Source of the DNA: Patescibacteria group bacterium
Lineage (GTDB): Bacteria; Patescibacteriota; Minisyncoccia; Phycocordibacterales; EsbW-18
NCBI GenBank assembly: GCA_030917725.1
Contig: JAUPUE010000034.1
Coordinates: forward strand, 1-40,150
Reading direction: 5' to 3'
Length of the DNA: 40,150 nt
Part shown: one piece after another, positions 1-40,150 of the stretch
Numbering within the stretch: position 1 is the first letter of the stretch
Layout: every line of letters starts with the position of its first letter
Program-made: the position numbers and the translations under genes
Notes under the pieces: generated by a model
What the model was told of the DNA's origin: nothing
Database searches by the model: none
What the model saw: the letters and a program-made list of their open reading frames with translations, nothing else

Positions 1-2
1 CA

Positions 3-2012
3 TTGTTCGATGAGGCCGCATCGAAACTGAGTCAGATTCCTTCGGAGTGGGGTGCTGAGAGCGCGACCCGAGCACAGAAGGCCGAATACGAAAAGACCAG
101 GAAGGAATATGACACGCTTCGAGCGAGGGTCTTGTTCATGAAACAAGCTCAGACGGGGAACGATGTTGAGAGTATGTTGTGGATGAACGGGGTCGACGAG
201 CGTGTGCGATTCGATCAACTCATCTCGACGAGTCCCAGGGTAGCCGAGGAGATGCAGAGTATCCAAAACCCGAAGCTGTGGACGAAGATCATCCAGAATG
301 TCGGTGGTACGGAACGCCTCGGGTACTTCGTTGGTGGTGGCGTCACTCGAGCACTTACGGTATCTCTGTTTGGAATGGTCGGAGCACCGGTGCTTGCAGG
401 TCTTATTGGTGGTTGGCAGGCCCGCAAACGCGCTCAAGGTGCTCTGCGCGAAAGTGATCAACTCGCACGTCGCGGTGTTAAAGACACGAAAGCAACCGCT
501 CTCAACATGCTCGACGTGACGAAGAACAAGACTGCTGCAAAGCTCGAAAAGCTCGCTCAGCAGGTTGTTCAAGAGACCGACCCAGCAGAGCGAGGAAAGC
601 TCATTGCAAGCCTTCGTGAACGCATCAAATACACCCAAGAGAAGCTTGAGAGTGGCAAACTGAACTTCGGCACATTTTCTGAGCGTATCAAAAATCAGCT
701 TGATCTCAGTCAGGCACTGGGACATGCATCAGTTGTGGCTTTTGAGAATGCTGCTGACACAGATGCGGACCATGAAGCGCGGCTTTCGAAAGAGCTTGAT
801 CAGTATCTCGATTCGCGCCAGGGTGCCATTGCGGGAGAACGTGCTGATGCGGTGTGGGAGGCGACTAAGAAGGGTGCAAAGATAAGCGCCGGCTTCGGCC
901 TTGCAGGTTATTTGGTGAGCAACTTTATGCATGGCGGTAACACCGTCGACGGGCTCTTTGATTCAAAAACGGCTGATGTGGCACACCAGGGAGCTGGGGG
1001 AGGTACTCCTACGATGCCTGAAGGTGGAGAGTCGACTGTTGATGTCGTGTCGGCTCACGGACCCGGCTCAGGTGCCGCAGGGGCACAAGAACTCGCAGCG
1101 GCACAGGCAGAAAAGACTGCCGAGAGCACAGCAACGGTTCTTGAGATAGGGAATCGTGGTCCAGAAGGCTCGCTCATCAAGTATTTCACCGAACACAAAG
1201 ATATCGCAACGAAGTTTGATTGGGATGGTAAAGAGGATATCAAGGTGTGGGCGGGTAAAAAGGCTCACATGCTTTGGCGCGACCATGCTGTGGAAGCGCT
1301 CAAAACCGACGAGGTTAAAGCTTCGCTCACGGAGCTCGGTTATACCAACGATCTCGAGGGATACACCAAGATGATGACGCGCATCAAGTCGGGCGGCGTC
1401 GCTCTCGATATCGAACATAAGGGCGTAACGCTTTCGGGCATGGAGTATCTTGATAACGCACGATCAGTCGCTCCCGCAAGCGGAGAGCTCATAGAAAAGA
1501 TGGACTTTGAACCTGCTCCTTTTGAGGGCGCCCAGTCAGCAGTTTCTGTGGAATCAGGTGTTGCGTCTGGAGCGGATATCGAGGCTTCACCCGACGCCAC
1601 CGAAAGTGAATCAGCTCAAGGAGGAGTCGATGATAGCCAACTATGGAAGACGCGAGAGCCCGCTCTCCACGCAGAGCCCATAGATGAATCTCAGGTTCTT
1701 GATACGAGAGGTATGAGCGTTCCCGAAGCCGTTGTCGAGCGTATGAACCACGATCTGACAGAAGTCCTTGGTCCGGAAGATAAAGGAAAAGAAGTCTGGG
1801 ACAAGTACAGCATTTTGGGGGCTCGTCGGTTCCAAAATCTTTCTCTTGATCCAGGGCAGGATCCTGATGCAGCGCGGTTACAGGACTATCTCAAAAATCT
1901 CGAGACTCGCTCAGGCGTTCGCCCTCGTGCCCGTATCTTTTGGTTCAATCAGACAGTCGATGAATATATTCGTCTTGCGCTGAAGACCATCGAACAGAAG
2001 AGCCGATCATAA
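3..2012 (+). CDS. large hypothetical protein, 5'-truncated at the window edge; one Gly-rich hydrophobic segment
   Basis: Long ORF open at the window start. Hydrophobic stretch LGYFVGGGVTRALTVSLFGMVGAPVLAGLIGGW, then charged/coiled regions. No recognisable catalytic motif. Confidence 0.6.
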   Translation: MFDEAASKLSQIPSEWGAESATRAQKAEYEKTRKEYDTLRARVLFMKQAQTGNDVESMLWMNGVDERVRFDQLISTSPRVAEEMQSIQNPKLWTKIIQNVGGTERLGYFVGGGVTRALTVSLFGMVGAPVLAGLIGGWQARKRAQGALRESDQLARRGVKDTKATALNMLDVTKNKTAAKLEKLAQQVVQETDPAERGKLIASLRERIKYTQEKLESGKLNFGTFSERIKNQLDLSQALGHASVVAFENAADTDADHEARLSKELDQYLDSRQGAIAGERADAVWEATKKGAKISAGFGLAGYLVSNFMHGGNTVDGLFDSKTADVAHQGAGGGTPTMPEGGESTVDVVSAHGPGSGAAGAQELAAAQAEKTAESTATVLEIGNRGPEGSLIKYFTEHKDIATKFDWDGKEDIKVWAGKKAHMLWRDHAVEALKTDEVKASLTELGYTNDLEGYTKMMTRIKSGGVALDIEHKGVTLSGMEYLDNARSVAPASGELIEKMDFEPAPFEGAQSAVSVESGVASGADIEASPDATESESAQGGVDDSQLWKTREPALHAEPIDESQVLDTRGMSVPEAVVERMNHDLTEVLGPEDKGKEVWDKYSILGARRFQNLSLDPGQDPDAARLQDYLKNLETRSGVRPRARIFWFNQTVDEYIRLALKTIEQKSRS

Positions 2013-2048
2013 GAGCTCCGCAGCCACCCCTTCTCAAATCGTGGTCGT

Positions 2049-2126
2049 ACTTTCGCTGCGTGGTCCGTGTTTTGTCCTCGCAGGCTCGGAAAAACCCGGA
2101 TCCACTTCGCTCTGCGCCATAGATTT
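2049..2126 (+). repeat. left copy of a 78-bp inverted repeat (partner at 8784..8861)
   Basis: actttcgctgcgtggtccgtgttttgtcctcgcaggctcggaaaaacccggatccacttcgctctgcgccatagattt equals the reverse complement of 8784..8861 with 2 mismatches. Weaker similarity continues ~15 nt outward. Confidence 0.9.
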
Positions 2127-2180
2127 TGAATCTGTGTTTAGAAGCTAATCGCCAATCGCTAAAAGCTGTATACTGTTCCC

Positions 2181-4907
2181 ATGGAACGCTTCTCAGTCAC
2201 CCCCGAAGCACAGCTGCGAACACCGCAGGAAGAACTCACGTTTTTGCGTGAGCGGCTCAAGACGCTCGAGAATGATCTCATCGAGAAACAAGAATCGCAT
2301 GAGCATGTTGTACATGAGGTTGTTAAGACCTACGCACAGCACGAGCCCAACAAAGTGCTCGCAAAAGGTCACGAGATGCTCAAGACTGAAGTCGATGCAA
2401 TTGTTCTCGACCTCGTGCCGGAGGCTCACGATGCTCAAATGGCCGAGCTTCTCACGATTCTCCAAGAGCGTGGTGTAAAGAACGCACTTTCTGTTGTCGA
2501 AAAACTCGGTGATCTTCACATCCAAGACGACTTCCACCGATTCTTGGCCGAATACATCAAGGCTGGTTACCGTGCACAGGGGATTAAAGAGCAGGGTCCG
2601 CTCTGGAAAGCACTTACGATGACGCTCTTCGAAGTGTCGTTGCCATTCTCTGACAAAGACGCGAAGGAGCGCCCACTCAAAGAGATGATCTCATCGATGG
2701 AACAGCTCTATGCTGGTTTGGGTTCCATTGCTTCTGGATCTGACCCTGATGTCTTCACCTTTGAAATCGCGGTTTCCGGTACGGGGGAAGAGGCGACGGT
2801 CTACTGTGCGGTGCCGACCGCCAAGCGGGAGCTTTTTGAAAAGCAGCTTCTTTCGGTTTTTCCACGAGCACATTTGGTTGAGACTAAGAACGACTACAAC
2901 ATCTTTTCATCAAAAGACGCTGGTACCGCAGCTTCGGTGGCCAAGTTCACCCGTGAGAGCGCGTATCCTCTCAAGACATACGAGCAGTTTGATTTTGACC
3001 CGATGAACATCACGCTCTCTGCTTTTGCAAAGCTCGCACACACTGGCGAGGGTGCAGCGTTGCAGCTCATTGTGCGTCCGGTGGGTGATAGCTACGTCAA
3101 ACGATATGGAAAGGCAATCGACAAGCTCCGCAAAGGAGAGAAGGCCAAAGAAGTACTCGCCGATGAATCAATCGTCAAAGATATTGCTATTGGCTTCAAA
3201 GATTTTTTCATAACAAAGAAAAAGGATGATAAGCCTGAGGAGAAAATTGTCGACGAGCGCGCGGTTGAGGCAGTAACAACGAAGATTGCATACCCAATTG
3301 TCGAAACCAATCTCCGCCTTGTCGTTTCGGCTGACACTCAAGCACGCGCCGAAGCCATTCTCGATAACCTCCAAGCAACATTCAACCAGTTTGAGCTCTC
3401 AACTGGTAACAGCTTTAAGTTTAACCGTATGAAGAAGGGGGGCTTGAACAGCTTCGTCAAAAATTATACCTTCCGTCTCTTCGAATCGGGCGAGACGTTG
3501 CCGCTTAACCTTCGTGAACTTTCGACAATCTTCCATTTACCATCGGGCAATGTCGATTCATCACGCGAGCTCAAGCGCGCCAAGTCCATGAGTGTTCCTG
3601 CACCCGTTGGTTTGCCAACCGAGGGTGTTTTGTTGGGCATGAACATCCATGGCAACGTTCAAACACCTATTCATATGACGGATGGCGATCGTTTGCGCCA
3701 CTTCTACTGTGTGGGACAAACCGGTGTCGGAAAGACGACAATCCTCAAGCAGATGATTATCCAAGACATCAAAAATGGAGATGGTGTCTGTATGATTGAC
3801 CCGCACGGGTCGGACCTCATGGAGGTGCTCGCTAATATTCCACCCGAGCGTGCGGACGATGTTATTTACTTTGATCCCGCATACACCGACCGACCGATGG
3901 GTCTCAACATGCTTGAGTATGATGTGACCAAGCCTGAGCAGAAGACGTTTATCGTCAACGAACTCTTCAGCATCTTCCAAAAGCTGTATGGTGCGAACCC
4001 TGAGAGTATGGGTCCGATGTTCGAGCAATATTTCCGTAACTCAACAATGCTCGTCATTGAAGACCCAGAGACCGGCAACACACTTTCGGACGTTGGTCGT
4101 GTCATGACCGACAAAGCCTTTCGTGACCTCAAGCTTTCACGTTGTAAAAACCCCATCGTTGTGCAGTTTTGGCGTGAGGTTGCCGAAAAGGCCGGGGGAG
4201 ATGCGGCGCTCGCGAACATCGTTCCGTACATTACCTCGAAGTTTGACGTGTTCTTGGCTAATGACATCATGCGGCCAATCATCACCCAAAAGAAATCTGC
4301 GTTCGATTTCCGCGACATCATGGACAATCGCAAGATTCTTTTGGTAAATCTCTCAAAGGGCCGCCTCGGAGAAATCAATGCGAGCCTCATTGGTCTCATC
4401 ATTGTCGGCAAGATTCTCATGGCGGCACTGTCGCGTGTCGGGATGTCCTCGGATGACATGCATCCGTTCTATCTCTACATCGATGAGTTCCAGAACATCA
4501 GTACCGATTCGGTTGCACAAATCTTGTCTGAGGCGCGTAAGTACAAGCTGAGCCTCAATATGTTCCATCAGTACATCAAGCAGTTGAGTGACACCATCAA
4601 AGATGCTGTGTTTGGCAACGTGGGAACGATGTGTGCGTATCGTGTTGGTTTTGAAGACGCCGAATTTCTCGAAAAGCAGTTCAGCCCCGCCGTTTCGGCA
4701 TATGACCTTATGAACGTCGACAACTTTAATGCCTTTATCAAAATGCTTGTGCGCAACAAAGCCGAGCGTCCCTTCTCAATCTATGTCCCCAAACCAGATG
4801 CTGGGGATCCGATGATGATTGAAAAATTGAAAGAGCTGTCCTATCTCAAATTTGGCAAGCCACGCGAGGAGATTGAAGAAGAACTCCGAAAGACATACGG
4901 GATGTAG
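2181..4907 (+). CDS. VirD4/TraD-like type IV coupling-protein-family P-loop ATPase with ~500-aa uncharacterised N-terminal region
   Basis: 908-aa ORF. Walker A FYCVGQTGVGKTT, MIDPHGSD, Walker B-like FYLYIDEFQN. TATACT at 2169-2174 lies 6 nt before the ATG. Confidence 0.7.
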   Translation: MERFSVTPEAQLRTPQEELTFLRERLKTLENDLIEKQESHEHVVHEVVKTYAQHEPNKVLAKGHEMLKTEVDAIVLDLVPEAHDAQMAELLTILQERGVKNALSVVEKLGDLHIQDDFHRFLAEYIKAGYRAQGIKEQGPLWKALTMTLFEVSLPFSDKDAKERPLKEMISSMEQLYAGLGSIASGSDPDVFTFEIAVSGTGEEATVYCAVPTAKRELFEKQLLSVFPRAHLVETKNDYNIFSSKDAGTAASVAKFTRESAYPLKTYEQFDFDPMNITLSAFAKLAHTGEGAALQLIVRPVGDSYVKRYGKAIDKLRKGEKAKEVLADESIVKDIAIGFKDFFITKKKDDKPEEKIVDERAVEAVTTKIAYPIVETNLRLVVSADTQARAEAILDNLQATFNQFELSTGNSFKFNRMKKGGLNSFVKNYTFRLFESGETLPLNLRELSTIFHLPSGNVDSSRELKRAKSMSVPAPVGLPTEGVLLGMNIHGNVQTPIHMTDGDRLRHFYCVGQTGVGKTTILKQMIIQDIKNGDGVCMIDPHGSDLMEVLANIPPERADDVIYFDPAYTDRPMGLNMLEYDVTKPEQKTFIVNELFSIFQKLYGANPESMGPMFEQYFRNSTMLVIEDPETGNTLSDVGRVMTDKAFRDLKLSRCKNPIVVQFWREVAEKAGGDAALANIVPYITSKFDVFLANDIMRPIITQKKSAFDFRDIMDNRKILLVNLSKGRLGEINASLIGLIIVGKILMAALSRVGMSSDDMHPFYLYIDEFQNISTDSVAQILSEARKYKLSLNMFHQYIKQLSDTIKDAVFGNVGTMCAYRVGFEDAEFLEKQFSPAVSAYDLMNVDNFNAFIKMLVRNKAERPFSIYVPKPDAGDPMMIEKLKELSYLKFGKPREEIEEELRKTYGM

Positions 4908-4916
4908 GGCAAAATA

Positions 4917-4945
4917 AAAACAACGACCGAAATCGTTGTTTTATT
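4917..4945. terminator. rho-independent terminator hairpin
   Basis: aaaacaacga-ccgaaa-tcgttgtttt followed by T-rich tail, between convergent genes. Confidence 0.7.
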
Positions 4946-4973
4946 GTAAGACGCCCCTCCTAGGCCCTCGTTT

Positions 4974-5237
4974 TTAGACGTTCCCCTCGGAAGGTTCAAT
5001 AACTCCTTCAGTTTCTGACATGTCGGGTTTCTTGCCAGCAGAACTTTCTTGTTCAGTTCGTCTAGCTTCTTCCTCGGCTTCCATCTCAGCTCCTGTGGTT
5101 TTATCAAAGTTCTCGACCTCTTTCCGTATTTCTGGGTTAGTACGCATTTTTTCAGCCCATGCAGCAGCATCTTTTTCGTCGTTCCTCATCCGTTCCTCCT
5201 CCAAATCCTCAGGAGTTCTGTGTGACATTCCTTCCAT
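4974..5237 (-). CDS. small acidic hypothetical protein (87 aa)
   Basis: ORF rich in E/K. TATTCT -10-like box lies exactly 6 nt upstream of the ATG on the minus strand. Confidence 0.5.
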   Translation of the reverse strand: MEGMSHRTPEDLEEERMRNDEKDAAAWAEKMRTNPEIRKEVENFDKTTGAEMEAEEEARRTEQESSAGKKPDMSETEGVIEPSEGNV

Positions 5238-5416
5238 ATATGTAGAATATGATTACTTTCAATACCCAAAGAATATCAATAATCCATTTAGTATCCAAAT
5301 AACCCCAAGGGTGCTTGTTCTGCGACATATATCTAGGATTTGTACATGGTTTTTATAGGGGGGTTATTTAGAGTAAGCTTTAGGGGATATTATTTCAGAC
5401 TATCTTAGTTATCTAT

Positions 5417-5896
5417 ATGAACTTCGAATCAGCGCCACAAGAGCCAACATCAGAACGATTTGGAACAAAAAAAGAAGAGTGGATGAACCGTTTAGGAAAA
5501 CAACCGTCCGGTGAGTTACCAAAGACAGAACAAGACTGGACAATCGATCCAGAGGCGTTAATGGAACAACAAGAAGAAGAAAAGAAACTAGCAGCACGAA
5601 TTGAAGAGTATTTTGCAAAAGAAGGAACTTCTAAAGAGGAGGTATATAGAATAGTTTCCAAAATGTTACAAGGCTGGGTCGGTATACACGATGGGTTCCC
5701 ATATCTTGTAGTAGAAGGAGAGGGGACTGAGGCTTACGAAAAAAATAGGCCGCTTCCTCCTGAGATGACGCAGACTATCTACAGAGCACTCATAAGGGTG
5801 CAAGAAAAAACAGAATCTCCACTCGGGGCTGCTGAAGATTTGTTTGAGCGAGATTTGAAAGATGAAAACAGATTTGGAGGGGAGGAGTCTAAATAA
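5417..5896 (+). CDS. hypothetical acidic protein with MNFESAP N-terminus
   Basis: 159-aa ORF in a visibly AT-rich island. Its N-terminal codons are shared with the 5923 gene (ATG AAx TTy GAA TCA GCx CCA). Confidence 0.6.
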   Translation: MNFESAPQEPTSERFGTKKEEWMNRLGKQPSGELPKTEQDWTIDPEALMEQQEEEKKLAARIEEYFAKEGTSKEEVYRIVSKMLQGWVGIHDGFPYLVVEGEGTEAYEKNRPLPPEMTQTIYRALIRVQEKTESPLGAAEDLFERDLKDENRFGGEESK

Positions 5897-5922
5897 GTCC
5901 ATAGCTTAAAAACTTTAGATAT

Positions 5923-7332
5923 ATGAAATTTGAATCAGCACCAGAGGAAAAAGAACCAACGAAGGAAATTCCTAAGCAGGAAACTACCGTGGAGGACATT
6001 GAGAAAGAGGTTGTAGGTGTAGATTCTGAGAAAAACAGAGCGGAACGTTTAGTCATTCTTCGGCAGAAGCAAATCGAGTTAAAAAAGGTAATGGAAATAC
6101 TCGATGAGAGTTTCCTCAGAGAGGATAAGGGGGAGGAACATGAAAAAAAGAAAGTAAACGGTGCTGAGACGTCGTTTTATATTAAAACCAAACTTCTTCC
6201 TGAGATGATCGCGTGGACCTTAAAAAGGGAAAAGGAAGGAAAAGATATCGATTTTCTTGAATATGTTCAAGAAGAGGACCTCTCCGACTTGGATCTGGAC
6301 ATCATCATCAAAGAAATAGATCGATACAACAATCGGAAAGAGGCGGTTCCAATGAAACAGGAAGCAATGCTGGCAAAAGCAGCTTTGTGCAACGATTTAA
6401 GGTCTGATGCGCATATGATTCTTGCGGAAATCGGAAATATCGATCCAGTCATGAAGGAGATAAAATTGGGACAACTAAAGGAGGATTTTGACGAGTGGTT
6501 CGATCGATTTTTCGAGAGACTGGAAGTAAAAATTGAATTGTGGCAAGAAGGCGTGCCCTTTTTGAATGTGATTTTTGAAAAGTTTTGGGATGGTCAGGGT
6601 ACGATTGATAAGATGTTCGCCAAGCTAAGTAAAAAGAGAATGGGTCTCATCAAGCACACATTCATGTTACGCGGTCTCGCTAGAAGAATTGAAATGGTGG
6701 TGGATTTTGCTGATAAGAGTGACAACGCAGAGGAAGTTAGACACTACGCCGCCGAGGCTAAGGGGTACACCAAGCTGATGGTTGAATGGAATAATGAATA
6801 TCGACGTTTACATAGATCCTCCACAAACTCAAATATTGATGGGGCATATGATGGGATTGTAGAGGGGGCCAACAAACTGGATGAATTAGCAATCATGGAG
6901 ATTTATCCAGACCAAGAAGGAGGGCGTGGTTACCGTAAATCACCCGAATTACCTCTAGGCCTAGATAAAAGAAAAAAGGAAATTTGTGGTTCCTTGTTGG
7001 TACAAATTAGAGAACACTACGATAAACGTTCTGGCATCGAAACACGGTTTGGTTTGAATGTTGGCGAAGACGAAAAACGCAGAATACGTCGGATGTTGGA
7101 GAATGAAGCTACAGATTTTTCAAAACTGGTGACGGAGATAAGTGATGAAAATAAAATCGACAGTCTATCTGAGGAAATTAACTTATTAAAATACTCTGCA
7201 CACCAAAAAAGACTTATTTTAAGGGAAATTTCTGAACTTGATCAATTAATTTTAGATGCAAAAAGTGGATCTGTCGTGAAAACAGCGCAGGAGAAACCCG
7301 GAATTGAAGAACCCGAAGCGCAGGCAGCATAA
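5923..7332 (+). CDS. hypothetical E/K-rich, probably coiled-coil protein with MKFESAP N-terminus
   Basis: 469-aa ORF, AT-rich, heavy E/K/L content. No recognisable enzymatic motif. Confidence 0.6.
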   Translation: MKFESAPEEKEPTKEIPKQETTVEDIEKEVVGVDSEKNRAERLVILRQKQIELKKVMEILDESFLREDKGEEHEKKKVNGAETSFYIKTKLLPEMIAWTLKREKEGKDIDFLEYVQEEDLSDLDLDIIIKEIDRYNNRKEAVPMKQEAMLAKAALCNDLRSDAHMILAEIGNIDPVMKEIKLGQLKEDFDEWFDRFFERLEVKIELWQEGVPFLNVIFEKFWDGQGTIDKMFAKLSKKRMGLIKHTFMLRGLARRIEMVVDFADKSDNAEEVRHYAAEAKGYTKLMVEWNNEYRRLHRSSTNSNIDGAYDGIVEGANKLDELAIMEIYPDQEGGRGYRKSPELPLGLDKRKKEICGSLLVQIREHYDKRSGIETRFGLNVGEDEKRRIRRMLENEATDFSKLVTEISDENKIDSLSEEINLLKYSAHQKRLILREISELDQLILDAKSGSVVKTAQEKPGIEEPEAQAA

Positions 7333-7345
7333 GACTGCTTAACAT

Positions 7346-8128
7346 ATGAGTTCACACGAATCTGGGCAACAAGAGGGTCAGCCTGAACCTGCAGAAAATA
7401 GGGAGGGAGTTCCTGGCGAAGACTACTCGAAAGAATTCGAGCGTAGGATGCTTGTGGTTGAGTCCGTCGATCCAAAGACCTACACGGCAGAGATGCGGGA
7501 CGAAGACCTCAAATATTTGGATGAATGGTTTCGGTATGAACTCGGGAGACATAAGATGTTGTTGAAACAACACGCGGAGGAACTGAGAAAAAAGACACGA
7601 GAAAGTTCAGGGGATGCTGTTGCGCGGCAAGAGGTTATGGAATGGACTCAAGAAACACTTGAGGGGCTTAATGAAGCGCTTAATTCGAAGAAAAAAGAAA
7701 TCTGGAGTTTAAAGGATAGAGTTTTACAAACCTTCCTATATAAAAACACCCCAAAAGAAGAGGGAAAGAAGGAAGAGAAACCAAATAATGAAAAAGAAGG
7801 TGAAGTGGATAGTGCGCAAATAGAACAATCTGTCCTAGACAGCTTCAGTATTACCAGTGGAGAATACAAGATTATTCTTGAGAGTATTAGCACACTGAAT
7901 AATGCTGATTTTCGACGATTACTTACAAATGTGATGGAAGTTGAAACGGCAGGTGCAAAAGAAGTGAGAGATGCGTATTTGGAACTTACGCGAGAACTCC
8001 ATCCAGATACGGCGAAGACACACCTTGAGAGGGAGATTAAAGGCGCAAAGATACAGGTGGTCAATAATATGTATCAGGAGTACAAAAGACGTTTTGGAAA
8101 AGAGGGGAGTTTTGTTACGTGGGAATAA
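7346..8128 (+). CDS. hypothetical protein with C-terminal J-domain-like module (HPD motif)
   Basis: C-terminus AKEVRDAYLELTRELHPDTAKTHLEREIKGAKIQVVNNMYQEYKRRFG matches the helix II - HPD - helix III layout of DnaJ J domains. Confidence 0.6.
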   Translation: MSSHESGQQEGQPEPAENREGVPGEDYSKEFERRMLVVESVDPKTYTAEMRDEDLKYLDEWFRYELGRHKMLLKQHAEELRKKTRESSGDAVARQEVMEWTQETLEGLNEALNSKKKEIWSLKDRVLQTFLYKNTPKEEGKKEEKPNNEKEGEVDSAQIEQSVLDSFSITSGEYKIILESISTLNNADFRRLLTNVMEVETAGAKEVRDAYLELTRELHPDTAKTHLEREIKGAKIQVVNNMYQEYKRRFGKEGSFVTWE

Positions 8129-8185
8129 AATCAAGAATCCATCATTGGTTGTTGGTCATTGGTTTTTCTGGTACGATGCCCTCGT

Positions 8186-8770
8186 ATGAAAAACCCAAAA
8201 GAAGAACTCACGTATCTCATGATTAAGCCAGATGGCGTCCGTAAGGGCCTCATCGGAGAGATTATCCGCCGTCTCGAACAGCGGGATCTCAAAATCGTCG
8301 CACTCGAGATGTTCCAGCCGACGCTCGAACAGATTGACGAACATTATCCAAAAGATGAGACATGGATTGCACGCCTCGGTCAAAAGACCTTTAAGACGTG
8401 TGAGAAGTACAACGTTAGCCCTAAGGACGAATTTGGCACCGACAACGAACTCGAGATGGGGAAGTTGGTCCGCGGATGGCTTGTGAATTACATGGTCTCT
8501 GCGCCGCTCGTCAAAATGATTGTGCAGGGTACCCACGCGGTTGATATGGTCCGCAAGATTGTTGGTCCAACGCTTCCAAACCTCGCCGAGATGGGAACAA
8601 TCCGTGGTGATTTCTCAGTAGACTCTCCACTTATCGCAAATGCCGAGCACCGTGCGGTCATGAACCTTGCCCACGCATCAGAAACACCCGAAGAAGCTGC
8701 TCACGAAATCGAACACTGGTTTGGCAAGGATGCAGTTCACGCATACAAGCGCTTTGGAGTGGACGAATAG
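8186..8770 (+). CDS. ndk: nucleoside diphosphate kinase (long form with internal insertions)
   Basis: LTYLMIKPDGVRKGLIGEIIRRLE, TIRGDF and NLAHAS (active-site His) motifs. Start moved to MKNPKEEL at 8186. Confidence 0.85.
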   Translation: MKNPKEELTYLMIKPDGVRKGLIGEIIRRLEQRDLKIVALEMFQPTLEQIDEHYPKDETWIARLGQKTFKTCEKYNVSPKDEFGTDNELEMGKLVRGWLVNYMVSAPLVKMIVQGTHAVDMVRKIVGPTLPNLAEMGTIRGDFSVDSPLIANAEHRAVMNLAHASETPEEAAHEIEHWFGKDAVHAYKRFGVDE

Positions 8771-8783
8771 GCCACTGAACTCC

Positions 8784-8861
8784 AAATCTATGGCGCAGAG
8801 CGGAGTGGATCCGGGTTTTTCCGAGCTTGCGAGGACAAAACACGGACCACGCAGCGAAAGT
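8784..8861 (-). repeat. right copy of the 78-bp inverted repeat (partner at 2049..2126)
   Basis: Reverse complement matches 2049..2126 at 76 of 78 positions. Lies just after the ndk stop. Confidence 0.9.
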
Positions 8862-8926
8862 CATACCAAGATTCGTTAAAAACAAACGATTTCTTGATTT
8901 GAAGAGCCTGTCGCGAAATAGAATCC

Positions 8927-8957
8927 AAAAAACCCTCCGCTACACGGAGGATTTTTT
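8927..8957. terminator. bidirectional rho-independent terminator
   Basis: aaaaaa-cctccg-ctaca-cggagg-atttttt. Confidence 0.7.
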
Positions 8958-9177
8958 GATGCCGGTTTACATTTCATCCCACACGTATCGTGAAGAGGGT
9001 CTTTTCTTGAATTGTCCTGTGCAAGGTCTACCATTGTGGCAGGGTCGTCTCGGGCAATATCTAGATCAAGTAGATTTTTCCGGGAATCCGAATTGCCCGT
9101 CCTCCGTGGAGGATAAGCTGAGGATACCCACCTAGCTCACGCTAGGTATCACGTCTGAGATGACCCCACCAAAGAAC
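8958..9177 (+). other. structured ORF-poor intergenic region bounded by two terminators; candidate small RNA or leader
   Basis: Nested stems: cgggcaat...attgcccg; cctc-cgtg-gagg; gata..cctagc-tcac-gctagg-tatc. Only a weak 59-codon ORF is present. Confidence 0.25.
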
Positions 9178-9208
9178 CCTCCCTCGATAAAACTCGGGAG
9201 GATTTTTT
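9178..9208 (+). terminator. rho-independent terminator
   Basis: cctccc...gggagg stem followed by attttttg. Confidence 0.6.
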
Positions 9209-9224
9209 GTTATACTAATGTCAC

Positions 9225-9635
9225 ATGCGGATCGCAACGACTCGAGCACTCATAGGCCTCCTCCTCCTCGCCGGGGTCGTTTTTATTTTACACACCGTCG
9301 CAATGGACCACTTTTTCTACTGGCGATTCTGGTGGTATGACATCATGATGCATTTTACTGGCGGCATTTTGATCGGGGGGCTCATCCTGTGGGGGATTCT
9401 CCGTGTCCGTCCGAACGTATCACGTGGAAATCTTCTTCTTATGCTGGTCATTGGCACCATCATCGTCGGCATTGGTTGGGAAGTAATGGAATATGTGGGT
9501 GGTATTACGCAGGGTGAAGCGGGATATGTTTTTGATACAGTCAAAGATTTGATAATGGATACCCTTGGCGGTCTTGTTGCGTGGGGTATCTACACGTTTA
9601 CTACTCGCAGCACATCGCCCAAAGAAATTATATGA
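9225..9635 (+). CDS. small integral membrane protein (about 4 TM), hypothetical
   Basis: 136-aa hydrophobic ORF. TATACT lies 8 nt upstream of the ATG. Its stop overlaps the next start (ATGA). Confidence 0.6.
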   Translation: MRIATTRALIGLLLLAGVVFILHTVAMDHFFYWRFWWYDIMMHFTGGILIGGLILWGILRVRPNVSRGNLLLMLVIGTIIVGIGWEVMEYVGGITQGEAGYVFDTVKDLIMDTLGGLVAWGIYTFTTRSTSPKEII

Positions 9636-10999
9636 ATCCAAAACCAGCACAACTAACATTTTGCGGCGGTGTCGGCTCGGTGACCGGCGCGAATTTTCTC
9701 CTCACTACCGAAGCAGGAAAGGTGCTCGTCGATTGTGGTATGTTCCAAGGTCATCGAATGTGCAGTGACGACAACTATGCGAAGTTTCCATATGAGCCGA
9801 GCGAAATGACCGCGCTCATCGTTACACATGCGCACATCGATCATATTGGTCGTATTCCAAAACTCGTCAAAGAAGGATTTACTGGCAAAATCTACTCGAC
9901 ACTTCAAACCAAAGACCTCGCTCGTATCATGCTCGAGGATGCTGCGCACTTGGTCGTCGAAGAGGCTCGTATCTGTAAGACAACACCTCCGTACACCGAA
10001 GCGGACCTTGCTCATGTGTTTGATAACTGGGAGACAGTAACCTACCACACACCATTTCCCGTAGGTGACCTGATGGTTACGTTCCGCGATGCGGGTCACA
10101 TCCTCGGCTCTGCCCTTGTTGAGTGCGTTCACCCTGTGTCGGGCAAAATTGTGTTCACGGGTGACCTCGGTAATTCGCCAACACTTCTTCTTCGCGATAC
10201 AGAAGTCATCGACGACGCCAAGTATATGGTCATCGAGAGCGTCTACGGTGACCGTGTACACGAAGAAACGGGGGATAGGAGTCGTATCCTCGAAACTGCC
10301 ATTGAAGGCATCATCCAGCGCAAAGGGACGCTCCTCATTCCTGCGTTTTCGATCGAGCGCACCCAACTCATCCTCTATGAGATCAACAATCTCGTCGAAC
10401 AGCACCGTATTCCTGCGATTCCCGTCTTTCTTGATTCACCGCTTGCGATTCGCGTGACGGATATTTACAAAAACGCGACAGCGCTCTTTAACGAAGAGAC
10501 CAAGAAGGCTATCGATGCTGGTGATGACGTCTTTTCATTCGATAAACTCACCTTTGTAACATCTGGTCGCGACTCGCGTTCGCTCGTCGCTGTCGAAGGT
10601 CCCAAGATTATCATCGCTGGGTCAGGTATGTCGCACGGTGGTCGCATCATCCATCACGAACGTATCTATTTGGGCGATGCCAAGAACACATTGCTTATTG
10701 TTGGGTATCAATCACCGGGGTCTATTGGCCGTCAGCTTCAAGAAGGTGCCAAAGAAATCACCATTGGAGACGAACGTATCTCGGTTGCCGCAAACATTGA
10801 GACGATTCACGGCTTCTCGGGTCACCGGGATGTAAATGGTCTCATCGAATTTATCAGCGGAGCAGCAGGATCGCTCACACGTCTCTTTGTTACGATGGGG
10901 GAGCAGAAGTCGTCGCAATATCTTGCACAACGTGCGCGTGACTATCTCGGTGTTGATGCGGTTTGTCCTCAGTTGGGTGATACTGTCGATTTGCTCTAG
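9632..10999 (+). CDS. MBL-fold beta-CASP family RNA-metabolising hydrolase (RNase J/CPSF-like)
   Basis: VTHAHIDHIGRIP (HxHxDH motif), beta-CASP-like middle part, C-terminal HGFSGHRD. Start set at MNPKPAQL (9632). Confidence 0.75.
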   Translation: MNPKPAQLTFCGGVGSVTGANFLLTTEAGKVLVDCGMFQGHRMCSDDNYAKFPYEPSEMTALIVTHAHIDHIGRIPKLVKEGFTGKIYSTLQTKDLARIMLEDAAHLVVEEARICKTTPPYTEADLAHVFDNWETVTYHTPFPVGDLMVTFRDAGHILGSALVECVHPVSGKIVFTGDLGNSPTLLLRDTEVIDDAKYMVIESVYGDRVHEETGDRSRILETAIEGIIQRKGTLLIPAFSIERTQLILYEINNLVEQHRIPAIPVFLDSPLAIRVTDIYKNATALFNEETKKAIDAGDDVFSFDKLTFVTSGRDSRSLVAVEGPKIIIAGSGMSHGGRIIHHERIYLGDAKNTLLIVGYQSPGSIGRQLQEGAKEITIGDERISVAANIETIHGFSGHRDVNGLIEFISGAAGSLTRLFVTMGEQKSSQYLAQRARDYLGVDAVCPQLGDTVDLL

Positions 11000-11029
11000 C
11001 TCGCGTGCCACGTCATACTGTCTTTAGAT

Positions 11030-11656
11030 ATGACTAATCCCAACATACCAAAAACTCGGCAGATTAAACTCTGCGTTTCCGGTGCAGCAGAGACGAGCCA
11101 CTGCGGCCCTCGCGCATACGAAGTCGCCAAGGAGCTCGGGCGCGAAATCGCTCGCCAAGGCGCGGCTCTCAATACCGGCGCAACAACAGGTTTTCCGCTC
11201 TGGGCGGCAATTGGTGCTCACGAAGCTGGCGGGCAGTCTATTGGTTTCTCCCCAGCCGCATCTGAACGCGAACACACCGAAGCGTACCGTCTTCCCATCG
11301 ACTACATGGACCTCTTGGTCTACACAGGATTCGGCTACTCGGGCCGCGATCTCATTCTCACGCACTCATCTGACGGTATTCTCTTTGGTTGCGGACGCAT
11401 TGGTACGATTCACGAGTTCACTACCGCTTTTGAAGACAATAAGCCCATCGGTATTCTCCAGGGAGAGTGGACGATGGACGAGACGCTCAAGACCATTCTT
11501 GAACGCAGCAATCGTTCATACAACAAGGTGGTTTTCGACACCAATCCACATGACTTGGTCGCCAAAGTGATGGAGCTCGTCAAAAAAGATCAAATAGAGA
11601 ACAAGATGACGTATAGCGCTCGACCGACTGAGGAGGATGGGGTCGTGCACGGATAG
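11030..11656 (+). CDS. TIGR00725/LOG-like Rossmann-fold (SLOG) protein
   Basis: KLCVSGAAE...AKELGREIARQGAALNTGATTG...GGQSIGFSP...GCGRIGTIHEF pattern typical of the LOG/TIGR00725 family. Confidence 0.55.
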   Translation: MTNPNIPKTRQIKLCVSGAAETSHCGPRAYEVAKELGREIARQGAALNTGATTGFPLWAAIGAHEAGGQSIGFSPAASEREHTEAYRLPIDYMDLLVYTGFGYSGRDLILTHSSDGILFGCGRIGTIHEFTTAFEDNKPIGILQGEWTMDETLKTILERSNRSYNKVVFDTNPHDLVAKVMELVKKDQIENKMTYSARPTEEDGVVHG

Positions 11657-12010
11657 ATGTCTATGAAAAAATCACGCAAACTGAATATCATCGCGACAGT
11701 GGTCCTTTTGTTGCCGGTTTTTCTCGTGCTCTACGTTCGCCTTGCGGATATGGGTATCGGAGGCTTTGCGTTTGTGCCGATAATCATCGTTCTTCTGCCG
11801 GTCAGCTTTTTGCTTGCCTTCGTATTTTATTTCTTAGCTGCGCGGGCGCATCACAAAGAGATGATTTCTCAGCCAGCAGTGACCGCCACAGGACTACGTC
11901 AACACATCAACCCCATGCTTGCTGTCGGTATCATTTTCGTTGTGGCTTGCGCTTTGTGCGGATACTTCATATTTAGTCCGTTGATGTTTCTCTTTTCCAA
12001 TATCTTTTAA
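11657..12010 (+). CDS. small membrane protein (3 TM), hypothetical
   Basis: 117-aa hydrophobic ORF starting immediately after the previous stop. Confidence 0.5.
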   Translation: MSMKKSRKLNIIATVVLLLPVFLVLYVRLADMGIGGFAFVPIIIVLLPVSFLLAFVFYFLAARAHHKEMISQPAVTATGLRQHINPMLAVGIIFVVACALCGYFIFSPLMFLFSNIF

Positions 12011-12016
12011 CTGACC

Positions 12017-12057
12017 ACAACAAAAACTCCCCCGCTGAGCGGGGGAGTTTTTGTTGT
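12017..12057. terminator. bidirectional rho-independent terminator
   Basis: acaacaaaaactcccccgc-tgag-cgggggagtttttgttgt between convergent genes. Confidence 0.85.
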
Positions 12058-12059
12058 GC

Positions 12060-12407
12060 TTACTTCGTGACTTCTTTGACGATTCGTTCGAAGACTGCTG
12101 GGTATTGGTGAGCGATTTCTGAAAGGACTTTGCGGTTCAAGAGGACGTTCTTCTTTTTGAGGAGGCCCATGAACTTGCTGTACGAGAGGTCGTATTTCTT
12201 GAGACCTGCCGTCATACGAACCTGCCAGAGCTGACGGAAGTCTGCCTTCTTGTCGCGGCGGTGTGCAAAGGCGTGGAGGCCGGCCTTCACCAAGTTTTCC
12301 TTGGCAAGCTTCTCCTTGCTCTTGCGGGTGTTACGGAAGCCCTTTGCTGCGCGAAGGACGTTCTTTCGGCGCTTGAGCGATGTTTTTCCTCGTTTAACTC
12401 GTGTCAT
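12060..12407 (-). CDS. rplT: 50S ribosomal protein L20
   Basis: MTRVKRGKTSLKRRKNVLRAAKGFR... is the canonical L20 N-terminus. Last gene of the infC-rpmI-rplT order. Confidence 0.95.
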   Translation of the reverse strand: MTRVKRGKTSLKRRKNVLRAAKGFRNTRKSKEKLAKENLVKAGLHAFAHRRDKKADFRQLWQVRMTAGLKKYDLSYSKFMGLLKKKNVLLNRKVLSEIAHQYPAVFERIVKEVTK

Positions 12408-12431
12408 AGGTCGTTGCTAACTATTAGTGAT

Positions 12432-12638
12432 TTAAGAAGTCTTCTTTTTCTTCGCTGCTCCTGGAAGGAAGCGGCCTCGGTCCTTTGCACTCATCTGCAT
12501 CGGCTTGTTCGACTTGCGGTTAAGCTGGGTCGAGCGCGATTCCTTGGCGTTGTAGTGGTTTCCGCCTGACTTGCGTCGAAGAATCTTGCCGTTCTTGGTG
12601 ACACGGAGACGCTTGGTGAATGATTTGTTGCTTTTCAT
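12432..12638 (-). CDS. rpmI: 50S ribosomal protein L35
   Basis: MKSNKSFTKRLRVTKNGKILRRKSGGNHY... is L35-like. Sits between infC and rplT. Confidence 0.9.
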   Translation of the reverse strand: MKSNKSFTKRLRVTKNGKILRRKSGGNHYNAKESRSTQLNRKSNKPMQMSAKDRGRFLPGAAKKKKTS

Positions 12639-12673
12639 ATCGATATGTAAATTGTTGCCTTGCTATTGTCGCC

Positions 12674-13198
12674 TTACTTTCCTTTCTCAATCACCAACGT
12701 CATGCCCTTCGGTCCGCTCGACGGTGGTTCGGCCACCTTGTATTCGACGGTCAGGAGTTTGAGGAATCGTTCCATGCGCTCCTTGAGAAAGTCCTTGTCG
12801 AGATACTTTGCTCGTCCCTGAAGGTACAGACCGAATTTGACGCGGTGGCCTTCGGTAAGCCACTCTGACGCCTGTTTCGCTTTGATCATAAGGCTCTGCT
12901 CGCTCGTACCGATGCGCATCTGGAGGGCTTTGGTCTCCGTCGCGTGCGATTTTGCCTTATGCTCCTGCTGTTTCTTCTTCTGTTCGTACTGGTATTTGCC
13001 GTACTCCATGATCTTTGCGATCGGAGGAACGATACCTGGAGATACCTCGATAAGGTCGAGTCCCGCGTCGCGAGCCGCCTGAAGGGCGTCTGCGCGCGAG
13101 AGAACGCCGAGGTTCGCTCCATCCGAGCCAATCACGCGCACTTCAGGTGCTGAGATGTACTCGTTGATGCGTACTCGTTGCGTTGTTTCTCTACTCAC
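12674..13198 (-). CDS. infC: translation initiation factor IF-3 (GTG start)
   Basis: RINEYISAPEVRVIGSDGANLGV...DLIEVSP...KIMEYGKYQYEQKKK motifs. First codon is GTG. Confidence 0.9.
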   Translation of the reverse strand: MSRETTQRVRINEYISAPEVRVIGSDGANLGVLSRADALQAARDAGLDLIEVSPGIVPPIAKIMEYGKYQYEQKKKQQEHKAKSHATETKALQMRIGTSEQSLMIKAKQASEWLTEGHRVKFGLYLQGRAKYLDKDFLKERMERFLKLLTVEYKVAEPPSSGPKGMTLVIEKGK

Positions 13199-13432
13199 GT
13201 GGTATCTAAAGAAGTTATAAACAGCCTAAGGGAACAGGGCCAAATGTACCATGTTGTGGCCTTGAAGGCAAGGATTTAGGCCGTGGTTCGGATTCTGTGG
13301 GGTGTCTGCAACCATTTTGTCCATGAACTCGAATATGGGCTTCTTTGGGTGATTCGGGTATGGAATGGTAAGGTGTTTTTAGCCTTATGTTGGGGTAAAG
13401 ACGAGAATCAAGTTTCAATTAAATTTTCAAAA

Positions 13433-13858
13433 ATGGACCTATCAATAAACCTTGAAAACACCACTCTCTATATTCGGGTCGCTGGTCTAGTTAAAACCAG
13501 TAAGGGTTTTTTGTTTGAAAAAAGCCACAAGGGGTATATCTACACCGTTGGCGGCAAAATAAAATTGAATGAATCTTCAGAAGATGCGATAAAAAGGGAA
13601 GTTATGGAAGAACTGGGGATGCGTTTTGAGCACTTTGCTTTGCGTTCGGTCATTGAAAACTTTTTTGTAAAAGGGACCGAAAAGGTGCACGAAATCTGCT
13701 TTGTGTATGACATAGAAGATCTGTTCGAAGGTCCGTTACCCGAAGGTTTTATCGAAGTTCCGATTGAGGATCTTGATAAACACGATATCCGGCCGGATGT
13801 CGTCACCCCTCTTCTCAAAGAGGGCGGAGACACAATTAAGCATATTATAAAAAAGTAG
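13433..13858 (+). CDS. NUDIX hydrolase
   Basis: Nudix box GGKIKLNESSEDAIKREVMEELG. Start set at MDLSINLE (13433). AT-rich. Confidence 0.75.
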   Translation: MDLSINLENTTLYIRVAGLVKTSKGFLFEKSHKGYIYTVGGKIKLNESSEDAIKREVMEELGMRFEHFALRSVIENFFVKGTEKVHEICFVYDIEDLFEGPLPEGFIEVPIEDLDKHDIRPDVVTPLLKEGGDTIKHIIKK

Positions 13859-13866
13859 ATCCGAGT

Positions 13867-14508
13867 ATGGAAACAACTATGGGTTTTTCTTCCAACTTCA
13901 GGACTGTTTACAGCAACCTCTACAAGCTTCACCCTCAGCTTGATAATGAGGAATTTCGCTTCCGCTATCTGCGGGTAGATTGGTTTTTCCCTCAGCATAT
14001 CAACAATGTTTTGGAGCAGATCAAGCGGCTAGGGACAAAATACTTTCCGGAGGTTGATTTGGAAGTGGCTCTTTTTGCCGGACTTATGCATGATGCCGGT
14101 TTGGTTTATAACAGAGAAACATCTTCGCCGCTGGGTCATGAACAGAGGAGTGAAGAATATGCAAGAAGAGAACTGAGCGCCCTTAGTTACTCGGAGGAGT
14201 TCATTGGTCGGGTTTGTGAATGTATTAAGGCAACTGAACCGGCGTATCAAGCGTCTTCTCCCGAGGCACTTCTTGTGAGAAATGCAGACGCGTATGCACA
14301 CATGATATCGATGCACTTTTTTGCGAAATCAAATTTCAGCAAAGATATAGCTTCCTTCGTTGATTGGTTTTCAGATAAGCTCAAAACGACTCATTCAAAA
14401 ATCACTATTCCAGAGCTCAGGGAGGAGTTAAAACCAACGGTTTCTTTCTATGAAAGTTTGATCGAAAACTATAGGAGAAATAGAGACATAGAGGACTACT
14501 GTGTTTAA
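13867..14508 (+). CDS. HD-domain phosphohydrolase
   Basis: LFAGLMHDAG (HD dyad) and a later NADAYAH motif. 213 aa. Confidence 0.65.
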   Translation: METTMGFSSNFRTVYSNLYKLHPQLDNEEFRFRYLRVDWFFPQHINNVLEQIKRLGTKYFPEVDLEVALFAGLMHDAGLVYNRETSSPLGHEQRSEEYARRELSALSYSEEFIGRVCECIKATEPAYQASSPEALLVRNADAYAHMISMHFFAKSNFSKDIASFVDWFSDKLKTTHSKITIPELREELKPTVSFYESLIENYRRNRDIEDYCV

Positions 14509-14511
14509 TAT

Positions 14512-15042
14512 CTAGTCCGAAATCAACTTCGCGATCTCACCAGCGGTCTCCAAGGGCGTTTTTCCATCCGTATTCACGATGGTACAGGAGTGTTTTTTGA
14601 AGAGGTCTCGCACCAAAGGGGCATCCGCCACCATTTTGTCGATGAATTCGGACACCGGCTTTCCAGAGGCTCGTTCTATCTCTGCGATGCTCTGAGGGGT
14701 CGTGTGACGCCCCATAAGGCGCGAACGAAGGGTGTCGTCTGATGCATCGAGCATGATGGGGCAGACCTCGAGATCTCCCTCCAGTCCAACTTCCGCCAAA
14801 CCTTCGGGTTGTGCGAAACCGCAGATGATTGTTGAAACACCTCTCATTGCGTTTTCATTTCCCACATCGATCCAGTGACGCATCTCTTTGTCATGCCACT
14901 CTTTTCCTCCACCATCAGGAACACCACGTTCATCGAGATCGTGAACGTCGTATTGATTAGCAGGAAGCAGTGCCCGTAGATGGGGGATGAGGGAAGATTT
15001 ACCAACCCCCGAGACTCCCGAGATGAAATAGATTTTAGGCAT
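14512..15042 (-). CDS. P-loop NTPase / nucleotide-kinase-like protein
   Basis: MPKIYFISGVSGVGKSSL Walker A. Start at 15042 overlaps the upstream NUDIX stop by 8 nt. Confidence 0.6.
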   Translation of the reverse strand: MPKIYFISGVSGVGKSSLIPHLRALLPANQYDVHDLDERGVPDGGGKEWHDKEMRHWIDVGNENAMRGVSTIICGFAQPEGLAEVGLEGDLEVCPIMLDASDDTLRSRLMGRHTTPQSIAEIERASGKPVSEFIDKMVADAPLVRDLFKKHSCTIVNTDGKTPLETAGEIAKLISD

Positions 15043-15451
15043 TGCTCCTGAGCTCTTCATATGCGCGCAAACAATCAACGAGATAATCTACTGTTTTGTA
15101 GTCTCCAATCGTTGAAGGGCTAATCCAAGCATAAGTATCGTGATCTTCGGGGGAGACGGTCACATCCGTGGCCGATGTTCTTGCATGAAAGACGAGTGTT
15201 ATGAATTGCTTGTTTTTTGATGTATCGACATTCGATTTCTGGAAGAACAGGCGCACATCTGAGACATCGAGGCCGGTCTCTTCTTTGGTTTCTCGTATCG
15301 CTCCCTCGGCAGGATCTTCTCCATCCTCAAGTGTGCCTCCGGGTATATCCCAATAGCCGGGGAGTACGTCGTCGTGCTTCGAGCGTTGGAGGATGAGTAC
15401 TTCGCCACGGTCATTTGCTATGACCGTGTGTACGATGAGTCCTTTATGCAT
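15035..15451 (-). CDS. NUDIX hydrolase
   Basis: Nudix box GGTLEDGEDPAEGAIRETKEETGL. Confidence 0.8.
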   Translation of the reverse strand: MHKGLIVHTVIANDRGEVLILQRSKHDDVLPGYWDIPGGTLEDGEDPAEGAIRETKEETGLDVSDVRLFFQKSNVDTSKNKQFITLVFHARTSATDVTVSPEDHDTYAWISPSTIGDYKTVDYLVDCLRAYEELRSNA

Positions 15452-15454
15452 ATA

Positions 15455-17131
15455 TTACTTTTGAACGAGAGAGCTCAACGTGGGGCGGAGGTTGGTGGGC
15501 AATTCGACGAAGAATGTCGATCCGGTGCCTCGTCCGGCTGATTCAGCCCAGATCTTGCCTTGGTGGGCATCGACGATTTGCTTGGCGATGAAGAGACCGT
15601 ATCCGGTCGAGTGAGGGTTCACGAGGCGCGACTCTTTGCCGTGGCCACCTTCGGTAAAGAGAACCTTCTTGTCATCTTCGGTGAGACCGATACCACTGTC
15701 TTTGACCGAGAAGCGGAGCATGTTGGCGTTGTGTTCGAGATGTACGGTTACATCGCCGGTAGGGGTGTAGTTGATCGCGTTGTTTACGAGATTCACGATG
15801 ACGTGGTTGAGGACCTGATCGCCGTCGCCGACCATGGTGTAGTCGGCAGGCGCGATATCGAGGTTGAACGTGAGCCCCTTTGCCTTTGCATTTTCTGTAG
15901 GTGTGACGAGTGCATCATTGAGCAGCTTCTTGAAGTCGAACTGCTTCATAGCGTACGCCACTTTACCCGTCTTGAAGTCTGCGATGCGGAGGAAGTTCTG
16001 GATTTCACGAACAGCTGCGCGGTTTTTGACAAGCGCTTCAGACGTCATGGTGCTCATATCGGGCGTCATCGGTCCAAATGCACCCGTTCTGAGTGCGTCG
16101 AGCGCAGCGGCACCGTCGGTGAGGTAACCCTTAACTTCATGTGTGATGAAGCGCATGGTCTCTTGCTGTCGCTTGTTCGCAAGCTCGAGCTTTTCACGGA
16201 GACTGATTTCATATTTCACGCTTCGAACCAAGAGGAATCCAAACCCAAGAGATAAGGCCAGCGTGAAAACATTGAGCACCTTACTGACGGGATTTCTTAT
16301 AAAAAAGAATTGAAAACCTATGAGAAGGAATAGAGATACCACTAAGGCCTGTGTGGCAATTAATTTAACATTGAATGCTTTATACCGGACGATGATATAC
16401 GCAAGGAAACCAACAAACACAGTCATACCAAAGTATCCGTATTGCTCAAGCGTGAATGTATCAGGGGCACCACCGAGTAGATTTACAATACTTGCATAAT
16501 AGGCCGTGCCAGCAAAGGCAAAGAGAAAAAATGAAATCCCCAGAGTCGCAAATATCGTCCTCTTTCTTTTTGTTGGGTCAGTAATTTTAGGAATGGTTAT
16601 AAAAGCAAACGAGATGATTGCGAAGAAAATCAAAAGTGAAAAACCAAAAATCAGATTGAGTACTAGGGTTCCTTCTGATGCGCTACAGTTATAAGTGTCA
16701 AAGAACTCCAAATTTAAGTTTGTTGATGAGAGTATAAGAACCCCAATAAGTGATAGTGCGGAAATAGCTTTCGTGAAAAACGGCACGTCCACCTCTTTTA
16801 TATAGACATAAAGGAAATAGGCCGCTAGGAAAAATACCGCTATGAACAAGAAGATCCAAAATGACCAAAGGAACATCAACCAACTGCTATCTATAAGTAT
16901 CCATAAGAAGATATCCAATATTGCGAGGATGGAAAAGACTGACGAAAGTGCTAGCAATATCCGAGAGGGGAGGAAACTCTTGTTTTTTATGAAAACAAAG
17001 AAACTGAGGAAAAGTGAGACAATGATGGCCGTAAGGTGGGAGTAGTAGACCAAGACAGGGACACCTGTCGAAAATATGCCGAATCGCAGAGAGTTGACTA
17101 TTAAAAGAGATAGTTCATCGGTACAAAACAT
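15455..17131 (-). CDS. sensor histidine kinase with ~9-10 TM N-terminal domain
   Basis: H-box RFITHEVKGYL. HATPase_c motifs NLVNNAINYT, DSGIGL, GYGLFIAKQIV. N-terminal 300 aa very hydrophobic. Confidence 0.85.
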   Translation of the reverse strand: MFCTDELSLLIVNSLRFGIFSTGVPVLVYYSHLTAIIVSLFLSFFVFIKNKSFLPSRILLALSSVFSILAILDIFLWILIDSSWLMFLWSFWIFLFIAVFFLAAYFLYVYIKEVDVPFFTKAISALSLIGVLILSSTNLNLEFFDTYNCSASEGTLVLNLIFGFSLLIFFAIISFAFITIPKITDPTKRKRTIFATLGISFFLFAFAGTAYYASIVNLLGGAPDTFTLEQYGYFGMTVFVGFLAYIIVRYKAFNVKLIATQALVVSLFLLIGFQFFFIRNPVSKVLNVFTLALSLGFGFLLVRSVKYEISLREKLELANKRQQETMRFITHEVKGYLTDGAAALDALRTGAFGPMTPDMSTMTSEALVKNRAAVREIQNFLRIADFKTGKVAYAMKQFDFKKLLNDALVTPTENAKAKGLTFNLDIAPADYTMVGDGDQVLNHVIVNLVNNAINYTPTGDVTVHLEHNANMLRFSVKDSGIGLTEDDKKVLFTEGGHGKESRLVNPHSTGYGLFIAKQIVDAHQGKIWAESAGRGTGSTFFVELPTNLRPTLSSLVQK

Positions 17132-17140
17132 GTGGATGTC

Positions 17141-17674
17141 CTAGTGATTATTGTGTGAGCTGTCTATGAGGTCTTGTACGTATCTCGAAAAAAAACCGGC
17201 GTATCTTTTTTGAAGTTCGGGAAGTTTCCAGTCTTTTCCAATAATAACCGTCTTGCGACATTTATCAGATCCACACAAGCATGTTAGGTTCTCCCAGTCC
17301 TCGTCCTCAGGTTGTACGTCGCTCATCGCATAATCAAAGGTGATTTCTTCACCCACAGCTATGTCTCGCATACTCACCATAGTGATTTGTCCTTTGAAAC
17401 CACATGTGGGGTCGCAAGAGTGATTTACAGAGAAGATACCATCCTGCGCCTCTTTTGATGTGTTAAGAGGACATATATAAACATCTTTCTCTACTTGAAA
17501 AGCATGGTACCAGAATGGTTCAAATTCTTCGGTGTCAAAACGTGTTTTGTGAATCATTCGACCACCTTGAACAATAAGGATTTCACCCGCAGATATTTTT
17601 TCGGTTGCAAAAGTTCCGAGTCCAATCTTTCCTTCCTTTACACAAATTTTGTTACTTACCCAAGAGCCAAGCAT
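17141..17674 (-). CDS. SET-domain protein (putative lysine methyltransferase)
   Basis: NHSCDPTC, EEITFDY and post-SET CLCGSDKC motifs. ATG at 17674 is preceded by TG-n-TAAAAT plus 6 nt. Confidence 0.75.
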   Translation of the reverse strand: MLGSWVSNKICVKEGKIGLGTFATEKISAGEILIVQGGRMIHKTRFDTEEFEPFWYHAFQVEKDVYICPLNTSKEAQDGIFSVNHSCDPTCGFKGQITMVSMRDIAVGEEITFDYAMSDVQPEDEDWENLTCLCGSDKCRKTVIIGKDWKLPELQKRYAGFFSRYVQDLIDSSHNNH

Positions 17675-17739
17675 TACCAAATTTTACCACAGAATATAGT
17701 GGAAAACAGAAAAGGGGGGCGACGATGTGCCGCTCCCCC

Positions 17740-18252
17740 TTAAAAAAATTCTACGAACCGACTGGCCCAAGCGTAGCCCTCGTGTGCCGACCAGTAAATG
17801 GCGGTCCAGACGATCATTGCTACAAGTGTGGACGGAAGGGTGATTCTGTAACCGTTTTCCCAGAATGACGCCCCCTTATCTCGGAGAAACAGGGTGACAT
17901 AATCGGGATCAAGGTAGAACCAGCTTCCAATCCAGAAGATTGCCACTCGGCGACGAAGCACCCAACGACGGAATCCTCCCTTTTCCTCTGCGTCCTTGCG
18001 CATCTCGTCGATGCCGGTCATGTCCTTCCCGCGCTTTGCAAGTAGATCGTTCGTAAAAACTACGAGCGAACAGAGAGCAAAGTTGAGAGGGGTGCAGATG
18101 AGAAAGGCCTTCAGAACTCCGTAATGCGGATCGGTCCAGATGAAGAAAATCATCAGTCCATCGATGAGTCTCGTCGGAACAGTCAGTGCTCGTTCGATCA
18201 GGAGGTATTTCCCCCCGACCTTAAACCAGGAAAACCAGGTTTTCCAGCTCAT
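17740..18252 (-). CDS. hypothetical membrane protein (about 4 TM)
   Basis: 170-aa ORF with hydrophobic helices. Has a ~70-nt leader with GAGGAG upstream of the ATG. Confidence 0.55.
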   Translation of the reverse strand: MSWKTWFSWFKVGGKYLLIERALTVPTRLIDGLMIFFIWTDPHYGVLKAFLICTPLNFALCSLVVFTNDLLAKRGKDMTGIDEMRKDAEEKGGFRRWVLRRRVAIFWIGSWFYLDPDYVTLFLRDKGASFWENGYRITLPSTLVAMIVWTAIYWSAHEGYAWASRFVEFF

Positions 18253-18322
18253 GGGGGGGCATCTCCTCTGTGGCGCCTGTTGGAATGTGCGTGGTTGGAT
18301 CCTATATCCAACCTCCTCTTGT

Positions 18323-18352
18323 ATTATAGCACAAGAAAAAGCCTTTTGTCAA
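18323..18352 (-). promoter_or_regulatory. sigma70-like promoter TTGACA-N18-TATAAT for the 18252 gene
   Basis: Minus strand reads ttgacaaaaggctttttcttgtgctataat. The leader contains an 8-bp hairpin ggttggat/atccaacc. Confidence 0.5.
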
Positions 18353-18390
18353 GGCACCGATTAGGCCTTATTTAAGGGCTTAAACGTCAA

Positions 18391-19485
18391 CTAGGCTTTC
18401 TTTTGGGCGTAGATAAAGGCGTTCTTCTCGCTGTAACTAGGGATGAGGACGTCCTTTCTCTTGAAATTGCCGAACTCTTCTCGCATGACCTCCTCCATTA
18501 TTTTTGCTGAATTGAGGTATTTAGGTGTGACTTTTGCTGCTCCTGCCTGTGCACTGAACCAACCACCACGCTTGAGAACGCGGTTTGAGAATGAGAACAC
18601 CTTTTTGTAGAAATCTGCGACGCCCTTTGCGGCTTTCTTGCTTCCGATGGGGTTATCGGTTAGATCGCTCGCGACACAGTCGAAGAGTCCGTTTTTTTCG
18701 GTGTCGTATGTCTTAACATAGTGAAGCGCGTCACCGATGATGAGATGAACGTTCGGATGGGAGAAGATTTTCTGATTGAGATGTTTTTTTGAGAAATGCA
18801 CGACTTCTTGGTCGAGATCAACGACGGTGATTTTGATATTTGGATTTATCTTGAGTGCCGTTTCAGCAACATATCCATCACCACCACCCAAAATGAGTAG
18901 GTTTTTTGTCTCGGGCGTGATCTTGTCGAGAATCGCCTTGTCGTATGTTTCATGGTCGAGTTCTGAGGTTTGAACAAGTCCGTCGATGACCATACACCGT
19001 CCGTACTTTTCGGTATTGATGATGACAATCTTTTGGAATCCCGAGTCTACTTCGGCGAACTTCTCGGTCACCTTGATTCGTTCTATCTTTCCGTTCGCGT
19101 AAATAGGGGATTCGAGATACTCCATGACCACATATCCACGTCGTATCTTGTGGAGCTCGGTTCGTTTGTGGCGAACGGCTTTTTTGAGGTACTCAACCGC
19201 TTTGAATGTTTCTTCATCGTGACTACAGCTGAAGATGTCGCACGCCACATAGTTATATTCGGGCCATGTATGGAACGATATGTGAGAAGAGGACAGAAGG
19301 AGGAACCCAGTAATTCCTTGCGGATTGAACTGGTGAAAATAGCTATGGAGAATTTCCATGTCAGCAGCGGCAGCGGCCTGCGGAAGAGATTTCTGCCAGA
19401 AATCCAAAGAATCAAGCTGGTGTGGATCGCATCCGAAGAAGTCGACCGTATAATGCACACCCTTTGGTTTCAATTGTTTTTTCAT
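18391..19485 (-). CDS. fused S-adenosylmethionine decarboxylase (SpeH-type) / spermidine synthase-like aminopropyltransferase
   Basis: N-terminus VDFFGC...LLLSSSHISFHTWPE...CDIFSC (AdoMetDC). C-terminus LILGGGDGY, VVDLD, DLTDNPIG (SpdSyn). Alternative upstream ATG at 19542 overlaps the next gene. Confidence 0.8.
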   Translation of the reverse strand: MKKQLKPKGVHYTVDFFGCDPHQLDSLDFWQKSLPQAAAAADMEILHSYFHQFNPQGITGFLLLSSSHISFHTWPEYNYVACDIFSCSHDEETFKAVEYLKKAVRHKRTELHKIRRGYVVMEYLESPIYANGKIERIKVTEKFAEVDSGFQKIVIINTEKYGRCMVIDGLVQTSELDHETYDKAILDKITPETKNLLILGGGDGYVAETALKINPNIKITVVDLDQEVVHFSKKHLNQKIFSHPNVHLIIGDALHYVKTYDTEKNGLFDCVASDLTDNPIGSKKAAKGVADFYKKVFSFSNRVLKRGGWFSAQAGAAKVTPKYLNSAKIMEEVMREEFGNFKRKDVLIPSYSEKNAFIYAQKKA

Positions 19486-19492
19486 ACGGTTT

Positions 19493-19942
19493 CTATTGCT
19501 CGATTTCGGAAGAGGTTGCTGATTCCTCCGATTCTTGTGCATCGGGACTCTCCTCGGGTTCGATGGGGTTTATGATTGCCTCTGCACATATTTCATCCTC
19601 ATCGATGGTTTCCGAAGAACAATATGTAATTGCACAGCCGACCTCACTTTCATCACACGAAAGTCCAGGGCATTCTTCCGAAGGTCCACATTCCTCAATA
19701 TTCTTTGCCGACTTTAATACCTTCTTGTACGGAGTGATGTCGCACTCAGGGTCGTCTTCGGGCGAACAGTCAGCGACAAAGCATGATTCGCTTTGTGGAT
19801 CGCAGGTGACATGGGCGAGGATGTCGAAATTCCTGTCGATGACGAACGCTTTGTACTTGTAGGCTCCGACGGCAAGAATTGCCAAAACGACAAAGAGGAA
19901 GAGATAACGGGAGGCCTTATCCATATCACGGTAAGTATACAT
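19493..19942 (-). CDS. membrane-anchored or secreted Cys-rich, very acidic hypothetical protein
   Basis: N-terminal TM helix RYLFLFVVLAILAVGAY, then 12 Cys in an acidic ~90-aa region and an E/S-rich tail. Confidence 0.55.
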   Translation of the reverse strand: MYTYRDMDKASRYLFLFVVLAILAVGAYKYKAFVIDRNFDILAHVTCDPQSESCFVADCSPEDDPECDITPYKKVLKSAKNIEECGPSEECPGLSCDESEVGCAITYCSSETIDEDEICAEAIINPIEPEESPDAQESEESATSSEIEQ

Positions 19943-20004
19943 TCAAGCATCAAAATGAAAATACCTTTGGGGGTATCGTCATAAGGCCTCTTTTTGGGTT
20001 TTGC

Positions 20005-20044
20005 AATATAAAAAGAGAGAGGGGCAGTCTGGCGACTGCCCCTC
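20005..20044 (-). terminator. rho-independent terminator of the TonB_C-like gene
   Basis: gaggggcagtc-tggc-gactgcccctc; on the minus strand it is followed by tctcttttt. Confidence 0.75.
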
Positions 20045-20064
20045 GGGGGTGGGTGGTTCTTCGG

Positions 20065-20439
20065 TCAAGGGATGACCGGAACCTTGATCTTTCCGCGGGT
20101 TTGAACGAATGAAAACGTGCCATCCGGCCAGGTCATCATGGCGGGTTTGTACCGCCACTCCTGAATCGCCTTTTCCGCGGCCTGGATGAGGGCTGGGGCG
20201 AGCCCGCGCTTGACGGGCCCATACGAGATTACGCGCCCATTGTCCTTGATGAGGACCCGGAGCCAGATCTCCTTCTGGGGGGAGACTCCCTCGGGGAGCT
20301 TCACGGGGACGCTGACGGTCAGCTCGGGCGAAGCGAGTCCCGGGGTCGGGATGTTGAAGGTCCGGCGTCCCTTTCCTGCCTCGGCCGTGATGGGTAGGAG
20401 GAGGGAGAGGGCAATGAGGACGAGAACTGATTTCTTCAT
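20065..20439 (-). CDS. small secreted TonB C-terminal-domain-like protein (GC-rich cassette A)
   Basis: Signal peptide MKKSVLVLIALSLLLPITAEA. IWLRVLIKDNGRVISYGPVKRGLAPALIQAAEKAIQEWRYKPA resembles TonB_C. SD AAGGAGG lies 6 nt before the ATG. Confidence 0.6.
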   Translation of the reverse strand: MKKSVLVLIALSLLLPITAEAGKGRRTFNIPTPGLASPELTVSVPVKLPEGVSPQKEIWLRVLIKDNGRVISYGPVKRGLAPALIQAAEKAIQEWRYKPAMMTWPDGTFSFVQTRGKIKVPVIP

Positions 20440-20493
20440 GGCAAGCCTCCTTGCAACTGAATGTGTTGGTGTCCTCCATGAACACCTATCAGT

Positions 20494-20523
20494 ATTATGA
20501 CATTGCGTATACCACTCTGTCAA
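20494..20523 (-). promoter_or_regulatory. sigma70-like promoter TTGACA-N18-CATAAT for cassette A
   Basis: Minus strand reads ttgacagagtggtatacgcaatgtcataat, about 55 nt upstream of the ATG. Confidence 0.45.
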
Positions 20524-20639
20524 TAGGATTGGTTTAGTAAACATATCGCCCCATCGACTTACCCACAGCAAAAACTTGCCAAGGTGTGAGAGGTGCTTGG
20601 TATACTCATGACTCCGTTCTTTTAAAAAATCAAAAATTC

Positions 20640-21074
20640 ATGCGTTTTATAAATAAAAAAGTTAATGTCTTGCTCGTTGACGACGATAGTTTCCTCGTAA
20701 TGCTCTACAAGAAAAACGCAGAGAGCTATCTCGTGGATCTCAACACTGCACTCAGTGGGGAAGAGGCACTTGAGCTTATTCGTACAGGACTCGAGCCGCA
20801 TGCCATTCTTTTGGATATCAATATGCCCGGCATGAGTGGAGTGGATGTACTCCGGACGATACGGGGCGAGAGGCTTGTGCCCTCGACGGATATCATTATC
20901 GTTTCGAATGCCTTTGAGGAGGAATATGCGCATGACTTCAAAGAGTTTGGTATAGAGGATTTCATCCCAAAAACACATCTTTCCCCCTCACGAATTCTTG
21001 ATCGGGTGGTGAGCCGTTATGTGACACCGTCGCATGTGGGGGAGAGTTTTATGAACTCCACAAGGGTTTTCTAG
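20640..21074 (+). CDS. stand-alone CheY-like response regulator receiver (1 of 3)
   Basis: VLLVDDDSF, LLDINMPGMSG (phospho-Asp), IIIVSN, FIPK. No output domain. Confidence 0.85.
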   Translation: MRFINKKVNVLLVDDDSFLVMLYKKNAESYLVDLNTALSGEEALELIRTGLEPHAILLDINMPGMSGVDVLRTIRGERLVPSTDIIIVSNAFEEEYAHDFKEFGIEDFIPKTHLSPSRILDRVVSRYVTPSHVGESFMNSTRVF

Positions 21075-21147
21075 AGGATTTCTCGTGCTATCCTTAAAGC
21101 CTAGATATAGGCTCCTTGGTTTTTCCTCATTATCTAAGCTTACTCAT

Positions 21148-21567
21148 ATGGACACACAAGCACCTGCACAGAAAAAGAAAGTCCTCCTCATCGATGACGA
21201 CCAATTTCTCGTCTCGCTTTATAAGAAGAACGCTGAGCAATATCCGATTGAACTCACGACAGCGATCTCTGGCGAAGAAGCACTCGAAATTCTTCGTGGT
21301 GGATATGTTCCCGACAATATCTTGCTCGATATCAACATGCCCGGCATGAGCGGTGTTGAGGTGCTCAAAGCCGTTCGCGATGAGAAACTCGCACCAAATG
21401 CAGACATGACGATTCTTTCGAACATTCACCAGGCGGAGCACGAAGAAGAATTCCGTAAGCTTGGCATCCAGCGCTTCGTTCCTAAATCATTCCTCCTTCC
21501 GTCACAGGTGCTCGGGTATGTGGTCAACGGCTTTGGTGCAGATTGGTCCGAATCAAATCCTGTCTAA
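21148..21567 (+). CDS. stand-alone CheY-like response regulator receiver (2 of 3)
   Basis: VLLIDDDQF, LLDINMPGMSG, TILSN, FVPK. Clear paralog of the 20640 gene. Confidence 0.85.
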   Translation: MDTQAPAQKKKVLLIDDDQFLVSLYKKNAEQYPIELTTAISGEEALEILRGGYVPDNILLDINMPGMSGVEVLKAVRDEKLAPNADMTILSNIHQAEHEEEFRKLGIQRFVPKSFLLPSQVLGYVVNGFGADWSESNPV

Positions 21568-21584
21568 CGCATCTGCTTACGAAT

Positions 21585-21974
21585 ATGGAAAACGAATCAC
21601 TAAAAACCAAGGCTCTTATCGTGGATGACGACACATTTCTCGTGTCGCTCTATAAGAAGATGGGGGAGGAGACCGGCATGGACCTCCGCACCGCATCGAG
21701 CGGCGAAGAAGCACTCGCGCTTCTCATCGATTTCGTCCCAGACATCATTGCACTCGATATGAGCATGGCGGGTCTCAGTGGGCTCGATACGCTCAAAGAA
21801 ATCCGCGCTAAGAACCTCGCACCAAATGCGAAGGTCATCATCCTTTCGAATACCAACGAAGACGATGCCGTTGTCGAAGCCAAGGGACTCGGTGTTGAAC
21901 ACTTCATTGTCAAAGCGTCACTTCTTCCATCGCAGGTGATGGAGGAGCTTACGAAGATTGCCCGCCTTCGCTAA
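21585..21974 (+). CDS. stand-alone CheY-like response regulator receiver (3 of 3)
   Basis: ALIVDDDTF, ALDMSMAGLSG, IILSN, FIVK. Paralog of the two upstream genes. Confidence 0.85.
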   Translation: MENESLKTKALIVDDDTFLVSLYKKMGEETGMDLRTASSGEEALALLIDFVPDIIALDMSMAGLSGLDTLKEIRAKNLAPNAKVIILSNTNEDDAVVEAKGLGVEHFIVKASLLPSQVMEELTKIARLR

Positions 21975-21987
21975 AGCTTCGGTGGGC
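21960..21987 (-). repeat. dispersed stem-loop repeat, copy 1 (core CCGAAGCTTTAGCGAAGG)
   Basis: gcccgcc-ttcgctaaagcttc-ggtgggc. Abuts the GIY-YIG stop codon. Confidence 0.7.
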
Positions 21988-21994
21988 AGGCCCG

Positions 21995-22252
21995 CTATTT
22001 TAGCGGTATCACCGGAACCAGCCTTTTACGAGCAAAGGCAATGCCGGAGCCAGTTTTAAGATATTTTTCAAATCGAATTGCGATTTGTTCGTCGGTGAAA
22101 GCGGAATACCAAACAAGGTGGTAGGGGATCCTCCCTTTTGTTGGAGGACTCATCCCTTCGTTGTGTTCATATAATCTTCTACGAAGATTGATGGTTGTTC
22201 CGGTGTAGTGTGATCCATCTCGTAAACTTTTTATGATGTAGACATAATGCAT
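21995..22252 (-). CDS. GIY-YIG nuclease family protein (small, URI-domain only)
   Basis: MHYVYIIKSLRDGSHYTGTTINLRRRLYEHN... shows the GIY/YIG and R..L..H motifs. TATGAT lies 6 nt upstream of the ATG. Confidence 0.8.
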   Translation of the reverse strand: MHYVYIIKSLRDGSHYTGTTINLRRRLYEHNEGMSPPTKGRIPYHLVWYSAFTDEQIAIRFEKYLKTGSGIAFARKRLVPVIPLK

Positions 22253-22290
22253 CGGTAGATCATACTTTTGTTAAAATGAAGTAAGGATAA

Positions 22291-22321
22291 ACAAAACACA
22301 CCCTTGAGAGGTGTGTTTTGT
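22291..22321. terminator. bidirectional terminator downstream of ssrA
   Basis: acaaaacacacc-cttgaga-ggtgtgttttgt. Confidence 0.75.
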
Positions 22322-22356
22322 GCTTTGCTTTGAAGCGCTGACTTTTGTGAAGCCTG

Positions 22357-22382
22357 CACTACGAAGCTTTAGCGTAGTAGTG
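22357..22382 (+). repeat. dispersed stem-loop repeat, copy 2
   Basis: cactac-gaagctttagcgta-gtagtg. Same 14-nt loop with a different stem sequence. Touches the ssrA 3' end. Confidence 0.6.
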
Positions 22383-22757
22383 GAGATGGCGGGTTTGACC
22401 CCACGTCCGTTGTGTTGTTCTTGACGCATCTACATGACGTAGCAAGTCTTGAATTCTCGTGTCATATCTCGAAGACAGGCGAAACGATATGACATAGAGC
22501 TTTGAATCTTAAGCTGATGATCAAAGCGGCCTCATCAGCAGCGGTTCGAAGGTTTTACGCCTCACGCACTCTATCGAACAGTCGAATGTGGAGACGTCCG
22601 TTACGCGTTAGCGTAAGCGAATGTGAAATCCTTAGCAGTGAAGTAAGGACTTACAGATCCTGATTTTGCAGGTAGGTTTGCGCCATTGGTAAGGAAGGTA
22701 GCGCGCTCCCGCCACGCACGAAAAGAAGCGAACACAGCGTCGAAACAAGACATCCCC
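22381..22757 (-). ncRNA. ssrA: tmRNA (SsrA), 377 nt, CCA not encoded
   Basis: 5' GGGGATGTCTTGTTTCGACG pairs with 3' ...GGACGTGGGGTCAAACCCGCCATCTCCA, including a G3:U70 pair. Internal tag frame ends ...AKDFTFAYANA-TAA (stop at 22601-22603). Directly downstream of smpB. Confidence 0.85.
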
Positions 22758-22917
22758 CGTTGGGGAAGAAAGATCCAATGGACAAATCCCATGGGCCGAA
22801 CAAATCTCAAACTCTAAAGTCAGATCTGCTGTTGTTGAGTGTTCGGCACACGATTTCTGATACGTGATAGTTCCACCCCTGCGGTAAACGTCTTGCTGTT
22901 TGTATGTGTCGGTTTGG

Positions 22918-23361
22918 TTACCGATTTTTCAATGTACGCCCGGTATCGCGACGAACGGCCTCCTTTTTGAGAGCTTCGCGCTTGTCGTAGTTCTTCTTTC
23001 CTTTCACGAGGGCAAGGGAGACCTTGATATACCGTCCTTTATTATAGACCGAAAGTGGTACTATTGTCAACCCCTTCTCTTTTTTCTCCATGGCGAGCGT
23101 TGTCAGCTCTTTCTTTGAAATGAGGAGGGGGCGAGGTCGTTTGGGGTCATATGACTCCGAGATGTTCTTGGGTTGGTAGGGCTCGATGTGCATATTCATC
23201 AATTGAGCCGAGGTTCCAGAGAATTCGACATAGGCGCCATCAAGGGAGGCGCGGTGGGCCCGTATGGACTTCACCTCACTGCCTTCCAAAGCGATACCAG
23301 CCTCGATGGTCTCAAGGATGCTGTAATCGCGGCGCACTTTTCTGTTCTCAATCCGTTCCAT
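22918..23361 (-). CDS. smpB: SsrA-binding protein SmpB
   Basis: ENRKVRRDYSILETIEAGIALEGSEVKSIR...LLISKKEL...KGKKNYDKRE. Start MERIENRK at 23361 is preceded by TATCAT plus 6 nt. Confidence 0.9.
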   Translation of the reverse strand: MERIENRKVRRDYSILETIEAGIALEGSEVKSIRAHRASLDGAYVEFSGTSAQLMNMHIEPYQPKNISESYDPKRPRPLLISKKELTTLAMEKKEKGLTIVPLSVYNKGRYIKVSLALVKGKKNYDKREALKKEAVRRDTGRTLKNR

Positions 23362-23397
23362 GGGGACATGATACCTGAGAAAATGTATAATCCCCGC

Positions 23398-25299
23398 ATG
23401 TCCCAACGCGCCACCAAGCAACCAAAACAGCCTCGCAAGGAGCCACAGCCAAAGTTCCCCAAGAGCTTTATTACGCAGATTCTCATCACGGTAATCATTT
23501 TCTTTGTCATTTCATCGGCGTACACGCTTTTCACTGATCAAAAAGACGCCAACGAGATTCCGTTCTCTCAGGTTGCTCAAGATATTTTGACCGGCTCGAT
23601 CACGTCGATCGTTGTCGAAGGTGACACACTCACGATTATCCGCGCGGATGGTTCGGAGCAGACATCACGCAAAGAAACGGGTGTCGGTCTGTCGGAATCA
23701 TTTGCTGCATACGGCGTGACACCTGCCGAACTCGCATCAACAACCATCTCCGTGCAGAGTGCATCGGGCTTTTGGTTTTGGGTAATCAATCTCGCACCAA
23801 TCCTCATCCCGCTTCTCCTCATCGGATTCTTTATCTATATGATTACGCGCTCTGCAAAGGGAACAGGAATGCAGGCGTTCTCATTTGGTCAGGCGCGCGC
23901 CAAGTTCTTTGATCCCAAAGACAACAAGAAGGTCCTCTTCAAAGATGTGGCTGGTGTAAAAGAAGCAAAACAAGAACTCTTGGAGATTGTTGACTTCCTC
24001 AAGAACCCCAAGAAGTTCCTCGCAATCGGCGCGCAGATTCCAAAGGGAGTTCTCCTCATGGGAAGCCCTGGTACTGGTAAGACATTGCTTGCTCGTGCAG
24101 TGGCAGGGGAGGCAGGCGTTCCGTTCTTCTCGATTTCTGGTTCGGAGTTCGTTGAGATGTTCGTCGGTGTCGGTGCATCCCGCGTGCGCGACTTGTTCCA
24201 AACGGTGAAAAAAGCAGCCCCTGCGATTATCTTTATTGATGAGATTGATGCTGTTGGTCGCGTTCGCGGTACGGGTGTTGGTGGTGGCAACGACGAGCGT
24301 GAGCAGACACTTAACCAGATCCTTGTTGAGATGGATGGATTCGAGCCGACCGAAGAGGTGATTGTCATGGCAGCAACGAACCGTCCTGACGTGCTCGACC
24401 CAGCGCTCCTTCGTCCGGGTCGTTTTGACCGCCGTGTTCGTCTTGACCTTCCTGACCGCGCCGACCGCGAGGCAATCCTTGCGATCCATGCACGCACCAA
24501 GCCGCTCGCCGAAGACGTCGTTCTCAAAACAGTTGCTGAGCGCACGCCAGGGTTCTCGGGTGCCGATCTCCAATCGCTCATGAATGAAGCGGCGATTCTC
24601 GCGGCACGTGAGGACCGCATGAAGGTCGCACAGTTTGATCTTATCCGTTCGATCGAAAAGGTCATGATGGGACCGGAGCGTCGCAGCCACATCCTTTCTG
24701 ATAAAGAAAAGAAGATCACCGCATACCACGAAGCCGGCCACGCCCTCGTTGCGTCGGTGCTCACCGAATCTGACCCAATCCACAAAGTATCAATCATCGC
24801 GCGTGGGCACATGGGCGGTTACACGCTTTCGCTTCCGCTCGAAGAGAATCGTTTGTTCACGCGCAAAGCGTTTCTCGATCGTCTCGCGATGACGCTCGGT
24901 GGATACGCAGCAGAAGAGATGGTCTTTGGTGATATTACAACCGGCCCGTCGAACGATCTTCAGGTCGCATCATCGCTCGCACGTGACATGGTCACTCGCT
25001 ACGGTATGTCGCTCGAAGTCGGACCTGTCGCACTTGTTGAAGACGTGCAGCACCAAGGTGGCATGTCAGAAGTGCGTGACTACTCGGAGAAAATTGCTGC
25101 AAAAGTCGACGATGAAGTCGGCAAGCTCCTCAGCGTTGCGCGTGAACGAGCTGCAAAGGTTCTCACTGACCACAAGCATGTTCTCGACGCGATCGTGAAC
25201 GTTCTCATCGAAAAAGAGACCATCGAACAAGACGATTTTGAGGCTATCCTTCGCGCCCACGGCATTGCTGTGAAGGGGAAGGAGAAGGGGGTATCATAG
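23398..25299 (+). CDS. ftsH: ATP-dependent zinc metalloprotease FtsH
   Basis: Walker [12 protein letters not shown], Walker [13 protein letters not shown], Zn site HEAGHAL. Start chosen at 23398 because TGtTATAAT ends 6 nt upstream. In-frame ATGs at 23368 and 23383 are alternatives. Confidence 0.9.
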
Positions 25300-25327
25300 G
25301 GCTGCTTACAACCAATAACTTATATCT

Positions 25328-25753
25328 ATGAAATTCGAATTAGGAAACTTTTTTGGCGGCAATAAGGATACTGGTCGTACTCAAGAGGAAGCAAAAGGAC
25401 GTTCAGCAAAAGGCGCGGTCGATATCGCAGAATCGATAGGGGAACAAAATAAAGTGGTAATGGAAAATGCGATCGAAGTTGAAACCGAGGAGGAGCGGGA
25501 GGCTCGCCCAGAACGCCAGGAACGTATTCAAAACGGACTCGAAATGCTGTGGAATCGTTACCACATGCAGCGTGGTGAAATGAAGGGCAAGACTGACATG
25601 ATGACGGGTCTTCTTGTTAAGGCAGGTGTTTTAACACAGCACGAAGCTAAGCTGGACAGCAGTCGTTCCATGGTCGAAGAACTTTCAAGTGCCCTCGATG
25701 ATTCACGATCCCAAGTCGAAGCTAGCGATAAGAACGCTGCTCAGATTAACTAG
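25328..25753 (+). CDS. hypothetical charged protein with MKFE N-terminus
   Basis: 141-aa ORF. First codons ATG AAA TTC GAA resemble the genes at 5417, 5923 and 39933. Confidence 0.5.
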   Translation: MKFELGNFFGGNKDTGRTQEEAKGRSAKGAVDIAESIGEQNKVVMENAIEVETEEEREARPERQERIQNGLEMLWNRYHMQRGEMKGKTDMMTGLLVKAGVLTQHEAKLDSSRSMVEELSSALDDSRSQVEASDKNAAQIN

Positions 25754-25755
25754 AT

Positions 25756-25784
25756 TTGACGAATCTAACGTAATAGTGTACAAT
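25756..25784 (+). promoter_or_regulatory. sigma70-like promoter TTGACG-N17-TACAAT (cassette B)
   Basis: ttgacgaatctaacgtaatagtgtacaat, followed by AAGGAGG at 25796-25802. Confidence 0.6.
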
Positions 25785-25807
25785 CCTTTCCAGAAAAGGA
25801 GGTGCCA

Positions 25808-26071
25808 GTGGACCCCACTGTCCTAGTATTTGTTCGACCGTCACCGCCTCAGCTCTCCGAGCGAGCAGCAAGAACCAAAGAGCTCCTTGATAGGGCGGGG
25901 CTCGATCTTCTTACTGTCGACGTAAACAGGCTTTGCCTTTCTCTGGCGGAACTCGGTAGCGAGTTCCCGTGGGAGAAGGAGACAAGACTGCTCGACGACA
26001 TCAAGGAAATCAGAGAGTACCAAAGACGTCTTCGTGTGTACGAAGACGTGCGCCGACGCCGACGTTCTTAA
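25808..26071 (+). CDS. small hypothetical protein, GC-rich cassette B (87 aa, GTG start)
   Basis: AAGGAGG-tgcca-GTG. Arg-rich C-terminus RRRRRS. The ORF-track start at 25802 overlaps the SD, so 25808 is preferred. Confidence 0.5.
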   Translation: MDPTVLVFVRPSPPQLSERAARTKELLDRAGLDLLTVDVNRLCLSLAELGSEFPWEKETRLLDDIKEIREYQRRLRVYEDVRRRRRS

Positions 26072-26072
26072 C

Positions 26073-26100
26073 CGGCCCCCGTTTTTTTGGGGGCCGTTTT
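26073..26100 (+). terminator. rho-independent terminator of cassette B
   Basis: cggccccc-gttttttt-gggggccg-tttt. Confidence 0.75.
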
Positions 26101-26105
26101 AGTTT

Positions 26106-26130
26106 CTCCGCCGAAGCCTTGGCGAAGGAG
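26106..26130 (+). repeat. dispersed stem-loop repeat, copy 3 (variant core CCGAAGCCTTGGCGAAGG)
   Basis: ctcc-gccgaagccttggcgaa-ggag. Inverted relative to copy 4, 57 nt away. Confidence 0.65.
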
Positions 26131-26180
26131 GACGTTCCTGACTATTATTTATTTTCTATCCTGTCGAATGCGAGGAGCTT

Positions 26181-26207
26181 CCCGCCTTCGCCAAGGCTTC
26201 GGCGAGG
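26181..26207 (-). repeat. dispersed stem-loop repeat, copy 4
   Basis: cccgcc-ttcgccaaggcttc-ggcgagg. Lies between two 14-bp direct repeats ctgtcgaatgcgag (26161-26174 and 26226-26239). Confidence 0.65.
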
Positions 26208-26212
26208 TTCTC

Positions 26213-27361
26213 CTACTCGCTCATTCTGTCGAATGCGAGTAGGGAAGAGATGTTGTGTTGAACGTAGTCGATGCGCACTTCATATTCATCGAGGCTTTCG
26301 TGGAAGGCTCCCACTGCGGTCGGGTCTGCATCGAGTGCTGCGAGCTGACGCGCAGTGAACTGTGTACGAAGCTGAAACTCGAGCGCTTTTTTCATAATAT
26401 CTTTTGCGTTCATCGCTGATGCTTCATCTCCTGCTTGCATGAAGAGCTCATATGCAGCACCCAATCCTTCGCTTCGTGTAGCTGTTGGTGTTGAGCGGGG
26501 AGGATTGTAGAATCCGCCGTTCCAATCGACCTCATCGCCAGTCTTGTTGTGGTGTTGGATTGCTGCAATCGATTCAGTAATCCTTCGTGCGTGCGCGAGG
26601 TACGTTTCGTCCGCGCGGTTTGTGTAGAGCTCGTTTAATCCATAGAGCAACCAGTGGTCGTGGTTGAGATCGGGGGTCGCAACATCGGCATCGCGCACTT
26701 CAATGAGCCAGTGCGCCGCTTTGTGCGCTGTGTCGATCCACACATCGTTGCCATCGACGTCGTGCAAACGCGCGAGTGCAAAGATCGCTTCGCCGGGGTA
26801 ATACCCGGATGTAAAATCGTTCACAGTGCCAGCACTATCCATCTTATGGATCGAGAACTCGCCGTCGGGGTTTTGTGTTGCGACCATGAACTGAGCGAGA
26901 GCTCGAGCCTGAGGGAGATATTCGGTTGAGCCGGTTACCAGTGCGTGTTCGGCAAATGCGAGAACAGCGAGCCCGTTTCCACCGAGTTTAATTTCGTCTC
27001 CTTCTTTGACACACGAAGCATTGGCGATGCCAGGACAAGGAACGATTTGATCATTCAAATAAACAAGTGCGCGTTCTCCAGCACGGAGATAGCGCTCGTC
27101 TTTGGTCGCTTCATACAAATCGATGAGAGAATATGCGGTCCCTGCGTGGCGGAGGATATTGTACGAAGAAGATTCATCACCGGTGACAGGGTCGTATTCA
27201 TAAACAAAAGAGCCGTCGTCATACATGTGGCTCACGAGATAATCACCACCGGCTTTGGCCGAGCGGAGATACTTTGACCCATCGAGATTGGGAAGAATGA
27301 ACGCGAGCAGTAATACGATGACGCCAAGCCCGATGAGAAGATGGGGTGTTTTCAATTTCAT
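26213..27361 (-). CDS. membrane-anchored (alpha/alpha)6-barrel-like protein (terpenoid cyclase/prenyltransferase-like repeats), function unknown
   Basis: N-terminal TM helix HLLIGLGVIVLLLAFIL. Repeated DGSF / NGLAVLAF / NPDGEF / GYYPGEAIFAL patterns. Start MKLKTP at 27361, since cmk ends at 27402. Confidence 0.45.
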   Translation of the reverse strand: MKLKTPHLLIGLGVIVLLLAFILPNLDGSKYLRSAKAGGDYLVSHMYDDGSFVYEYDPVTGDESSSYNILRHAGTAYSLIDLYEATKDERYLRAGERALVYLNDQIVPCPGIANASCVKEGDEIKLGGNGLAVLAFAEHALVTGSTEYLPQARALAQFMVATQNPDGEFSIHKMDSAGTVNDFTSGYYPGEAIFALARLHDVDGNDVWIDTAHKAAHWLIEVRDADVATPDLNHDHWLLYGLNELYTNRADETYLAHARRITESIAAIQHHNKTGDEVDWNGGFYNPPRSTPTATRSEGLGAAYELFMQAGDEASAMNAKDIMKKALEFQLRTQFTARQLAALDADPTAVGAFHESLDEYEVRIDYVQHNISSLLAFDRMSE

Positions 27362-27401
27362 GCTCGTAACGATACATGAATCGAGGCTTCGAGAGAACAG
27401 T

Positions 27402-28139
27402 CTACTTTTTGAGTGTTTCGTGGACGATGCGGAGGGCTTCTTCGAGAACCTCGTCTTGTGTCCTGTGAGAAGCGTCGAGGATATGCGCATCCGGAGCGGG
27501 TCGAAGGCCTGATTCAGGACGTTCGATATCCATACGGTCTCGCTCTTCTAAGGCTTTGCGGATGTTTTCGAGCGATTCCTCAATGCCTTTCTTCTGTCGT
27601 TGGAGATGTCGCCACTCCGCACGCTTCTCGATATCAGCTTCAAGATAAATCTTTACCTGTGCGTTGGGGAATACCACGGTGCCGATGTCGCGCCCTTCGA
27701 CAACTGAATCACCCCAATCGCGAACGATTTTGTTTTGCCATCCTCGAACAATCTCGCGGACCGCGGGAATCTTTGCGACAGCGGGTGTCATGCGGTCGGT
27801 GCGTGGTGAGTGTGTGAGATCGGTGATGTCTTGTCCGCCAAAGACCACGTGCTGGTCGGGGCGATACTCGACTGTCGCATTTCTCAAGAACTCGAGACAT
27901 CCTTCGAGGTCATCATCAATCTTGTCCGCTACTTCTGCTGCGACCATGCGATAGAGGAGTCCGCTGTTGAGGTGACAAAAAGAAAGCGCCTTAGCAAGCT
28001 CTTTTGCTAAGGCGCTTTTTCCGGAACCAGATGTTCCATCGACGGTGATGACGGCCACCGCATTCTGCGGGGCCACGCCAGAGGCGGTGGTGGGGTCTTG
28101 GGGATGGTGGGGCATGGGGTAATGACTAGATAATAACAT
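27402..28139 (-). CDS. cmk: cytidylate kinase
   Basis: VITVDGTSGSGKSALAKELAKAL...LNSGLLYR...VVEGRDIGTVVFP. The true start may be the second ATG at 28115. Confidence 0.85.
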   Translation of the reverse strand: MLLSSHYPMPHHPQDPTTASGVAPQNAVAVITVDGTSGSGKSALAKELAKALSFCHLNSGLLYRMVAAEVADKIDDDLEGCLEFLRNATVEYRPDQHVVFGGQDITDLTHSPRTDRMTPAVAKIPAVREIVRGWQNKIVRDWGDSVVEGRDIGTVVFPNAQVKIYLEADIEKRAEWRHLQRQKKGIEESLENIRKALEERDRMDIERPESGLRPAPDAHILDASHRTQDEVLEEALRIVHETLKK

Positions 28140-28154
28140 CTTCTACGAGCCAAT

Positions 28155-28182
28155 AAAAAAGAGCGCACATGCGCTCTTTTTT
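28155..28182. terminator. bidirectional rho-independent terminator
   Basis: aaaaaagagcgc-acat-gcgctctttttt, downstream of the minus-strand tRNA. Confidence 0.8.
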
Positions 28183-28192
28183 GGAAACACTG

Positions 28193-28265
28193 TCCGTCCC
28201 CATGGACTCGAACCATGAACCGCCGAGGTATAAGCTCGGTGCTCTAACCATTGAGCTAGGGACGG
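28193..28265 (-). tRNA. tRNA-Ile with anticodon UAU (reads AUA); C1-G72 acceptor end; CCA not encoded
   Basis: CCGTCCC-TA-GCTC-AATGGTTA-GAGC-A-CCGAG-CTTATAC-CTCGG-CGGTT-CATGG-TTCGAGT-CCATG-GGGACGG-A folds as a canonical cloverleaf. Confidence 0.8.
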
Positions 28266-28299
28266 GACTCATGCGAGGCCATTGTGATATCCTTGCCGA

Positions 28300-30087
28300 A
28301 TGAATGCAACTCCCAAAAAAGCCTCAACGGTAAGCACCGGTAGGATTTTTGCTGTCTTCTGGGAGCAAATACAGCGACGATTGCCTGCCTTTTTTGCACT
28401 TGTTCTGATGGTTGTTGTGGCTATCGTGGCAAATACGGTTGCTCCAATCTACTACAAGCGGTTTTTTGATGTCCTTGGAGCAGGGAAGCTTGACTCAGCG
28501 TTGATACACACGGCCATGGTTGCTCTGATTATGGCGTTCTTCATGAAGTTCGTTCGTTGGGGTGGGTGGCGTATCGCTGACTTCATCGCGAACCCTTTCA
28601 CTGCGGGCACGATGAAAGACTTGGTGATGATGGGGTATGAACGTCTCCTCGGACATTCATATAAGTTCTTCAGCGATACGTTCGTTGGGACGCTCACACG
28701 TAGACTCACAAAATTCTCGTACGCATTCGAGAGTATTTTTGACCAGCTGTCCTATCAGCTCGTGCCGCTCGTCGTCTCGAGTATCGTCATCTTCTTTGTG
28801 GTCAATCAGCGTTCGCCAATGGTCGCATACATACTGTTTGGATGGATGTTTCTGATGGTCTTCGCGAATTATCTTGTTATCAAGTGGAAGCAAAAATATG
28901 AGGAGAAGCGCAGCGCGGCAGACTCGAAGCTCTCGGGGACACTCTCTGACAGCATGACGAACAGCAGCACCATCAAGCTTTTTGCCAGCTCAAAACATGA
29001 GATGTCGTTGTTTGAGGCTGTAGCAGAGGATGTGCGAAGCATTCGTTTGTGGACATGGAACATCGACTCACTGATTCGCACGGTCCAAGGTTTCCTGACG
29101 ATCATCGTTGAGATCGCTGTGATGTTCTCCGCGTTCAAACTCTATCAGAAGGGTCAATTGACGCTCGGTGACTTCGTGCTCTTCCAGACATACATCCTTA
29201 CACTCACCGAACAGATGTGGCAATTCGGATGGGTGCTTAAGCATCTTTTTGAAGCTTTTGCCGATGCAAAGGAGATGGTCGAGATAATCGACAATCCATA
29301 CGATGTCCAAGATGCACCTGGTGCCGGTGTCCTTAAGGTGACAGAAGGGAAGATCGACTTCGCTGACGTCGTTTTCAACTTCAACGAAACACGCAAAGTG
29401 CTCGACGGTTTCTCGCTCTCAATTACCCCAGGAGAAAAGGTTGCGCTTATTGGTCCTTCGGGTGCCGGCAAGACAACAGTCACACGGCTTCTTTTCCGTT
29501 TCCATGACGTCACCTCAGGTTTGATAACAATTGACGGGCAGGATATCTCAAAGGTCACACAGGATAGTCTGCGCAATGCTATCGGGCTCGTGCCACAGGA
29601 GCCAATTCTCTTCCACCGTTCGCTCATGGACAACATCCGCTACGGACGCCGCGATGCGACCGATGAAGAGGTTCTCGAAGCTGCTAAGAAGGCACGCTGT
29701 CACGAGTTCATCTCATCGCTTCCTGATGGATACGAGACCATGGTCGGTGAGCGCGGTGTGAAGCTCTCGGGTGGTGAACGTCAGCGCGTCGCTATCGCTC
29801 GCGCGATTCTCAAAGACGCTCCGATTCTTGTGCTTGACGAAGCAACATCAAGCCTCGACTCCGAATCGGAACACCTCATCCAAGAAGCGCTCAACATCCT
29901 TATGGAAGGGAAGACGGTCATCGTCATCGCGCACCGTCTCTCGACTATCATCACCATGGATCGCATCATCGTCATCGAAGGCGGCAACATCCGCGCGATG
30001 GGTACCCACGACGAACTTCTTAAGAAAGACGACCTCTACAAAAAGCTTTGGTCCATTCAGGCAGGAGGGTTCTTGAAGGAGGAGTAA
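28300..30087 (+). CDS. ABC transporter, fused permease/ATPase (MsbA/multidrug exporter type)
   Basis: Six N-terminal TM segments. GPSGAGKTT, LSGGERQRVAIARA, ILVLDEATSSLD. TATCCT lies 6 nt before the ATG. Confidence 0.9.
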   Translation: MNATPKKASTVSTGRIFAVFWEQIQRRLPAFFALVLMVVVAIVANTVAPIYYKRFFDVLGAGKLDSALIHTAMVALIMAFFMKFVRWGGWRIADFIANPFTAGTMKDLVMMGYERLLGHSYKFFSDTFVGTLTRRLTKFSYAFESIFDQLSYQLVPLVVSSIVIFFVVNQRSPMVAYILFGWMFLMVFANYLVIKWKQKYEEKRSAADSKLSGTLSDSMTNSSTIKLFASSKHEMSLFEAVAEDVRSIRLWTWNIDSLIRTVQGFLTIIVEIAVMFSAFKLYQKGQLTLGDFVLFQTYILTLTEQMWQFGWVLKHLFEAFADAKEMVEIIDNPYDVQDAPGAGVLKVTEGKIDFADVVFNFNETRKVLDGFSLSITPGEKVALIGPSGAGKTTVTRLLFRFHDVTSGLITIDGQDISKVTQDSLRNAIGLVPQEPILFHRSLMDNIRYGRRDATDEEVLEAAKKARCHEFISSLPDGYETMVGERGVKLSGGERQRVAIARAILKDAPILVLDEATSSLDSESEHLIQEALNILMEGKTVIVIAHRLSTIITMDRIIVIEGGNIRAMGTHDELLKKDDLYKKLWSIQAGGFLKEE

Positions 30088-30096
30088 TGTCTATAT

Positions 30097-30585
30097 ATGG
30101 ATCCCGAAGAAATAAAAAAATTAATAGATGGGGATCCGGACACGTTGATCAAACGAGCCGGAGAATTGGGTATAGATTTCTCCGATATGGGCAGAAGTCT
30201 TGCTAGAGGAATGGTTACAGGAAAGTTCTCTTTAACGGATGAGCAATTCGAAACCATTGATTTTGTATTCTGGATTTCTTATTTTGTTGAACGTGCCGCT
30301 GAGGAGTTTATAACTTTTCCGGAAGTTAGTGTTGGAGCAAGAAAGGAAGCAATGGACGTATTAATTGGCAAGTTACACTTCGGTGACAAAATAAAGGTTA
30401 TCGAGGAGCTTTATATGGGGAAAAAAGACAAACTCATAATCTTGATGCGCAAAATACAGGATTTACGAAATGATATTGCTCATGGGCGTTTTGATAAATT
30501 AGATTATGGAGGTTATTCCTTAAGTGATAATAGAGGCAAATTAAAATTGGTTGCAAACTTAAGAGACGCCCTTCTCAAAAAGTAA
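30097..30585 (+). CDS. hypothetical protein with C-terminal HEPN-like Rx4H motif (possible Abi/toxin-type RNase)
   Basis: AT-rich 162-aa ORF wedged between the ABC stop and the recG stop. LRNDIAHGRF lies near the C-terminus. Confidence 0.35.
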   Translation: MDPEEIKKLIDGDPDTLIKRAGELGIDFSDMGRSLARGMVTGKFSLTDEQFETIDFVFWISYFVERAAEEFITFPEVSVGARKEAMDVLIGKLHFGDKIKVIEELYMGKKDKLIILMRKIQDLRNDIAHGRFDKLDYGGYSLSDNRGKLKLVANLRDALLKK

Positions 30586-30591
30586 CTCTTC

Positions 30592-32871
30592 CTACTCAAA
30601 ATGCACCTCGCCTCGCTCGGCGAGGGCTTTTTGTAATTCGGGATATTTCTTAAGGAATACGTCTGATTCGACGATTCGTTTTGCTTCGGCACGCGCAGCT
30701 TCAACAAGCTTGAGATTCTTGAGCGCTTCCATACCGATATCGGAGACACCCCACTGTTTCTTGCCCGAAAGATCCCCAGAACCGCGGAGCATGAGGTCGT
30801 GCTCGGCGAGCTCGAATCCATTGGCGGCTTTGGTGAGTGCTTTGAGACGATCGAGCGTCGGTTGTGACTTGGATTCGGTGAAGAGATAACAATATGCCTG
30901 GTGATTACTGCGGAGAACGCGGCCGCGGAGCTGGTGGAGCTGTGAGAGACCAAAGCGCTCGGCACCTTCGATGAGGATGATCGTCGCATTCGGCACGTTC
31001 ACACCAACCTCAACGACTGATGTTGCAACGAGGATCTTGATCGAGCCTTCGGTGAACGCTTTCATCATGTCTTCTTTCTTTTCCGATTTCATCTTGCCGT
31101 GGAGCACACCAACCGAGAACTCGGGGAAGACCTCTCGCGCGAGACGCTTGGCTTCTTCTTCAACAGACTTTGCTTGGAGTGCCATCTCGTCGGTCTCGTC
31201 CGGTGCGTCGATGCGCGGGCAGATAACGTATGCCTGTCGTCCTGCTTCCAATTCTTGTCGTAGGTGTTCATACACTTCTTTGCGTCCCGAAGGCGGCACG
31301 TTCTTTGTGATGATCGGTTTACGTCCTGGTGGCATCACATCAAGCAGCGTGAGATCGAGGTCTCCATATATGGTGAGCGCCAACGTGCGCGGGATCGGTG
31401 TCGCGGTCATGCTTAAAAGGTGTGGGAGGTTCTTGTCTTTGCGTGCCAAGGCCGCGCGCTGTTTGGTGCCAAAGCGGTGCTGCTCATCGATGATGATGTA
31501 GGCGAGATGTTTCCATTCGACCGTCTTTTGAATGAGCGCATGCGTGCCGATAAGGATTGGGATCTCACCGTTCGCGACCCATTTCAACAATTGAGAGCGA
31601 GAGATATTGGTCCAGCCGTTTGGGTTAAGTTTGGACGGGAACTTTTTGCAGCCCGATGACGTGATGAGTGCAACGTTAATCGGCAGTCCACGATAGAGCT
31701 CAACAAACGATTCAAAATGCTGTGTCGCCAAAATCTCTGTTGGTGCCATGAGCGCAACCTGCAAGTTGCCGAAGTCTTGTTTGCCATCAGCAACCTGCGC
31801 CATTTTCTGCAAATCAGATTTCTTTGGGAATGCTGGACCGCTTTGAACCATCTTGGGTGGGCGTGTGGTGACAACAGCAAAGCTCGTTGCTGCTGCGACG
31901 AATGTTTTTCCCGAACCGACGTCTCCTTCGAGGAGGCGTGACATCGCGCGCGTGCCTGCAAAGTCAGCAAAGATGTCTTCGAGCGCTTTTGACTGCGCGG
32001 ATGTTGGTTTGAAAGGGAACTTGGAGAGGAAACCATCAACACTTTCTTTTGTTGGGCGAATGTCCCACGTTGGGAGCGAGTCGGTCATGTGTCGCTCCTG
32101 CTGTTTTTTGAGTTGGATGAAGAAGATTTCTTCGAATGCAAATCGTTTACGCGCCGCGTCAGCATCTTTGTTGTTCTCGGGCGCGTGAATCCACACGAGC
32201 GCTGTGCCAAGCGATGGGAGATTGAGACGTTTGAGAACATCGGCAGGCAGAGGATCGACAATCTGTTTCCCCGCCTCTGGCGGGACCCCGCTGGAAGCGG
32301 TGGCGAGCGCTCCGCCTTTGATGAGCTTTTTAATCGCGTAGTAGATCCAGCGCGAGGTGACACCACGGCTCTCGGGATAGACAGGGAAGAGTGTCCCGGC
32401 TGTTGGCTCGCCGTGTTCATCTCCATCCTCTTGAACAAAGAGCGAGTCGGTTTCGTCAGGAATCACCGATGCGTGCGTTATTGCGGGGTTCGACAGATAG
32501 AATTCACCACTGCGCTCCGAGATTGTTCCCTCGACTTTCACCGTTGCGCCTTCGGGGAACATCTTTGCGATGTAGGGTTGATGGAACCACACGGCTTTCA
32601 CTTTGCCGCTCACCGTGTTGATGGTCGCCTGTGCCATCGGGATCTTCGACTTCCATCCTTTTGAAACTTTTGCTTTCGAGATTGTTCCGTAGAGCGTTAC
32701 CTTTTGTCCTTTTGCGAGACTTCCTGTTTGCGTCGCGCCTGAGAGATCGTCGTATCGGGCAGGGAAGTGATAGAAGAGATCGCGAACAGTCGTAACACCA
32801 AGACGCGTGAGCGCTTTGGTGTGGGATTCGTCCACGCGCAGGGTCTCACTGAGCTTGTCGGAGAGATTCAT
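30592..32871 (-). CDS. recG: ATP-dependent DNA helicase RecG
   Basis: Wedge/OB N-terminus. GDVGSGKT, IIDEQHRFG, SMTATPIPRT, QLHQLRGRVLRS. Start MNLSDKL at 32871 is preceded by TACAAT plus 6 nt. Confidence 0.9.
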   Translation of the reverse strand: MNLSDKLSETLRVDESHTKALTRLGVTTVRDLFYHFPARYDDLSGATQTGSLAKGQKVTLYGTISKAKVSKGWKSKIPMAQATINTVSGKVKAVWFHQPYIAKMFPEGATVKVEGTISERSGEFYLSNPAITHASVIPDETDSLFVQEDGDEHGEPTAGTLFPVYPESRGVTSRWIYYAIKKLIKGGALATASSGVPPEAGKQIVDPLPADVLKRLNLPSLGTALVWIHAPENNKDADAARKRFAFEEIFFIQLKKQQERHMTDSLPTWDIRPTKESVDGFLSKFPFKPTSAQSKALEDIFADFAGTRAMSRLLEGDVGSGKTFVAAATSFAVVTTRPPKMVQSGPAFPKKSDLQKMAQVADGKQDFGNLQVALMAPTEILATQHFESFVELYRGLPINVALITSSGCKKFPSKLNPNGWTNISRSQLLKWVANGEIPILIGTHALIQKTVEWKHLAYIIIDEQHRFGTKQRAALARKDKNLPHLLSMTATPIPRTLALTIYGDLDLTLLDVMPPGRKPIITKNVPPSGRKEVYEHLRQELEAGRQAYVICPRIDAPDETDEMALQAKSVEEEAKRLAREVFPEFSVGVLHGKMKSEKKEDMMKAFTEGSIKILVATSVVEVGVNVPNATIILIEGAERFGLSQLHQLRGRVLRSNHQAYCYLFTESKSQPTLDRLKALTKAANGFELAEHDLMLRGSGDLSGKKQWGVSDIGMEALKNLKLVEAARAEAKRIVESDVFLKKYPELQKALAERGEVHFE

Positions 32872-32954
32872 ATATCTATTGTAGCTGATGGGAGATGAGA
32901 TAGTTTTTAAGCTCTTGACAAAATGTCCGACCACTTGACTTATGCTTTAAAAGC

Positions 32955-32982
32955 GTTATAATACAAGGTAGAGTTTCAATTC
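32955..32982 (+). promoter_or_regulatory. sigma70-like promoter TTGACT-N16-TATAAT (cassette C), followed by a ~100-nt structured leader
   Basis: ttgacttatgctttaaaagcgttataat. Leader hairpins ctttgg/ccaaag and gaagtc/gacttc. Confidence 0.55.
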
Positions 32983-33080
32983 TGTTCCGCTTTGGTCCTT
33001 ACCAAAAGAATGCTCAGAAATTATTGAGTTGAAGTCATAGACTTCCAACAGCTTTCGACGCCCTCAAGGAGGGGGCCACA

Positions 33081-33983
33081 ATGAAGAAAGTCTCTCGCGT
33101 AGTTGCTCTCGTGCTTTTGTTGGCGATGGCACCCATCGCCGCATCGGCGACTGAGGGCTTCTCGATGGCCCTCACGGATTCGTCCGGTGAGAAGGTCATC
33201 GAGTTGAAGCGGTTTTTCGCTCAGTTCGACTGGCGGAGTGACGGAAGTGGTGACACGATTCGTCGTGTCCGCCCGTTGCTCTACCTGGGCCACGGCACCT
33301 GCCGTGGCAAGGTGGAGATGAACTTGGCGGCCACCGAGGTCGCAAACGACGCCAATGGAAATTGGTTGGAGATCGCCACTCTTGAGTGCGCGGTTTCTGC
33401 CAACACCACTGTGTCGGTGGGCCGGCTTTTCTTGTCCGGTCCTCGTTCGACTCCTCCGCCATTCCTCTTGAGGACGGTGGAGTACCCAAAGTCGAACACG
33501 TTTGCCGCGTATGCGTACGGAGTGCAACTCCAACGCACATTTGGTGAATGGAATTTCGTCGTCGACGTTACCGGCGATTCTGGCCGGCAGTTCAATGACG
33601 ACGGCAACTTCGATCGAATCGAATCGTCTTTCCGGATCGGGCGCAAGCTCGGTTCGGTGGGAACGCTCTCATTCACGTCACAGCTTTCTCGGGACTTTAC
33701 CCGGGTCGGCCTCGACTGGATGAGTTCCTCAGACCAGAAGCTCAATGTGTGGGCCGGCGTCTACTACGACGACGGCACCACCGAGAAGCTGCTCGGGATG
33801 GCACAGGTCTCTTATCCGCTCGGACGGTACATCCGTCCGCACGTGATGTGGGACCATCGCCCCGATGGTTCGGAAGAATGGACCGTCGGCACAGAAGTTT
33901 TTGTCACCCCGCACGTTCGCGTGCTTGGTGACTACGAAACCCGTGCTGACCGAATCCTCGCTCGGCTACAGTTCCACTGGTAA
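33081..33983 (+). CDS. secreted OMP-like beta-barrel protein (cassette C gene 1)
   Basis: Signal peptide MKKVSRVVALVLLLAMAPIAASA. Alternating-hydrophobic strands in the C-terminal 170 aa. C-terminal LARLQFHW. SD AAGGAGG. GC-rich. Confidence 0.6.
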   Translation: MKKVSRVVALVLLLAMAPIAASATEGFSMALTDSSGEKVIELKRFFAQFDWRSDGSGDTIRRVRPLLYLGHGTCRGKVEMNLAATEVANDANGNWLEIATLECAVSANTTVSVGRLFLSGPRSTPPPFLLRTVEYPKSNTFAAYAYGVQLQRTFGEWNFVVDVTGDSGRQFNDDGNFDRIESSFRIGRKLGSVGTLSFTSQLSRDFTRVGLDWMSSSDQKLNVWAGVYYDDGTTEKLLGMAQVSYPLGRYIRPHVMWDHRPDGSEEWTVGTEVFVTPHVRVLGDYETRADRILARLQFHW

Positions 33984-34004
33984 CGACCCCAAGGAGGGGA
34001 AGCG

Positions 34005-34715
34005 ATGAAGCTCAACAAGCTCGTGTTCATTCTCGTGCTCGCCATCGTGGCGGGTATCACCGTCAACAGCGCTTCGGCGCAGACCAACTACACCGTCACC
34101 ACGAAGCTCATCGACAAGTACTTGGGATCGAACGGAGGGGTCTTCTTCGATGGCCCCGTCGTTCAGTCCGATGTTCTCAGATGCTTCGAAAACGGCATCT
34201 GTGCCAACCTCTGGGTGTCGCGAGGTGATCGTGGCCAGTGGGGTGAGGAGACCGATTCCGAGGTCGACATCAACGGTGAGTGGTCGGATGAGAACTTCAA
34301 CGTTGGCATCCTCTACATCTTCTCGCCACCGTCAGCGAGCAACGTTCTCAACCTGTACGCCACGGCGACGACCGACGAGCTCGTGGGTGGTGTCAGGGCT
34401 TACTTCAAGCTCGAGCACTATCTGGCGATGGAAGGAAACGACCCGGGTCGCGGGTCGTTCACACACCTCGGCCTCAAGGGTGATAGGACGCTCGGCAACT
34501 TCAACTTCGGTTGGACGGTCGAGGTGTTCTATGACACCGGTGCGTTCGGATTCTCCGATGGCACCTTGGCCGCCGCGAAGGCGACGCTGCTCTATGATTT
34601 CGGTCAGCTTTCGCTCGGGCCGATGATCAAGGCGACGACGCCCATCCACATCGCCAACGACGACGGTCGCGAGTTCGACTATGCGGTCGGCCTCGTCAGC
34701 CAGTTCACCTTCTAG
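34005..34715 (+). CDS. secreted OMP-like beta-barrel protein, possibly Gcw_chp/TIGR02001-like (cassette C gene 2)
   Basis: Signal peptide MKLNKLVFILVLAIVAGITVNSASA. C-terminal YAVGLVSQFTF is an OMP-type terminal Phe signature. SD AAGGAGG. Confidence 0.6.
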   Translation: MKLNKLVFILVLAIVAGITVNSASAQTNYTVTTKLIDKYLGSNGGVFFDGPVVQSDVLRCFENGICANLWVSRGDRGQWGEETDSEVDINGEWSDENFNVGILYIFSPPSASNVLNLYATATTDELVGGVRAYFKLEHYLAMEGNDPGRGSFTHLGLKGDRTLGNFNFGWTVEVFYDTGAFGFSDGTLAAAKATLLYDFGQLSLGPMIKATTPIHIANDDGREFDYAVGLVSQFTF

Positions 34716-34725
34716 GAGGTGCTCC

Positions 34726-34902
34726 ATGCAGACCTTCTTGATCATCCTCGCGGTGGTCTACGTCATCGGCGGATGCTGTGCGGTTTGGGTGGAAGAGTCA
34801 CTTCACTTCACTCACAAGCCCGGCCGCATGGCCCGCCGATTCATCCTCTGGCCGATTAACCCGATGTGGGCGATCGCCATCACGTTTCCTCGCGATTACT
34901 GA
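34726..34902 (+). CDS. 58-aa membrane protein (cassette C gene 3)
   Basis: AGGAGG-tgctcc-ATG. MQTFLIILAVVYVIGGCCAVW TM helix. Confidence 0.5.
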   Translation: MQTFLIILAVVYVIGGCCAVWVEESLHFTHKPGRMARRFILWPINPMWAIAITFPRDY

Positions 34903-34990
34903 GCATTCTGAACGTATCAAAACAGCCCCCAAAGGACGGGGCAAAAGAGGGCCGGTTTCGCTTCGTGCGGACCGGTCCTTTCTCTATCTC

Positions 34991-35012
34991 GACGAAGCTT
35001 TGGCGGAGGCGG
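34991..35012 (+). repeat. degenerate copy 5 of the dispersed repeat
   Basis: acgaagctttggcggagg matches the core at 15 of 18 positions. Confidence 0.4.
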
Positions 35013-35054
35013 ATTCTCTTTTCCACAGGCCATCCCCAGCCCAAAAGCTCTTTC

Positions 35055-35082
35055 TTGACACAGGTCTTTTTATGAGTACAAT
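35055..35082 (+). promoter_or_regulatory. candidate rRNA promoter TTGACA-N16-TACAAT
   Basis: ttgacacaggtctttttatgagtacaat, ~280 nt upstream of the 16S. A weaker TTGCCT-N18-GATAAT lies at 35110-35139. Confidence 0.5.
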
Positions 35083-35259
35083 CTAGGGCTCCGGTCAGGG
35101 GATTTTTTATTGCCTGGTCGGGCTGCGTACTTTGATAATCAAATATGTAGATTGAGTACAAGATTTTCGGCGCTTCGAATAAAGCGCCGGAGTACTCGTC
35201 TATTCCTAAACATATCCGGTGTGTATGAGCTACGCACCGGACCAAGGGATGAAAGAGGA

Positions 35260-35286
35260 CCCTCCTTCGCGTAAAGCTTCGGAGGG
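35260..35286 (-). repeat. dispersed stem-loop repeat, copy 6 (in the rRNA leader)
   Basis: ccctcc-ttcgcgtaaagcttc-ggaggg, perfect 6-bp stem. Confidence 0.7.
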
Positions 35287-35314
35287 TGAATGCAACTATG
35301 ATTCGTTGTGTTTT

Positions 35315-35333
35315 TTCTTTTGTTCTGCTCAAT
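35315..35333 (+). promoter_or_regulatory. 5' arm of the pre-16S processing stem
   Basis: ttcttttgttctgctcaat is perfectly complementary to 37052-37070 (attgagcagaacaaaagaa). Confidence 0.75.
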
Positions 35334-35357
35334 TATGAAACATGGTGACATGTTTTT

Positions 35358-36926
<1,569 letters not shown>

Positions 36927-37051
36927 ACAAAATGCTCTGATCCCGAAAGGGTAGGAGTTTAGGCGGTCGATATCATGTGCCTCAATTGAGCATGTGATGG
37001 ATCATGATTGAAGATCCTACGAAACAATCTAGACACTCGGGAAAGACTGAG

Positions 37052-37070
37052 ATTGAGCAGAACAAAAGAA
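37052..37070 (+). promoter_or_regulatory. 3' arm of the pre-16S processing stem
   Basis: Perfect 19-nt complement of 35315-35333. Confidence 0.75.
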
Positions 37071-37092
37071 AGGACATATTTCGATACCAAAA

Positions 37093-37116
37093 GGCCGCCT
37101 AACAAGGCGGTTTTTT
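37093..37116 (+). terminator. rho-independent terminator directly after the 16S unit
   Basis: ggccgcc-taacaa-ggcgg-tttttt. Confidence 0.75.
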
Positions 37117-37131
37117 GCTACCTCAGGGTAC

Positions 37132-37159
37132 TTGACAGCAGTCTTTTGGATGTTATAAT
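37132..37159 (+). promoter_or_regulatory. consensus sigma70 promoter TTGACA-N16-TATAAT (cassette D)
   Basis: ttgacagcagtcttttggatgttataat. Confidence 0.65.
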
Positions 37160-37197
37160 GTAATCTGAACAGTACCTTAACTCTGGGGGAGAGAATC

Positions 37198-37356
37198 GTG
37201 GAGCAATTCGATTGGCCAACTTTTGTTGGCAGGGTACTCATCGCCGTCACGGCATTTGGTATCATCCTTCGTTTTCTGTTCTTGCTGGGCGCTCGTAGCG
37301 CTCGGTGGGCAGAAGACAACAAACCGAAACTCACGAAGGCAAAGGAGAAGCTGTGA
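37198..37356 (+). CDS. 52-aa single-TM protein (cassette D gene 1, GTG start)
   Basis: GGGGGAGAG-aatc-GTG. VEQFDWPTFVGRVLIAVTAFGIILRFLFLLGARS.... Not in the ORF track (under 60 aa). Confidence 0.45.
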   Translation: MEQFDWPTFVGRVLIAVTAFGIILRFLFLLGARSARWAEDNKPKLTKAKEKL

Positions 37357-37586
37357 GAGCTGCCGTCTCAGGTATCGGCATGAAACTCATGCCGAGCGAT
37401 TTGCTGGAGGAGGCGAAAGCGAACGAGCCGTTCGCTGTCGTTTCATCTCCAGCATGTGATTGTGGACACATCCTTGCGGATGATTTCACCGCACACCACT
37501 TCACGTGTAAGTCACTCTGGAAGATCATCCAGCTTCCGAGTGGTTCCAAGAGAGTTCACACCGGACTGATCAAGGGGGTCTCATGA
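37353..37586 (+). CDS. ~70-aa soluble Cys/His-containing protein (cassette D gene 2)
   Basis: GTG overlaps the upstream TGA (GTGA), preceded by AAGGAGA. Alternative ATG at 37380. CDCGH...HHFTC motif. Confidence 0.45.
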   Translation: MRAAVSGIGMKLMPSDLLEEAKANEPFAVVSSPACDCGHILADDFTAHHFTCKSLWKIIQLPSGSKRVHTGLIKGVS

Positions 37587-37717
37587 TTCCGATTCTCATC
37601 GTCGTCATCGGTACCATCGCGTTCGTCGCGATGGCCAAGTACCTCAACCGTCGGGACGACAAGCGCCTCGCGCGCCGTCTCCCGCCTAACCAGCGCCACT
37701 TCTTCACGGGGCGCTAA
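37583..37717 (+). CDS. 44-aa single-TM protein (cassette D gene 3)
   Basis: ATGA start/stop overlap, AAGGGGG SD. MIPILIVVIGTIAFVAMAKYL then a basic tail. Confidence 0.45.
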   Translation: MIPILIVVIGTIAFVAMAKYLNRRDDKRLARRLPPNQRHFFTGR

Positions 37718-37726
37718 GGAGAAGCC

Positions 37727-38011
37727 ATGAAAGTGGCCAAACTGATCGTTGTCGTCTGCAAGGCCGGGATCTTCGGAGTGCTTGTGTGGTTCGCTGCGCT
37801 TCTGTTGGCGGCTGTGAACAGCACACCCACTGTGGCTCAGCAGAATCGTTTCGACAGAGAGATGCCGTCGAATATCCTCTATGTCGAGGACGAGGTCGGT
37901 CTCTGCTGGGCGCACTTCTTCAAGTACGGCCAGTGGGTCGACGTCGAGCCGATAGCGTGCACTCCACGAGTGTTGGCTCACCTCGACAAGCACGGCTCGC
38001 CTCTGCGGTGA
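37727..38011 (+). CDS. 94-aa signal-anchored protein (cassette D gene 4)
   Basis: TAAGGAGA-agcc-ATG. MKVAKLIVVVCKAGIFGVLVWFAALLLAAV hydrophobic N-terminus. Confidence 0.55.
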   Translation: MKVAKLIVVVCKAGIFGVLVWFAALLLAAVNSTPTVAQQNRFDREMPSNILYVEDEVGLCWAHFFKYGQWVDVEPIACTPRVLAHLDKHGSPLR

Positions 38012-38042
38012 CCATCACCGACCGGTTCGATTCCGGTCAATG

Positions 38043-38080
38043 CAGTCCGTCCCCTCGGGGAACGGGCTGCTTTATTTTTT
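38043..38080 (+). terminator. rho-independent terminator of cassette D
   Basis: cagtccgtccc-ctcg-gggaacgggctg stem (one bulge) followed by ctttatttttt. Confidence 0.65.
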
Positions 38081-38127
38081 CATTGAGAATATGGGCGCTT
38101 TTTGGTATAGTCTCCTCGCTAGGTAAT

Positions 38128-38201
38128 GCGCGTGTAGCTCAGCTGGTTAGAGCACGTCACTGATAATGACGAGGTCATAGGTTCGAATCCTATCACGCGC
38201 A
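38128..38201 (+). tRNA. tRNA-Ile (anticodon GAU)
   Basis: GCGCGTG-TA-GCTC-AGCTGGTTA-GAGC-A-CGTCA-CTGATAA-TGACG-AGGTC-ATAGG-TTCGAAT-CCTAT-CACGCGC-A. TTGAGA-N17-TATAGT upstream. Confidence 0.9.
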
Positions 38202-38221
38202 CTTTAGTTAATCTTTATTTT

Positions 38222-38731
38222 ATGAAGAAAATCATATTCGCTCTCGGTATCGTCCTCATTATTCTGGGCGCTTGGTTCTTTATGCGGCCTAAGGAGACAG
38301 TCACCCAAGACAACCTTGGCCCTAACCCTGTCTCTGCAAAAGAAACCAAAGTCGGGGATCGAGTCGGAGCGTTTGAGGTTTCAGAGATGCAGGTAGGCCC
38401 TACATCTATCACAGCAACATTTGTTGGCACAGCTACAGTCAACGTTGTTTGTTCATACGGTGATATGTTTGGGTATGTTTGTACGCCTGATGACGAGTCG
38501 GCAAAACAAGCGATTCCAAGATTTACAGAACTTGCAGATATTGGAAGCCAAAAATCTTTCTCTGTTATTGGTGAAGGTACTCCATTTGATTCTTTTAAAA
38601 AGAACTTCGAGATCGCCTCAGGTGCTAATGGGTCATCAGTTCCTCTGCGCATAACAATCACCGATTATGTGACTCGTTCCGGAGATACTACCATTATGTC
38701 CCGCGCAAGATTGGTGGAGGTGGTTGAATAG
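38222..38731 (+). CDS. membrane-anchored or secreted hypothetical protein
   Basis: MKKIIFALGIVLIILGAWFF signal anchor. 169 aa. No SD. Confidence 0.6.
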   Translation: MKKIIFALGIVLIILGAWFFMRPKETVTQDNLGPNPVSAKETKVGDRVGAFEVSEMQVGPTSITATFVGTATVNVVCSYGDMFGYVCTPDDESAKQAIPRFTELADIGSQKSFSVIGEGTPFDSFKKNFEIASGANGSSVPLRITITDYVTRSGDTTIMSRARLVEVVE

Positions 38732-38758
38732 CGCTTGTTGATTTTTTATTTAAAAGAT

Positions 38759-38782
38759 CAGCTGCACCCGGGGGTGCAGCTG
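38759..38782. terminator. bidirectional terminator hairpin
   Basis: cagctgcacc-cggg-ggtgcagctg between convergent genes. Confidence 0.7.
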
Positions 38783-38809
38783 GGACTTCGCGCGATACTG
38801 TGCGGAAGC

Positions 38810-39577
38810 TTACTTGGTCGCGAGGACCTGATAGAAGGCCCTGTATCCGATTGACCCCGATGCGTTGCAGGCGATAAGTACATCCTGGGTCATGAGCTGG
38901 TGGAACACGCGCGTCGTCACGAAGCCTTCCTCCTTAAGCTGTTTGGGGAACAGAGAGGCCGGATGGTACCACACGGTTGAATCGAAGATGTTGCCCTCCG
39001 AATCAACGTAGCGTTCTGCGAACCGCTGACTCTGCGTCATCGGTGCGGTCTCCATCGCCTCATACTGCACCCAGGATGCCTGACCCGTTCGTGCCGGACT
39101 GTCCGCCTGAAACAGATCGGGGTGCATTATGGAGACGATCAGGCGACCCCCATACTTGAGTACCTGGTAGGCTTCTCGAAAGAAGCTCTGGCACTCTTCT
39201 GGGGAGTCATGGATGAGGACCGCGATGCAGGCGATGCGGTCGAACGACTCAGACGGGTACGGCAACTCCTTGGTGATGTCGGCTTCATCATAGATGATGC
39301 CGAGGGGCTCGAGCGTCTCGTGTTCGCGGGCGCGGGAGAGCATCGTGGGGCTGCGATCACAACCCAACACTACCGCTCCGTGGTCGCGAACCAGTCTTCG
39401 GGCGATAAAACCCGAACCGCATCCAGCGTCGAGAACGACTTCGCCGGGTTGCGCGTCGAGAATCTTCAGCGAAGGCAGGCGACCGAGGTGGTCGCCAACA
39501 ACGGTGAGACGGTCGCCTTTACCCGTCCACATCACTGCAGAACTGGATTCATAAGGCAGGGTTTCGTCGGGATTCAT
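38810..39577 (-). CDS. class I SAM-dependent methyltransferase (GC-rich, SD-led)
   Basis: VLDAGCGSGFIARRL motif I. AAAGGA lies 8 nt before the ATG at 39577 (longer ORF runs to 39610). TTGACT-N16-TAAAGT upstream on the minus strand. Confidence 0.75.
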   Translation of the reverse strand: MNPDETLPYESSSAVMWTGKGDRLTVVGDHLGRLPSLKILDAQPGEVVLDAGCGSGFIARRLVRDHGAVVLGCDRSPTMLSRAREHETLEPLGIIYDEADITKELPYPSESFDRIACIAVLIHDSPEECQSFFREAYQVLKYGGRLIVSIMHPDLFQADSPARTGQASWVQYEAMETAPMTQSQRFAERYVDSEGNIFDSTVWYHPASLFPKQLKEEGFVTTRVFHQLMTQDVLIACNASGSIGYRAFYQVLATK

Positions 39578-39750
39578 GTGTTCCATCCTTTCAAGGTTGT
39601 GGCGGTCCACGGGTACTTTACATCACTTTTCAATATAGTCAACGTACGTTTCTCTCTTTGAAATGGTACGCGCACAGAAGTCGATTGTTCGATATACTCA
39701 CCAAACGGGCACGTGGCGGAACTGGACTTATAACTTTTCCGAGGCTAAGT

Positions 39751-39832
39751 GAGCGCGTGGCGGAACTGGTATACGCGTACGTCTCAGAAGCGTATGGAGC
39801 AATCCTTGGGAGTTCGAGTCTCCCCGCGCTCA
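39751..39832 (+). tRNA. tRNA-Leu (anticodon CAG), class II with long variable arm
   Basis: GAGCGCG-TG-GCG-GAACTGGTATA-CGC-G-TACGT-CTCAGAA-GCGTA-TGGAGCAATCCTT-GGGAG-TTCGAGT-CTCCC-CGCGCTC-A. Confidence 0.9.
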
Positions 39833-39875
39833 CTTAGCCTCGGATGGCGTACGTCTCAGACCTGTTCGAGTCCAT

Positions 39876-39904
39876 GCCTTGCCGAAGCTTTAGCGAAGGC
39901 AGGT
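39876..39904 (+). repeat. dispersed stem-loop repeat, copy 7 (inside the T-arm of the disrupted tRNA)
   Basis: gccttgc-cgaagctttagcgaa-ggcaggt. Confidence 0.7.
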
Positions 39905-39932
39905 CCCCGTGCCCACAGCCCTTATCACCAGT

Positions 39933-40150
39933 ATGTCTTTCGAAAAATCCTCAGAAGAATCAAAAAATGAAACGGCAGGGGTGACCCGCCGAGACTTTTT
40001 GAAAGGGGCCGCTGCTCTTGTTGGATCGGCAATGCTTGGACCCGAGATTGTGAGTGCTGATTCTAATAAAGAAACTGAATCTCTTAACGAGGGCGAACCG
40101 GGACCTGAGTACATGCGCGGAATGCAAGAATTGCATGAAAAAGCAAAGAC
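39933..40150 (+). CDS. hypothetical exported protein with Tat-like signal, 3'-truncated at the window edge
   Basis: Open frame to the window end: MSFEKSSEESKNETAGVTRRDFLKGAAALVGSAML. It has a twin-arginine motif and an MxFE N-terminus like 5417, 5923 and 25328. Confidence 0.5.
   Translation, partial: MSFEKSSEESKNETAGVTRRDFLKGAAALVGSAMLGPEIVSADSNKETESLNEGEPGPEYMRGMQELHEKAK

Follow-up and report, generated by a model that had tools for sequence, protein, structure and literature searches.

The BOX elements of Streptococcus pneumoniae and the ERIC/IRU elements of enterobacteria are modular, non-coding intergenic repeats of about 100-150 nt with predicted stem-loops; their internal module varies (boxB number in BOX, internal inserts in ERIC) and they have no transposase of their own. 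Correia elements of Neisseria have terminal inverted repeats of 26 bp and duplicate a TA. Genomes of CPR/Patescibacteria are regarded as streamlined and repeat-poor, and a full-text literature search found no description of small dispersed repeats in these bacteria. The element described here was encountered as an inverted pair in a stretch of 40,150 nt (the window) of the 0.6 Mb, 86% complete genome of a CPR bacterium (G000), and its family would be ordinary in kind, with none found described for CPR. It resembles BOX and ERIC in being a small, modular, dispersed intergenic repeat near gene ends that is present or absent according to strain and lacks its own transposase. However, it has no sequence relation to them, its variable module is a hairpin between two fixed non-pairing arms, and it occurs in 1-18 copies per genome of 0.6-0.7 Mb in a CPR host. 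With REP/BIME and REPIN sequences it shares the character of an extragenic imperfect palindrome whose pairing is maintained, the absence of target duplication and a possible location in 3' UTRs. Correia/NEMIS elements and other MITEs are likewise non-autonomous, gene-adjacent and strain-polymorphic repeats of about 100-150 nt that can bring promoter elements, but they differ in their terminal inverted repeats and target duplications, neither of which was found here. A MITE-like element was among the roles suggested in the first-pass annotation of this DNA; the dispersed small repeat is borne out (small, non-coding, multi-copy and polymorphic in presence), whereas the textbook MITE is not, for want of those two hallmarks.

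The same annotation had described 78-bp near-perfect inverted repeats, both intergenic, around a module of genes, and these observations were confirmed. Positions 2049-2126 match the reverse complement of 8784-8861 at 76 of 78 nucleotides (mismatches at 2083 and 2107), and a repeat finder extended the arms to 2037-2129 and 8781-8873 (93 nt, 86/93 identities or 92%, spacing 6651 nt). A 33-nt core occurs at two places only in the window and was matched in none of 100 shuffles. Copy 1 sits in the gap between a 669-aa ORF, which stops at 2012, and the gene for a T4CP-like ATPase, which has its ATG at 2181; copy 2 is 10 nt past the ndk stop codon (8770), ahead of a terminator (Table 1). Because this terminator-like hairpin lies beyond it, copy 2 is probably within the ndk transcript, presumably inside the ndk 3' UTR and antisense to ndk. 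ORFs were called by a codon-usage scorer (genome about 50% GC), and the enclosed genes are as annotated, namely an ATPase with weak Pfam matches to T4SS-DNA_transf and TraG-D_C, four island ORFs with no Pfam family, and NDK; the ATPase gene is a neighbour, outside the repeat proper. The second repeat family listed in Table 1 abuts or truncates several element copies elsewhere. G000 carries no fewer than four interacting kinds of intergenic module: beside the element described here there are a nested stem-loop of 31 nt, a palindromic repeat some 120 nt long and the heptad-array promoters.

Table 1. Features at and around the inverted pair of repeat copies (window coordinates).
Feature	Position	Strand	Evidence or details
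Repeat copy 1, long form	2041..2129	+	Covariance-model match 2037-2133, 112.5 bits
Copy 1, 5' arm	2041-2059	+	GTGGTCGTACTTTCGCTGC
Copy 1, central hairpin	2060-2105	+	16 bp and one 1x1 loop; loop 2078-2087 TCGCAGGCTC
Copy 1, 3' arm	2106-2129	+	TTCGCTCTGCGCCATAGATTTTGA
Repeat copy 2, long form	8781..8869	-	Covariance-model match 8777-8873, 114.7 bits
Copy 2, parts	5' arm 8869-8851; hairpin 8850-8805; 3' arm 8804-8781	-	
Second intergenic repeat family, fragment	2015..2034	+	GCTCCGCAGCCACCCCTTCT; by-eye comparison with G000 C25, C41 junctions and C62 upstream flank
Heptad array (CTAATCG CCAATCG CTAAAAG) and TATACT -10-like hexamer (2169-2174)	2145..2174	+	6 nt before ATG 2181
T4CP-like (VirD4/TraD-like) ATPase gene	2181..4907	+	Pfam T4SS-DNA_transf 1.1e-6, TraG-D_C 8.3e-5 (weak)
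AT-rich island, four ORFs	4910..8160	+	41% GC; no Pfam family in its ORFs
ndk gene, neighbour	8159..8770	+	Pfam NDK 2.8e-34
Bidirectional intrinsic-terminator-like hairpin	8925..8959		Beyond copy 2; terminator scan

Comparison of all copies showed that the element is a non-coding intergenic repeat of about 70-120 nt, in which two sequence-conserved arms (consensus GTGGTATGACYTTCGCTGC for the 5' arm and TCCGCTCTGCGCCATAKATTTBGAG for the 3' arm) surround a central hairpin. In the hairpin, pairing is kept while sequence and length vary. Short (16 nt), long (46 nt) and extra-long (76 nt) forms occur and can differ at one orthologous site; short forms were found on contigs C59 and C36 of G000 and the extra-long form at C16:3683-3810, and the related genomes G006 (C1) and G014 (C7) hold a long hairpin of a different type. 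In the alignment of copies the hairpin helices are 91-100% paired and compensatory changes preserve the stem, with five pairs changed on both sides, counts that overstate the number of independent events, since orthology or conversion links many of the aligned copies. The covariation score and the percentage paired were reached by none of 500 shuffles, and the divergent copies G000 C49, G006 C1 and G014 C7 show many more compensatory changes. Such changes suggest that the element depends on hairpin formation, whether as single-stranded DNA or as RNA, to persist or spread. Folded singly, copies are no more stable than shuffles on either strand (z -0.4 to -2.0), which is uninformative. The 823 pairs comprise 810 Watson-Crick, 3 G-U and 10 A-C; with pairs almost all Watson-Crick the transcribed strand cannot be called, and G-U asymmetry was dropped as a strand indicator since wobble pairs are too few.

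Several other structures were considered and rejected. By inspection the arms are not reverse complements, and an outer helix between them would be 55% paired with only a GG/CC dinucleotide constant, which supports neither this helix nor terminal inverted repeats. A pseudoknot between loop (CGCAG) and 3' arm (CUGCG) fails because arms become CCGAA or CCAAA with the loop unchanged, and this loop is lacking from short forms. Several reading frames stay open through 90 nt, one of them from the ATG in GGTATGAC; a coding role was discarded by inspection, as starts and stops vary between copies, contexts are unrelated and changes are compensatory. No site with arms only was detected in G000, in G006 or at the other loci retrieved.

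Searches by BLAST and with a covariance model located 14 element sites in G000, 18 in its closest relative G006 (98% complete), 7 in G014 and 1 in G003, while 13 further genomes of the family gave none. The sites in G000 occupy unrelated intergenic positions on 12 contigs in both orientations; the first-pass annotation had named a plain dispersed repeat as the outcome that would speak against a paired role, and this is essentially what the copy-number check returned. G000 and G006 differ at seven or more sites, and read data reveal copies unassembled in G000. Freshwater runs X1-X5 contain this genome at 18-40x. Two contigs (C10 and C20) end inside an element copy. Among 185,579 species scanned only these three related MAGs contained the element, and a metagenome scan added one further related holder strain. 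Identity of RNase J (97, 84 and 67%) marks the holders as the closest relatives. Two scans of viral contigs gave no element match, on which ground a viral origin was rejected. Rfam 15 returned no match in the window at gathering thresholds and none for 1990-2200 at E up to 10. An integron attC site was also discarded, as copies are single over those contigs in either orientation and the consensus, by inspection, lacks the RYYYAAC and GTTRRRY core motifs.

Orthologous sites showed how copies change. At the copy-1 site G006 has no element, and strain M, a relative found in metagenome Ga0172380, has a short form without the long inverted repeat; the copy-2 site carries the long form in G000, G006 (C5:20648-20744) and strain M (L069) and the short form in G014. 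At the C62 locus the sequence is canonical in G006, whereas the copy in G000 departs from it with compensation and that in G014 is half-converted and contains mismatches, a series taken to reflect gene conversion. Orthologous cores are 88-98% identical and their flanks 82-93%, and no exceptional purifying selection is therefore indicated. Where filled and empty sites were compared at G000 C3:18066, C40 and C16:38485, element and heptad array change together. Most filled/empty differences replace the whole intergenic spacer and are not clean insertions, so the apparent mobility could be recombination or deletion. These three comparisons and a fourth (window 2022-2144) gave no consistent target-site duplication, and self-BLAST found no longer element with the same arms. 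Intergenic regions turn over between strains of about 90% gene identity.

The heptad array with its hexamer appears from its sequence to be a promoter-like module that comes after many element copies, the same array being found 3' of copies at G000 C17 and at G006 C16:3468, C17 and C16:24019. A co-oriented gene starts within 50 nt downstream of 10 of the 14 copies in G000 and 12 of 17 in G006. This excess of copies co-oriented with flanking genes suggests that orientation relative to transcription or replication matters. Downstream genes, named by eye from translations only, include those for the T4CP-like ATPase, MraY-like, PrfB, RmuC and PilM-like proteins and UDG; they have no common function, and the idea of a regulon was rejected. 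For a PBP2-like gene on C3, a doubtful ORF call was upheld by translation.

The two window copies are members of a lineage-specific repeat family, and their pairing is incidental. The family is probably a new one of the REP/BOX/ERIC kind, which gene conversion keeps homogeneous and which is often accompanied by a heptad-array promoter. It would date back to the ancestor shared by a small subclade of a single CPR genus, where it reached 7-18 copies per genome. Conversion among the scattered copies would keep them alike and also swap hairpin types at a fixed site, and copies may be gained or lost with adjacent intergenic DNA, in many cases in a block some 150 nt long comprising element, heptad array and a -10 box 6-9 nt ahead of the start codon. 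Hairpin formation, at the level of single-stranded DNA or RNA, would be needed for persistence or spread.

An alternative, which we consider unlikely, is a cis-acting structured RNA in 3' UTRs and intergenic parts of operons, acting as an mRNA stabiliser, a processing site or an unconventional terminator or insulator and so protecting the leaderless promoter of the heptad array that follows it. Besides the compensated hairpin, it would account for the position of the 5' end 0-36 nt past a co-oriented upstream stop codon at many sites, for the predominance of sense over antisense placement among unique sites between tandem genes (about 14 against 4) and for copy 2 lying between the ndk stop and the ndk terminator. 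Contigs of runs labelled RNA-Seq also cover whole copies with both flanks, but these are unstranded, of low coverage and uncertain purity. The four antisense sites do not fit, nor do several copies between divergent genes (G000 C16:38485 and C40), where no upstream transcript is expected. Furthermore, the hairpin is not followed by a U-tract and went unflagged by the terminator scan, G-U pairs are nearly absent, downstream genes lack a common function, and Rfam gave no match even at a permissive threshold.

A related idea, quite unlikely on present evidence, is that element, heptad array and -10 box together act as a transferable, insulated promoter cassette. Transcripts from the upstream gene would be stopped or processed at the hairpin, and the array with its TATACT box would start a leaderless mRNA of the next gene.

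It is improbable that the element is REP- or PATE-like and moved in trans as single-stranded DNA by a hairpin-recognising HUH (Y1) transposase of RAYT or IS200/IS605 type. The conserved imperfect, bulged hairpin, kept paired by Watson-Crick changes that work on both strands, agrees with such movement, as does the IS200/IS605-like lack of terminal inverted repeats and target duplication; the orientation bias could reflect the replication strand, and Y1_Tnp genes are present in the genus. However, PF01797 (Y1_Tnp) matched in only one of the four holder genomes (G014), being absent from G000, G006 and G003 and present in six genomes of the genus without the element, and with Y1 presence uncorrelated with element presence a RAYT/IS200 link was rejected. 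In contrast to REP and REPIN sequences, the bulged 46-nt hairpin is longer, sits between non-palindromic arms of about 20 nt and lacks a conserved GTAG-type leader tetranucleotide at its 5' side. Copies are single rather than in REPIN doublets, the sole inverted pair of the window being 6.65 kb apart, and number tens, not hundreds (1-18 per genome).

A DNA-level protein-binding site upstream of promoters (an operator, or a site for a nucleoid or cruciform-binding protein) is highly improbable. Arms that are conserved yet unpaired, almost purely Watson-Crick pairs and the location of most copies just upstream of promoter-like heptad arrays would suit such a site, but the genes downstream share no function, one genome holds hairpin variants with different half-sites (G000 C49, C62 and short forms), and some copies lie beside convergent gene ends with no promoter nearby.

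The first-pass annotation had also proposed that the pair delimits an invertible segment, or else a composite mobile unit with the ATPase, the island and ndk inside. The 92% identical, 93-nt repeat on both sides and a variable island inside would invite this reading, and invertible switches (Hin/Gin/Fim, shufflons) share inverted repeats around a gene-containing segment. In contrast to those systems, the repeat is not locus-specific, being found at fourteen sites genome-wide, and one arm is missing in the nearest relative: copy 1 is absent from G006 and short in strain M, in contrast to the conserved copy 2. Pfam detected neither a recombinase nor a transposase domain in the nine ORFs between 3 and 10999, which include those of the segment, and gene order is collinear in G006 (C5) and strain M (L069), neither of which, like the k=31 contigs, presented a second orientation. 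The island (4910..8160) has its borders at 4909/8161, away from the repeats; it is absent from G006, where C5 20017 is joined to 20031, and the island-less joint 4909>8161 was recovered in wastewater runs X6, X26 and X28. It is an independent insertion/deletion polymorphism unbounded by the repeats. An "opposite strands" contig joint (2142/8778) in three runs at 90% likeness is out of register for recombination within the repeat, and at 95% likeness no inversion joint is left, all runs being k=31 contigs, which lose phase over a repeat of 93 nt. Loose ends in one of these runs match flanks of copies absent from the assembly, which makes an unassembled third copy the likelier source of the joint. 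The paired reading is hardly credible, and the inverted arrangement of two copies 6.65 kb apart is incidental and does not delimit a 6.7-kb invertible or transposable unit. Antisense pairing between + strand transcripts of the two copies, another suggested role, may occur.

The turnover of intergenic DNA seen here is useful for strain typing and for understanding assembly breaks, and bears on the evolution of promoters and operon boundaries in organisms that cannot yet be manipulated. There is also a caution here, in that neither inversion nor transposition has to follow from finding a gene module inside a long, nearly perfect inverted repeat. If the reading of the element as part of a promoter cassette were true, ultra-small CPR genomes would rewire their operon boundaries by copying a cassette of about 150 nt between intergenic sites through gene conversion.

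The near-perfect inverted repeat reported by the first-pass annotation was confirmed: 2049-2126 and the reverse-complemented 8784-8861 differ only at 2083 and 2107 (76 of 78 identities), and a repeat finder lengthened the pair to 2037-2129 and 8781-8873 (93 nt, 92%, spacing 6651 nt). In the window, a 33-nt core occurred only in these two copies and in none of 100 shuffles. An ORF and Pfam check likewise bore out that both copies are intergenic and enclose a T4CP-like ATPase, four AT-rich ORFs and ndk. BLAST of one arm of the inverted repeat against the other contigs of this genome (G000; assembly of 602 kb, 63 contigs, 50.6% GC, 86% complete; the window is its contig C34) returned 10 more full-length copies and several partial ones, and self-comparison of the genome ranked the element as its most abundant repeat. 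A covariance model made from 36 copies gave 15 hits at 14 sites in G000, together with 18, 7 and 1 hits in its relatives G006, G014 and G003, and 0 hits in 11 other genomes of the genus and two other genera of the family. Among 185,579 species (one genome each), an exact-pattern scan matched only three assemblies, all of them holders, catalogued as Candidatus Parcubacteria or Saccharibacteria MAGs, their sources being river water and other metagenomes; a metagenome collection yielded ten loci in a single sample, that of strain M (85-95% identical to G000), and the viral contigs scanned yielded 0 matches. By RNase J identity to G000 (G006 97%, G014 84%, G003 67%; one element-free genome 69%, the remaining genomes 56-61%), the holders are simply the nearest relatives of G000, and the family is therefore clade-specific and not truly patchy. 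Contigs C10 and C20 overlap inside one copy, so the assembly broke there, and loose ends in sequencing run X1 match the flanks of G006-type copies missing from the G000 assembly, which places further copies in the missing 14%. Most G000 contig ends overlap another end by exactly 120-121 nt (C10:3199-3319 equals C20:1-121, for example); these are assembly-graph overlaps.

The aligned copies share a three-part modular build, in which a central hairpin sits between a 5' arm, GTGGTATGACYTTCGCTGC, and a 3' arm, TCCGCTCTGCGCCATAKATTTBGAG. The common long-form hairpin spans 46 nt (GUGG-UCCG-u-GUUUU-g-UCC, the 10-nt loop UCGCAGGCUC, and GGA-AAAAC-c-CGGA-u-CCAC). In the folding and covariation check that the first-pass annotation had proposed, the fold of a single copy was uninformative, being no better than that of shuffled sequence, and the alignment showed pairing kept through compensatory changes. 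Counted on the alignment, the three helices were 91-100% paired with five pairs altered on both sides; 0 of 500 column shuffles reached the observed covariation score or percentage paired, and sliding the partner columns halved the pairing. Divergent copies on C49 of G000 (GCGGUGCCUG...CAGGCAUCCGC) and on C1 of G006 and C7 of G014 (GUCACC...GGUGAC) carry many extra compensated positions. The arms are kept as sequence and the hairpin as structure; a helix between the arms, also considered, was unsupported (55% paired). The pairs comprised 810 Watson-Crick, 3 G-U and 10 A-C, near-uniform Watson-Crick pairing that, in this small sample, fits a constraint acting on DNA or on both strands. Rfam held no match to the element.

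Two further hairpin types were observed. A short GC hairpin of 16-18 nt (CCCCGCCGCGGCGGGG) occurs on C59 and C36 of G000, in G014 and in M, and in an extra-long hairpin of 76 nt (G000 C16:3683-3810) the loop of the long form houses a nested stem-loop of about 30 nt. The loop of this stem-loop, TTCGCTAAAGCTTC, reads as the reverse complement of a loop conserved in another, dispersed repeat family (window 21960, 22357, 26106 and elsewhere), which shows that one repeat family inserts into another. In all copies an imperfect direct repeat (ACYYTCGCT ... ACTYCGCT; window 2049-2057 and 2103-2111, for example) lies on either side of the hairpin, and it is longer beside the variant hairpin of G006 C1 and G014 C7 (ATGACTTTCGCT ... 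ATGACTTCGCT). This direct repeat resembles a target duplication left by an old hairpin insertion into a core of about 37 nt; a search for a hairpin-less core found none.

Copies have been gained, lost and converted between close strains. At least four G000 sites are common to G006 (C17, window copy 2, C48 and C62), and the extra-long C16 copy aligns with a copy situated at the end of a G006 contig. In G006 the element is missing from three G000 sites (window copy 1, C40 and C16:38485), and several G006 copies lie at sites empty or otherwise occupied in G000. The clean filled and empty cases showed no target duplication, and in three of them the difference spans the element and the downstream heptad array, a promoter-like module. 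At G000 C3:18066, G006 has a 155-nt block of 26 nt, element and array, which matches window copy 1 with its own array at 83% over 145 nt; units larger than the element are thus copied from locus to locus. The C62 site carries a variant hairpin, its changes compensated, in G000 and the fully canonical sequence in G006; in G014 a canonical left half is joined to a variant right half, producing mismatches. This pattern is the hallmark of gene conversion by other copies, which would also account for the hairpin-type switches seen at fixed sites. Identity between orthologues is 88-98% in the core and 82-93% in the flanks; the likeness of copies within a genome therefore stems more from conversion or recent copying than from strong purifying selection.

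According to a codon-usage gene caller, the element is biased in orientation. In 10 of 14 G000 copies and 12 of 17 G006 copies, the 3' arm is followed within 50 nt by the start of a co-oriented gene; the others lie directly against a convergent gene's 3' end, and in neither genome does a 5' arm lie near a gene start. The 5' arm often begins 0-10 nt past the upstream stop codon. Unique sites between tandem genes comprise about 14 sense and 4 antisense, window copy 2 among the antisense. Between element and gene there are usually three or four heptads (NNNNGCY) and then a TAYAMT hexamer, whose positions genome-wide show a sharp peak 6-9 nt ahead of start codons (37 genes); only 50 of 515 genes have a Shine-Dalgarno-like motif. 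Array and hexamer look like promoters of leaderless mRNAs with an unusual architecture. Arrays of 3-5 heptads (AATTGCC AATTGCT or GGTAGCC GGTAGCT, for example) occur in many intergenic regions, 40 arrays being counted.

The element is probably a non-autonomous REP/BOX/ERIC-like repeat, hairpin-dependent, homogenised by conversion and often copied with the adjacent promoter module. It would persist through its ability to form the hairpin, gene conversion would keep its copies alike, and the adjoining promoter module would often travel with it. The main rival, a cis-acting RNA element serving as stabiliser, processing site or insulator, is appreciably less probable. The downstream genes, judged by eye from their translations (T4CP-like ATPase, MraY-like, release factor 2, RmuC, PilM-like and uracil-DNA glycosylase), share no function, which makes a regulon or riboswitch reading unlikely.

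Coordinates or genomes of features discussed alongside the repeat (C-numbers are G000 contigs)
Feature	Location	Remarks
T4CP-like ATPase	window 2181-4907	weak Pfam T4SS-DNA_transf and TraG-D_C matches
Four ORFs	window, between ATPase and ndk	no Pfam families; 41% GC stretch
ndk	window 8159-8770	
Heptad arrays	window 2145-2183; C25:1882-1902; C48:600-620; C16:38455-38475	
Second repeat family	C41:6210-6328; C15:8355-8474; C29:3922-4044	fragment at window 2015-2034
Y1 transposase genes	G001, G002, G004, G007, G009, G012, G014	only G014 holds the element

Other intergenic modules accompany the element. A second family of repeats, about 120-150 nt long and itself a long palindrome (GGAAATGTTCCAG...CTGGAACATTTCC), adjoins several copies; at two separate loci (C41 and C25) it takes the place of the element's 3' half, with an identical breakpoint following GGTCCGTGTG. 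Beyond copy 2 there is a strong bidirectional terminator (8925-8959), and then about 250 nt without a scored ORF up to a second terminator-like site (9183-9198); Rfam gave nothing at gathering thresholds for 8925-9208.

Readings in which the two window copies act together are highly improbable, and the proposal that they bracket a unit did not hold on comparison with the whole G006 genome. Window 1-36455 is collinear with its contig C5, and the copy-1 site measures 19 nt there against 123 nt in G000, the element being absent and the heptad array and ATPase gene still following as in G000. Strain M has a short-form copy at this site, and hence no long inverted repeat. At the copy-2 site after ndk, the long form is present in G000, G006 and M, and a short form in G014. 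No recombinase or transposase domain was found among the ORFs inside the 6.7-kb segment. The region is present in twenty DNA runs, all as k=31 contigs that collapse the repeat, and these gave no evidence of inversion. A joint of opposite strands (2142/8778), seen at 90% likeness with a short side of about 30 nt and gone at 95%, has a register that does not fit recombination within the repeats, and loose ends in its run match flanks of G006 copies absent from the G000 assembly; its likeliest source is an unassembled further copy. The AT-rich island is bordered by the ATPase stop codon and a GTTGGTCATTGG motif and not by the repeats. The island (4910-8160, four ORFs, 41% GC against 50%) is an insertion/deletion polymorphism, missing from G006 and from strains in wastewater runs X6, X26 and X28, in which 4909 is joined to 8161 through 13 nt (GTGGTCGCAATGG). 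It opens with its own terminator-like hairpin directly after the ATPase stop codon. An invertible switch and an attC site were rejected, the element showing the defining properties of neither.

Among known systems, BOX/ERIC is closest in working, as modular intergenic repeats with a variable internal module, and with REP the element shares a maintained palindrome and no duplication. It differs from REP/RAYT in the lack of a RAYT and of doublets. Three of four holders lack the HUH/Y1 transposase family that would be expected to go with REP or IS200-type hairpin elements, and six non-holders have it; IS200/IS605-type Y1 genes (open frames of 221-286 aa) occur in 7 of 15 genus genomes. The earlier suggestion of a dispersed MITE-like element stood as to dispersal, at many sites genome-wide, and failed as to type, neither terminal inverted repeats nor target duplication being seen. 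Full-text literature searches returned no description of such repeats in Patescibacteria. The element is modest by itself, and is more notable as one of a busy set of intergenic modules within a 0.6-Mb genome.

Follow-up and report, generated by a model that had tools for sequence, protein, structure and literature searches.

Conserved Shine–Dalgarno sites in GC-rich operons of a Parcubacteria genome whose visible 16S rRNA lacks the anti-Shine–Dalgarno sequence

How can genes carry strong Shine–Dalgarno (SD) sites in a genome whose only visible 16S rRNA cannot pair with them? The question is raised by a 40,150-nt stretch of DNA from an uncultured bacterium of the Patescibacteria (CPR; contig JAUPUE010000034.1), hereafter the window. 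The original prediction described GC-rich units with their own promoters, leaders, SD sites and terminators, inserted between mostly SD-less backbone genes, and offered recent horizontal gene transfer (HGT) from a host, a second 16S allele or expression elsewhere as explanations. The analysis covered ten genes, grouped into five units (A, B, C1–C3, D1–D4 and M) and called cassettes below.

20494-20523, minus strand: promoter of unit A, TTGACA-18-CATAAT with extended TG, 11/12 consensus positions
20065-20439, minus strand: gene A, 124 aa, signal peptide and weak TonB_C-like domain; SD AAGGAGG at 20446-20452, spacing 6 nt
20019-20044, minus strand: hairpin terminator of unit A, 11-bp stem with 8 GC pairs and a T run
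25756-25784, plus strand: promoter of unit B, TTGACG-17-TACAAT, 10/12
25808-26071, plus strand: gene B, 87 aa, charged, without signal peptide or family match; SD AAGGAGG at 25796-25802, spacing 5 nt
26073-26096: terminator of unit B
32935-32962, plus strand: promoter of unit C, TTGACT-16-TATAAT, 11/12
32969-33039, plus strand: 5' section of the leader of unit C, conserved in an alignment of 11 loci, with native GC
33081-33983, plus strand: C1, 300 aa, signal peptide, ending in QFHW; SD AAGGAGG at 33066-33072
34005-34715, plus strand: C2, 236 aa, signal peptide, ending in TF; SD AAGGAGG at 33991-33997
34726-34902, plus strand: C3, 58-aa membrane protein; SD AGGAGG at 34714-34719
37132-37159, plus strand: promoter of unit D, TTGACA-16-TATAAT with extended TG, 12/12
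37198-37356, 37353-37586, 37583-37717 and 37727-38011, plus strand: D1, D2, D3 and D4, small ORFs, each with its own SD
39615-39642: promoter of M, 9/12
38810-39577, minus strand: M, 255-aa class I SAM methyltransferase (Pfam Methyltransf_25/11); SD-like AAGGA at 39586-39590
38759-38782: terminator of M

The predicted contrast was confirmed by the duplex energy that the 20 nt preceding each start form with the canonical ACCUCCUUA. An SD-like site lies 4–8 nt 5' of the start in 10/10 cassette genes, as against 3 of 35 backbone genes at ≤ −6 kcal/mol (p = 5e-6). The median energy is −11.3 kcal/mol for the cassettes and −0.1 for the backbone (Mann–Whitney p = 4.8e-6). Nine of the ten cassette genes lie at ≤ −8.4 kcal/mol, and all ten at ≤ −7.8 after the start of M was moved to 39577, a position set from relative L220 and homologue length. 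The predicted strong SD therefore holds for nine genes, the site of M being moderate. The GC-rich composition was also confirmed (GC 0.575 vs 0.48, p = 2.8e-6; GC3 0.71 vs 0.52, p = 3e-5), and M has the same composition as the other cassette genes.

Some other parts of the described architecture needed correction. Promoters are near consensus in A, C and D, where they are on par with those of 16S, tmRNA and tRNA-Ile, and weaker in B and M. The scan detected hairpin terminators for A, B and M; those of C and D were recognized only by visual inspection. The leaders measure about 17–112 nt, not the 40–100 nt claimed. Secreted or membrane products can be recognized by eye for 7/10 genes, several with apparent Sec-type signal peptides; the exceptions are B, D2 and M. 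An assembly artefact was rejected, since identical sequences were assembled from several samples. As for the backbone, starting 6 nt after a −10 box is not the rule: such a box is found 5–9 nt upstream of the start in about one third of the genes (11/35), compared with 7.7% of random ATGs. The remaining backbone genes are SD-less and internal to operons, or have AU-rich leaders. The leaderless type is represented by a divergent pair:

23398-25299, plus strand: ftsH (Pfam annotation), TATAAT, 6 nt, ATG
22918-23361, minus strand: smpB, with a start built like that of ftsH

The rRNA side of the question rests on the following features:

35055-35082, plus strand: 16S promoter, TTGACA-16-TACAAT, 11/12, the yardstick for promoter strength
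35356-36925, plus strand: 16S rRNA gene (Rfam SSU_rRNA_bacteria, 1363.7 bits, full model), with a CPR-type insertion at about 36450-36570

The tail beyond h45 (from 36913) reads GGAUUUUGUCAAAUGACAAAAU and contains no CCUCC anti-SD, as predicted; CCUCC is absent from the whole 16S gene and its trailer, and no aSD-like sequence was found elsewhere in the window. Binding of the native tail to the cassette start regions did not exceed that to shuffled sequences. Among 120 metagenomic contigs with an identical h45, 115 lack CCUCC and five were counted with it within 30 nt, four of these having a canonical GGAUCACCUCCUU tail.

Despite this loss, the SD sites are conserved. All 15 orthologous SD sites stay at ≤ −9.3 kcal/mol, and in a simulation of neutral decay at the dS of each gene the joint probability of this is about 5e-6. 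Where unrelated genes have been exchanged into locus C or D, these bear SD as well. The cassette SD sites are thus shown to be under purifying selection, and the paradox is real and stronger than first put: conserved, selected SD sites alongside a 16S that is unable to pair with them. The features of the cassettes also recur more widely. C2-family genes on other CPR-like contigs (L222, L223, L224) are GC3-rich relative to their own genome; their sites are of the GGAGG or AAGGAG type in L223 and L224 and a weaker GAAAGGA in L222, and a consensus promoter and leader are also present at L222 and L224. In 78 loci of distant relatives, SD-led genes account for 6%, compared with 1–2% for control motifs, and have a GC3 z-score of +0.62.

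Units A, B, C, D and M are positioned identically in relatives L001, L002, L081–L088, L099, L220 and L224, so their insertion into gaps is not borne out. The L099 orthologue of A (80% aa identity, dN/dS 0.28) retains the −35 box, and its SD is kept while the leader has diverged; its dS of 0.45 lies within the backbone range of 0.22–0.83. The TonB_C match of A (E = 2.2e-4) is below the cut-off. Gene B, together with g25328, is 98% identical in amino acids in L001, suggestive of a recent recombination tract.

The unit C promoter is nearly invariant across 11 loci. Its leader contains AGAATGCTCAGAAAT at 33007-33021, complementary to 34895-34909, the 3' arm of an inverted repeat that is conserved across 5 loci; the leader showed no supported fold and no Rfam family. 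C1 has orthologues in L220, L081 and L002 (85%, 79% and 71% aa identity; dS 0.59–0.90, dN/dS 0.18–0.24), is replaced by an unrelated 224–232-aa membrane protein in L001 and L088, and is missing in L083. C3 is conserved in L001, L087 and L220. From its AF2 model (pLDDT 92.5), C2 is confidently predicted to be a 12-strand outer-membrane-type beta-barrel; Foldseek matches of the model are exclusively Gram-negative outer-membrane barrels. Its family has 435 representatives, and 3/7 close homologues match Pfam Gcw_chp, which Pfam characterizes only as bacterial and of unknown function. An outer-membrane-type barrel is odd for a CPR bacterium.

The unit D promoter is placed between the 16S terminator and tRNA-Ile, and it is conserved in L220 along with the first part of the leader. 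Three of the four ORFs have a transmembrane segment, and a hairpin with a T run follows D4 at about 38040-38080. L220 has a D1 homologue (39% aa identity), and D2–D4 are replaced there by a single, different gene for a 49-aa membrane protein; both genes have SD. These small ORFs are less well supported as coding than A and C, and have little comparative support. M (dS 0.76, dN/dS 0.14) has homologues at 43–59%, including a Ca. Kaiserbacteria protein; thus, its family has CPR members.

The cassettes do not look recently acquired. Cassette genes have dN/dS of 0.18–0.34 and dS matching the flanking housekeeping genes; for C1 and RecG, the dS values are 0.59/0.45 in L220, 0.90/0.75 in L002 and 0.70/0.66 in L081. 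A sign of allele exchange is seen in C2 of L001 (dS 1.45 vs 0.45 for RecG). The codon-distance check did not mark the cassettes as foreign: relative synonymous codon usage correlates with that of IF3/L35/L20, a reference of only 354 codons, at 0.85 for cassettes, 0.75 for the remaining backbone and 0.19 for low-GC genes. Leucine codons follow the backbone (CTC 0.53, CTG 0.15), and the choice between C- and G-ending codons in eight four-fold families agrees between cassettes and native backbone (Spearman 0.90, p = 0.002), compared with r = −0.33 for the low-GC genes. By composition, the foreign genes here are the low-GC genes and not the cassettes. IF3/L35/L20 of distant relatives are only mildly GC3-enriched. 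Among 5.8 billion proteins, one homologue cluster was found for A and six for C2, every readable contig showing the same syntenic context, and no donor-like homologues of either were found outside the clade. Phages and plasmids gave no matches to the cassettes.

These data weigh directly on recent HGT, in which GC-rich DNA from an SD-using diderm, perhaps the host, would carry SD as an unameliorated donor signal. The base composition, the outer-membrane-type fold of C2 with its weak Gcw_chp link, the weak TonB_C match of A and the gene content at loci C and D, which differs among close relatives, would suit it. However, the shared dS, the loci, promoters and leaders conserved across species, the native codon preferences with CTC far above CTG, the shared syntenic context of the readable homologue contigs and the lack of phage or plasmid matches count against it, and neutral SD sites would have decayed; this explanation is improbable and already largely refuted. 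Delivery of DNA or RNA to an SD-using host is hardly credible, although the visible 16S cannot make use of SD, a VirD4/TraG-like coupling ATPase is encoded at 2181-4907 and C2 resembles proteins normally found in the diderm outer membrane. Nothing requires another cell: the promoter type is shared with native 16S, tRNA and tmRNA, codon usage is native, the apparent signal peptides imply that the cell making the products also exports them, and the units have neither a transfer origin nor a mobility module next to them and are chromosomal, syntenic and vertically inherited. Alternatively, the operons may recombine among Parcubacteria, including some that keep the anti-SD, so that SD persists in the lineages able to use it and, in those lacking the anti-SD, copies are repeatedly replaced before decay. 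The exchange signs in L001 (C2, and g25328 with B), the gene content swapped between conserved flanks and the few anti-SD contigs with the same h45 are compatible with such flow, and donors inside Parcubacteria could share codon preferences. We nevertheless consider it unlikely: most cassette genes have the dS of their neighbours, so replacement is too infrequent, SD is retained along vertically inherited branches, and no anti-SD-carrying donor was identified.

Two further alternatives concern what reads the motif. A second 16S gene outside the contig might keep CCUCC and translate the SD-led operons. The genome is incomplete, the selected AAGGAGG is exact and canonically spaced (4–8 nt), and canonical tails do occur with the same h45 (4/120). 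But the 115:5 tail ratio is far from the 1:1 expected for two alleles in one genome, which is indirect evidence and not proof, the rest of the window holds no aSD-like sequence, and L220 has the same 16S tail and the same roughly 170 nt of trailer, suggesting a constrained, functional gene. A single rRNA operon is usual in CPR genomes. Such specialised ribosomes are thus improbable, to much the same degree as recent HGT. The least unlikely of the alternatives, still with low odds, has the purine motif read by no rRNA: it would bind a small RNA or an RNA-binding protein, or belong to a small hairpin just 5' of the start, which co-regulates the genes or positions initiation on these leadered mRNAs. 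In five of the nine SD-bearing start regions (A, B, C1, C2, C3), the predicted fold places the motif in a short hairpin together with a CCUC-like complement further upstream; in A the hairpin persists with a different stem (GCAAG/CTTGC in the window, AGCC/GGCT in L099), and start-region modules are repeated inside operons (families D5 and D1). Against it, the fold z-scores are weak (−0.5 to −1.7), such a reader would not require an exact match to the canonical anti-SD complement, and no candidate protein or RNA was identified.

The original interpretation is thus partly supported, with none of its three explanations upheld. We propose, with a probability of roughly 0.55, that the GC-rich units are long-resident, vertically inherited native operons, probably highly expressed, fast-evolving and mostly devoted to the envelope, with functional SD. 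They would be operons of this Parcubacteria genus and not foreign cassettes, most products being putative envelope or secreted proteins (porin-like C2, C1, TonB_C-like A, small membrane proteins). High expression is suggested by the strongest sigma-70-type promoters of the region at A, C and D and by a leader and terminator-like hairpin per unit; the high GC3 would arise because codon preferences are native and closest to ribosomal-protein genes. GC-biased gene conversion at recombination hot spots could be an alternative source of it. Fast evolution and reshuffling of gene content through recombination between conserved flanks would be usual for surface proteins. Since the SD sites are kept by selection despite the lost CCUCC, we infer that the motif acts at the start codon in these cells. 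Its candidate readers are a non-canonical partner (protein, small RNA or local hairpin) or rare canonical ribosomes; an exact anti-SD complement at canonical spacing is more in keeping with a canonical ribosome than with any other reader. Elsewhere in the genome, initiation would be SD-free, on leaderless mRNAs or AU-rich leaders.

Loss of the anti-SD has already been published for about half of Parcubacteria (PMC9297842); what is reported here is that SD sites are conserved under selection despite that loss.

The window comprises the whole 40,150-bp contig, which is assigned to Parcubacteria/Paceibacterota (CPR). The RecG protein encoded in it (30592–32871, minus strand) shows 96% and 89% identity to the proteins of two Patescibacteria-type MAGs, one labelled Ca. 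Parcubacteria and one uncultured Ca. Saccharibacteria, and only ~59% identity to those of the next 78 relatives, nearly all of which are Patescibacteria MAGs. Independent assemblies of several samples yielded this sequence; therefore, the window is not an assembly chimera. The features under study are the ten genes of five GC-rich units and the 16S rRNA gene; the 35 other genes of the window are referred to as the backbone.

20019–20523, minus strand: unit A, one gene
25756–26096: unit B, one gene
32935 (promoter) to 34902 (end of C3): unit C, genes C1, C2, and C3
35356–36925: 16S rRNA gene with a CPR-type insertion
37132 to about 38080: unit D, genes D1, D2, D3, and D4
38759–39642, minus strand: unit M, one gene

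Gene starts were set by hand, and the 20 nt upstream of each start were scored against the canonical anti-Shine–Dalgarno (anti-SD) sequence ACCUCCUUA. The median duplex energy is −11.3 kcal/mol in the ten unit genes and −0.1 kcal/mol in the 35 backbone genes. Energies of −8.4 kcal/mol or lower were found in nine of the ten unit genes, whereas only three of the 35 backbone genes reach −6 kcal/mol (p = 4.8e-6). Given the length of a homologue (255 aa) and the mutation of the first ATG in the related contig L220, the start of M was moved to 39577; with this start, all ten unit genes are at −7.8 kcal/mol or lower against ACCUCCUUA. Their motifs are AAGGAGG, AGGAGG, AAGGAG, GGGGG, or AAGGA, located 4–8 nt before the start; canonical initiation calls for a purine-rich SD (core GGAGG) 4–10 nt upstream, and by these energies and spacings all ten genes have one. 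GC content is also higher in the units, and GC3 is 0.71 compared with 0.52 in the backbone (p = 3e-5). The SD and GC contrast of the original prediction is thereby confirmed, and the units are not compositionally like the genome. The strong SD claimed for every unit was found in all of them except M, whose SD is only moderate.

In a mechanical scan, the match to the promoter consensus is 12/12 for D, 11/12 for C and A, 10/12 for B, and 9/12 for M, and by score the promoters of A, C, and D rank with those of the 16S, tmRNA, and tRNA-Ile genes. Hairpin terminators were clean by scan in A, B, and M and were recognized by eye in C and D. Leaders do precede the units; however, their length is 17–112 nt rather than the predicted 40–100 nt. 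A −10 box ending 5–9 nt before the start is found in none of the ten unit genes. In the backbone, such a box at this distance precedes 11 of 35 genes (7.7% of random ATGs), and in seven of 35 it matches at 5/6 or better (1% of random ATGs); on these grounds, about a third of the backbone genes look leaderless. The rest of the backbone consists of internal genes without an SD or of genes with AU-rich leaders.

Several observations concern the backbone and the RNA genes, which, besides 16S rRNA, are tmRNA, tRNA-Ile(UAU), tRNA-Ile(GAU), and tRNA-Leu(CAG). A tRNA-Ile with the anticodon UAU is rare among bacteria; here, it is encoded at 28192–28265 and coexists with the usual tRNA-Ile(GAU) at 38128–38202. 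A 12/12 sigma-70 promoter at 23041–23070 (minus strand) lies within the smpB coding region, is directed at the tmRNA gene (22378–22757, minus strand), and is probably the ssrA promoter. The smpB and ftsH genes stand back to back with overlapping leaderless promoters and starts at 23361 and 23398. The gene at 2181–4907 encodes a 908-aa protein that weakly matches the type IV secretion coupling protein families T4SS-DNA_transf and TraG-D_C; the gene has a leaderless start (TATACT, 6 nt, ATG) and is located immediately upstream of a low-GC block at 5020–8128.

The sequence past helix 45 (h45) of the 16S rRNA is GGAUUUUGUCAAAUGACAAAAU, i.e., GGAU followed by an A/U-rich stretch, and CCUCC was found neither in the 16S gene nor in its trailer. 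The tail and ~170 nt of the 3′ trailer (36913–37085) are 100% identical between the window and L220, the neighboring genes of which have diverged to a dS of 0.4–0.8. Of 120 metagenomic contigs with an identical 29-nt h45, 115 have A/U-rich tails without CCUCC, four have the canonical GGAUCACCUCCUU tail, and one has CCUCC farther downstream; the 16S genes of the relatives L040 and L220 also lack CCUCC. In Parcubacteria, the anti-SD motif is present in only 48% (Tsurumaki et al. 2022, RNA 28:1041; PMC9297842). Thus, the loss of the anti-SD in this group is already published and is confirmed here on a wider set.

Tails without the anti-SD in the h45-matched contigs (L100–L219) fall into a few recurring types, e.g., GGAUUAAUUCAAUUUGAAAA and GGAUCAUUUUUUUAAAAA. 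Many retain GGAUCA, with exactly the CCUCCUU stretch replaced by U-rich sequence, and some canonical tails of the set are likewise surrounded by A/T-rich spacers. The anti-SD may thus have been lost several times independently, or the tails may have drifted rapidly after the release of constraint. In the window, the 16S trailer contains the hairpin UUUUGUCA/UGACAAAA and a CCC-GAAA-GGG hairpin, and its strand AATTGAGC at 36985 pairs with GCTCAATT at 35330 in the 5′ leader. The 16S gene has its own terminator (37095–37110) and no 23S gene after it; the rRNA genes are therefore unlinked.

A recent acquisition from a host, offered in the original prediction as a source of the units, is not supported. 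Unit A has the same neighbors in the related contig L099, and B is present in L001. Locus C adjoins recG in L001, L002, L081–L088, L220, and the more distant L224; in L220, locus D lies between the 16S and tRNA-Ile genes, and M is present. Unit loci were found in all relatives covering them. Within each genome pair, the dS of the unit genes equals that of their housekeeping neighbors: A has 0.45 (backbone range 0.22–0.83), C1 has 0.59, 0.90, and 0.70 (RecG 0.45, 0.75, and 0.66), C2 has 0.62, and M has 0.76. The exception is the tract of gene g25328 and gene B (25328–26100) in L001, which is 98–100% identical (dS ~0), whereas the flanking ftsH and g27361 genes have a dS of 0.47–0.68; this points to a probable recent recombination tract common to the lineages of the window and L001. 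The dN/dS values of the units, 0.14–0.34, show that the genes are real and subject to purifying selection, although their evolution is faster than that of the core genome.

Codon usage leads to the same conclusion. The RSCU of the units is closest to that of the native IF3/L35/L20 genes (r = 0.85); with these three genes, the other backbone genes correlate at 0.75 and the low-GC genes at 0.19. The unusual native preference for CTC over CTG in leucine codons is found in the units as well. Once the GC3 level is accounted for, units and native backbone still agree in whether C- or G-ending codons are preferred (eight four-fold families; Spearman 0.90, p = 0.002); for the low-GC genes, r is −0.33. 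A word-based search of 5.8 billion proteins revealed one homologue cluster for A and six for C2, in the same syntenic context wherever the contig was readable. A phage or plasmid origin of C2 was rejected, as tblastn gave no match in either. Neither integrases nor transposases were detected among the scanned ORFs or gene tables, and there are no flanking direct repeats. Of the hallmarks of a genomic island, the units show the deviating base composition; foreign codon preference, absence in relatives, and mobility borders were not found. The word "inserted", applied to the units in the original prediction, is thus an interpretation and not an observation.

It is rather the low-GC genes that look like the mobile or foreign fraction of the window. 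Their GC content is 0.37–0.45, their GC3 is 0.34–0.44, and their codon usage is unlike that of the native ribosomal protein genes.

5020–8128: low-GC block
13283–14508: low-GC
17141–17674: low-GC
21995–22252: low-GC, GIY-YIG gene; varies between relatives
30097–30585: low-GC; varies between relatives
38222–38731: low-GC; varies between relatives

The GIY-YIG gene is nearly identical in L099 (dS 0.04, compared with 0.2–0.8 in its neighbors), 30097–30585 is swapped for an NYN-domain gene in L081 and a glyoxalase-family gene in L220, and 38222–38731 is missing from L220.

The SD sites of the units are maintained by selection. All 15 orthologous start regions in relatives score −9.3 kcal/mol or better, and the SD is kept despite a diverged surrounding leader for A in L099, C1 in L002, and D1 in L220. 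In a neutral-decay simulation at the dS of each gene (five contrasts; the dS of D1 was assumed to be 1.0), retention per site is 3–19% and the joint P is ~5e-6. An SD likewise precedes the unrelated genes that replace unit genes at loci C and D. C2-family genes were found in three CPR-like contigs, L222 (a 722-kb scaffold), L223, and L224, where their GC3 of 0.70–0.77 is rich for their own genomes; their start sites are of the GGAGG or AAGGAG type in L223 and L224 and have a weaker GAAAGGA in L222. A consensus promoter and a leader precede these genes in L222 and L224, and a terminator follows in L222, in genomes otherwise of leaderless style.

The same pattern can be noted in more distant relatives. 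At 78 RecG loci, 74 of 1211 genes of at least 100 aa (6%) are SD-led, whereas control motifs of matched GC, one complementary and one arbitrary, gave 16 and 25. The GC3 of these SD-led genes is shifted significantly (z-score +0.62; z > 1 in 43%, 15% overall). Among the fewer contigs in which absence of the anti-SD was confirmed, the SD motif is still enriched (23 compared with 4 and 7 for the controls), but the GC3 shift of SD-led genes is not significant. When all ORFs of at least 50 aa were taken, the SD-led ORFs were no richer in GC than ORFs behind reversed-motif controls.

Thus, the units are best read as native envelope operons that evolve fast, are probably highly expressed, and have functional SD sites despite the loss of the anti-SD in their lineage, which raises the question of what reads these sites. 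A second rrs copy with CCUCC elsewhere in the genome, as the original prediction suggested, is unlikely because tails without and with CCUCC are found in a ratio of 115:5; its further suggestion, that the genes are meant for expression elsewhere, did not gain support either. The native 16S tail and trailer were rejected as the site of an alternative anti-SD, since the unit starts bind this sequence with a mean of −11.8 kcal/mol and shuffled sequences with −11.5 ± 2.9 kcal/mol. Elsewhere in the window, GATCACCTCCTT has only chance-level matches with up to two mismatches. The sequence CCCUCCUU occurs in the pre-16S leader at 35260–35268 as part of a small inserted repeat; this repeat is missing from L001, so CCCUCCUU is not a general solution.

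Gene flow from relatives retaining the anti-SD could sustain the SD sites, but it is hard to square with the vertical dS parity of the units and their neighbors. A minor, weakly supported alternative is that small hairpins embedding the SD motif are what matters: such hairpins occur in five of nine SD-bearing start regions, but their z-scores are weak. The SD of the units is an exact canonical complement at canonical spacing, which argues for a reader of the canonical type. A bolder reading, with a probability of roughly one in four, is that AAGGAGG sites work as start signals for dedicated, highly expressed envelope operons in anti-SD-less Parcubacteria, where they would be read by a partner other than the 16S tail, and that one of these operons encodes an outer-membrane-type porin. 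Reading of AAGGAGG by something besides the 16S tail would imply a second SD recognition that does not involve the rRNA tail.

The putative porin is C2. A model from seven sequences was unusable (pLDDT 42), whereas an AF2 model from an 83-sequence alignment has a pLDDT of 92.5 and a pTM of 0.82 and shows a signal peptide and 12 long strands; the sequence ends in ...QFTF. The top 50 Foldseek matches are all Gram-negative outer-membrane barrels, including Tsx, a KdgM-type porin, OmpG, and intimin/invasin beta-domains, with TM-scores up to 0.61. The model has the features expected of such proteins, and C2 is confidently predicted to be a 12-strand outer-membrane-type beta-barrel. A profile search with the C2 family retrieved 435 representative clusters. 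C2 of the window does not match the Pfam family Gcw_chp (PF09694, threshold 24 bits); three of seven close homologues do (best E = 2.4e-5), and two more distant family members exceed 24 bits.

Gene A encodes a small secreted protein with matches below threshold to TonB_C (22.0 bits, cut-off 24.6) and TIGR01352 (17.1 bits, cut-off 27.1). C1 is a secreted protein of 300 aa with an aromatic last residue; it was rejected as a C2 paralogue, the alignment being restricted to the signal peptides. A PDB sequence search with C1 and A was empty. C3, D1, D3, and D4 are small membrane proteins. M is a class I SAM-dependent methyltransferase (Methyltransf_25/11, E = 2e-20, above cut-offs); to its family belong a Ca. 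Kaiserbacteria protein (55%) and further proteins encoded on long contigs (43–59%). Secreted or membrane products are thus apparent by eye for most unit genes, as predicted, but not for B, D2, and M.

Loci C and D act as fixed expression platforms whose cargo varies. Across 11 loci, the unit C promoter and the initial 70–90 nt of its leader are nearly invariant, and the first gene is C1, an unrelated membrane protein of 224–232 aa, or none. L087 has an additional 90-aa gene, and C2 of L001 is a different allele (dS 1.45). In L220, locus D retains the promoter and a D1 homologue, and D2–D4 are replaced by one different 49-aa gene. Conservation within the unit C leader is highest in AGAATGCTCAG (33007–33021), which is perfectly complementary over 11–13 nt to 34895–34909, directly past the C3 stop. 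This pairing is retained in the window, L001, L084, L087, and L220, with an intervening operon of 0.96 to 1.9 kb, and could either bracket the mRNA 5′–3′, with a role in processing or stability, or anchor recombination. The leader was rejected as a riboswitch or other known RNA: the consensus fold has only −4.6 kcal/mol and one covarying pair, and the Rfam search was empty. The leader also contains a conserved mini-ORF at 33009–33026 (ATG CTC AGA AAT TAT TGA, MLRNY), which is shorter in L002 and L087 (MLRN) and longer in L081; it may be a leader peptide or a coincidence.

A 17-nt motif, CGAAGCTTTAGCGAAGG, is present in six to seven copies, with 0.17 expected.

21965–21981: copy
22362–22378: copy
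26112–26128: copy
26185–26201: copy
34993–35009: copy
about 35262–35280: diverged copy
39883–39899: copy

All copies are confined to the second half of the window, where they lie between units or at the ends of genes, often with short complementary flanking arms; the complementarity of 26109–26131 and 26182–26204 is 96%. In the pre-16S leader, the copy forms an insertion of ~30 nt, absent in L001, in which CCCUCCUU is paired with GGAGGG. The repeat looks like a small REP- or MITE-like element.

Judging by their promoters and codon usage, the envelope operons are probably highly expressed; strong promoters, native codon bias, and fast recombining evolution would suit abundant surface proteins. 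Of all surface proteins of these uncultured symbionts, those encoded here are probably the most abundant and the fastest to evolve. The loss of the anti-SD is usually taken as the end of SD-based initiation, and genome-wide surveys concur; here, perfect SD sites are under purifying selection in a minority of genes of an anti-SD-less lineage. Three readings remain: an SD reader of a new kind, a hidden heterogeneity of the ribosomes, or gene flow of unusual intensity. High GC together with an SD should not count as a mark of foreign DNA in CPR genomes. To our knowledge, a conserved SD-led minority had not been described in anti-SD-less genomes, nor had an outer-membrane-type barrel for any CPR bacterium; a literature search revealed no report of either. 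As modelled, the porin-like barrel would challenge the monoderm picture or hint at how these cells tap their host: a true porin in a supposedly monoderm lineage would mean that the cells have an outer layer so far overlooked or that they deliver the pore to the outer membrane of the host.

Like the cassettes of integrons and genomic islands, the units have variable content behind a fixed promoter, a ribosome-binding site for each gene, and a distinct base composition. No integrase or attC-like sites were found in the window, and the 3′ ends of the units are simple terminator hairpins; unlike such cassettes, the units have native codon usage and co-diverge with the chromosome. They resemble canonical SD-led, highly expressed operons in the −35/−10 consensus, leader, AAGGAGG at 4–8 nt, hairpin terminator, and codon bias; however, the CCUCC partner is missing from the sole 16S gene of the window and from the clade. 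In Bacteroidetes, initiation is SD-independent with few SD-bearing exceptions, and the anti-SD is kept in the 16S rRNA but occluded. The window is similar in that most genes lack an SD and a small set has it, whereas its 16S rRNA has lost the anti-SD sequence itself.

C2 resembles Tsx, KdgM-type porins, and OmpG in its signal peptide, modelled 12-strand barrel, and C-terminal ...TF, with Foldseek TM-scores of 0.51–0.61 to Tsx, VhGalP, and OmpG. Unlike those small outer-membrane channels, it belongs to a CPR bacterium, and the few described members of this group are monoderm (PMC8871954). Genomes without the anti-SD show no SD enrichment and often have −10-like hexamers before ORFs (Amin et al. 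2018, PLoS One; PMC6107228); the backbone of the window, without SD and with such hexamers (TATACT, TACACT), bears this leaderless signature. A survey of whole genomes such as theirs would overlook a strong SD that is limited to 6–20% of the genes, as found here. The 16S gene of the window and 115 of the 120 relatives lack CCUCC, as described by Tsurumaki et al. (PMC9297842); genes retaining a canonical SD were not reported there, whereas here such genomes contain a conserved SD-led minority.

Follow-up and report, generated by a model that had tools for sequence, protein, structure and literature searches.

The stretch of DNA analysed here (the window, 40,150 nt) carries a small transcription unit between recG (nt 30592–32934, minus strand) and, on the other side, the 16S gene (nt 35356–36925). 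The unit consists of a promoter, a leader of about 110 nt and three genes, all on the plus strand. The sigma-70-type promoter, TTGACT-N16-TATAAT, occupies nt 32935–32962, matches the consensus at 11 of 12 positions, and is practically unchanged across six related loci. Gene g1 (nt 33081–33983) encodes an exported protein of 300 residues, a predicted porin-like beta-barrel; g2 (nt 34005–34715) encodes an exported protein of 236 residues, a predicted 12-stranded transmembrane beta-barrel; and g3 (nt 34726–34902) encodes a small membrane protein of 58 residues. Each gene has an AAGGAGG or AGGAGG Shine-Dalgarno site 6–8 nt upstream of its ATG. The original prediction had described this promoter, these three Shine-Dalgarno-led genes and a self-contained unit between recG and the rRNA genes, and the anatomy agrees on every point, supporting a self-contained operon. 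No paralogue of g1 or g2 was found elsewhere within the window.

The leader (nt 32969–33080, plus strand) includes the g1 Shine-Dalgarno sequence AAGGAGG at nt 33066–33072. Its first 80 nt or so are 97–98% identical across strains, even where a different gene lies downstream, and it may act as an mRNA-stabilising or regulatory element. The leader had been called structured. That part of the claim was dropped, as the fold gains no stability over shuffled sequence (z −0.98), no covariation or compensatory changes were found, and no Rfam family matches. Downstream of g3, a hairpin at nt 34946–34981 of the plus strand has a 12+3 bp stem followed by UCUCU and appears in both the MFE fold and the centroid fold. 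It stands between the operon and the rRNA promoter at nt 35055–35082. The terminator-like hairpin proposed here is thus present, yet it is not a canonical terminator: the U tail is weak, the hairpin goes uncalled in the terminator scan, and the z-score of the fold is −0.93.

Both g1 and g2 begin with a Sec signal peptide, as anticipated. By inspection, that of g1 spans residues 1–23 (nt 33081–33149), the protein starting MKKVSRVVALVLLLAMAPIAASA|TEG, and that of g2 spans residues 1–25 (nt 34005–34079), starting MKLNKLVFILVLAIVAGITVNSASA|QTN. Each has a K/R n-region, a hydrophobic core and an ASA cleavage motif (ASA|T in g1, ASA|Q in g2), features also conserved by inspection in the homologues. 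Scans of g1, g2 and g3 against Pfam and NCBIfam gave no usable match.

The g1 protein ends in RLQFHW. Its AF2 model, predicted from a shallow alignment of 11 sequences, is all-beta and poor (pLDDT 45.5). Foldseek matches of this model are weak, and all are outer-membrane barrels (best E 2.4e-3); the proteins matched are 16-strand porins. The g1 of the window matches nothing in Pfam, NCBIfam or the porin family scans. The family to which it belongs comprises about 150 clusters at 50% identity, with 151 representatives at E<=1e-3. Members of this family give sub-threshold matches to Porin_O_P (6), Porin_4 (3), OMP_b-brl (4) and BBP2 (2), and a 53-member alignment reaches E values of 2e-4 for Porin_4 and 9e-4 for Porin_O_P. 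No checked member attains a curated cut-off, whether for these families or for Porin_1; the one recorded score, that of P0054 against Porin_O_P, is 18.7 bits, with the cut-off at 20.9. The family profile also matches a designed 12-strand transmembrane barrel in the PDB (E 5e-5).

Sequence patterns across the g1 family point the same way. The C-terminal residue is aromatic (F, W or Y) in 123 of 150 representatives, with F in 113, and the C-terminal consensus, hydrophobic-x-hydrophobic-R-hydrophobic-Q-hydrophobic-R-F, resembles a beta-signal. The family shows more period-2 (beta) amphipathicity than shuffled controls do (z 5.4) and has about 14–17 amphipathic beta segments. Thus, g1 is very probably an outer-membrane-type beta-barrel. 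An excess of variability on the hydrophobic face of g1 is not significant, and profile-profile comparison of the g1 and g2 families indicates no relationship (probability 6%). In about 23 of the 150 listed representatives the protein is long and the match begins well inside it; in the five long members examined, the barrel is preceded by an N-terminal polytopic helical membrane module. The members scanned contain neither an SLH domain nor any other domain that binds the wall, and no g1 relative was found in viral contigs.

The g2 protein, which ends in SQFTF, yields a better model. From an alignment of 14 sequences, AF2 predicts 12 antiparallel strands (pLDDT 71.2, pTM 0.66), with only one of the five models confident. 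The 45 structural matches in the PDB at E<=1e-3 are all outer-membrane barrels and none is soluble; they include KdgM, FapF, Pla/OmpT, intimin/invasin, Hbp and OmpG. Period-2 amphipathicity again exceeds shuffled controls (z 3.6). The g2 product is therefore predicted from its model to be an outer-membrane-type transmembrane beta-barrel, in line with the barrel fold proposed for it, and the amphipathic beta periodicity and C-terminal aromatic pattern attributed to both proteins (LQFHW and SQFTF) are likewise confirmed. Variability is slightly higher on the hydrophobic face of the g2 strands than on the polar one (p 0.046). The loops are no more variable than the strands, a poor fit to simple selection on exposed loops. 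A search of the g2 profile against PDB sequences gave nothing meaningful.

The resemblance of g2 to the Gcw_chp/TIGR02001 family holds only at the margin, through a homologue. The g2 of the window has no match to Pfam Gcw_chp at E<=10 and none to TIGR02001. A homologue 80% identical to it, P0004, scores 24.9 bits against Gcw_chp, where the gathering cut-off is 24, with the match covering just 86 of 230 profile positions (32–117). Two further relatives fall below that cut-off (P0003, 20.6 bits; P0005, 20.2 bits). For TIGR02001, the best-scoring relative is P0004, at 16.3 bits against a cut-off of 47.15. As recovered here, the g2 family is confined to a narrow clade.

The third protein, g3, has an N-terminal hydrophobic helix, a basic loop and an ILWPINPMW segment. 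It is 97% identical in L007, where g2 is 51% identical, and 77% identical in L001, where g2 is 26–29% identical. In L003 its position is taken by a different hydrophobic ORF of 41 residues. We considered g3 as a stand-alone form of the WP-motif N-terminal module of the long g1-family members; the similarity is not significant, with an HMM score of 2.7 bits and an hhalign score of 15.0 against 9.2 +/- 1.6 (maximum 15.2) for shuffled sequences.

The operon is, as had been noted, more GC-rich than its flanks. Its coding span has a GC content of 0.586 against a window mean of 0.497. Segments of 1822 nt average 0.495 (sd 0.035), and the value of the operon is reached in 2 of 767, making it the most GC-rich 1.8 kb within the window. 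GC3 is 0.69–0.80 in the operon genes, against about 0.32–0.59 in most others. Across strains, every gene behind the operon promoter has a GC3 of 0.70–0.82, including an unrelated 232-residue helical membrane protein that holds the g1 slot in L007, and an extra gene upstream of the promoter has 0.51–0.54. High GC3 is thus a property of the transcription unit, whichever gene sits there. The L20 and IF3 genes share with the operon a preference for C-ending codons, the likeness lying in pyrimidine-ending codons. G-ending codons are in excess in g1 and g2 (0.74–0.86) but not in L20 and IF3 (0.49–0.58), so expression bias explains the composition only in part. Judged from these features of the DNA, the operon is probably strongly expressed.

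The arrangement of recG, operon and 16S gene recurs in independent assemblies of related strains (L001, L002, L003, L005, L007/L008 and L015), and the operon is vertically inherited. Between strains, RecG is 89–97% identical by tblastn and 94.5–98.8% in global codon alignments, and the 16S gene is 96.7–100% identical; g1 is 70–84% identical and g2 26–79%. The dS of g1 is 0.59–0.90 versus 0.45–0.75 for recG. The dN/dS of g1 and g2 is 0.15–0.34 versus 0.015–0.05 for recG, and protein divergence (dN) in the operon is 10–25 times that of recG. Nucleotide identity falls steeply within g2, and the flanks on either side are conserved. From g3 through the 16S gene the window is nearly identical to L007 (dS of g3, 0.08); the dS of the adjoining g2 is 1.45. 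Fast protein evolution and cassette variation therefore both mark the operon. Because dN is 10–25 times that of recG and gene content varies between strains, we regard the recG–16S interval as an island of recombining surface-protein genes.

The genome was predicted to be CPR-like, and the evidence supports this. Near-identical contigs have been deposited as Candidatus Parcubacteria and Saccharibacteria MAGs; in the Candidatus Parcubacteria contig the 16S gene is 100% identical over 1,464 aligned nt (positions 1–1100 and 1207–1570). The 16S gene of the window has mismatches at primer sites that are normally universal (three in EUB338, one in 515F and two in 1392R), and the gene content, a VirD4-like protein and many ORFs without a family match, is typical of CPR. 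A GTDB scan found g1 in a single representative genome, deposited as an uncultured Candidatus Saccharibacteria MAG, and a metagenome scan found one locus. All named members of the wider g1 family are from CPR/Patescibacteria (Wolfebacteria, Paceibacterota, Patescibacteria group, Parcubacteria and Saccharibacteria MAGs). Distant members are single copies located among the housekeeping genes secA, murB, mreB, murA, rpsO and pnp; the contigs that carry them reach 479 kb. The g1 family is thus a previously unnamed family spread across CPR lineages; our search of the literature on CPR beta-barrels, porins and BamA and on Gcw_chp found no description of such a family.

This distribution bears on where the operon came from. 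It had been suggested that the proteins are very recent imports from a diderm; a misassembly in which diderm DNA was fused to a CPR contig was considered together with this. The highest GC in the window, the marginal Gcw_chp/TorF likeness of the g2 family and its restriction, as recovered here, to a narrow clade would all fit such an origin. However, both operon junctions recur at 100% identity in other samples (L010, L011), which in practice excludes a chimera. The synteny is held in strains whose recG dS is 0.45–0.75, and the dS of g1 is similar; no close diderm homologue was found among 5.8 billion clustered proteins; and GC3 tracks the promoter, not the gene. Since g1 belongs to a CPR-wide family, the operon genes are native rather than borrowed. 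We reject recent import, and an origin by import or misassembly is hardly credible.

CPR are regarded as monoderm and devoid of outer-membrane proteins (PMC6744442, PMC7137472, PMC12857230, 10.1101/2021.05.31.446380), in agreement with the premise of the original prediction. Surveys find outer-membrane proteins, TonB-ExbBD and PilQ missing from CPR (PMC6744442, PMC7137472), and CPR have been assigned to a monoderm clade from which porins were lost (10.1101/2021.05.31.446380). With the outer membrane reportedly absent from CPR (PMC7137472, PMC6744442), such barrels have no known compartment or insertase there. Few CPR lineages have been imaged, and envelope data are sparse (PMC8871954). Among the roughly 37 ORFs scanned in the window, a small sample of the genome at 40 kb, none matches an outer-membrane biogenesis family.

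Our preferred explanation, to which we assign a probability of about 0.6, is that a CPR bacterium of the Parcubacteria/Paceibacteria type carries here an envelope operon of its own, expressed at a high level and encoding exported barrels within a recombining surface-protein island. It builds on the demonstrated operon anatomy, the g2 barrel prediction, the occurrence of the g1 family in CPR, vertical inheritance, and rapid protein evolution with varying cassettes. The near-consensus promoter and conserved leader would drive three genes with strong Shine-Dalgarno sites. Sec would export g1 and g2, whose signal peptides would be cleaved after ASA, and both would then fold to closed amphipathic OMP-type barrels, a 12-stranded one for g2 and a larger, porin-like one for g1. 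Our best guess is that the barrels reside in the outermost hydrophobic or proteinaceous layer of the cell itself, where they may serve as surface channels and contact proteins, with g3 as a putative partner in the cytoplasmic membrane. Under this explanation the barrels would diversify fast because they are surface-exposed.

The barrels might instead be directed at a host, as the original prediction speculated: secreted and inserted into the host-cell membrane, they would serve in nutrient uptake or attachment as a pore or an anchor. CPR are host-dependent epibionts (PMC12857230) that reportedly lack an outer membrane themselves (PMC7137472, PMC6744442), and fast diversification with cassette swapping would fit a host arms race. 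However, the long g1-family forms with their N-terminal helical membrane module suggest a tether to the membrane of the producer, and the conserved beta-signal-like C-terminus suggests a dedicated assembly machine there. The operon has no linked delivery system, and the lineage is one without a known host. We therefore consider this host-directed role possible but rather unlikely. A more sceptical interpretation is that g1 and g2 are not membrane barrels at all, but proteins rich in beta structure that are secreted or attached to the wall, for example as an S-layer-like coat or as barrels that bind ligands. The likeness to outer-membrane proteins would then be limited to a sequence pattern and a template-free model. 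In favour of this, the g1 model is poor, soluble beta proteins also show alternating hydrophobicity, the statistical case for a more variable hydrophobic face is weak in g2 (p 0.046) and not significant in g1, and the lineage is described as monoderm. Against this, every one of the 45 significant structural matches for g2 is a transmembrane barrel of the outer membrane and none is soluble, a packed hydrophobic core is impossible in a 12-strand barrel that lacks a plug, and the terminal Phe motif agrees with the porin-family and designed-barrel matches in indicating a membrane barrel. On balance a soluble or wall-associated nature seems quite improbable.

The lineage, or part of CPR, could also be diderm, or could retain a hidden outer layer served by an insertase akin to BAM; g1 and g2 would then be ordinary porins. 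A beta-signal-like end kept across about 150 family clusters is what one would expect if an Omp85-type machine reads it, and the few CPR lineages imaged (PMC8871954) leave room for such a layer. The surveys that find outer-membrane proteins, TonB-ExbBD and PilQ absent (PMC6744442, PMC7137472), the placement of CPR in a porin-losing monoderm clade (10.1101/2021.05.31.446380) and the small sample of window ORFs, none matching an outer-membrane biogenesis family, all speak against it, and we judge it very unlikely. A broader and tentative idea, doubtful as it is, goes beyond the present locus: many CPR may not be strictly monoderm, having kept or built an outer hydrophobic layer with porin-like barrels that end in a beta-signal-like motif throughout the phylum, and either an unrecognised insertase or BAM-free assembly. 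The WP-motif module, which about one-seventh of the family would carry fused to the barrel, would then act in assembly or tethering, and g3 might be its stand-alone form.

CPR account for much of bacterial diversity, and current models of envelope evolution treat them as a monoderm clade that lost porins. A native, conserved and apparently highly expressed CPR porin-like family with a beta-signal-like end does not fit the monoderm model. It may be a relic of a diderm ancestor, a component of an outer layer of a new kind, or a device that acts on the membranes of hosts. The g1 family supplies defined proteins for localisation, folding and channel recording, so that each of these readings can be tested directly. 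Strain-level hypervariability marks the barrels as likely contact points with hosts or phages, and to our knowledge almost nothing is known of such contact points in CPR other than Saccharibacteria.

Several known systems invite comparison. Bdellovibrio PopA is a porin-like protein reported to enter prey membranes (PMC12228718). It too is a barrel protein from a cell living on other bacteria, and the present barrels may likewise act on the membrane of another cell; PopA differs in having no sequence or structural match to g1 or g2, in coming from a diderm with BAM, and in forming lipid-trapping pentamers. The beta-barrel arrays of the Thermotoga toga, the SLH-porins OmpM and Deinococcus SlpA are abundant barrels of the outermost layer in Terrabacteria, the clade that includes CPR (PMC10160955, 10.1101/2021.05.31.446380). 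By analogy only, the strong promoter and codon bias of the present operon would fit a major envelope protein. The present family has no SLH or wall-binding domain in the members scanned.

Porin_O_P, Porin_4, OMP_b-brl and BBP2/OmpL-like proteins resemble the g1 family in their amphipathic beta segments and in a C-terminal beta-signal-like motif ending in Phe. The g1 family departs from classical porins in occurring in CPR and in its long forms, about one-seventh of the members, which where examined carry the N-terminal helical membrane module. The Gcw_chp (PF09694)/TorF (TIGR02001) family is typical of Proteobacteria; g2 shares with it a length of about 235 residues, a signal peptide and a terminal Phe, and differs in that the window protein is unmatched at E<=10 and is found in a CPR genome.

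The g2 protein also compares with the small 12-stranded outer-membrane barrels of diderm bacteria. It differs from them in having no Pfam KdgM or Autotransporter match and in coming from an organism whose group is said to have no outer membrane; we know of no BAM in CPR. KdgM/NanC, FapF, intimin/invasin and the autotransporter beta-domains have 12 antiparallel strands and a similar size, like the g2 model, and share with it a polar lumen face, a hydrophobic outer face, a cleavable signal peptide and a C-terminal F-x-F. At a Foldseek probability of 1.0, the g2 model matches KdgM with a TM-score of 0.52–0.72 and FapF with a TM-score of 0.57–0.59 (query-normalised).

The operon lies between recG (30592–32934, minus strand) and the 16S gene (35356–36925, plus strand), and its elements are all on the plus strand. 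It begins with a promoter at nt 32935–32962, TTGACT-N16-TATAAT, which matches the consensus at 11 of 12 positions and is separated from the first gene by a leader of about 110 nt. The genes are g1 (33081–33983, 300 aa), g2 (34005–34715, 236 aa) and g3 (34726–34902, 58 aa), each with AAGGAGG or AGGAGG 6–8 nt ahead of its ATG. The GC content of the coding span is 0.586 versus 0.497 for the whole window, a value matched by just 2 of 767 equal-length windows, and GC3 of g1–g3 is 0.69–0.80. ORF, promoter and composition analysis thus bears out the near-consensus promoter, the three SD-led genes and the raised GC of the original prediction. The leader had also been described as structured, but its fold is no better than that of shuffled sequences (z −0.98), six strains show 0 compensatory changes, and no Rfam family matches. 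The terminator-like hairpin exists 3′ of g3 at nt 34946–34981, yet its U tail is poor and a terminator scan did not call it. The rRNA promoter (35055–35082) stands upstream of 16S.

No Pfam or NCBIfam family was matched by g1, g2 or g3. The second protein, g2, starts with a typical signal peptide (…NSASA/QT) and ends in SQFTF. Its AlphaFold2 model, built from a 14-sequence alignment and confident in only one of five models, comprises 12 antiparallel strands (pLDDT 71.2, pTM 0.66). Foldseek found 45 matches to this model in the PDB at E≤1e-3, and all 45 are outer-membrane barrels, including KdgM, FapF, Pla/OmpT, intimin/invasin, the Hbp autotransporter domain, OmpG, PcoB and general porins; structure prediction therefore favors the barrel fold suggested for g2. 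The predicted strands have a hydrophobic face (mean Kyte-Doolittle +1.5) and a polar one (−0.7), with period-2 amphipathicity 3.6 sd above column-shuffled controls. The hydrophobic face varies slightly more than the polar face (p 0.046), the pattern expected of a lipid-facing exterior.

The g1 protein also has a signal peptide (…AASA/TE) and ends in LQFHW, so that the Sec-type signals and C-terminal aromatic residues noticed in both proteins hold. Its structure model, for which a shallow alignment of 11 sequences was used, is all-beta and poor (pLDDT 45.5); the structures it matches are all porins or other outer-membrane barrels, but only weakly so (best E 2.4e-3). The evidence for g1 as a barrel is stronger from lines independent of the model. 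In an exhaustive profile search, 151 representatives of clusters made at 50% identity scored E≤1e-3, and 90 of these reached E≤1e-10. Members repeatedly give sub-threshold matches to Porin_O_P, OMP_b-brl, Porin_4, BBP2, DUF2490, KdgM and Autotransporter, and the family profile matches a designed 12-strand transmembrane barrel in the PDB at E 5e-5. In the family alignment, period-2 amphipathicity exceeds that of column-shuffled controls by 5.4 sd. The last residue is aromatic in 123 of 150 representatives (Phe in 113), and the conserved C-terminus reads hydrophobic-x-hydrophobic-R-hydrophobic-Q-hydrophobic-R-F, which has the shape of the beta-signal that BAM recognises in diderms.

The likeness of g2 to Gcw_chp/TIGR02001 is supported only marginally. 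HMM scans of the window g2 match neither family. Pfam Gcw_chp is touched by three of eight g2-family members, and only P0004, a database protein sharing 80% identity with g2, exceeds the cut-off (24.9 vs 24 bits), with a match spanning about a third of the model. The best TIGR02001 (TorF family putative porin) score in the family is 16.3 bits against a cut-off of 47.15. The likeness is real but remote, and g2 fails the curated criteria for membership.

Of the 150 g1-family representatives listed, about 23, among them the database proteins P0039, P0052 and P0127 and some 20 others from outside the window, are long forms of 460–790 aa in which the family match begins more than 220 residues in. 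In those read or aligned, the protein opens with a module of roughly three hydrophobic helices in which a WP motif is invariant; a charged linker and a segment resembling a signal peptide come next, and then the barrel. The N-terminal module might serve in tethering or assembly, and its position argues that the barrel works beside the producer's own cytoplasmic membrane. By eye, g3 (…RRFILWPINPMW…) resembles the WP-motif module, but the resemblance is not significant (hhalign 15.0 vs shuffles 9.2 +/- 1.6, maximum 15.2).

The genome looks CPR-like, as proposed. A contig deposited as a Candidatus Parcubacteria bacterium MAG has a 16S 100% identical to that of the window over 1,464 aligned nt and a RecG 96% identical; the sole GTDB representative genome with g1 was deposited as an uncultured Candidatus Saccharibacteria MAG. 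The 16S is mismatched at the EUB338 (3), 515F (1), 1392R (2) and 1492R (5) sites, so standard probes and primers may miss the lineage. The gene content fits as well, with a VirD4-like protein, numerous ORFs without family match and small housekeeping genes. The VirD4-like type IV coupling protein gene (2181–4907, plus strand) precedes a low-GC block (about 0.40–0.43, 5000–8100) of ORFs without family match, and 2181–8128 is possibly part of a CPR type IV secretion or pilin region. Elsewhere, the ORF at 18391–19542 (minus strand) carries S-adenosylmethionine decarboxylase and spermidine synthase domains, two polyamine-pathway enzymes that appear fused. In most bacteria AUA is decoded by a CAU tRNA carrying lysidine, and a UAU tRNA-Ile is uncommon; the window has one at 28192–28265 (minus strand), between the cytidylate kinase and ABC transporter genes. 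No 23S follows the 16S: a gap of about 1.2 kb (36925–38202 region) leads to tRNA-Ile(GAU) at 38128, and 23S is absent from the remaining 3 kb of the window. The gap holds small ORFs and a second strong promoter, TTGACA-N16-TATAAT (37132–37159), kept in three loci from related strains (L001, L003 and L007).

A chimeric assembly is contradicted by other contigs. The exact g1 sequence occurs on 14 contigs that stem from more than one sequencing run (several in all), and the left junction of the operon recurs in one contig (L010) and the right junction, with the full 16S, in another (L011), both at 100% identity. Very recent import from a diderm, one of the origins first suggested, is rejected. 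Related strains keep the order recG, promoter, barrel genes, 16S; g1 dS from the window (0.59–0.90) tracks recG dS (0.45–0.75); a search of 5.8 billion clustered proteins turned up no close homologue from a diderm; and the high GC3 goes with the transcription unit. GC3 is 0.70–0.82 in every gene behind the operon promoter in every strain compared, including a second g2 type only 26–29% identical to the window g2 and an unrelated 232-aa helical membrane protein replacing g1 in L007, while the extra gene immediately upstream of the promoter has only 0.51–0.54. L20 and IF3, the sole genes of the window that are clearly highly expressed, have the operon's preference for C-ending codons but not its excess of G-ending ones. 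In a Wolfebacteria genome of 39% GC, a distant member of the family likewise exceeds its neighbours in GC3. We read the bias as linked to expression, possibly combined with a recombination-linked bias. Every named member of the wider g1 family belongs to a MAG of Candidatus Wolfebacteria, Candidatus Paceibacterota or the "Patescibacteria group", and distant members are single genes amid secA, murB, mreB, murA, frr, rpsO and pnp on contigs up to 479 kb.

Across related strains, identity to the window is 96.7–100% for 16S, 89–97% (tblastn) or 94.5–98.8% (global codon alignments) for RecG, 77–97% for g3, 70–84% for g1, and 79%, about 50% or 26–29% for g2, depending on the strain. The dN/dS values (g1 0.15–0.24, g2 0.20–0.34, recG 0.015–0.05) indicate that g1 and g2 evolve fast, not under positive selection overall. 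In sliding identity g2 is a sharp valley (29–70% nucleotide) between flanks of 90–100%. The stretch from g3 to 16S is near-identical to L007 (g3 dS 0.08) whereas the adjoining g2 has dS 1.45, a recombination mosaic. Between recG and the conserved promoter, three loci (L003 2341–3234; L005 6041–6838; L007 8230–9057) carry an extra gene for a secreted Ig-like protein with Kre9_KNH/TIG domains; at this place the window has about 26 nt (32906–32931). The g1 slot of L007 holds the helical protein, and in L003 a different small hydrophobic ORF replaces g3. The promoter and the first 80 nt or so of the leader are 97–98% identical throughout. The recG–16S gap thus appears to be a variable surface-protein island.

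Variation is also seen nearby. The ABC transporter gene adjoining recG (28300–30087, plus strand) is a second highly divergent locus, its protein being 66–69% identical between strains (dS 1.3–1.5) and RecG 95–99% in the same codon alignments. The slot between them (30097–30585, plus strand) is strain-variable, with a 162-aa ORF of GC 0.37 and no family match here, a glyoxalase in L001, an NYN-domain protein in L005 and a methyltransferase in L007. Within 16S, a block of about 100–200 nt (36386–36585) has 58–69% identity to L007 and L001, the remainder being 99–100%; it is either a strain-variable helix or a replaced segment.

No CPR barrel family is described in the literature that we searched. 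The best-supported reading is that g1 and g2 are native, fast-evolving envelope barrels of a CPR lineage, probably abundant. An ordinary diderm envelope is ranked last of the explanations: CPR are reported to show no outer membrane by microscopy and to lack outer-membrane proteins, TonB-ExbBD and PilQ, and are treated as monoderm, porins having been lost in the Chloroflexi/CPR clade (PMC6744442, PMC7137472, PMC12857230, 10.1101/2021.05.31.446380). A non-membrane beta protein, which the poor g1 model might accommodate and the barrel-only matches of g2 oppose, is placed third. For native envelope barrels, the cell's own outermost layer is ranked first as their location, on the strength of the membrane modules fused at the N-terminus, the conserved C-terminus resembling a beta-signal, and the expression signals of a major protein. 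Ranked second, the barrels would be inserted into the membrane of a host, for which PopA offers an analogy (PMC12228718).

Follow-up and report, generated by a model that had tools for sequence, protein, structure and literature searches.

Organization of the locus downstream of the 16S rRNA gene

We analyzed a 40,150-nt stretch of DNA (hereafter, the window) from an ultra-small bacterium of the CPR/Patescibacteria, in which a small-protein operon lies directly 3′ of a stand-alone 16S rRNA gene. Positions 37132–38080 contain a sigma-70 promoter, four co-directional ORFs (O1–O4; 52, 77, 44, and 94 aa), and a strong terminator. An earlier note on this DNA had listed a consensus promoter, four ORFs, and a terminator between the 16S rRNA and tRNA-Ile genes, and each of these features was found.

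The 16S rRNA gene (35356..36925, + strand; Rfam RF00177, 1363.7 bits) forms the left conserved flank. The 3′ arm of its precursor processing stem (37052..37076, +) pairs with the leader at 35309–35333 in a 25-nt inverted repeat with 92% complementarity, and the block GAGCAGAACAAAAGAAA in the trailer is invariant or nearly so in 11 genus sequences. An intrinsic terminator of the 16S unit follows (37088..37117, +), composed of a GGCCGCC/GGCGG hairpin and a U6 run, with a folding energy of −18.5 kcal/mol (z = −4.9). A hairpin and a T-run occupy the equivalent position in all genus members, with different stem sequences. Having its own promoter, processing stem, and terminator, the 16S rRNA gene is, as judged by these signals, a closed transcription unit. 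The 23S rRNA gene is located on a separate contig, C18; according to Brewer et al. (bioRxiv 10.1101/705046), the Patescibacteria are a clade in which the rRNA genes are unlinked.

The operon promoter, TTGACA-N16-(TG)TATAAT (37132..37159, +), is TG-extended and matches the consensus at 12/12 positions, the highest score in the 5.6 kb scanned. Its hexamers are kept in the strain variants L015 and L037, in which the spacer between them has diverged, and TTGAC(A/T) promoters occur at the equivalent place in G004, G005, G007, and G009. O1 (37198..37356, +) begins with GTG. O2 (37353..37586, +) begins with a GTG that overlaps the O1 stop codon, within an open frame spanning 37305–37586. The earlier estimate of ~70 aa for this gene is corrected to 77 aa from GTG 37353, a start at which the N-terminus is conserved (M[RK]AxVS..G among the homologues) and on which independent gene callers agree. 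O3 (37583..37717, +) starts with an ATG overlapping the O2 stop codon, and O4 occupies 37727..38011 (+). The two overlaps read GTGA (O1/O2) and ATGA (O2/O3), the intergenic distances are −4, −4, and +9 nt, and the start/stop overlaps are kept in the variants. This anatomy bears out the proposal of an independent, translationally coupled four-gene unit with its own promoter and terminator.

The purine-rich motifs GGGGGAGAG, AAGGAGAAG, AAGGGGG, and TAAGGAGAAG sit 5–9 nt 5′ of the four starts. The earlier note had called them Shine–Dalgarno (SD) sequences; the motifs are indeed present upstream of every start, but a role as SD sequences is not established, because the 16S rRNA of this genus has no canonical anti-SD. 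In an alignment of the 16S 3′ ends, GGAUUUUGUCAAAU replaces the consensus GGAUcACCUCCUUu. An anti-SD hidden downstream of a 3′ insertion was considered and is unlikely, since no CCTCC-type match lies near the 16S end. SD-like motifs precede only ~5% of the long ORFs in the genome; four strong ones in a row are unusual for it and may point to a foreign origin. The locus thus raises a sharp question of translation, namely strong SD-like motifs in a lineage whose 16S rRNA has no anti-SD.

The right flank begins with a hairpin resembling a tRNA T-arm, GACCGG-UUCGAUU-CCGGUC (38020..38038, +), followed by the intrinsic terminator of the operon (38042..38080, +), in which a 12-pair GC-rich stem (38042–38070) precedes UUUAUUUUUU. 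The folding energy of the 81-nt 3′ region is −39.7 kcal/mol (z = −5.8). The terminator has a 94%-identical counterpart in G006 and is also conserved in G007. The hairpin is likewise kept in G007, and in G006 it is preceded by a different gene end. It occurs once in the genome and matches the tRNA-Ala(UGC) T-arm of the genus at 19 of 20 positions, with flanking sequence unrelated to tRNA-Ala. We rejected a remnant of a resident tRNA as its origin because it is single-copy and its likeness to tRNA-Ala is limited to the T-arm. Beyond a separate promoter-like site (38083–38111, +; 10/12 in the promoter scan) lies tRNA-Ile(GAU) (38128–38202, +; ARAGORN and Rfam), the right conserved flank. Besides this tRNA, a permissive Rfam search recovered no RNA family in 36900–38260. 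The orientation of tRNA-Ile flips between species, and the adjoining segment 38203–39677 is an indel between strains.

Evidence that the ORFs are genes

Chance ORFs in GC-rich DNA beside a fortuitous promoter-like site would offer one alternative account of the locus. The earlier note had named a lack of conservation in relatives, together with a lack of expression signal, as the outcome that would indicate such ORFs; homologues of O1, O2, O3, and O4 were all found in sister species or strain variants, where they keep their reading frames. The dN/dS values of O1 (0.32/0.28), O2 (0.17), and O4 (0.33) show, at the level of sequence comparison, purifying selection on these three genes. By the same measure, O3 (~1.1) shows diversification and no signal of constraint. 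GC content by codon position follows the coding-type pattern, with the lowest value at the second position. In a variant contig of O2, 16 of the 24 differences listed fall in third codon positions.

The chance explanation can draw on the ORF coverage, which says little by itself, as 83 of 2000 dinucleotide shuffles attain an equal value (p ~0.04). As this density is only mildly unusual, we dropped it as coding evidence, and the case for genes rests on the homologues, the dN/dS ratios, and the GC codon pattern. Known protein families give no matches to the operon proteins; in metatranscriptome runs of one study with the organism in its DNA runs, only conserved rRNA stretches of other organisms matched, no match covered the regions specific to this organism, and the organism itself was undetected. 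Against these points stand the preserved frames, the dN/dS of 0.17–0.33 for three of the genes, the preserved start/stop overlaps, the invariant CCHC motif in O2, and a confident structure model of O2 obtained from only five sequences. We regard chance ORFs as effectively excluded.

The encoded proteins

By hydropathy, O1, O3, and O4 each contain a single TM-like segment and O2 contains none, which supports the earlier description of three membrane or signal-anchored products and a soluble one bearing Cys and His. Searches for families or folds yielded no functional anchor: O1–O4 have no match in Pfam, PHROGs, NCBIfam, PADLOC, the PDB (structure searches with the O2 and O4 models), or phage records, and the Pfam, PHROGs, NCBIfam, and PADLOC scans likewise had no above-threshold hit for the proteins that relatives encode in the slot.

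O1 has an acidic N-terminus, followed at about residues 13–31 by a TM segment (hydropathy maximum 2.47) and then by a Lys/Arg-rich C-terminal tail. Its variants, with 73–26% identity, are the first slot gene in L015, L037, L038, L059, and L060, and a related 52-aa protein occurs in G001. O1 is the most constant slot gene, whereas its partner genes come and go. O3 has an N-terminal TM segment (residues 1–19 by hydropathy) and the basic tail AKYLNRRDDKRLARRLPPNQRHFFTGR. In its variants in L015, L038, and L060, the tail is conserved and the TM part diversified; even at a dN/dS of ~1.1, the frame, the hydrophobic segment, and the tail are kept. Based on hydropathy and charge, O1 and O3 would be inserted as single-pass peptides in an N-out/C-in orientation, with cytoplasmic basic tails.

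These features recall holins and type I toxins, in that both peptides measure 44–52 aa, contain a single TM segment, and end in a highly charged tail. The operon could accordingly encode a membrane-damaging module, holin-like or toxin–antitoxin, with O1 and/or O3 forming pores and O2 or O4 acting as a modulator. O1 also gave a weak match to the aureocin A53 family (15.8 bits, below the cut-off of 27), and a PG_binding_1 protein lies beside the slot in G001, G002, and G010. The latter protein bears only acidic repeats and is absent from the window, and neither the operon nor its flanks encode an endolysin or a catalytic cell-wall domain. A perfect constitutive-type promoter and tight coupling would be odd for a lethal peptide; moreover, neither an antisense RNA nor a repressor is evident. 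The promoter scan reported no promoter-like site on the minus strand of 37132–38080, and Rfam gave no match there. Neither PHROGs nor PADLOC gave a match, and the constancy of O1 amid changing partners counts against a toxin with a modulator. Of the holin or toxin-like module suggested previously, the architecture of O1 and O3 is borne out, but a lysin and a family match are missing, no antisense partner is evident, and we consider it quite unlikely.

O2 contains three Cys and four His residues. In a nine-sequence alignment, C35, C37, H48, and C52 are invariant and form a CxC...H...C motif, a probable CCHC zinc site. The O2 profile found only six true members among 1.84 billion representative proteins; P0011, a 928-aa protein with Cys-rich repeats, was discarded as a false positive. 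The AlphaFold2 model (pLDDT 85.9, pTM 0.70), built from only five sequences, had no match with E < 0.3 in the PDB or BFVD using Foldseek. O2 is present in one of the 223 genera sampled in the order. A membrane-protein gene lies 3′ of O2 in the window and in G007, G002, L037, L038, L042, and L044, and O2 itself is missing from L015, L059, and L060. O2 would thus be a cytoplasmic CCHC protein, probably zinc-binding, usually encoded upstream of a membrane protein.

This recurrent placement in unrelated contexts, together with the probable zinc site, could reflect a housekeeping role: the products might assist or regulate a conserved membrane machine as accessory subunits, as CydX, AcrZ, and KdpF do, or O2 might form a tiny anti-sigma-like signaling pair with a membrane protein. 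Small subunits are, moreover, commonly expressed from strong promoters. Such a role is hard to reconcile with gene presence that varies among near-identical strains, as with the absence of O2 from the three variants above, or with families missing from nearly all relatives. In addition, O3 is diversified rather than constrained, and no partner machine or sigma factor is encoded nearby. We therefore judge this explanation improbable. The operon products may form a membrane micro-complex, as the earlier note had suggested.

O4 would be made as a 94-aa precursor, with an N-terminal helix serving as signal or anchor. It shares 60% identity with a G007 protein (E = 1e-30), and a third member occurs in L060. 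In the three-way alignment (ADA|Q, IDA|Q, and TVA|Q), all members keep the N-terminal helix and a site resembling Ala-x-Ala|Gln, and signal-peptidase cleavage is likely before QQN, which would leave an acidic mature domain of ~57 aa. This domain contains the invariant pattern YVEDEVGLCWAHFF...VEPI.CTPRV...LDK with two conserved Cys residues. The AlphaFold2 model is of moderate quality (pLDDT 66), with a helix at residues 3–32 followed by a small beta-plus-alpha domain, and Foldseek found no PDB match with E < 0.3. SH3-like fragment matches in the Foldseek searches were discarded as noise. O4 is confined to the lineages of the window and G007, and the metagenome scan gave only G007-type contigs. 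We propose that O4 is Sec-exported and cleaved to a ~57-aa acidic protein that is probably disulfide-bonded.

A variable slot between conserved flanks

The earlier note had stated that the normal 16S–tRNA-Ile spacer was replaced. Three observations argue against this wording: the 16S unit is closed, the 23S rRNA gene lies elsewhere, and the interval between the 16S end and tRNA-Ile holds small genes in all nine other genus genomes with a resolved interval (9/9), over lengths of ~630–2760 nt (0.6–2.8 kb). This occupancy indicates that the site is a regular variable locus of the genus rather than the product of a single insertion. The gene sets of the slot differ among species and mostly comprise membrane proteins behind a TTGAC(A/T) promoter.

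Turnover is visible even among strains. Behind near-identical 16S trailers, we found at least five arrangements: O1-O2-O3-O4 in the window, O1-O3-O4 in L015 and L060, O1-O2-2TM in L037, O1-O2-O3-like in L038, and O1-49aa in L059; some slot variants have no O4. L015 is a mosaic, in which the O4 DNA is 100% identical to that of the window, the flanks are identical, and O2 is absent, while the protein identities are 77% for O1 and 56% for O3. Metagenomic contigs from wastewater, freshwater, and groundwater have breaks or joints at the gene borders 37350, 37575, and 38009. In G006, the hairpin and terminator of the right flank follow the end of a different gene. The two hallmarks of a flexible islet, different gene sets between conserved flanks and mosaics with breakpoints in or next to shared sequence, are both found here. 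O2 and O4 have a rare, patchy distribution of the kind expected for accessory genes.

Based on the mosaic pattern, whole genes would be exchanged by homologous recombination, with the near-invariant 16S trailer, terminator, and promoter as the left homology arm, and the hairpin, terminator, and tRNA-Ile as the right arm. Shared gene junctions of the AAGGAGAAG type may act as internal breakpoints. A site-specific mechanism at the T-arm-like hairpin is another possible route.

The hairpin also bears on whether the locus is a decayed remnant of a mobile element, a phage or integrative island at a tRNA gene, which the earlier note had listed as possible. The hairpin would then be a leftover att site and the genes leftover cargo, for example, for lysis or exclusion. 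The 19/20 identity to the tRNA-Ala(UGC) T-arm, the adjacency to a tRNA-Ile that flips between species, the patchy gene distribution, and the SD-like motifs atypical for the genome all fit this explanation. So do a large serine recombinase encoded next to tRNA genes on contig C61 and the indel at the neighboring 38203–39677. Yet the contig has no recombinase, terminal repeat, or second tRNA fragment, and the hairpin shares the T-arm only, the acceptor part being unrelated to the tRNA. In 50,697 phage records, tblastn detected no O2 or O4 homologue, and PHROGs gave no convincing match. Purifying selection on O1, O2, and O4 also argues against decay. Finally, the slot is occupied in every genus member within a conserved frame of promoter and terminator, as would be expected of a maintained locus rather than a scar. 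The hairpin and the patchy distribution thus keep the proposal in play, and the want of a recombinase on the contig and of phage homologues weighs against it; we consider a remnant unlikely.

Interpretation and proposed function

Taken together, the sequence evidence makes it fairly probable that 37132–38080 is a genuine, separately transcribed, translationally coupled small-protein operon in a standing slot that extends from the 16S terminator to tRNA-Ile(GAU). Since the gene content of the slot varies from strain to strain, the operon is probably a strain-specific cell-envelope module rather than a set of chance ORFs. Our preferred reading is a flexible islet of the replacement type, devoted to envelope or antagonism functions that are specific to each strain, the functional part being inferred.

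With low certainty, this envelope module might serve antagonism or exclusion. In one form, an exported effector would be accompanied by membrane partners as immunity proteins; in another, the entry of phages or competitors would be blocked. The proposed role draws on architecture, variability, and analogy, and a housekeeping role appears less likely. The acidic exported domain of O4, unlike most membrane-active bacteriocins, and the lack of O4 in some variants count against antagonism. Likeness to bacteriocin or immunity proteins is limited to the sub-threshold aureocin A53 match of O1, O4 having no Pfam or NCBIfam match.

A broader possibility, which we advance tentatively and hold to be doubtful, is that in this CPR lineage, and perhaps also in other Parcubacteria-type lineages, the interval after the terminator of a stand-alone 16S rRNA gene serves as a dedicated cassette slot with strong expression. 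The 16S trailer and tRNA-Ile, as the most conserved sequences in the genome, would be its universal homology arms. Naturally competent cells could swap single envelope genes through it across strains and even species. If so, the slot would work like an integron without an integrase; alternatively, a recombinase that targets tRNA genes might act in trans on the T-arm mimic. Undescribed families (the CCHC mini-protein, the exported two-Cys mini-protein, and the tail-charged membrane peptides) would then set strain-specific interactions with hosts, phages, or rival strains.

CPR genomes are tiny, and the strain-specific biology of these bacteria includes host attachment, phage resistance, and competition. 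The locus provides a compact marker of strain diversity that is easily amplified, because its flanks, the 16S 3′ end and tRNA-Ile, are universal primer targets. The four mini-proteins are a tractable set, two of them with a fold or an alignment good enough for biochemical work. The locus also offers a concrete case for asking whether stable-RNA genes anchor the recombination of accessory genes.

Comparison with known systems

As in the CPR genomes with unlinked rRNA genes described by Brewer et al. (10.1101/705046), the 16S rRNA gene lies apart from the 23S. Their work covers the unlinking; no promoter-equipped, strain-variable small-protein operon after a 16S terminator is described there. 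The insertion sequences of CPR rRNA genes likewise represent extra coding DNA associated with these genes, but they sit inside them and encode homing endonucleases (Tsurumaki et al. 2024, PMC11270868), whereas the present operon lies outside the mature and precursor 16S rRNA, past the terminator, and encodes no nuclease-like protein.

Islands that target tRNA genes resemble this locus in having a tRNA-Ile neighbor and a T-arm look-alike at one border. Here, in contrast, the likeness extends over 19–20 nt of the T-arm only, with no acceptor-stem copy, direct repeat pair, or nearby integrase. O1 and O3 share their size, single TM segment, and charged C-terminal tail with holins and type I toxins, from which the locus differs by its constitutive-looking promoter and coupled four-gene operon, and by having no lysin, no family match, and no evident antisense partner.

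Integron cassette arrays show a similar layout, with one strong left promoter and a row of short, promoterless, exchangeable ORFs. They differ in having attC sites, whereas the genes of this operon overlap or lie only 9 nt apart; distances of −4, −4, and +9 nt leave no room for an attC (~60–140 nt). No integron integrase is encoded by the operon, and the only PF00589 tyrosine recombinase of the genome is on contig C12, not on C34.

Replacement-type flexible islands, such as the O-antigen and capsule loci and the pneumococcal blp bacteriocin-immunity region, keep a fixed site at which gene sets are swapped. We found no sequence relationship between the slot and these systems, and the slot contains no glycosyltransferases, double-glycine leaders, ABC exporter, or quorum-sensing genes. 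It is also far smaller (0.6–2.8 kb) and flanked by stable-RNA genes. The resemblance lies in their organization: conserved flanks, gene sets that differ between strains, mosaics, and many small membrane or secreted proteins.

Transcription Units around the 16S rRNA Gene

The window, contig C34, belongs to a genome that is 86% complete and totals ~0.6 Mb over 63 contigs. The 23S gene is located on a separate contig from the 16S rRNA gene (35356-36925), which matches the unlinked rRNA layout known in CPR bacteria (10.1101/705046). A 25-nt segment of the 16S leader (35309-35333) is 92% complementary to 37052-37076, and this pairing represents the usual 16S precursor processing stem. It is followed by a terminator composed of a hairpin and U6 (37088-37117). 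The trailer blocks and the hairpin with its T-run were found at equivalent positions in ten other sequences of the genus, with different stem sequences. The 16S gene is thus a closed transcription unit. Further promoters lie at 37132-37159 and, as a third promoter-like site upstream of tRNA-Ile(GAU) (38128-38202), at 38083-38111. The processing stem, the 16S terminator, and these promoters indicate three separate transcription units, so that the earlier note's picture of an insertion replacing a 16S-tRNA-Ile spacer had to be abandoned. Within the 16S gene, we also observed a hairpin-closed insertion of ~120 nt (36448-36569; inverted repeats I2 and I3). It was not represented in any metatranscriptome contig, but the organism was undetectable in those runs.

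The 16S 3′ tail (36905-36925) reads GGAUUUUGUCAAAU instead of the consensus GGAUCACCUCCUU. The canonical anti-Shine-Dalgarno is missing here, at the homologous place in L006 and L029-L036, and in all ten aligned genus sequences, and no CCUCC was found near the 16S 3′ end. Such a loss has been reported for one Parcubacteria subgroup (PMC9297842). AGGAG precedes only ~5% of the long ORFs in this genome, whereas strong AGGAG-type motifs precede every gene of the operon described below and slot genes in three other genomes of the genus (G004, G007, and G009). These motifs may serve translation, mark a foreign origin, or take part in recombination. The minority of genes with strong AGGAG near −12 includes, besides this operon, the starts of the barrel operon at 33081 and 34005.

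A Coupled Operon of Four Small Genes

All sequence features named in the earlier note were present. The promoter, TTGACA-N16-TATAAT with a TG extension, scores 12/12, and four co-directional ORFs follow it: O1 (37198-37356, 52 aa, GTG start), O2 (77 aa, GTG start at 37353), O3 (37583-37717, 44 aa), and O4 (37727-38011, 94 aa). The length of O2, previously given as ~70 aa, required correction. Its N-terminus, MRAAVSGIG, aligns with MKA[RT]VSN[FY]GL in homologues, and gene callers on other assemblies picked the identical position, both of which support GTG 37353 as the start. O1 and O2 share GTGA as stop and start, and O2 and O3 share ATGA, as described, while 9 nt separate the O3 stop from the O4 start. 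Three hairpins are possible in the RNA 3′ of O4 (81-nt stretch, −39.7 kcal/mol, z = −5.8), the last being the terminator, in which UUUAUUUUUU comes after a GC-rich stem of 12 pairs. A T-arm-like hairpin (38020-38038) starts the conserved right flank of the slot, the interval from the 16S terminator to tRNA-Ile.

ORF coverage alone is weak evidence for coding, as 83 of 2000 shuffles matched it, which would suit chance ORFs in GC-rich DNA. This explanation is excluded by homologues with kept frames in other strains and species, whose absence, together with a missing expression signal, the earlier note would have taken as a sign of chance. The sister species G007 carries a five-gene coupled operon at the equivalent place behind its 16S 3′ end; it holds an O2 homologue, its last gene is homologous to O4 (60% identity, E = 1e-30), and the junction AAGGAGAAGCCATG precedes O4 in both genomes. 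In G002, an O2 homologue is followed by a two-TM protein. Diverged copies of all four ORFs occur on short public contigs with almost identical 16S trailers. The dN/dS values (Nei-Gojobori) were 0.32 and 0.28 for O1, 0.17 for O2, and 0.33 for O4, and third codon positions account for 16 of the 24 differences listed for a variant O2 contig. GC by codon position likewise showed a coding pattern. O3 gave ~1.1 by the same method, yet it has kept its reading frame, its hydrophobic segment, and its C-terminal tail. Judged by sequence, this comparative evidence settles O1-O4 as genes.

Predicted Properties of the Four Proteins

The product types agree with the first description: O1 and O3 are single-TM peptides, O2 is soluble, and O4 has an N-terminal helix. 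In O1, the N-terminus is acidic, a single TM segment follows, and the tail is rich in Lys/Arg, while the TM segment of O3 lies right at its N-terminus and its basic C-terminal tail is conserved across variants. The positive-inside rule suggests an N-out/C-in topology for both. A holin or toxin module would fit the shape of these two peptides only. In O2, C35, C37, H48, and C52 are invariant (n = 9 sequences); a CCHC arrangement is typical of zinc sites, and we regard it as a putative one. Only six true O2 members emerged when 1.84 billion representative proteins were searched exhaustively with a profile, and within the order (401 genomes) the family is confined to this genus. Distant members lie in unrelated neighbourhoods, often with a membrane-protein gene next downstream. 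The AlphaFold2 model of O2, built from five sequences (pLDDT 85.9, pTM 0.70), had no match among PDB or viral models. In O4, a conserved small-residue site precedes Gln (TVA|QQ, ADA|QK, IDA|QK), followed by a domain of ~50 residues that hardly varies and includes two Cys; we read O4 as a predicted Sec-exported protein. Its AlphaFold2 model is moderate (pLDDT 66), and O4 is known only from the lineages of the window and G007. No paralogues of O1-O4 were found in the genome, and none of the four matched Pfam, PHROGs, NCBIfam, PADLOC, or phage records.

Variation of the Slot among Strains and Species

Near-identical 16S trailers precede five different arrangements: O1-O2-O3-O4 (window, L012-L014), O1-O3-O4 (L015, L060), O1-O2-two-TM protein (L037), O1-O2-O3-like (L038), and O1 with a 49-aa tail-anchored protein (L059). 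L015 is a mosaic, with flanks and O4 identical to the window, O1 and O3 diverged, and O2 absent. In wastewater, freshwater, and groundwater metagenomes, gene borders are where contigs break or join. A housekeeping role is hard to reconcile with such presence/absence differences among near-identical strains.

Across the genus, a TTGAC(A/T)-type promoter always stands at the start of the slot, and the small genes inside, mainly for membrane proteins, form differing sets. tRNA-Ile lies ~630 nt from the 16S end in G009, ~750 nt in G004, ~790 nt in G005, ~870 nt in G012, ~1200 nt in G013 and the window, ~1800 nt in G007, ~2180 nt in G002, and ~2760 nt in G001. In G006, a different gene end lies upstream of the shared T-arm-like hairpin and terminator. 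The locus is shown to be a coupled and autonomous operon, placed in a standing site of variable content, a structural reading in which we have high confidence.

Other slot genes were also noted. Directly after the 16S terminator, on the opposite strand, three genus members encode a secreted protein of 317-402 aa with a PG_binding_1 domain and long acidic DUF4398-like repeats (L034 530-1738, G002; L035 2483-3436, G001; L029 406-1557, G010), which is absent from the window. Three species encode a small soluble protein of 66-80 aa starting M.[KQ]Y, with a conserved mid-sequence D..A (L006 4266-4702, two tandem copies, G007; L033 3133-3375, G012; L035 1673-1882, G001); its copies are weakly similar (18-24% identity) and have no family match.

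tRNA-Ile(GAU) and 16S are on opposite strands in G007, G009, and G013 (L006, L031, and L032), and on the same strand in the window, G001, G002, G004, G005, and G012. These differences between species indicate that local inversions have occurred repeatedly at the slot's right border. Beyond it lie a 169-aa secreted or lipoprotein-like ORF without a family match (38222-38731) and a SAM-dependent methyltransferase gene (38810-39610, minus strand). The region from tRNA-Ile to tRNA-Leu (38203-39677) is missing in strain contigs L012 and L013, where tRNA-Leu follows tRNA-Ile almost directly, and the 169-aa ORF is present in L059; the region is thus a second indel islet adjoining the slot. Within 39700-39915, tRNA-Leu(CAG) (39751-39833) is apparently nested in the 5′/3′ remnants of another tRNA-Leu (GGGCACGTGGCGGAACTGG ... 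GGTCCCCGTGCCCA), and L012 has one intact tRNA-Leu with exactly these ends.

Possible Mechanism, Role, and Novelty

The gene sets are probably swapped through homologous recombination, in which the highly conserved 16S trailer and tRNA-Ile regions would act as arms and the recurring AAGGAGAAG-type junctions as possible inner breakpoints. Alternatively, the slot could be the scar of a mobile element, as its T-arm-like hairpin is identical at 19 of 20 positions to the tRNA-Ala(UGC) T-arm and the genome encodes a large serine recombinase elsewhere (C61:1627-2064, minus strand; 539-aa open frame between tRNA-Ser genes). However, there is no repeat pair or recombinase nearby and no phage homologue, and the promoter/terminator frame is conserved in all relatives. 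The C61 enzyme, the sole resolvase-type enzyme in the assembly, is a candidate for acting in trans on tRNA-associated rearrangements.

The products may constitute a small envelope module, in which two membrane peptides would be joined by an exported mini-protein and a putative zinc protein of the cytoplasm. The strain turnover, the diversification of the O3 TM segment, and the patchy distribution would fit a role in conflict or recognition, for example an exported effector with membrane partners shielding the producer, or the exclusion of phage or rival DNA. We consider this functional reading rather doubtful, and the structural and functional statements combined moderately probable.

Flexible islets are already known. 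The literature searched contained no promoter-equipped, exchangeable small-protein slot that lies directly behind a stand-alone 16S terminator and encodes unmatched protein families.

Follow-up and report, generated by a model that had tools for sequence, protein, structure and literature searches.

An intact tRNA-Leu(CAG) gene lies inside the remains of another

We analyzed a 40,150-nt stretch of DNA (the window), which is contig C34 of a metagenome-assembled genome (MAG) with 0.6 Mb in 63 contigs. The genomes of its relatives are 0.5–0.9 Mb, which is of the CPR/Patescibacteria type. An initial annotation of the window had described an intact tRNA-Leu(CAG) nested within a broken tRNA-Leu, and our analysis bears this out: ARAGORN and Rfam call a single intact tRNA-Leu(CAG) at 39751–39832/33, and the pieces of an outer gene are arranged around it, colinear and free of mismatches (Table 1). 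The locus ends about 235 nt before the end of the contig. No second tRNA-Leu(CAG) was detected among the 43 tRNAs of the MAG, which is 86% complete.

Table 1. Features of the nested tRNA locus, in window coordinates.
Feature	Position	Strand	Basis or remark
-10-like box TATACT, presumed promoter of the whole unit	39693..39698	+	Sequence; 8 nt upstream of the outer 5' end
Outer piece a, GGGCACGTGGCGGAACTGG	39707..39725	+	tRNA positions 1–19; identical to the simple allele
Spacer of 12 nt, ACTTATAACTTT, between outer piece a and the 5' arm	39726..39737	+	Sequence
Clamp 5' arm, TCCGAGGCTAAGT	39738..39750	+	Perfect complement of 39832–39844; unique in the genome
Inner intact tRNA-Leu(CAG)	39751..39832	+	ARAGORN; Rfam RF00005
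Clamp 3' arm, ACTTAGCCTCGGA; its first A is the discriminator	39832..39844	+	Inverted-repeat pairing with 39738–39750
Outer piece b, GCGTACGTCTCAGA	39847..39860	+	tRNA positions 25–38; 14/14 identical to the inner gene and to the simple allele
CCTG filler in place of 24 ancestral nt	39861..39864	+	Comparison with the simple allele
Outer piece c1, TTCGAGTC: T-loop TTCGAGT and first base of the T-stem 3' strand	39865..39872	+	Comparison with the simple allele
31-nt hairpin repeat in the dead T-stem; loop GAAGCTTTAGCGAA, stem CCTTGCC/GGCAGG	39873..39903	+	Absent from the simple allele
Outer piece c2, TCCCCGTGCCCA: rest of the T-stem 3' strand, CGTGCCC, and discriminator A	39904..39915	+	Identical to the simple allele

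The inner tRNA scores 52.6 bits against RF00005 (the gathering score is 29). Its 7-bp acceptor stem (GAGCGCG/CGCGCTC) is fully paired, and it has the long variable arm of a class II tRNA-Leu (the variable region is TGGAGCAATCCTT, 13 nt). CCA is not encoded. The discriminator base, at 39832, is A73, which has a role in leucine identity.

Inverted repeats bracket the inner tRNA and abut its acceptor stem; we call this structure the clamp. The initial annotation was right that the repeat is perfect, but it is 13 nt rather than 12 nt: T(-1) pairs with A73, which lengthens the acceptor helix to 20 perfect bp (not about 19). In the other 42 tRNAs of the MAG and in about 45 tRNAs from the loci of relatives, flank pairing does not exceed 6 bp. 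The predicted RNA fold has a free energy of -96.8 kcal/mol (z = -3.8), and the 20-bp helix is kept in both the minimum free energy and the centroid structures. The two halves of the outer acceptor also pair in this fold. We found no source for the spacer; a single 14-nt match to it in another part of the window is no better than chance.

The outer gene is recognizable from its 5' end to its discriminator. Piece a spans the acceptor 5' strand, positions 8–9, the D-stem 5' strand, and the start of the D-loop, and its acceptor strand, GGGCACG, is typical of the genus. It resembles the 5' end of the inner gene, as had been noticed, with 17 rather than 16 of 19 positions identical. Piece b covers the D-stem 3' strand, the anticodon stem 5' strand, and six of the seven anticodon-loop bases, and the full identity that had been claimed for this anticodon-arm piece holds. 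So do the complementarity of the outer acceptor halves (GGGCACG/CGTGCCC) and the placement of the inner tRNA at the D-loop of the outer one, where it occupies the place of the residues TATAC. The only conserved -10 box precedes the 5' fragment of the outer gene, as was first proposed: in orthologs from the same genus, a TACTAT box precedes the plain tRNA-Leu(CAG) at a similar distance. A generic sigma-70 scan does not call TATACT because there is no -35 match.

The 24 nt that were lost at CCTG correspond to the anticodon stem 3' strand, the variable arm, and the T-stem 5' strand. Farther downstream, the 31-nt hairpin belongs to a dispersed family with 11–17 copies in the genome, in which the loop is conserved and the stems covary. 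It had been suggested that taking out this hairpin would restore the layout of a T-arm and acceptor. Deleting it does give a T-loop and acceptor end (TTCGAGT-CTCCC-CGTGCCC-A), but no tRNA is recovered: ARAGORN, with introns allowed, found no tRNA in any of three edited versions of the shell with inserts removed. The shell cannot be restored by deleting inserts because the 24 nt were replaced by CCTG. Thus, the outer shell is a dead tRNA remnant and not a split gene.

Two kinds of insertion were seen at other tRNA genes in this genome. A 1473-bp indel (38195–39667), with an 8-nt repeat, lies at the 3' end of tRNA-Ile, and small inserts with 18–19-nt repeats of the tRNA 3' end are present at five of the 43 tRNAs of the MAG.

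The outer gene corresponds to a simple allele

Five genomes from the same genus (G002, G005, G006, G011, and G013) each have one plain tRNA-Leu(CAG), with the acceptor GGGCACG/CGTGCCC. In four of the five, it adjoins tRNA-Ile(GAT). A simple tandem pair of tRNA-Leu genes, which would have spoken against nesting, was not seen in these relatives. The outer 3' end and the downstream flank are 96% identical to the G006 ortholog over 27 nt.

Furthermore, in Logan metagenome contigs from several studies, the nested allele is found together with a simple allele that has the same flanks. For example, an 85-nt contig (record 2 of X1) joins 39711 directly to 39756, as in the simple allele. Other contigs of the simple allele run from 39725 into TATACGCGTA, or from GGAGTTCGAGTC into 39904, or cover 39797–39833 with two acceptor letters changed and continue from 39833 into AGCCCTTATCACCAGTA. 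X11 has the simple form only.

Three changes to the window sequence recover the simple allele exactly: replacing 39726–39846 (121 nt) with TATAC, replacing CCTG (39861–39864) with the 24 nt AGCGTATGGAGCAATCCTTGGGAG, and removing the 31-nt hairpin. Of the 82 positions in the simple allele, 53 are covered by the outer pieces, which are colinear with it and free of mismatches. Their local alignment scores are above those of all 2000 shuffles, which places the similarity beyond chance. As for the inner tRNA, it is identical to the simple allele at positions 8–76 and differs from it only at positions 2, 5, 77, and 80. These differences amount to two compensated pairs in the acceptor stem (G2-C to A2-U and A5-U to G5-C).

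The initial annotation had taken the outer gene to be a paralog. Judging from the orthologs in the same genus and from the simple allele, it is instead the ancestral resident tRNA-Leu(CAG) of the lineage: an ortholog of the one gene in those genomes, and allelic to the simple form that persists in the same populations.

The nested allele has a single origin and several haplotypes

Nested junctions with no differences from the window were present in X1, X2, X3, X6, X8, and X10 (Logan contigs, from at least five studies). Exact nested contigs include 39668–39785 in X6, 39578–39728 in X8, 39668–39750 in X2, 39692–39786 in X10, and 39797–39933 in X1. Logan contigs are short, and the linkage of the left and right junctions within one molecule is deduced from overlaps. 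Because public runs contain these exact nested junctions as well as the simple allele, we conclude that the nest is real and that the locus is polymorphic in nature.

We also found variant nested forms (X14, X16, X24, and X25). X24 and X25 have the same arms and inner acceptor and four SNPs, one of which turns a pair of the arms into G.T; tRNA-Ile is directly upstream, and the sequence differs beyond 39854. X14 has an additional 31-nt hairpin between 39711 and 39712, and both X10 and X14 have another insert after 39857. X16 is divergent after 39856. Since the arms and the inner acceptor are common to all of the variants, the nested allele arose once. It is now on several haplotypes, with and without the 1473-bp indel, and its shell goes on gathering small hairpins.

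X24 and X25 share a C>T change at both 39722 and 39766, which suggested concerted evolution of the outer piece and the inner gene. We dropped this idea because X14 and X16 have T/C, simple alleles are found with either base, and all combinations were seen. The variant nested alleles have a 30-nt loose end on the right, which was absent from 20 relatives; exact-protein look-ups of the neighboring genes for these alleles gave one 1.2-kb contig or nothing. In runs labeled as RNA, the contigs were indistinguishable from DNA or contained just the conserved tRNA body, which is common to other organisms, and in the single clear metatranscriptome, coverage was limited to this conserved body.

Clamped and nested tRNA genes recur across Patescibacteria

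We searched for similar loci with a covariance model (R1) that was built from 43 tRNAs with synthetic random 12-bp complementary flanks. The window's gene scores 72.2 bits with this model, versus 43–48 bits for plain tRNA-Leu(CAG). With a cut of 74.6 bits, the model gave at least 98 matches, which are distributed over 82 of 401 genomes of the order; in a phylum-wide sample, at least 33 of 401 genomes had matches. These counts are lower bounds because ten candidates were scored per genome and class II tRNAs score below the cut.

We fetched 42 of the loci. At least 12 of the 14 flank positions pair in 33 of them, and 25 have perfect runs of 10–17 bp. The perfect runs always abut the acceptor stem and pair the discriminator (or ACCA, where it is encoded). 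The window's locus is clamped in the same sense: it has 13 bp, where we count a perfect run of at least 10 bp that abuts the acceptor and pairs the discriminator. The sequences of the clamp arms are unrelated between loci.

Many of the clamped tRNAs are accompanied by pieces of the same tRNA. Neighboring intact tRNAs carry common conserved motifs, and other tRNAs were masked for this count. Pieces were present on one side of 19 of 34 clamped tRNAs and on both sides of 10 of 34. In contrast, none of 123 unclamped tRNAs (38 neighbors and 85 background tRNAs) had pieces on both sides. For example, the tRNA-Ile at L042 has outer pieces 1–18 and 26–75, and another tRNA-Ile (L044) has 1–25 and 33–49 on one side and 51–75 on the other. 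The outer pieces are 1–41 and 57–74 at L032 (Lys), 2–36 and 59–75 at L063 (Lys), and 7–30 and 37–64 at L038 (Val). L039 and L051 have a layout like that of the window's nest, with 5' parts upstream, 3' parts downstream, and a break in a loop. Across the surveyed loci, the breaks are in the D-loop, in the anticodon loop, or at the junction of the variable region and the T-arm, and extra hairpins are frequent in the shells. In most of the surveyed nests (L032, L042, L044, and L063), the inner gene is identical to the outer pieces, including the acceptor strands. The inner and outer acceptor stems differ at L038, L039, and L051.

Two candidate associations did not hold up. The loop motif of the 31-nt hairpin family has just one copy in 124 kb of surveyed loci, which does not tie the family to nests in other lineages, and small GIY-YIG genes lie within 1.5 kb of the clamped tRNA at only three of 42 loci.

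Overall, many tRNA genes across Patescibacteria have gone through the same process, of which the window's nest is one example. A full-text search (of incomplete coverage) found no published description of clamped or nested tRNA genes in CPR bacteria.

A replacement allele and how it might be expressed

Taking all of these results together, we are confident that the locus is best explained as a "replacement" allele that derives from the single tRNA-Leu(CAG) gene. A 121-nt segment, in which the 13-nt inverted repeats flank a full copy of the same tRNA, has interrupted the D-loop of the resident gene. The outer shell afterwards lost 24 nt and gained the 31-nt hairpin repeat. The unbroken ancestral allele coexists with the nested allele in the same populations.

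The inner gene would be the working copy. As the only conserved promoter element is upstream of the shell, transcription from the old promoter would give a precursor in which a leader of some 45 nt precedes the inner tRNA. The leader and the trailer are predicted to form the 20-bp helix, continuous with the acceptor stem, and this helix would insulate the tRNA against the shell pieces. According to PMC9433436, bacterial RNase P is inhibited when the leader pairs with the 3' end of a tRNA. The MAG and all 14 of the relatives that we searched contain a gene for RNase III, and the 16S rRNA of the MAG has a 25-nt processing stalk. From these three observations, we infer that the helix is probably opened first, most likely by RNase III, before processing by RNase P and 3' trimming.

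Origin of the nest and alternative explanations

How did a copy of the gene come to lie within the gene? We favor copying in place over the arrival of a mobile cassette because the inner gene and the outer pieces are identical in most of the surveyed nests. Under the favored scenario, to which we give about an even chance, the resident gene was copied where it stood, and intrastrand template switching wrote the arms and the two acceptor-pair changes. According to PMC8794818, one template switch can generate a perfect stem together with several compensatory changes, and this would account for both the flawless clamp and the two changed acceptor pairs. The perfect 20-bp helix takes in both of these pairs. 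Without template switching, two compensated acceptor changes in an otherwise identical gene would be awkward for simple copying in place. What template switching would explain is the clamp; it does not account for how the whole tRNA was duplicated and nested.

Alternatively, the nest could have arrived as a horizontally moving cassette, which we see as clearly the less probable origin. In its fullest form, this explanation invokes a mobile or homing replacement element without genes (an inverted repeat, a tRNA, and an inverted repeat) that came from another lineage, inserted into a loop of the cognate tRNA gene, killed and substituted for the resident gene, and spread by biased conversion of simple alleles. 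Such an element would fit the inner acceptor stem, which differs from the resident one while the body is the same, and also the different inner and outer acceptors at L038, L039, and L051. It would fit the break points, which are in loops (D-loop, anticodon loop, and variable/T junction), as well as the presence of a nested allele of single origin on several haplotypes, with and without the 1473-bp insert. Similar acceptor 5' strands are native to other CPR MAGs. In our search for a donor, the same tRNA body turned up in several unrelated metagenome contigs with other acceptors (GGGCACG, GCGGACG, GGGCGCG, and GGTCACG), and three CPR MAGs had a GAGCGCG 5' strand, together with the 3' strand CGTGCTC (a G.U at pair 5) and no arms. 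The native GAGCGCG strands in other CPR lineages would make a foreign origin of the cassette possible. On the other hand, the initial annotation had raised the idea of a mobile cassette with these flanks, and we could not find one. The pattern CCGAGGCTAAGT-N-ACTTAGCCTCGG has no matches in IMG/VR or in 400 genomes of the order, the arms have no second copy in the genome, and the inner 5' end has no matches in IMG/VR. There is no target-site duplication at the junctions and no recombinase gene at the locus, and the arms at different loci are unrelated, so there is no common terminal repeat. A transposon with terminal inverted repeats or a MITE would have terminal repeats common to several copies and a target-site duplication, neither of which we found. 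Local copying also fits better with the identity of the inner and outer pieces in most nests. All told, a mobile replacement cassette is less likely than not, but it has to be taken seriously. We give similar odds to a dedicated, gene-less system of tRNA turnover in Patescibacteria, in which hairpin-bounded copies are inserted in a loop of the cognate gene, kill it, replace it, and spread by biased conversion. This system could share the machinery that places T-loop elements of about 100 nt and 31-nt hairpins at tRNA sequences. If it exists, then this locus, with its simple and nested alleles side by side, would show a drive polymorphism that is still under way.

The other explanations that we considered are far less probable. 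After a head-to-tail triplication, decay of the 3' part of copy 1 and of the 5' part of copy 3 would mimic nesting. There is some precedent: in another family, G022 has two degenerate 5'-half copies upstream of tRNA-Leu(CAG) (L002), and the broken copy at L031 is wholly downstream. However, the pieces in the window are exactly complementary (1–19, 25–38, and T-loop to end) and mismatch-free, which is not what independent decay predicts; the junction repeats are inverted and not direct; and the simple allele with identical flanks points to a start from one gene. We consider a decayed triplication to be very improbable. We say the same of scars from a tyrosine integrase, with the fragments as duplicates of the attL/attR type that were left after an element was gained and lost. 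Although tRNA genes in this genome are frequent targets of insertion (as with the 1473-bp indel and its 8-nt repeat and the small inserts at five of 43 tRNAs), integrase att sites would include a direct repeat of a tRNA 3' segment and a recombinase gene. Here, the outer pieces are complementary parts of one gene and not duplicates that bound an insert, the insert, a mere 121 nt long, is made up of a tRNA with inverted repeats, and no integrase-like ORF adjoins the locus. Also, to our knowledge, the D-loop, where this gene is broken, is not a classical integrase sublocation. A functional split or intron-like gene, whose outer tRNA would be matured by excising the inner tRNA and the hairpin and then ligating the ends, might be suggested by the pairing of the outer acceptor halves in the predicted fold. 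This reading is close to refuted: the outer "exons" are short by 24 nt, and removing the inserts gave no tRNA; the clamp is an uninterrupted helix with no bulge-helix-bulge motif, and does not resemble archaeal intron-containing, split, or permuted genes; and other strains have extra hairpins in the shell, as expected of a neutral remnant. Finally, the nearness of the locus to the contig end might hint at an artefact of assembly or amplification, but the exact junctions recur in at least five studies, and so the nest is no assembly artefact. Identical junction-spanning contigs come from independent freshwater and wastewater runs of different years, and the shared words of 13–14 nt are too short to mislead an assembler with k=31. 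We give the artefact virtually no credence.

Significance and comparison with known systems

Few bacterial genes are as conserved, or as seldom rearranged, as those for tRNAs. At this locus, an essential single-copy tRNA gene was destroyed and replaced inside its own coding sequence, and our survey suggests that many tRNA genes throughout a bacterial superphylum have gone the same way. Public metagenomes contain the original state alongside several derived ones, which allows the event to be reconstructed with single-base precision. Should a specific mechanism be responsible, it would represent either a new type of DNA rearrangement that is directed by structure or a selfish element that carries no genes, and it would imply that these bacteria mature tRNAs from precursors whose ends are locked in a 20-bp helix. 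In practice, the annotation of tRNAs in CPR bacteria, pseudogene calls, and strain typing should allow for nests.

Parts of the nest resemble several known systems. tRNA genes are hotspots for integrative elements, and tyrosine integrases leave fragments of tRNA or tmRNA genes (attL/attR) beside an intact copy. As at those att sites, partial tRNA copies flank the inserted DNA and an intact copy preserves function. Unlike them, the nest has an insert that is just a tRNA and inverted repeats, a break in the D-loop, complementary halves, and no recombinase. Like the split, permuted, and multi-intron tRNAs of archaea and red algae, the nest combines a non-canonical interruption with complementary flanks in long helices. 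Those genes, however, are functional by way of a bulge-helix-bulge and a splicing endonuclease, whereas the interrupted gene here is incomplete and non-functional. The long helix formed from the flanks of a structured RNA is reminiscent of the RNase III stalks of rRNA. Bacterial tRNAs normally lack such stalks, as do the other 42 tRNAs of this genome. The flawless 20-bp helix, with its two "compensated" acceptor pairs, is also like the hairpins attributed to template switching in PMC8794818, a likeness that amounts to consistency.

The nearest published analogue that we found is the tRNA-Thr of Caldiarchaeum, as outlined in PMC3293823. In that account, the population is heterogeneous, with disrupted and less disrupted forms that coexist in nature, as they do here. 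The same account has inserted DNA displacing a fragment of the tRNA over a short time frame, which is also similar to the nest, and it describes an element that is predicted to encode a recombinase and that is accompanied by introns. In contrast to that archaeal case, as far as the account goes, the nest is in a bacterium, the insert has no genes, the shell is dead, and the insert is itself the replacement tRNA.

Small inserts and layered shells around nested tRNA genes

In other strains, represented by the metagenome runs X14 and X10, the dead outer tRNA-Leu(CAG), or shell, carries additional small hairpin inserts. One of these, TCCGTCTCCGCCGAGGCTTCGACGGGACGGG, lies in the outer acceptor strand (between window positions 39711 and 39712), and the other, CCGCCGACGCTCTTCGAGCTCTGGCGGGCA..., lies past the outer anticodon (39857/39858). 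Together with the window's own copy of the 31-nt repeat, this makes three inserts in about 200 nt, as compared to 17 copies in 600 kb for the 31-nt family. The sequence CCGAGGCT is common to the first of the shell inserts and the 5' arm of the clamp (the inverted repeat that abuts the inner acceptor stem).

In two other genomes of the order, clamped tRNA-Ile(GAT) genes (L042 and L044) have layered shells, in which two or even three sets of tRNA pieces follow one another outward. In successive layers, the 5' strand of the anticodon stem is replaced, at the same position, by related hairpins. This layering, with related hairpins at one position, suggests repeated duplication of segments that had been broken before. 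Also, in a genome from another family (G022:C100, approximately 1340-1500), the intact tRNA-Leu(CAG) gene is directly preceded by two degenerate tandem copies of its own 5' half, about 65-75 nt each.

Inserts and shared sequences at other tRNA genes

Among the 43 tRNA genes of the same genome, five (Arg-CCG, Arg-TCG, Gly-TCC, Val-GAC, and Arg-GCG) are followed by an insert of 90-160 nt that begins within the T-loop (see table). Each insert lies between direct repeats of 18-19 nt that match its own tRNA from the T-loop to the 3' end, and a copy of the T-arm is present inside it in inverted orientation. The conserved core of these inserts is GGCCGGA...GAGGCGGGGTCG...CGTGAC. Related inserts are found at tRNA-Leu(CAG) in a genome of the same genus (G011) and in a JGI contig (L014). 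Other strains have them at tRNA-Ile (runs X6, X10, and X11; loose end CGAATTAGTGACTCGTGAC+CGAATCCTATC).

The 1473-bp segment in the window is flanked by direct repeats of 8 nt (ACGCGCAC) that correspond to the 3' end of tRNA-Ile(GAT), and a coexisting variant that lacks the segment is present in runs X1-X4.

Two tRNA-Ser genes on contig C61 (GCT and GGA), which are inverted and about 1.7 kb apart, have the same acceptor and an identical 3' flank (aaattttcgaaaagg). Of five small GIY-YIG-like ORFs in this genome, four have a co-oriented tRNA or tmRNA gene no more than about 110 nt away (tRNA-Ser(GGA), tRNA-His, tRNA-Ser(TGA), and tmRNA). A similar ORF is immediately upstream of a clamped tRNA-Lys (L034).

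Features at tRNA genes, and small GIY-YIG-like ORFs, in the genome under study
Feature	Location	Description
tRNA-Ser(GCT)	C61:493-580 (+)	acceptor GGAGACG
tRNA-Ser(GGA)	C61:2226-2311 (-)	acceptor GGAGACG
1473-bp segment	window 38195-39667	ORFs of 169 aa (+; membrane-anchored) and 266 aa (-; SAM-methyltransferase-like)
GIY-YIG-like ORF	C61:2300-2557	
GIY-YIG-like ORF	C59:2631-2912	
GIY-YIG-like ORF	C59:10661-10978	
GIY-YIG-like ORF	window 21998-22270	
GIY-YIG-like ORF	C16:11572-11859	
tRNA locus with T-loop insert, L068	C15:4806-5020	
tRNA locus with T-loop insert, L069	C49:5900-6096 (-)	
tRNA locus with T-loop insert, L070	C49:9805-10010	
tRNA locus with T-loop insert, L071	C55:1690-1879 (-)	
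tRNA locus with T-loop insert, L072	C59:11768-12020
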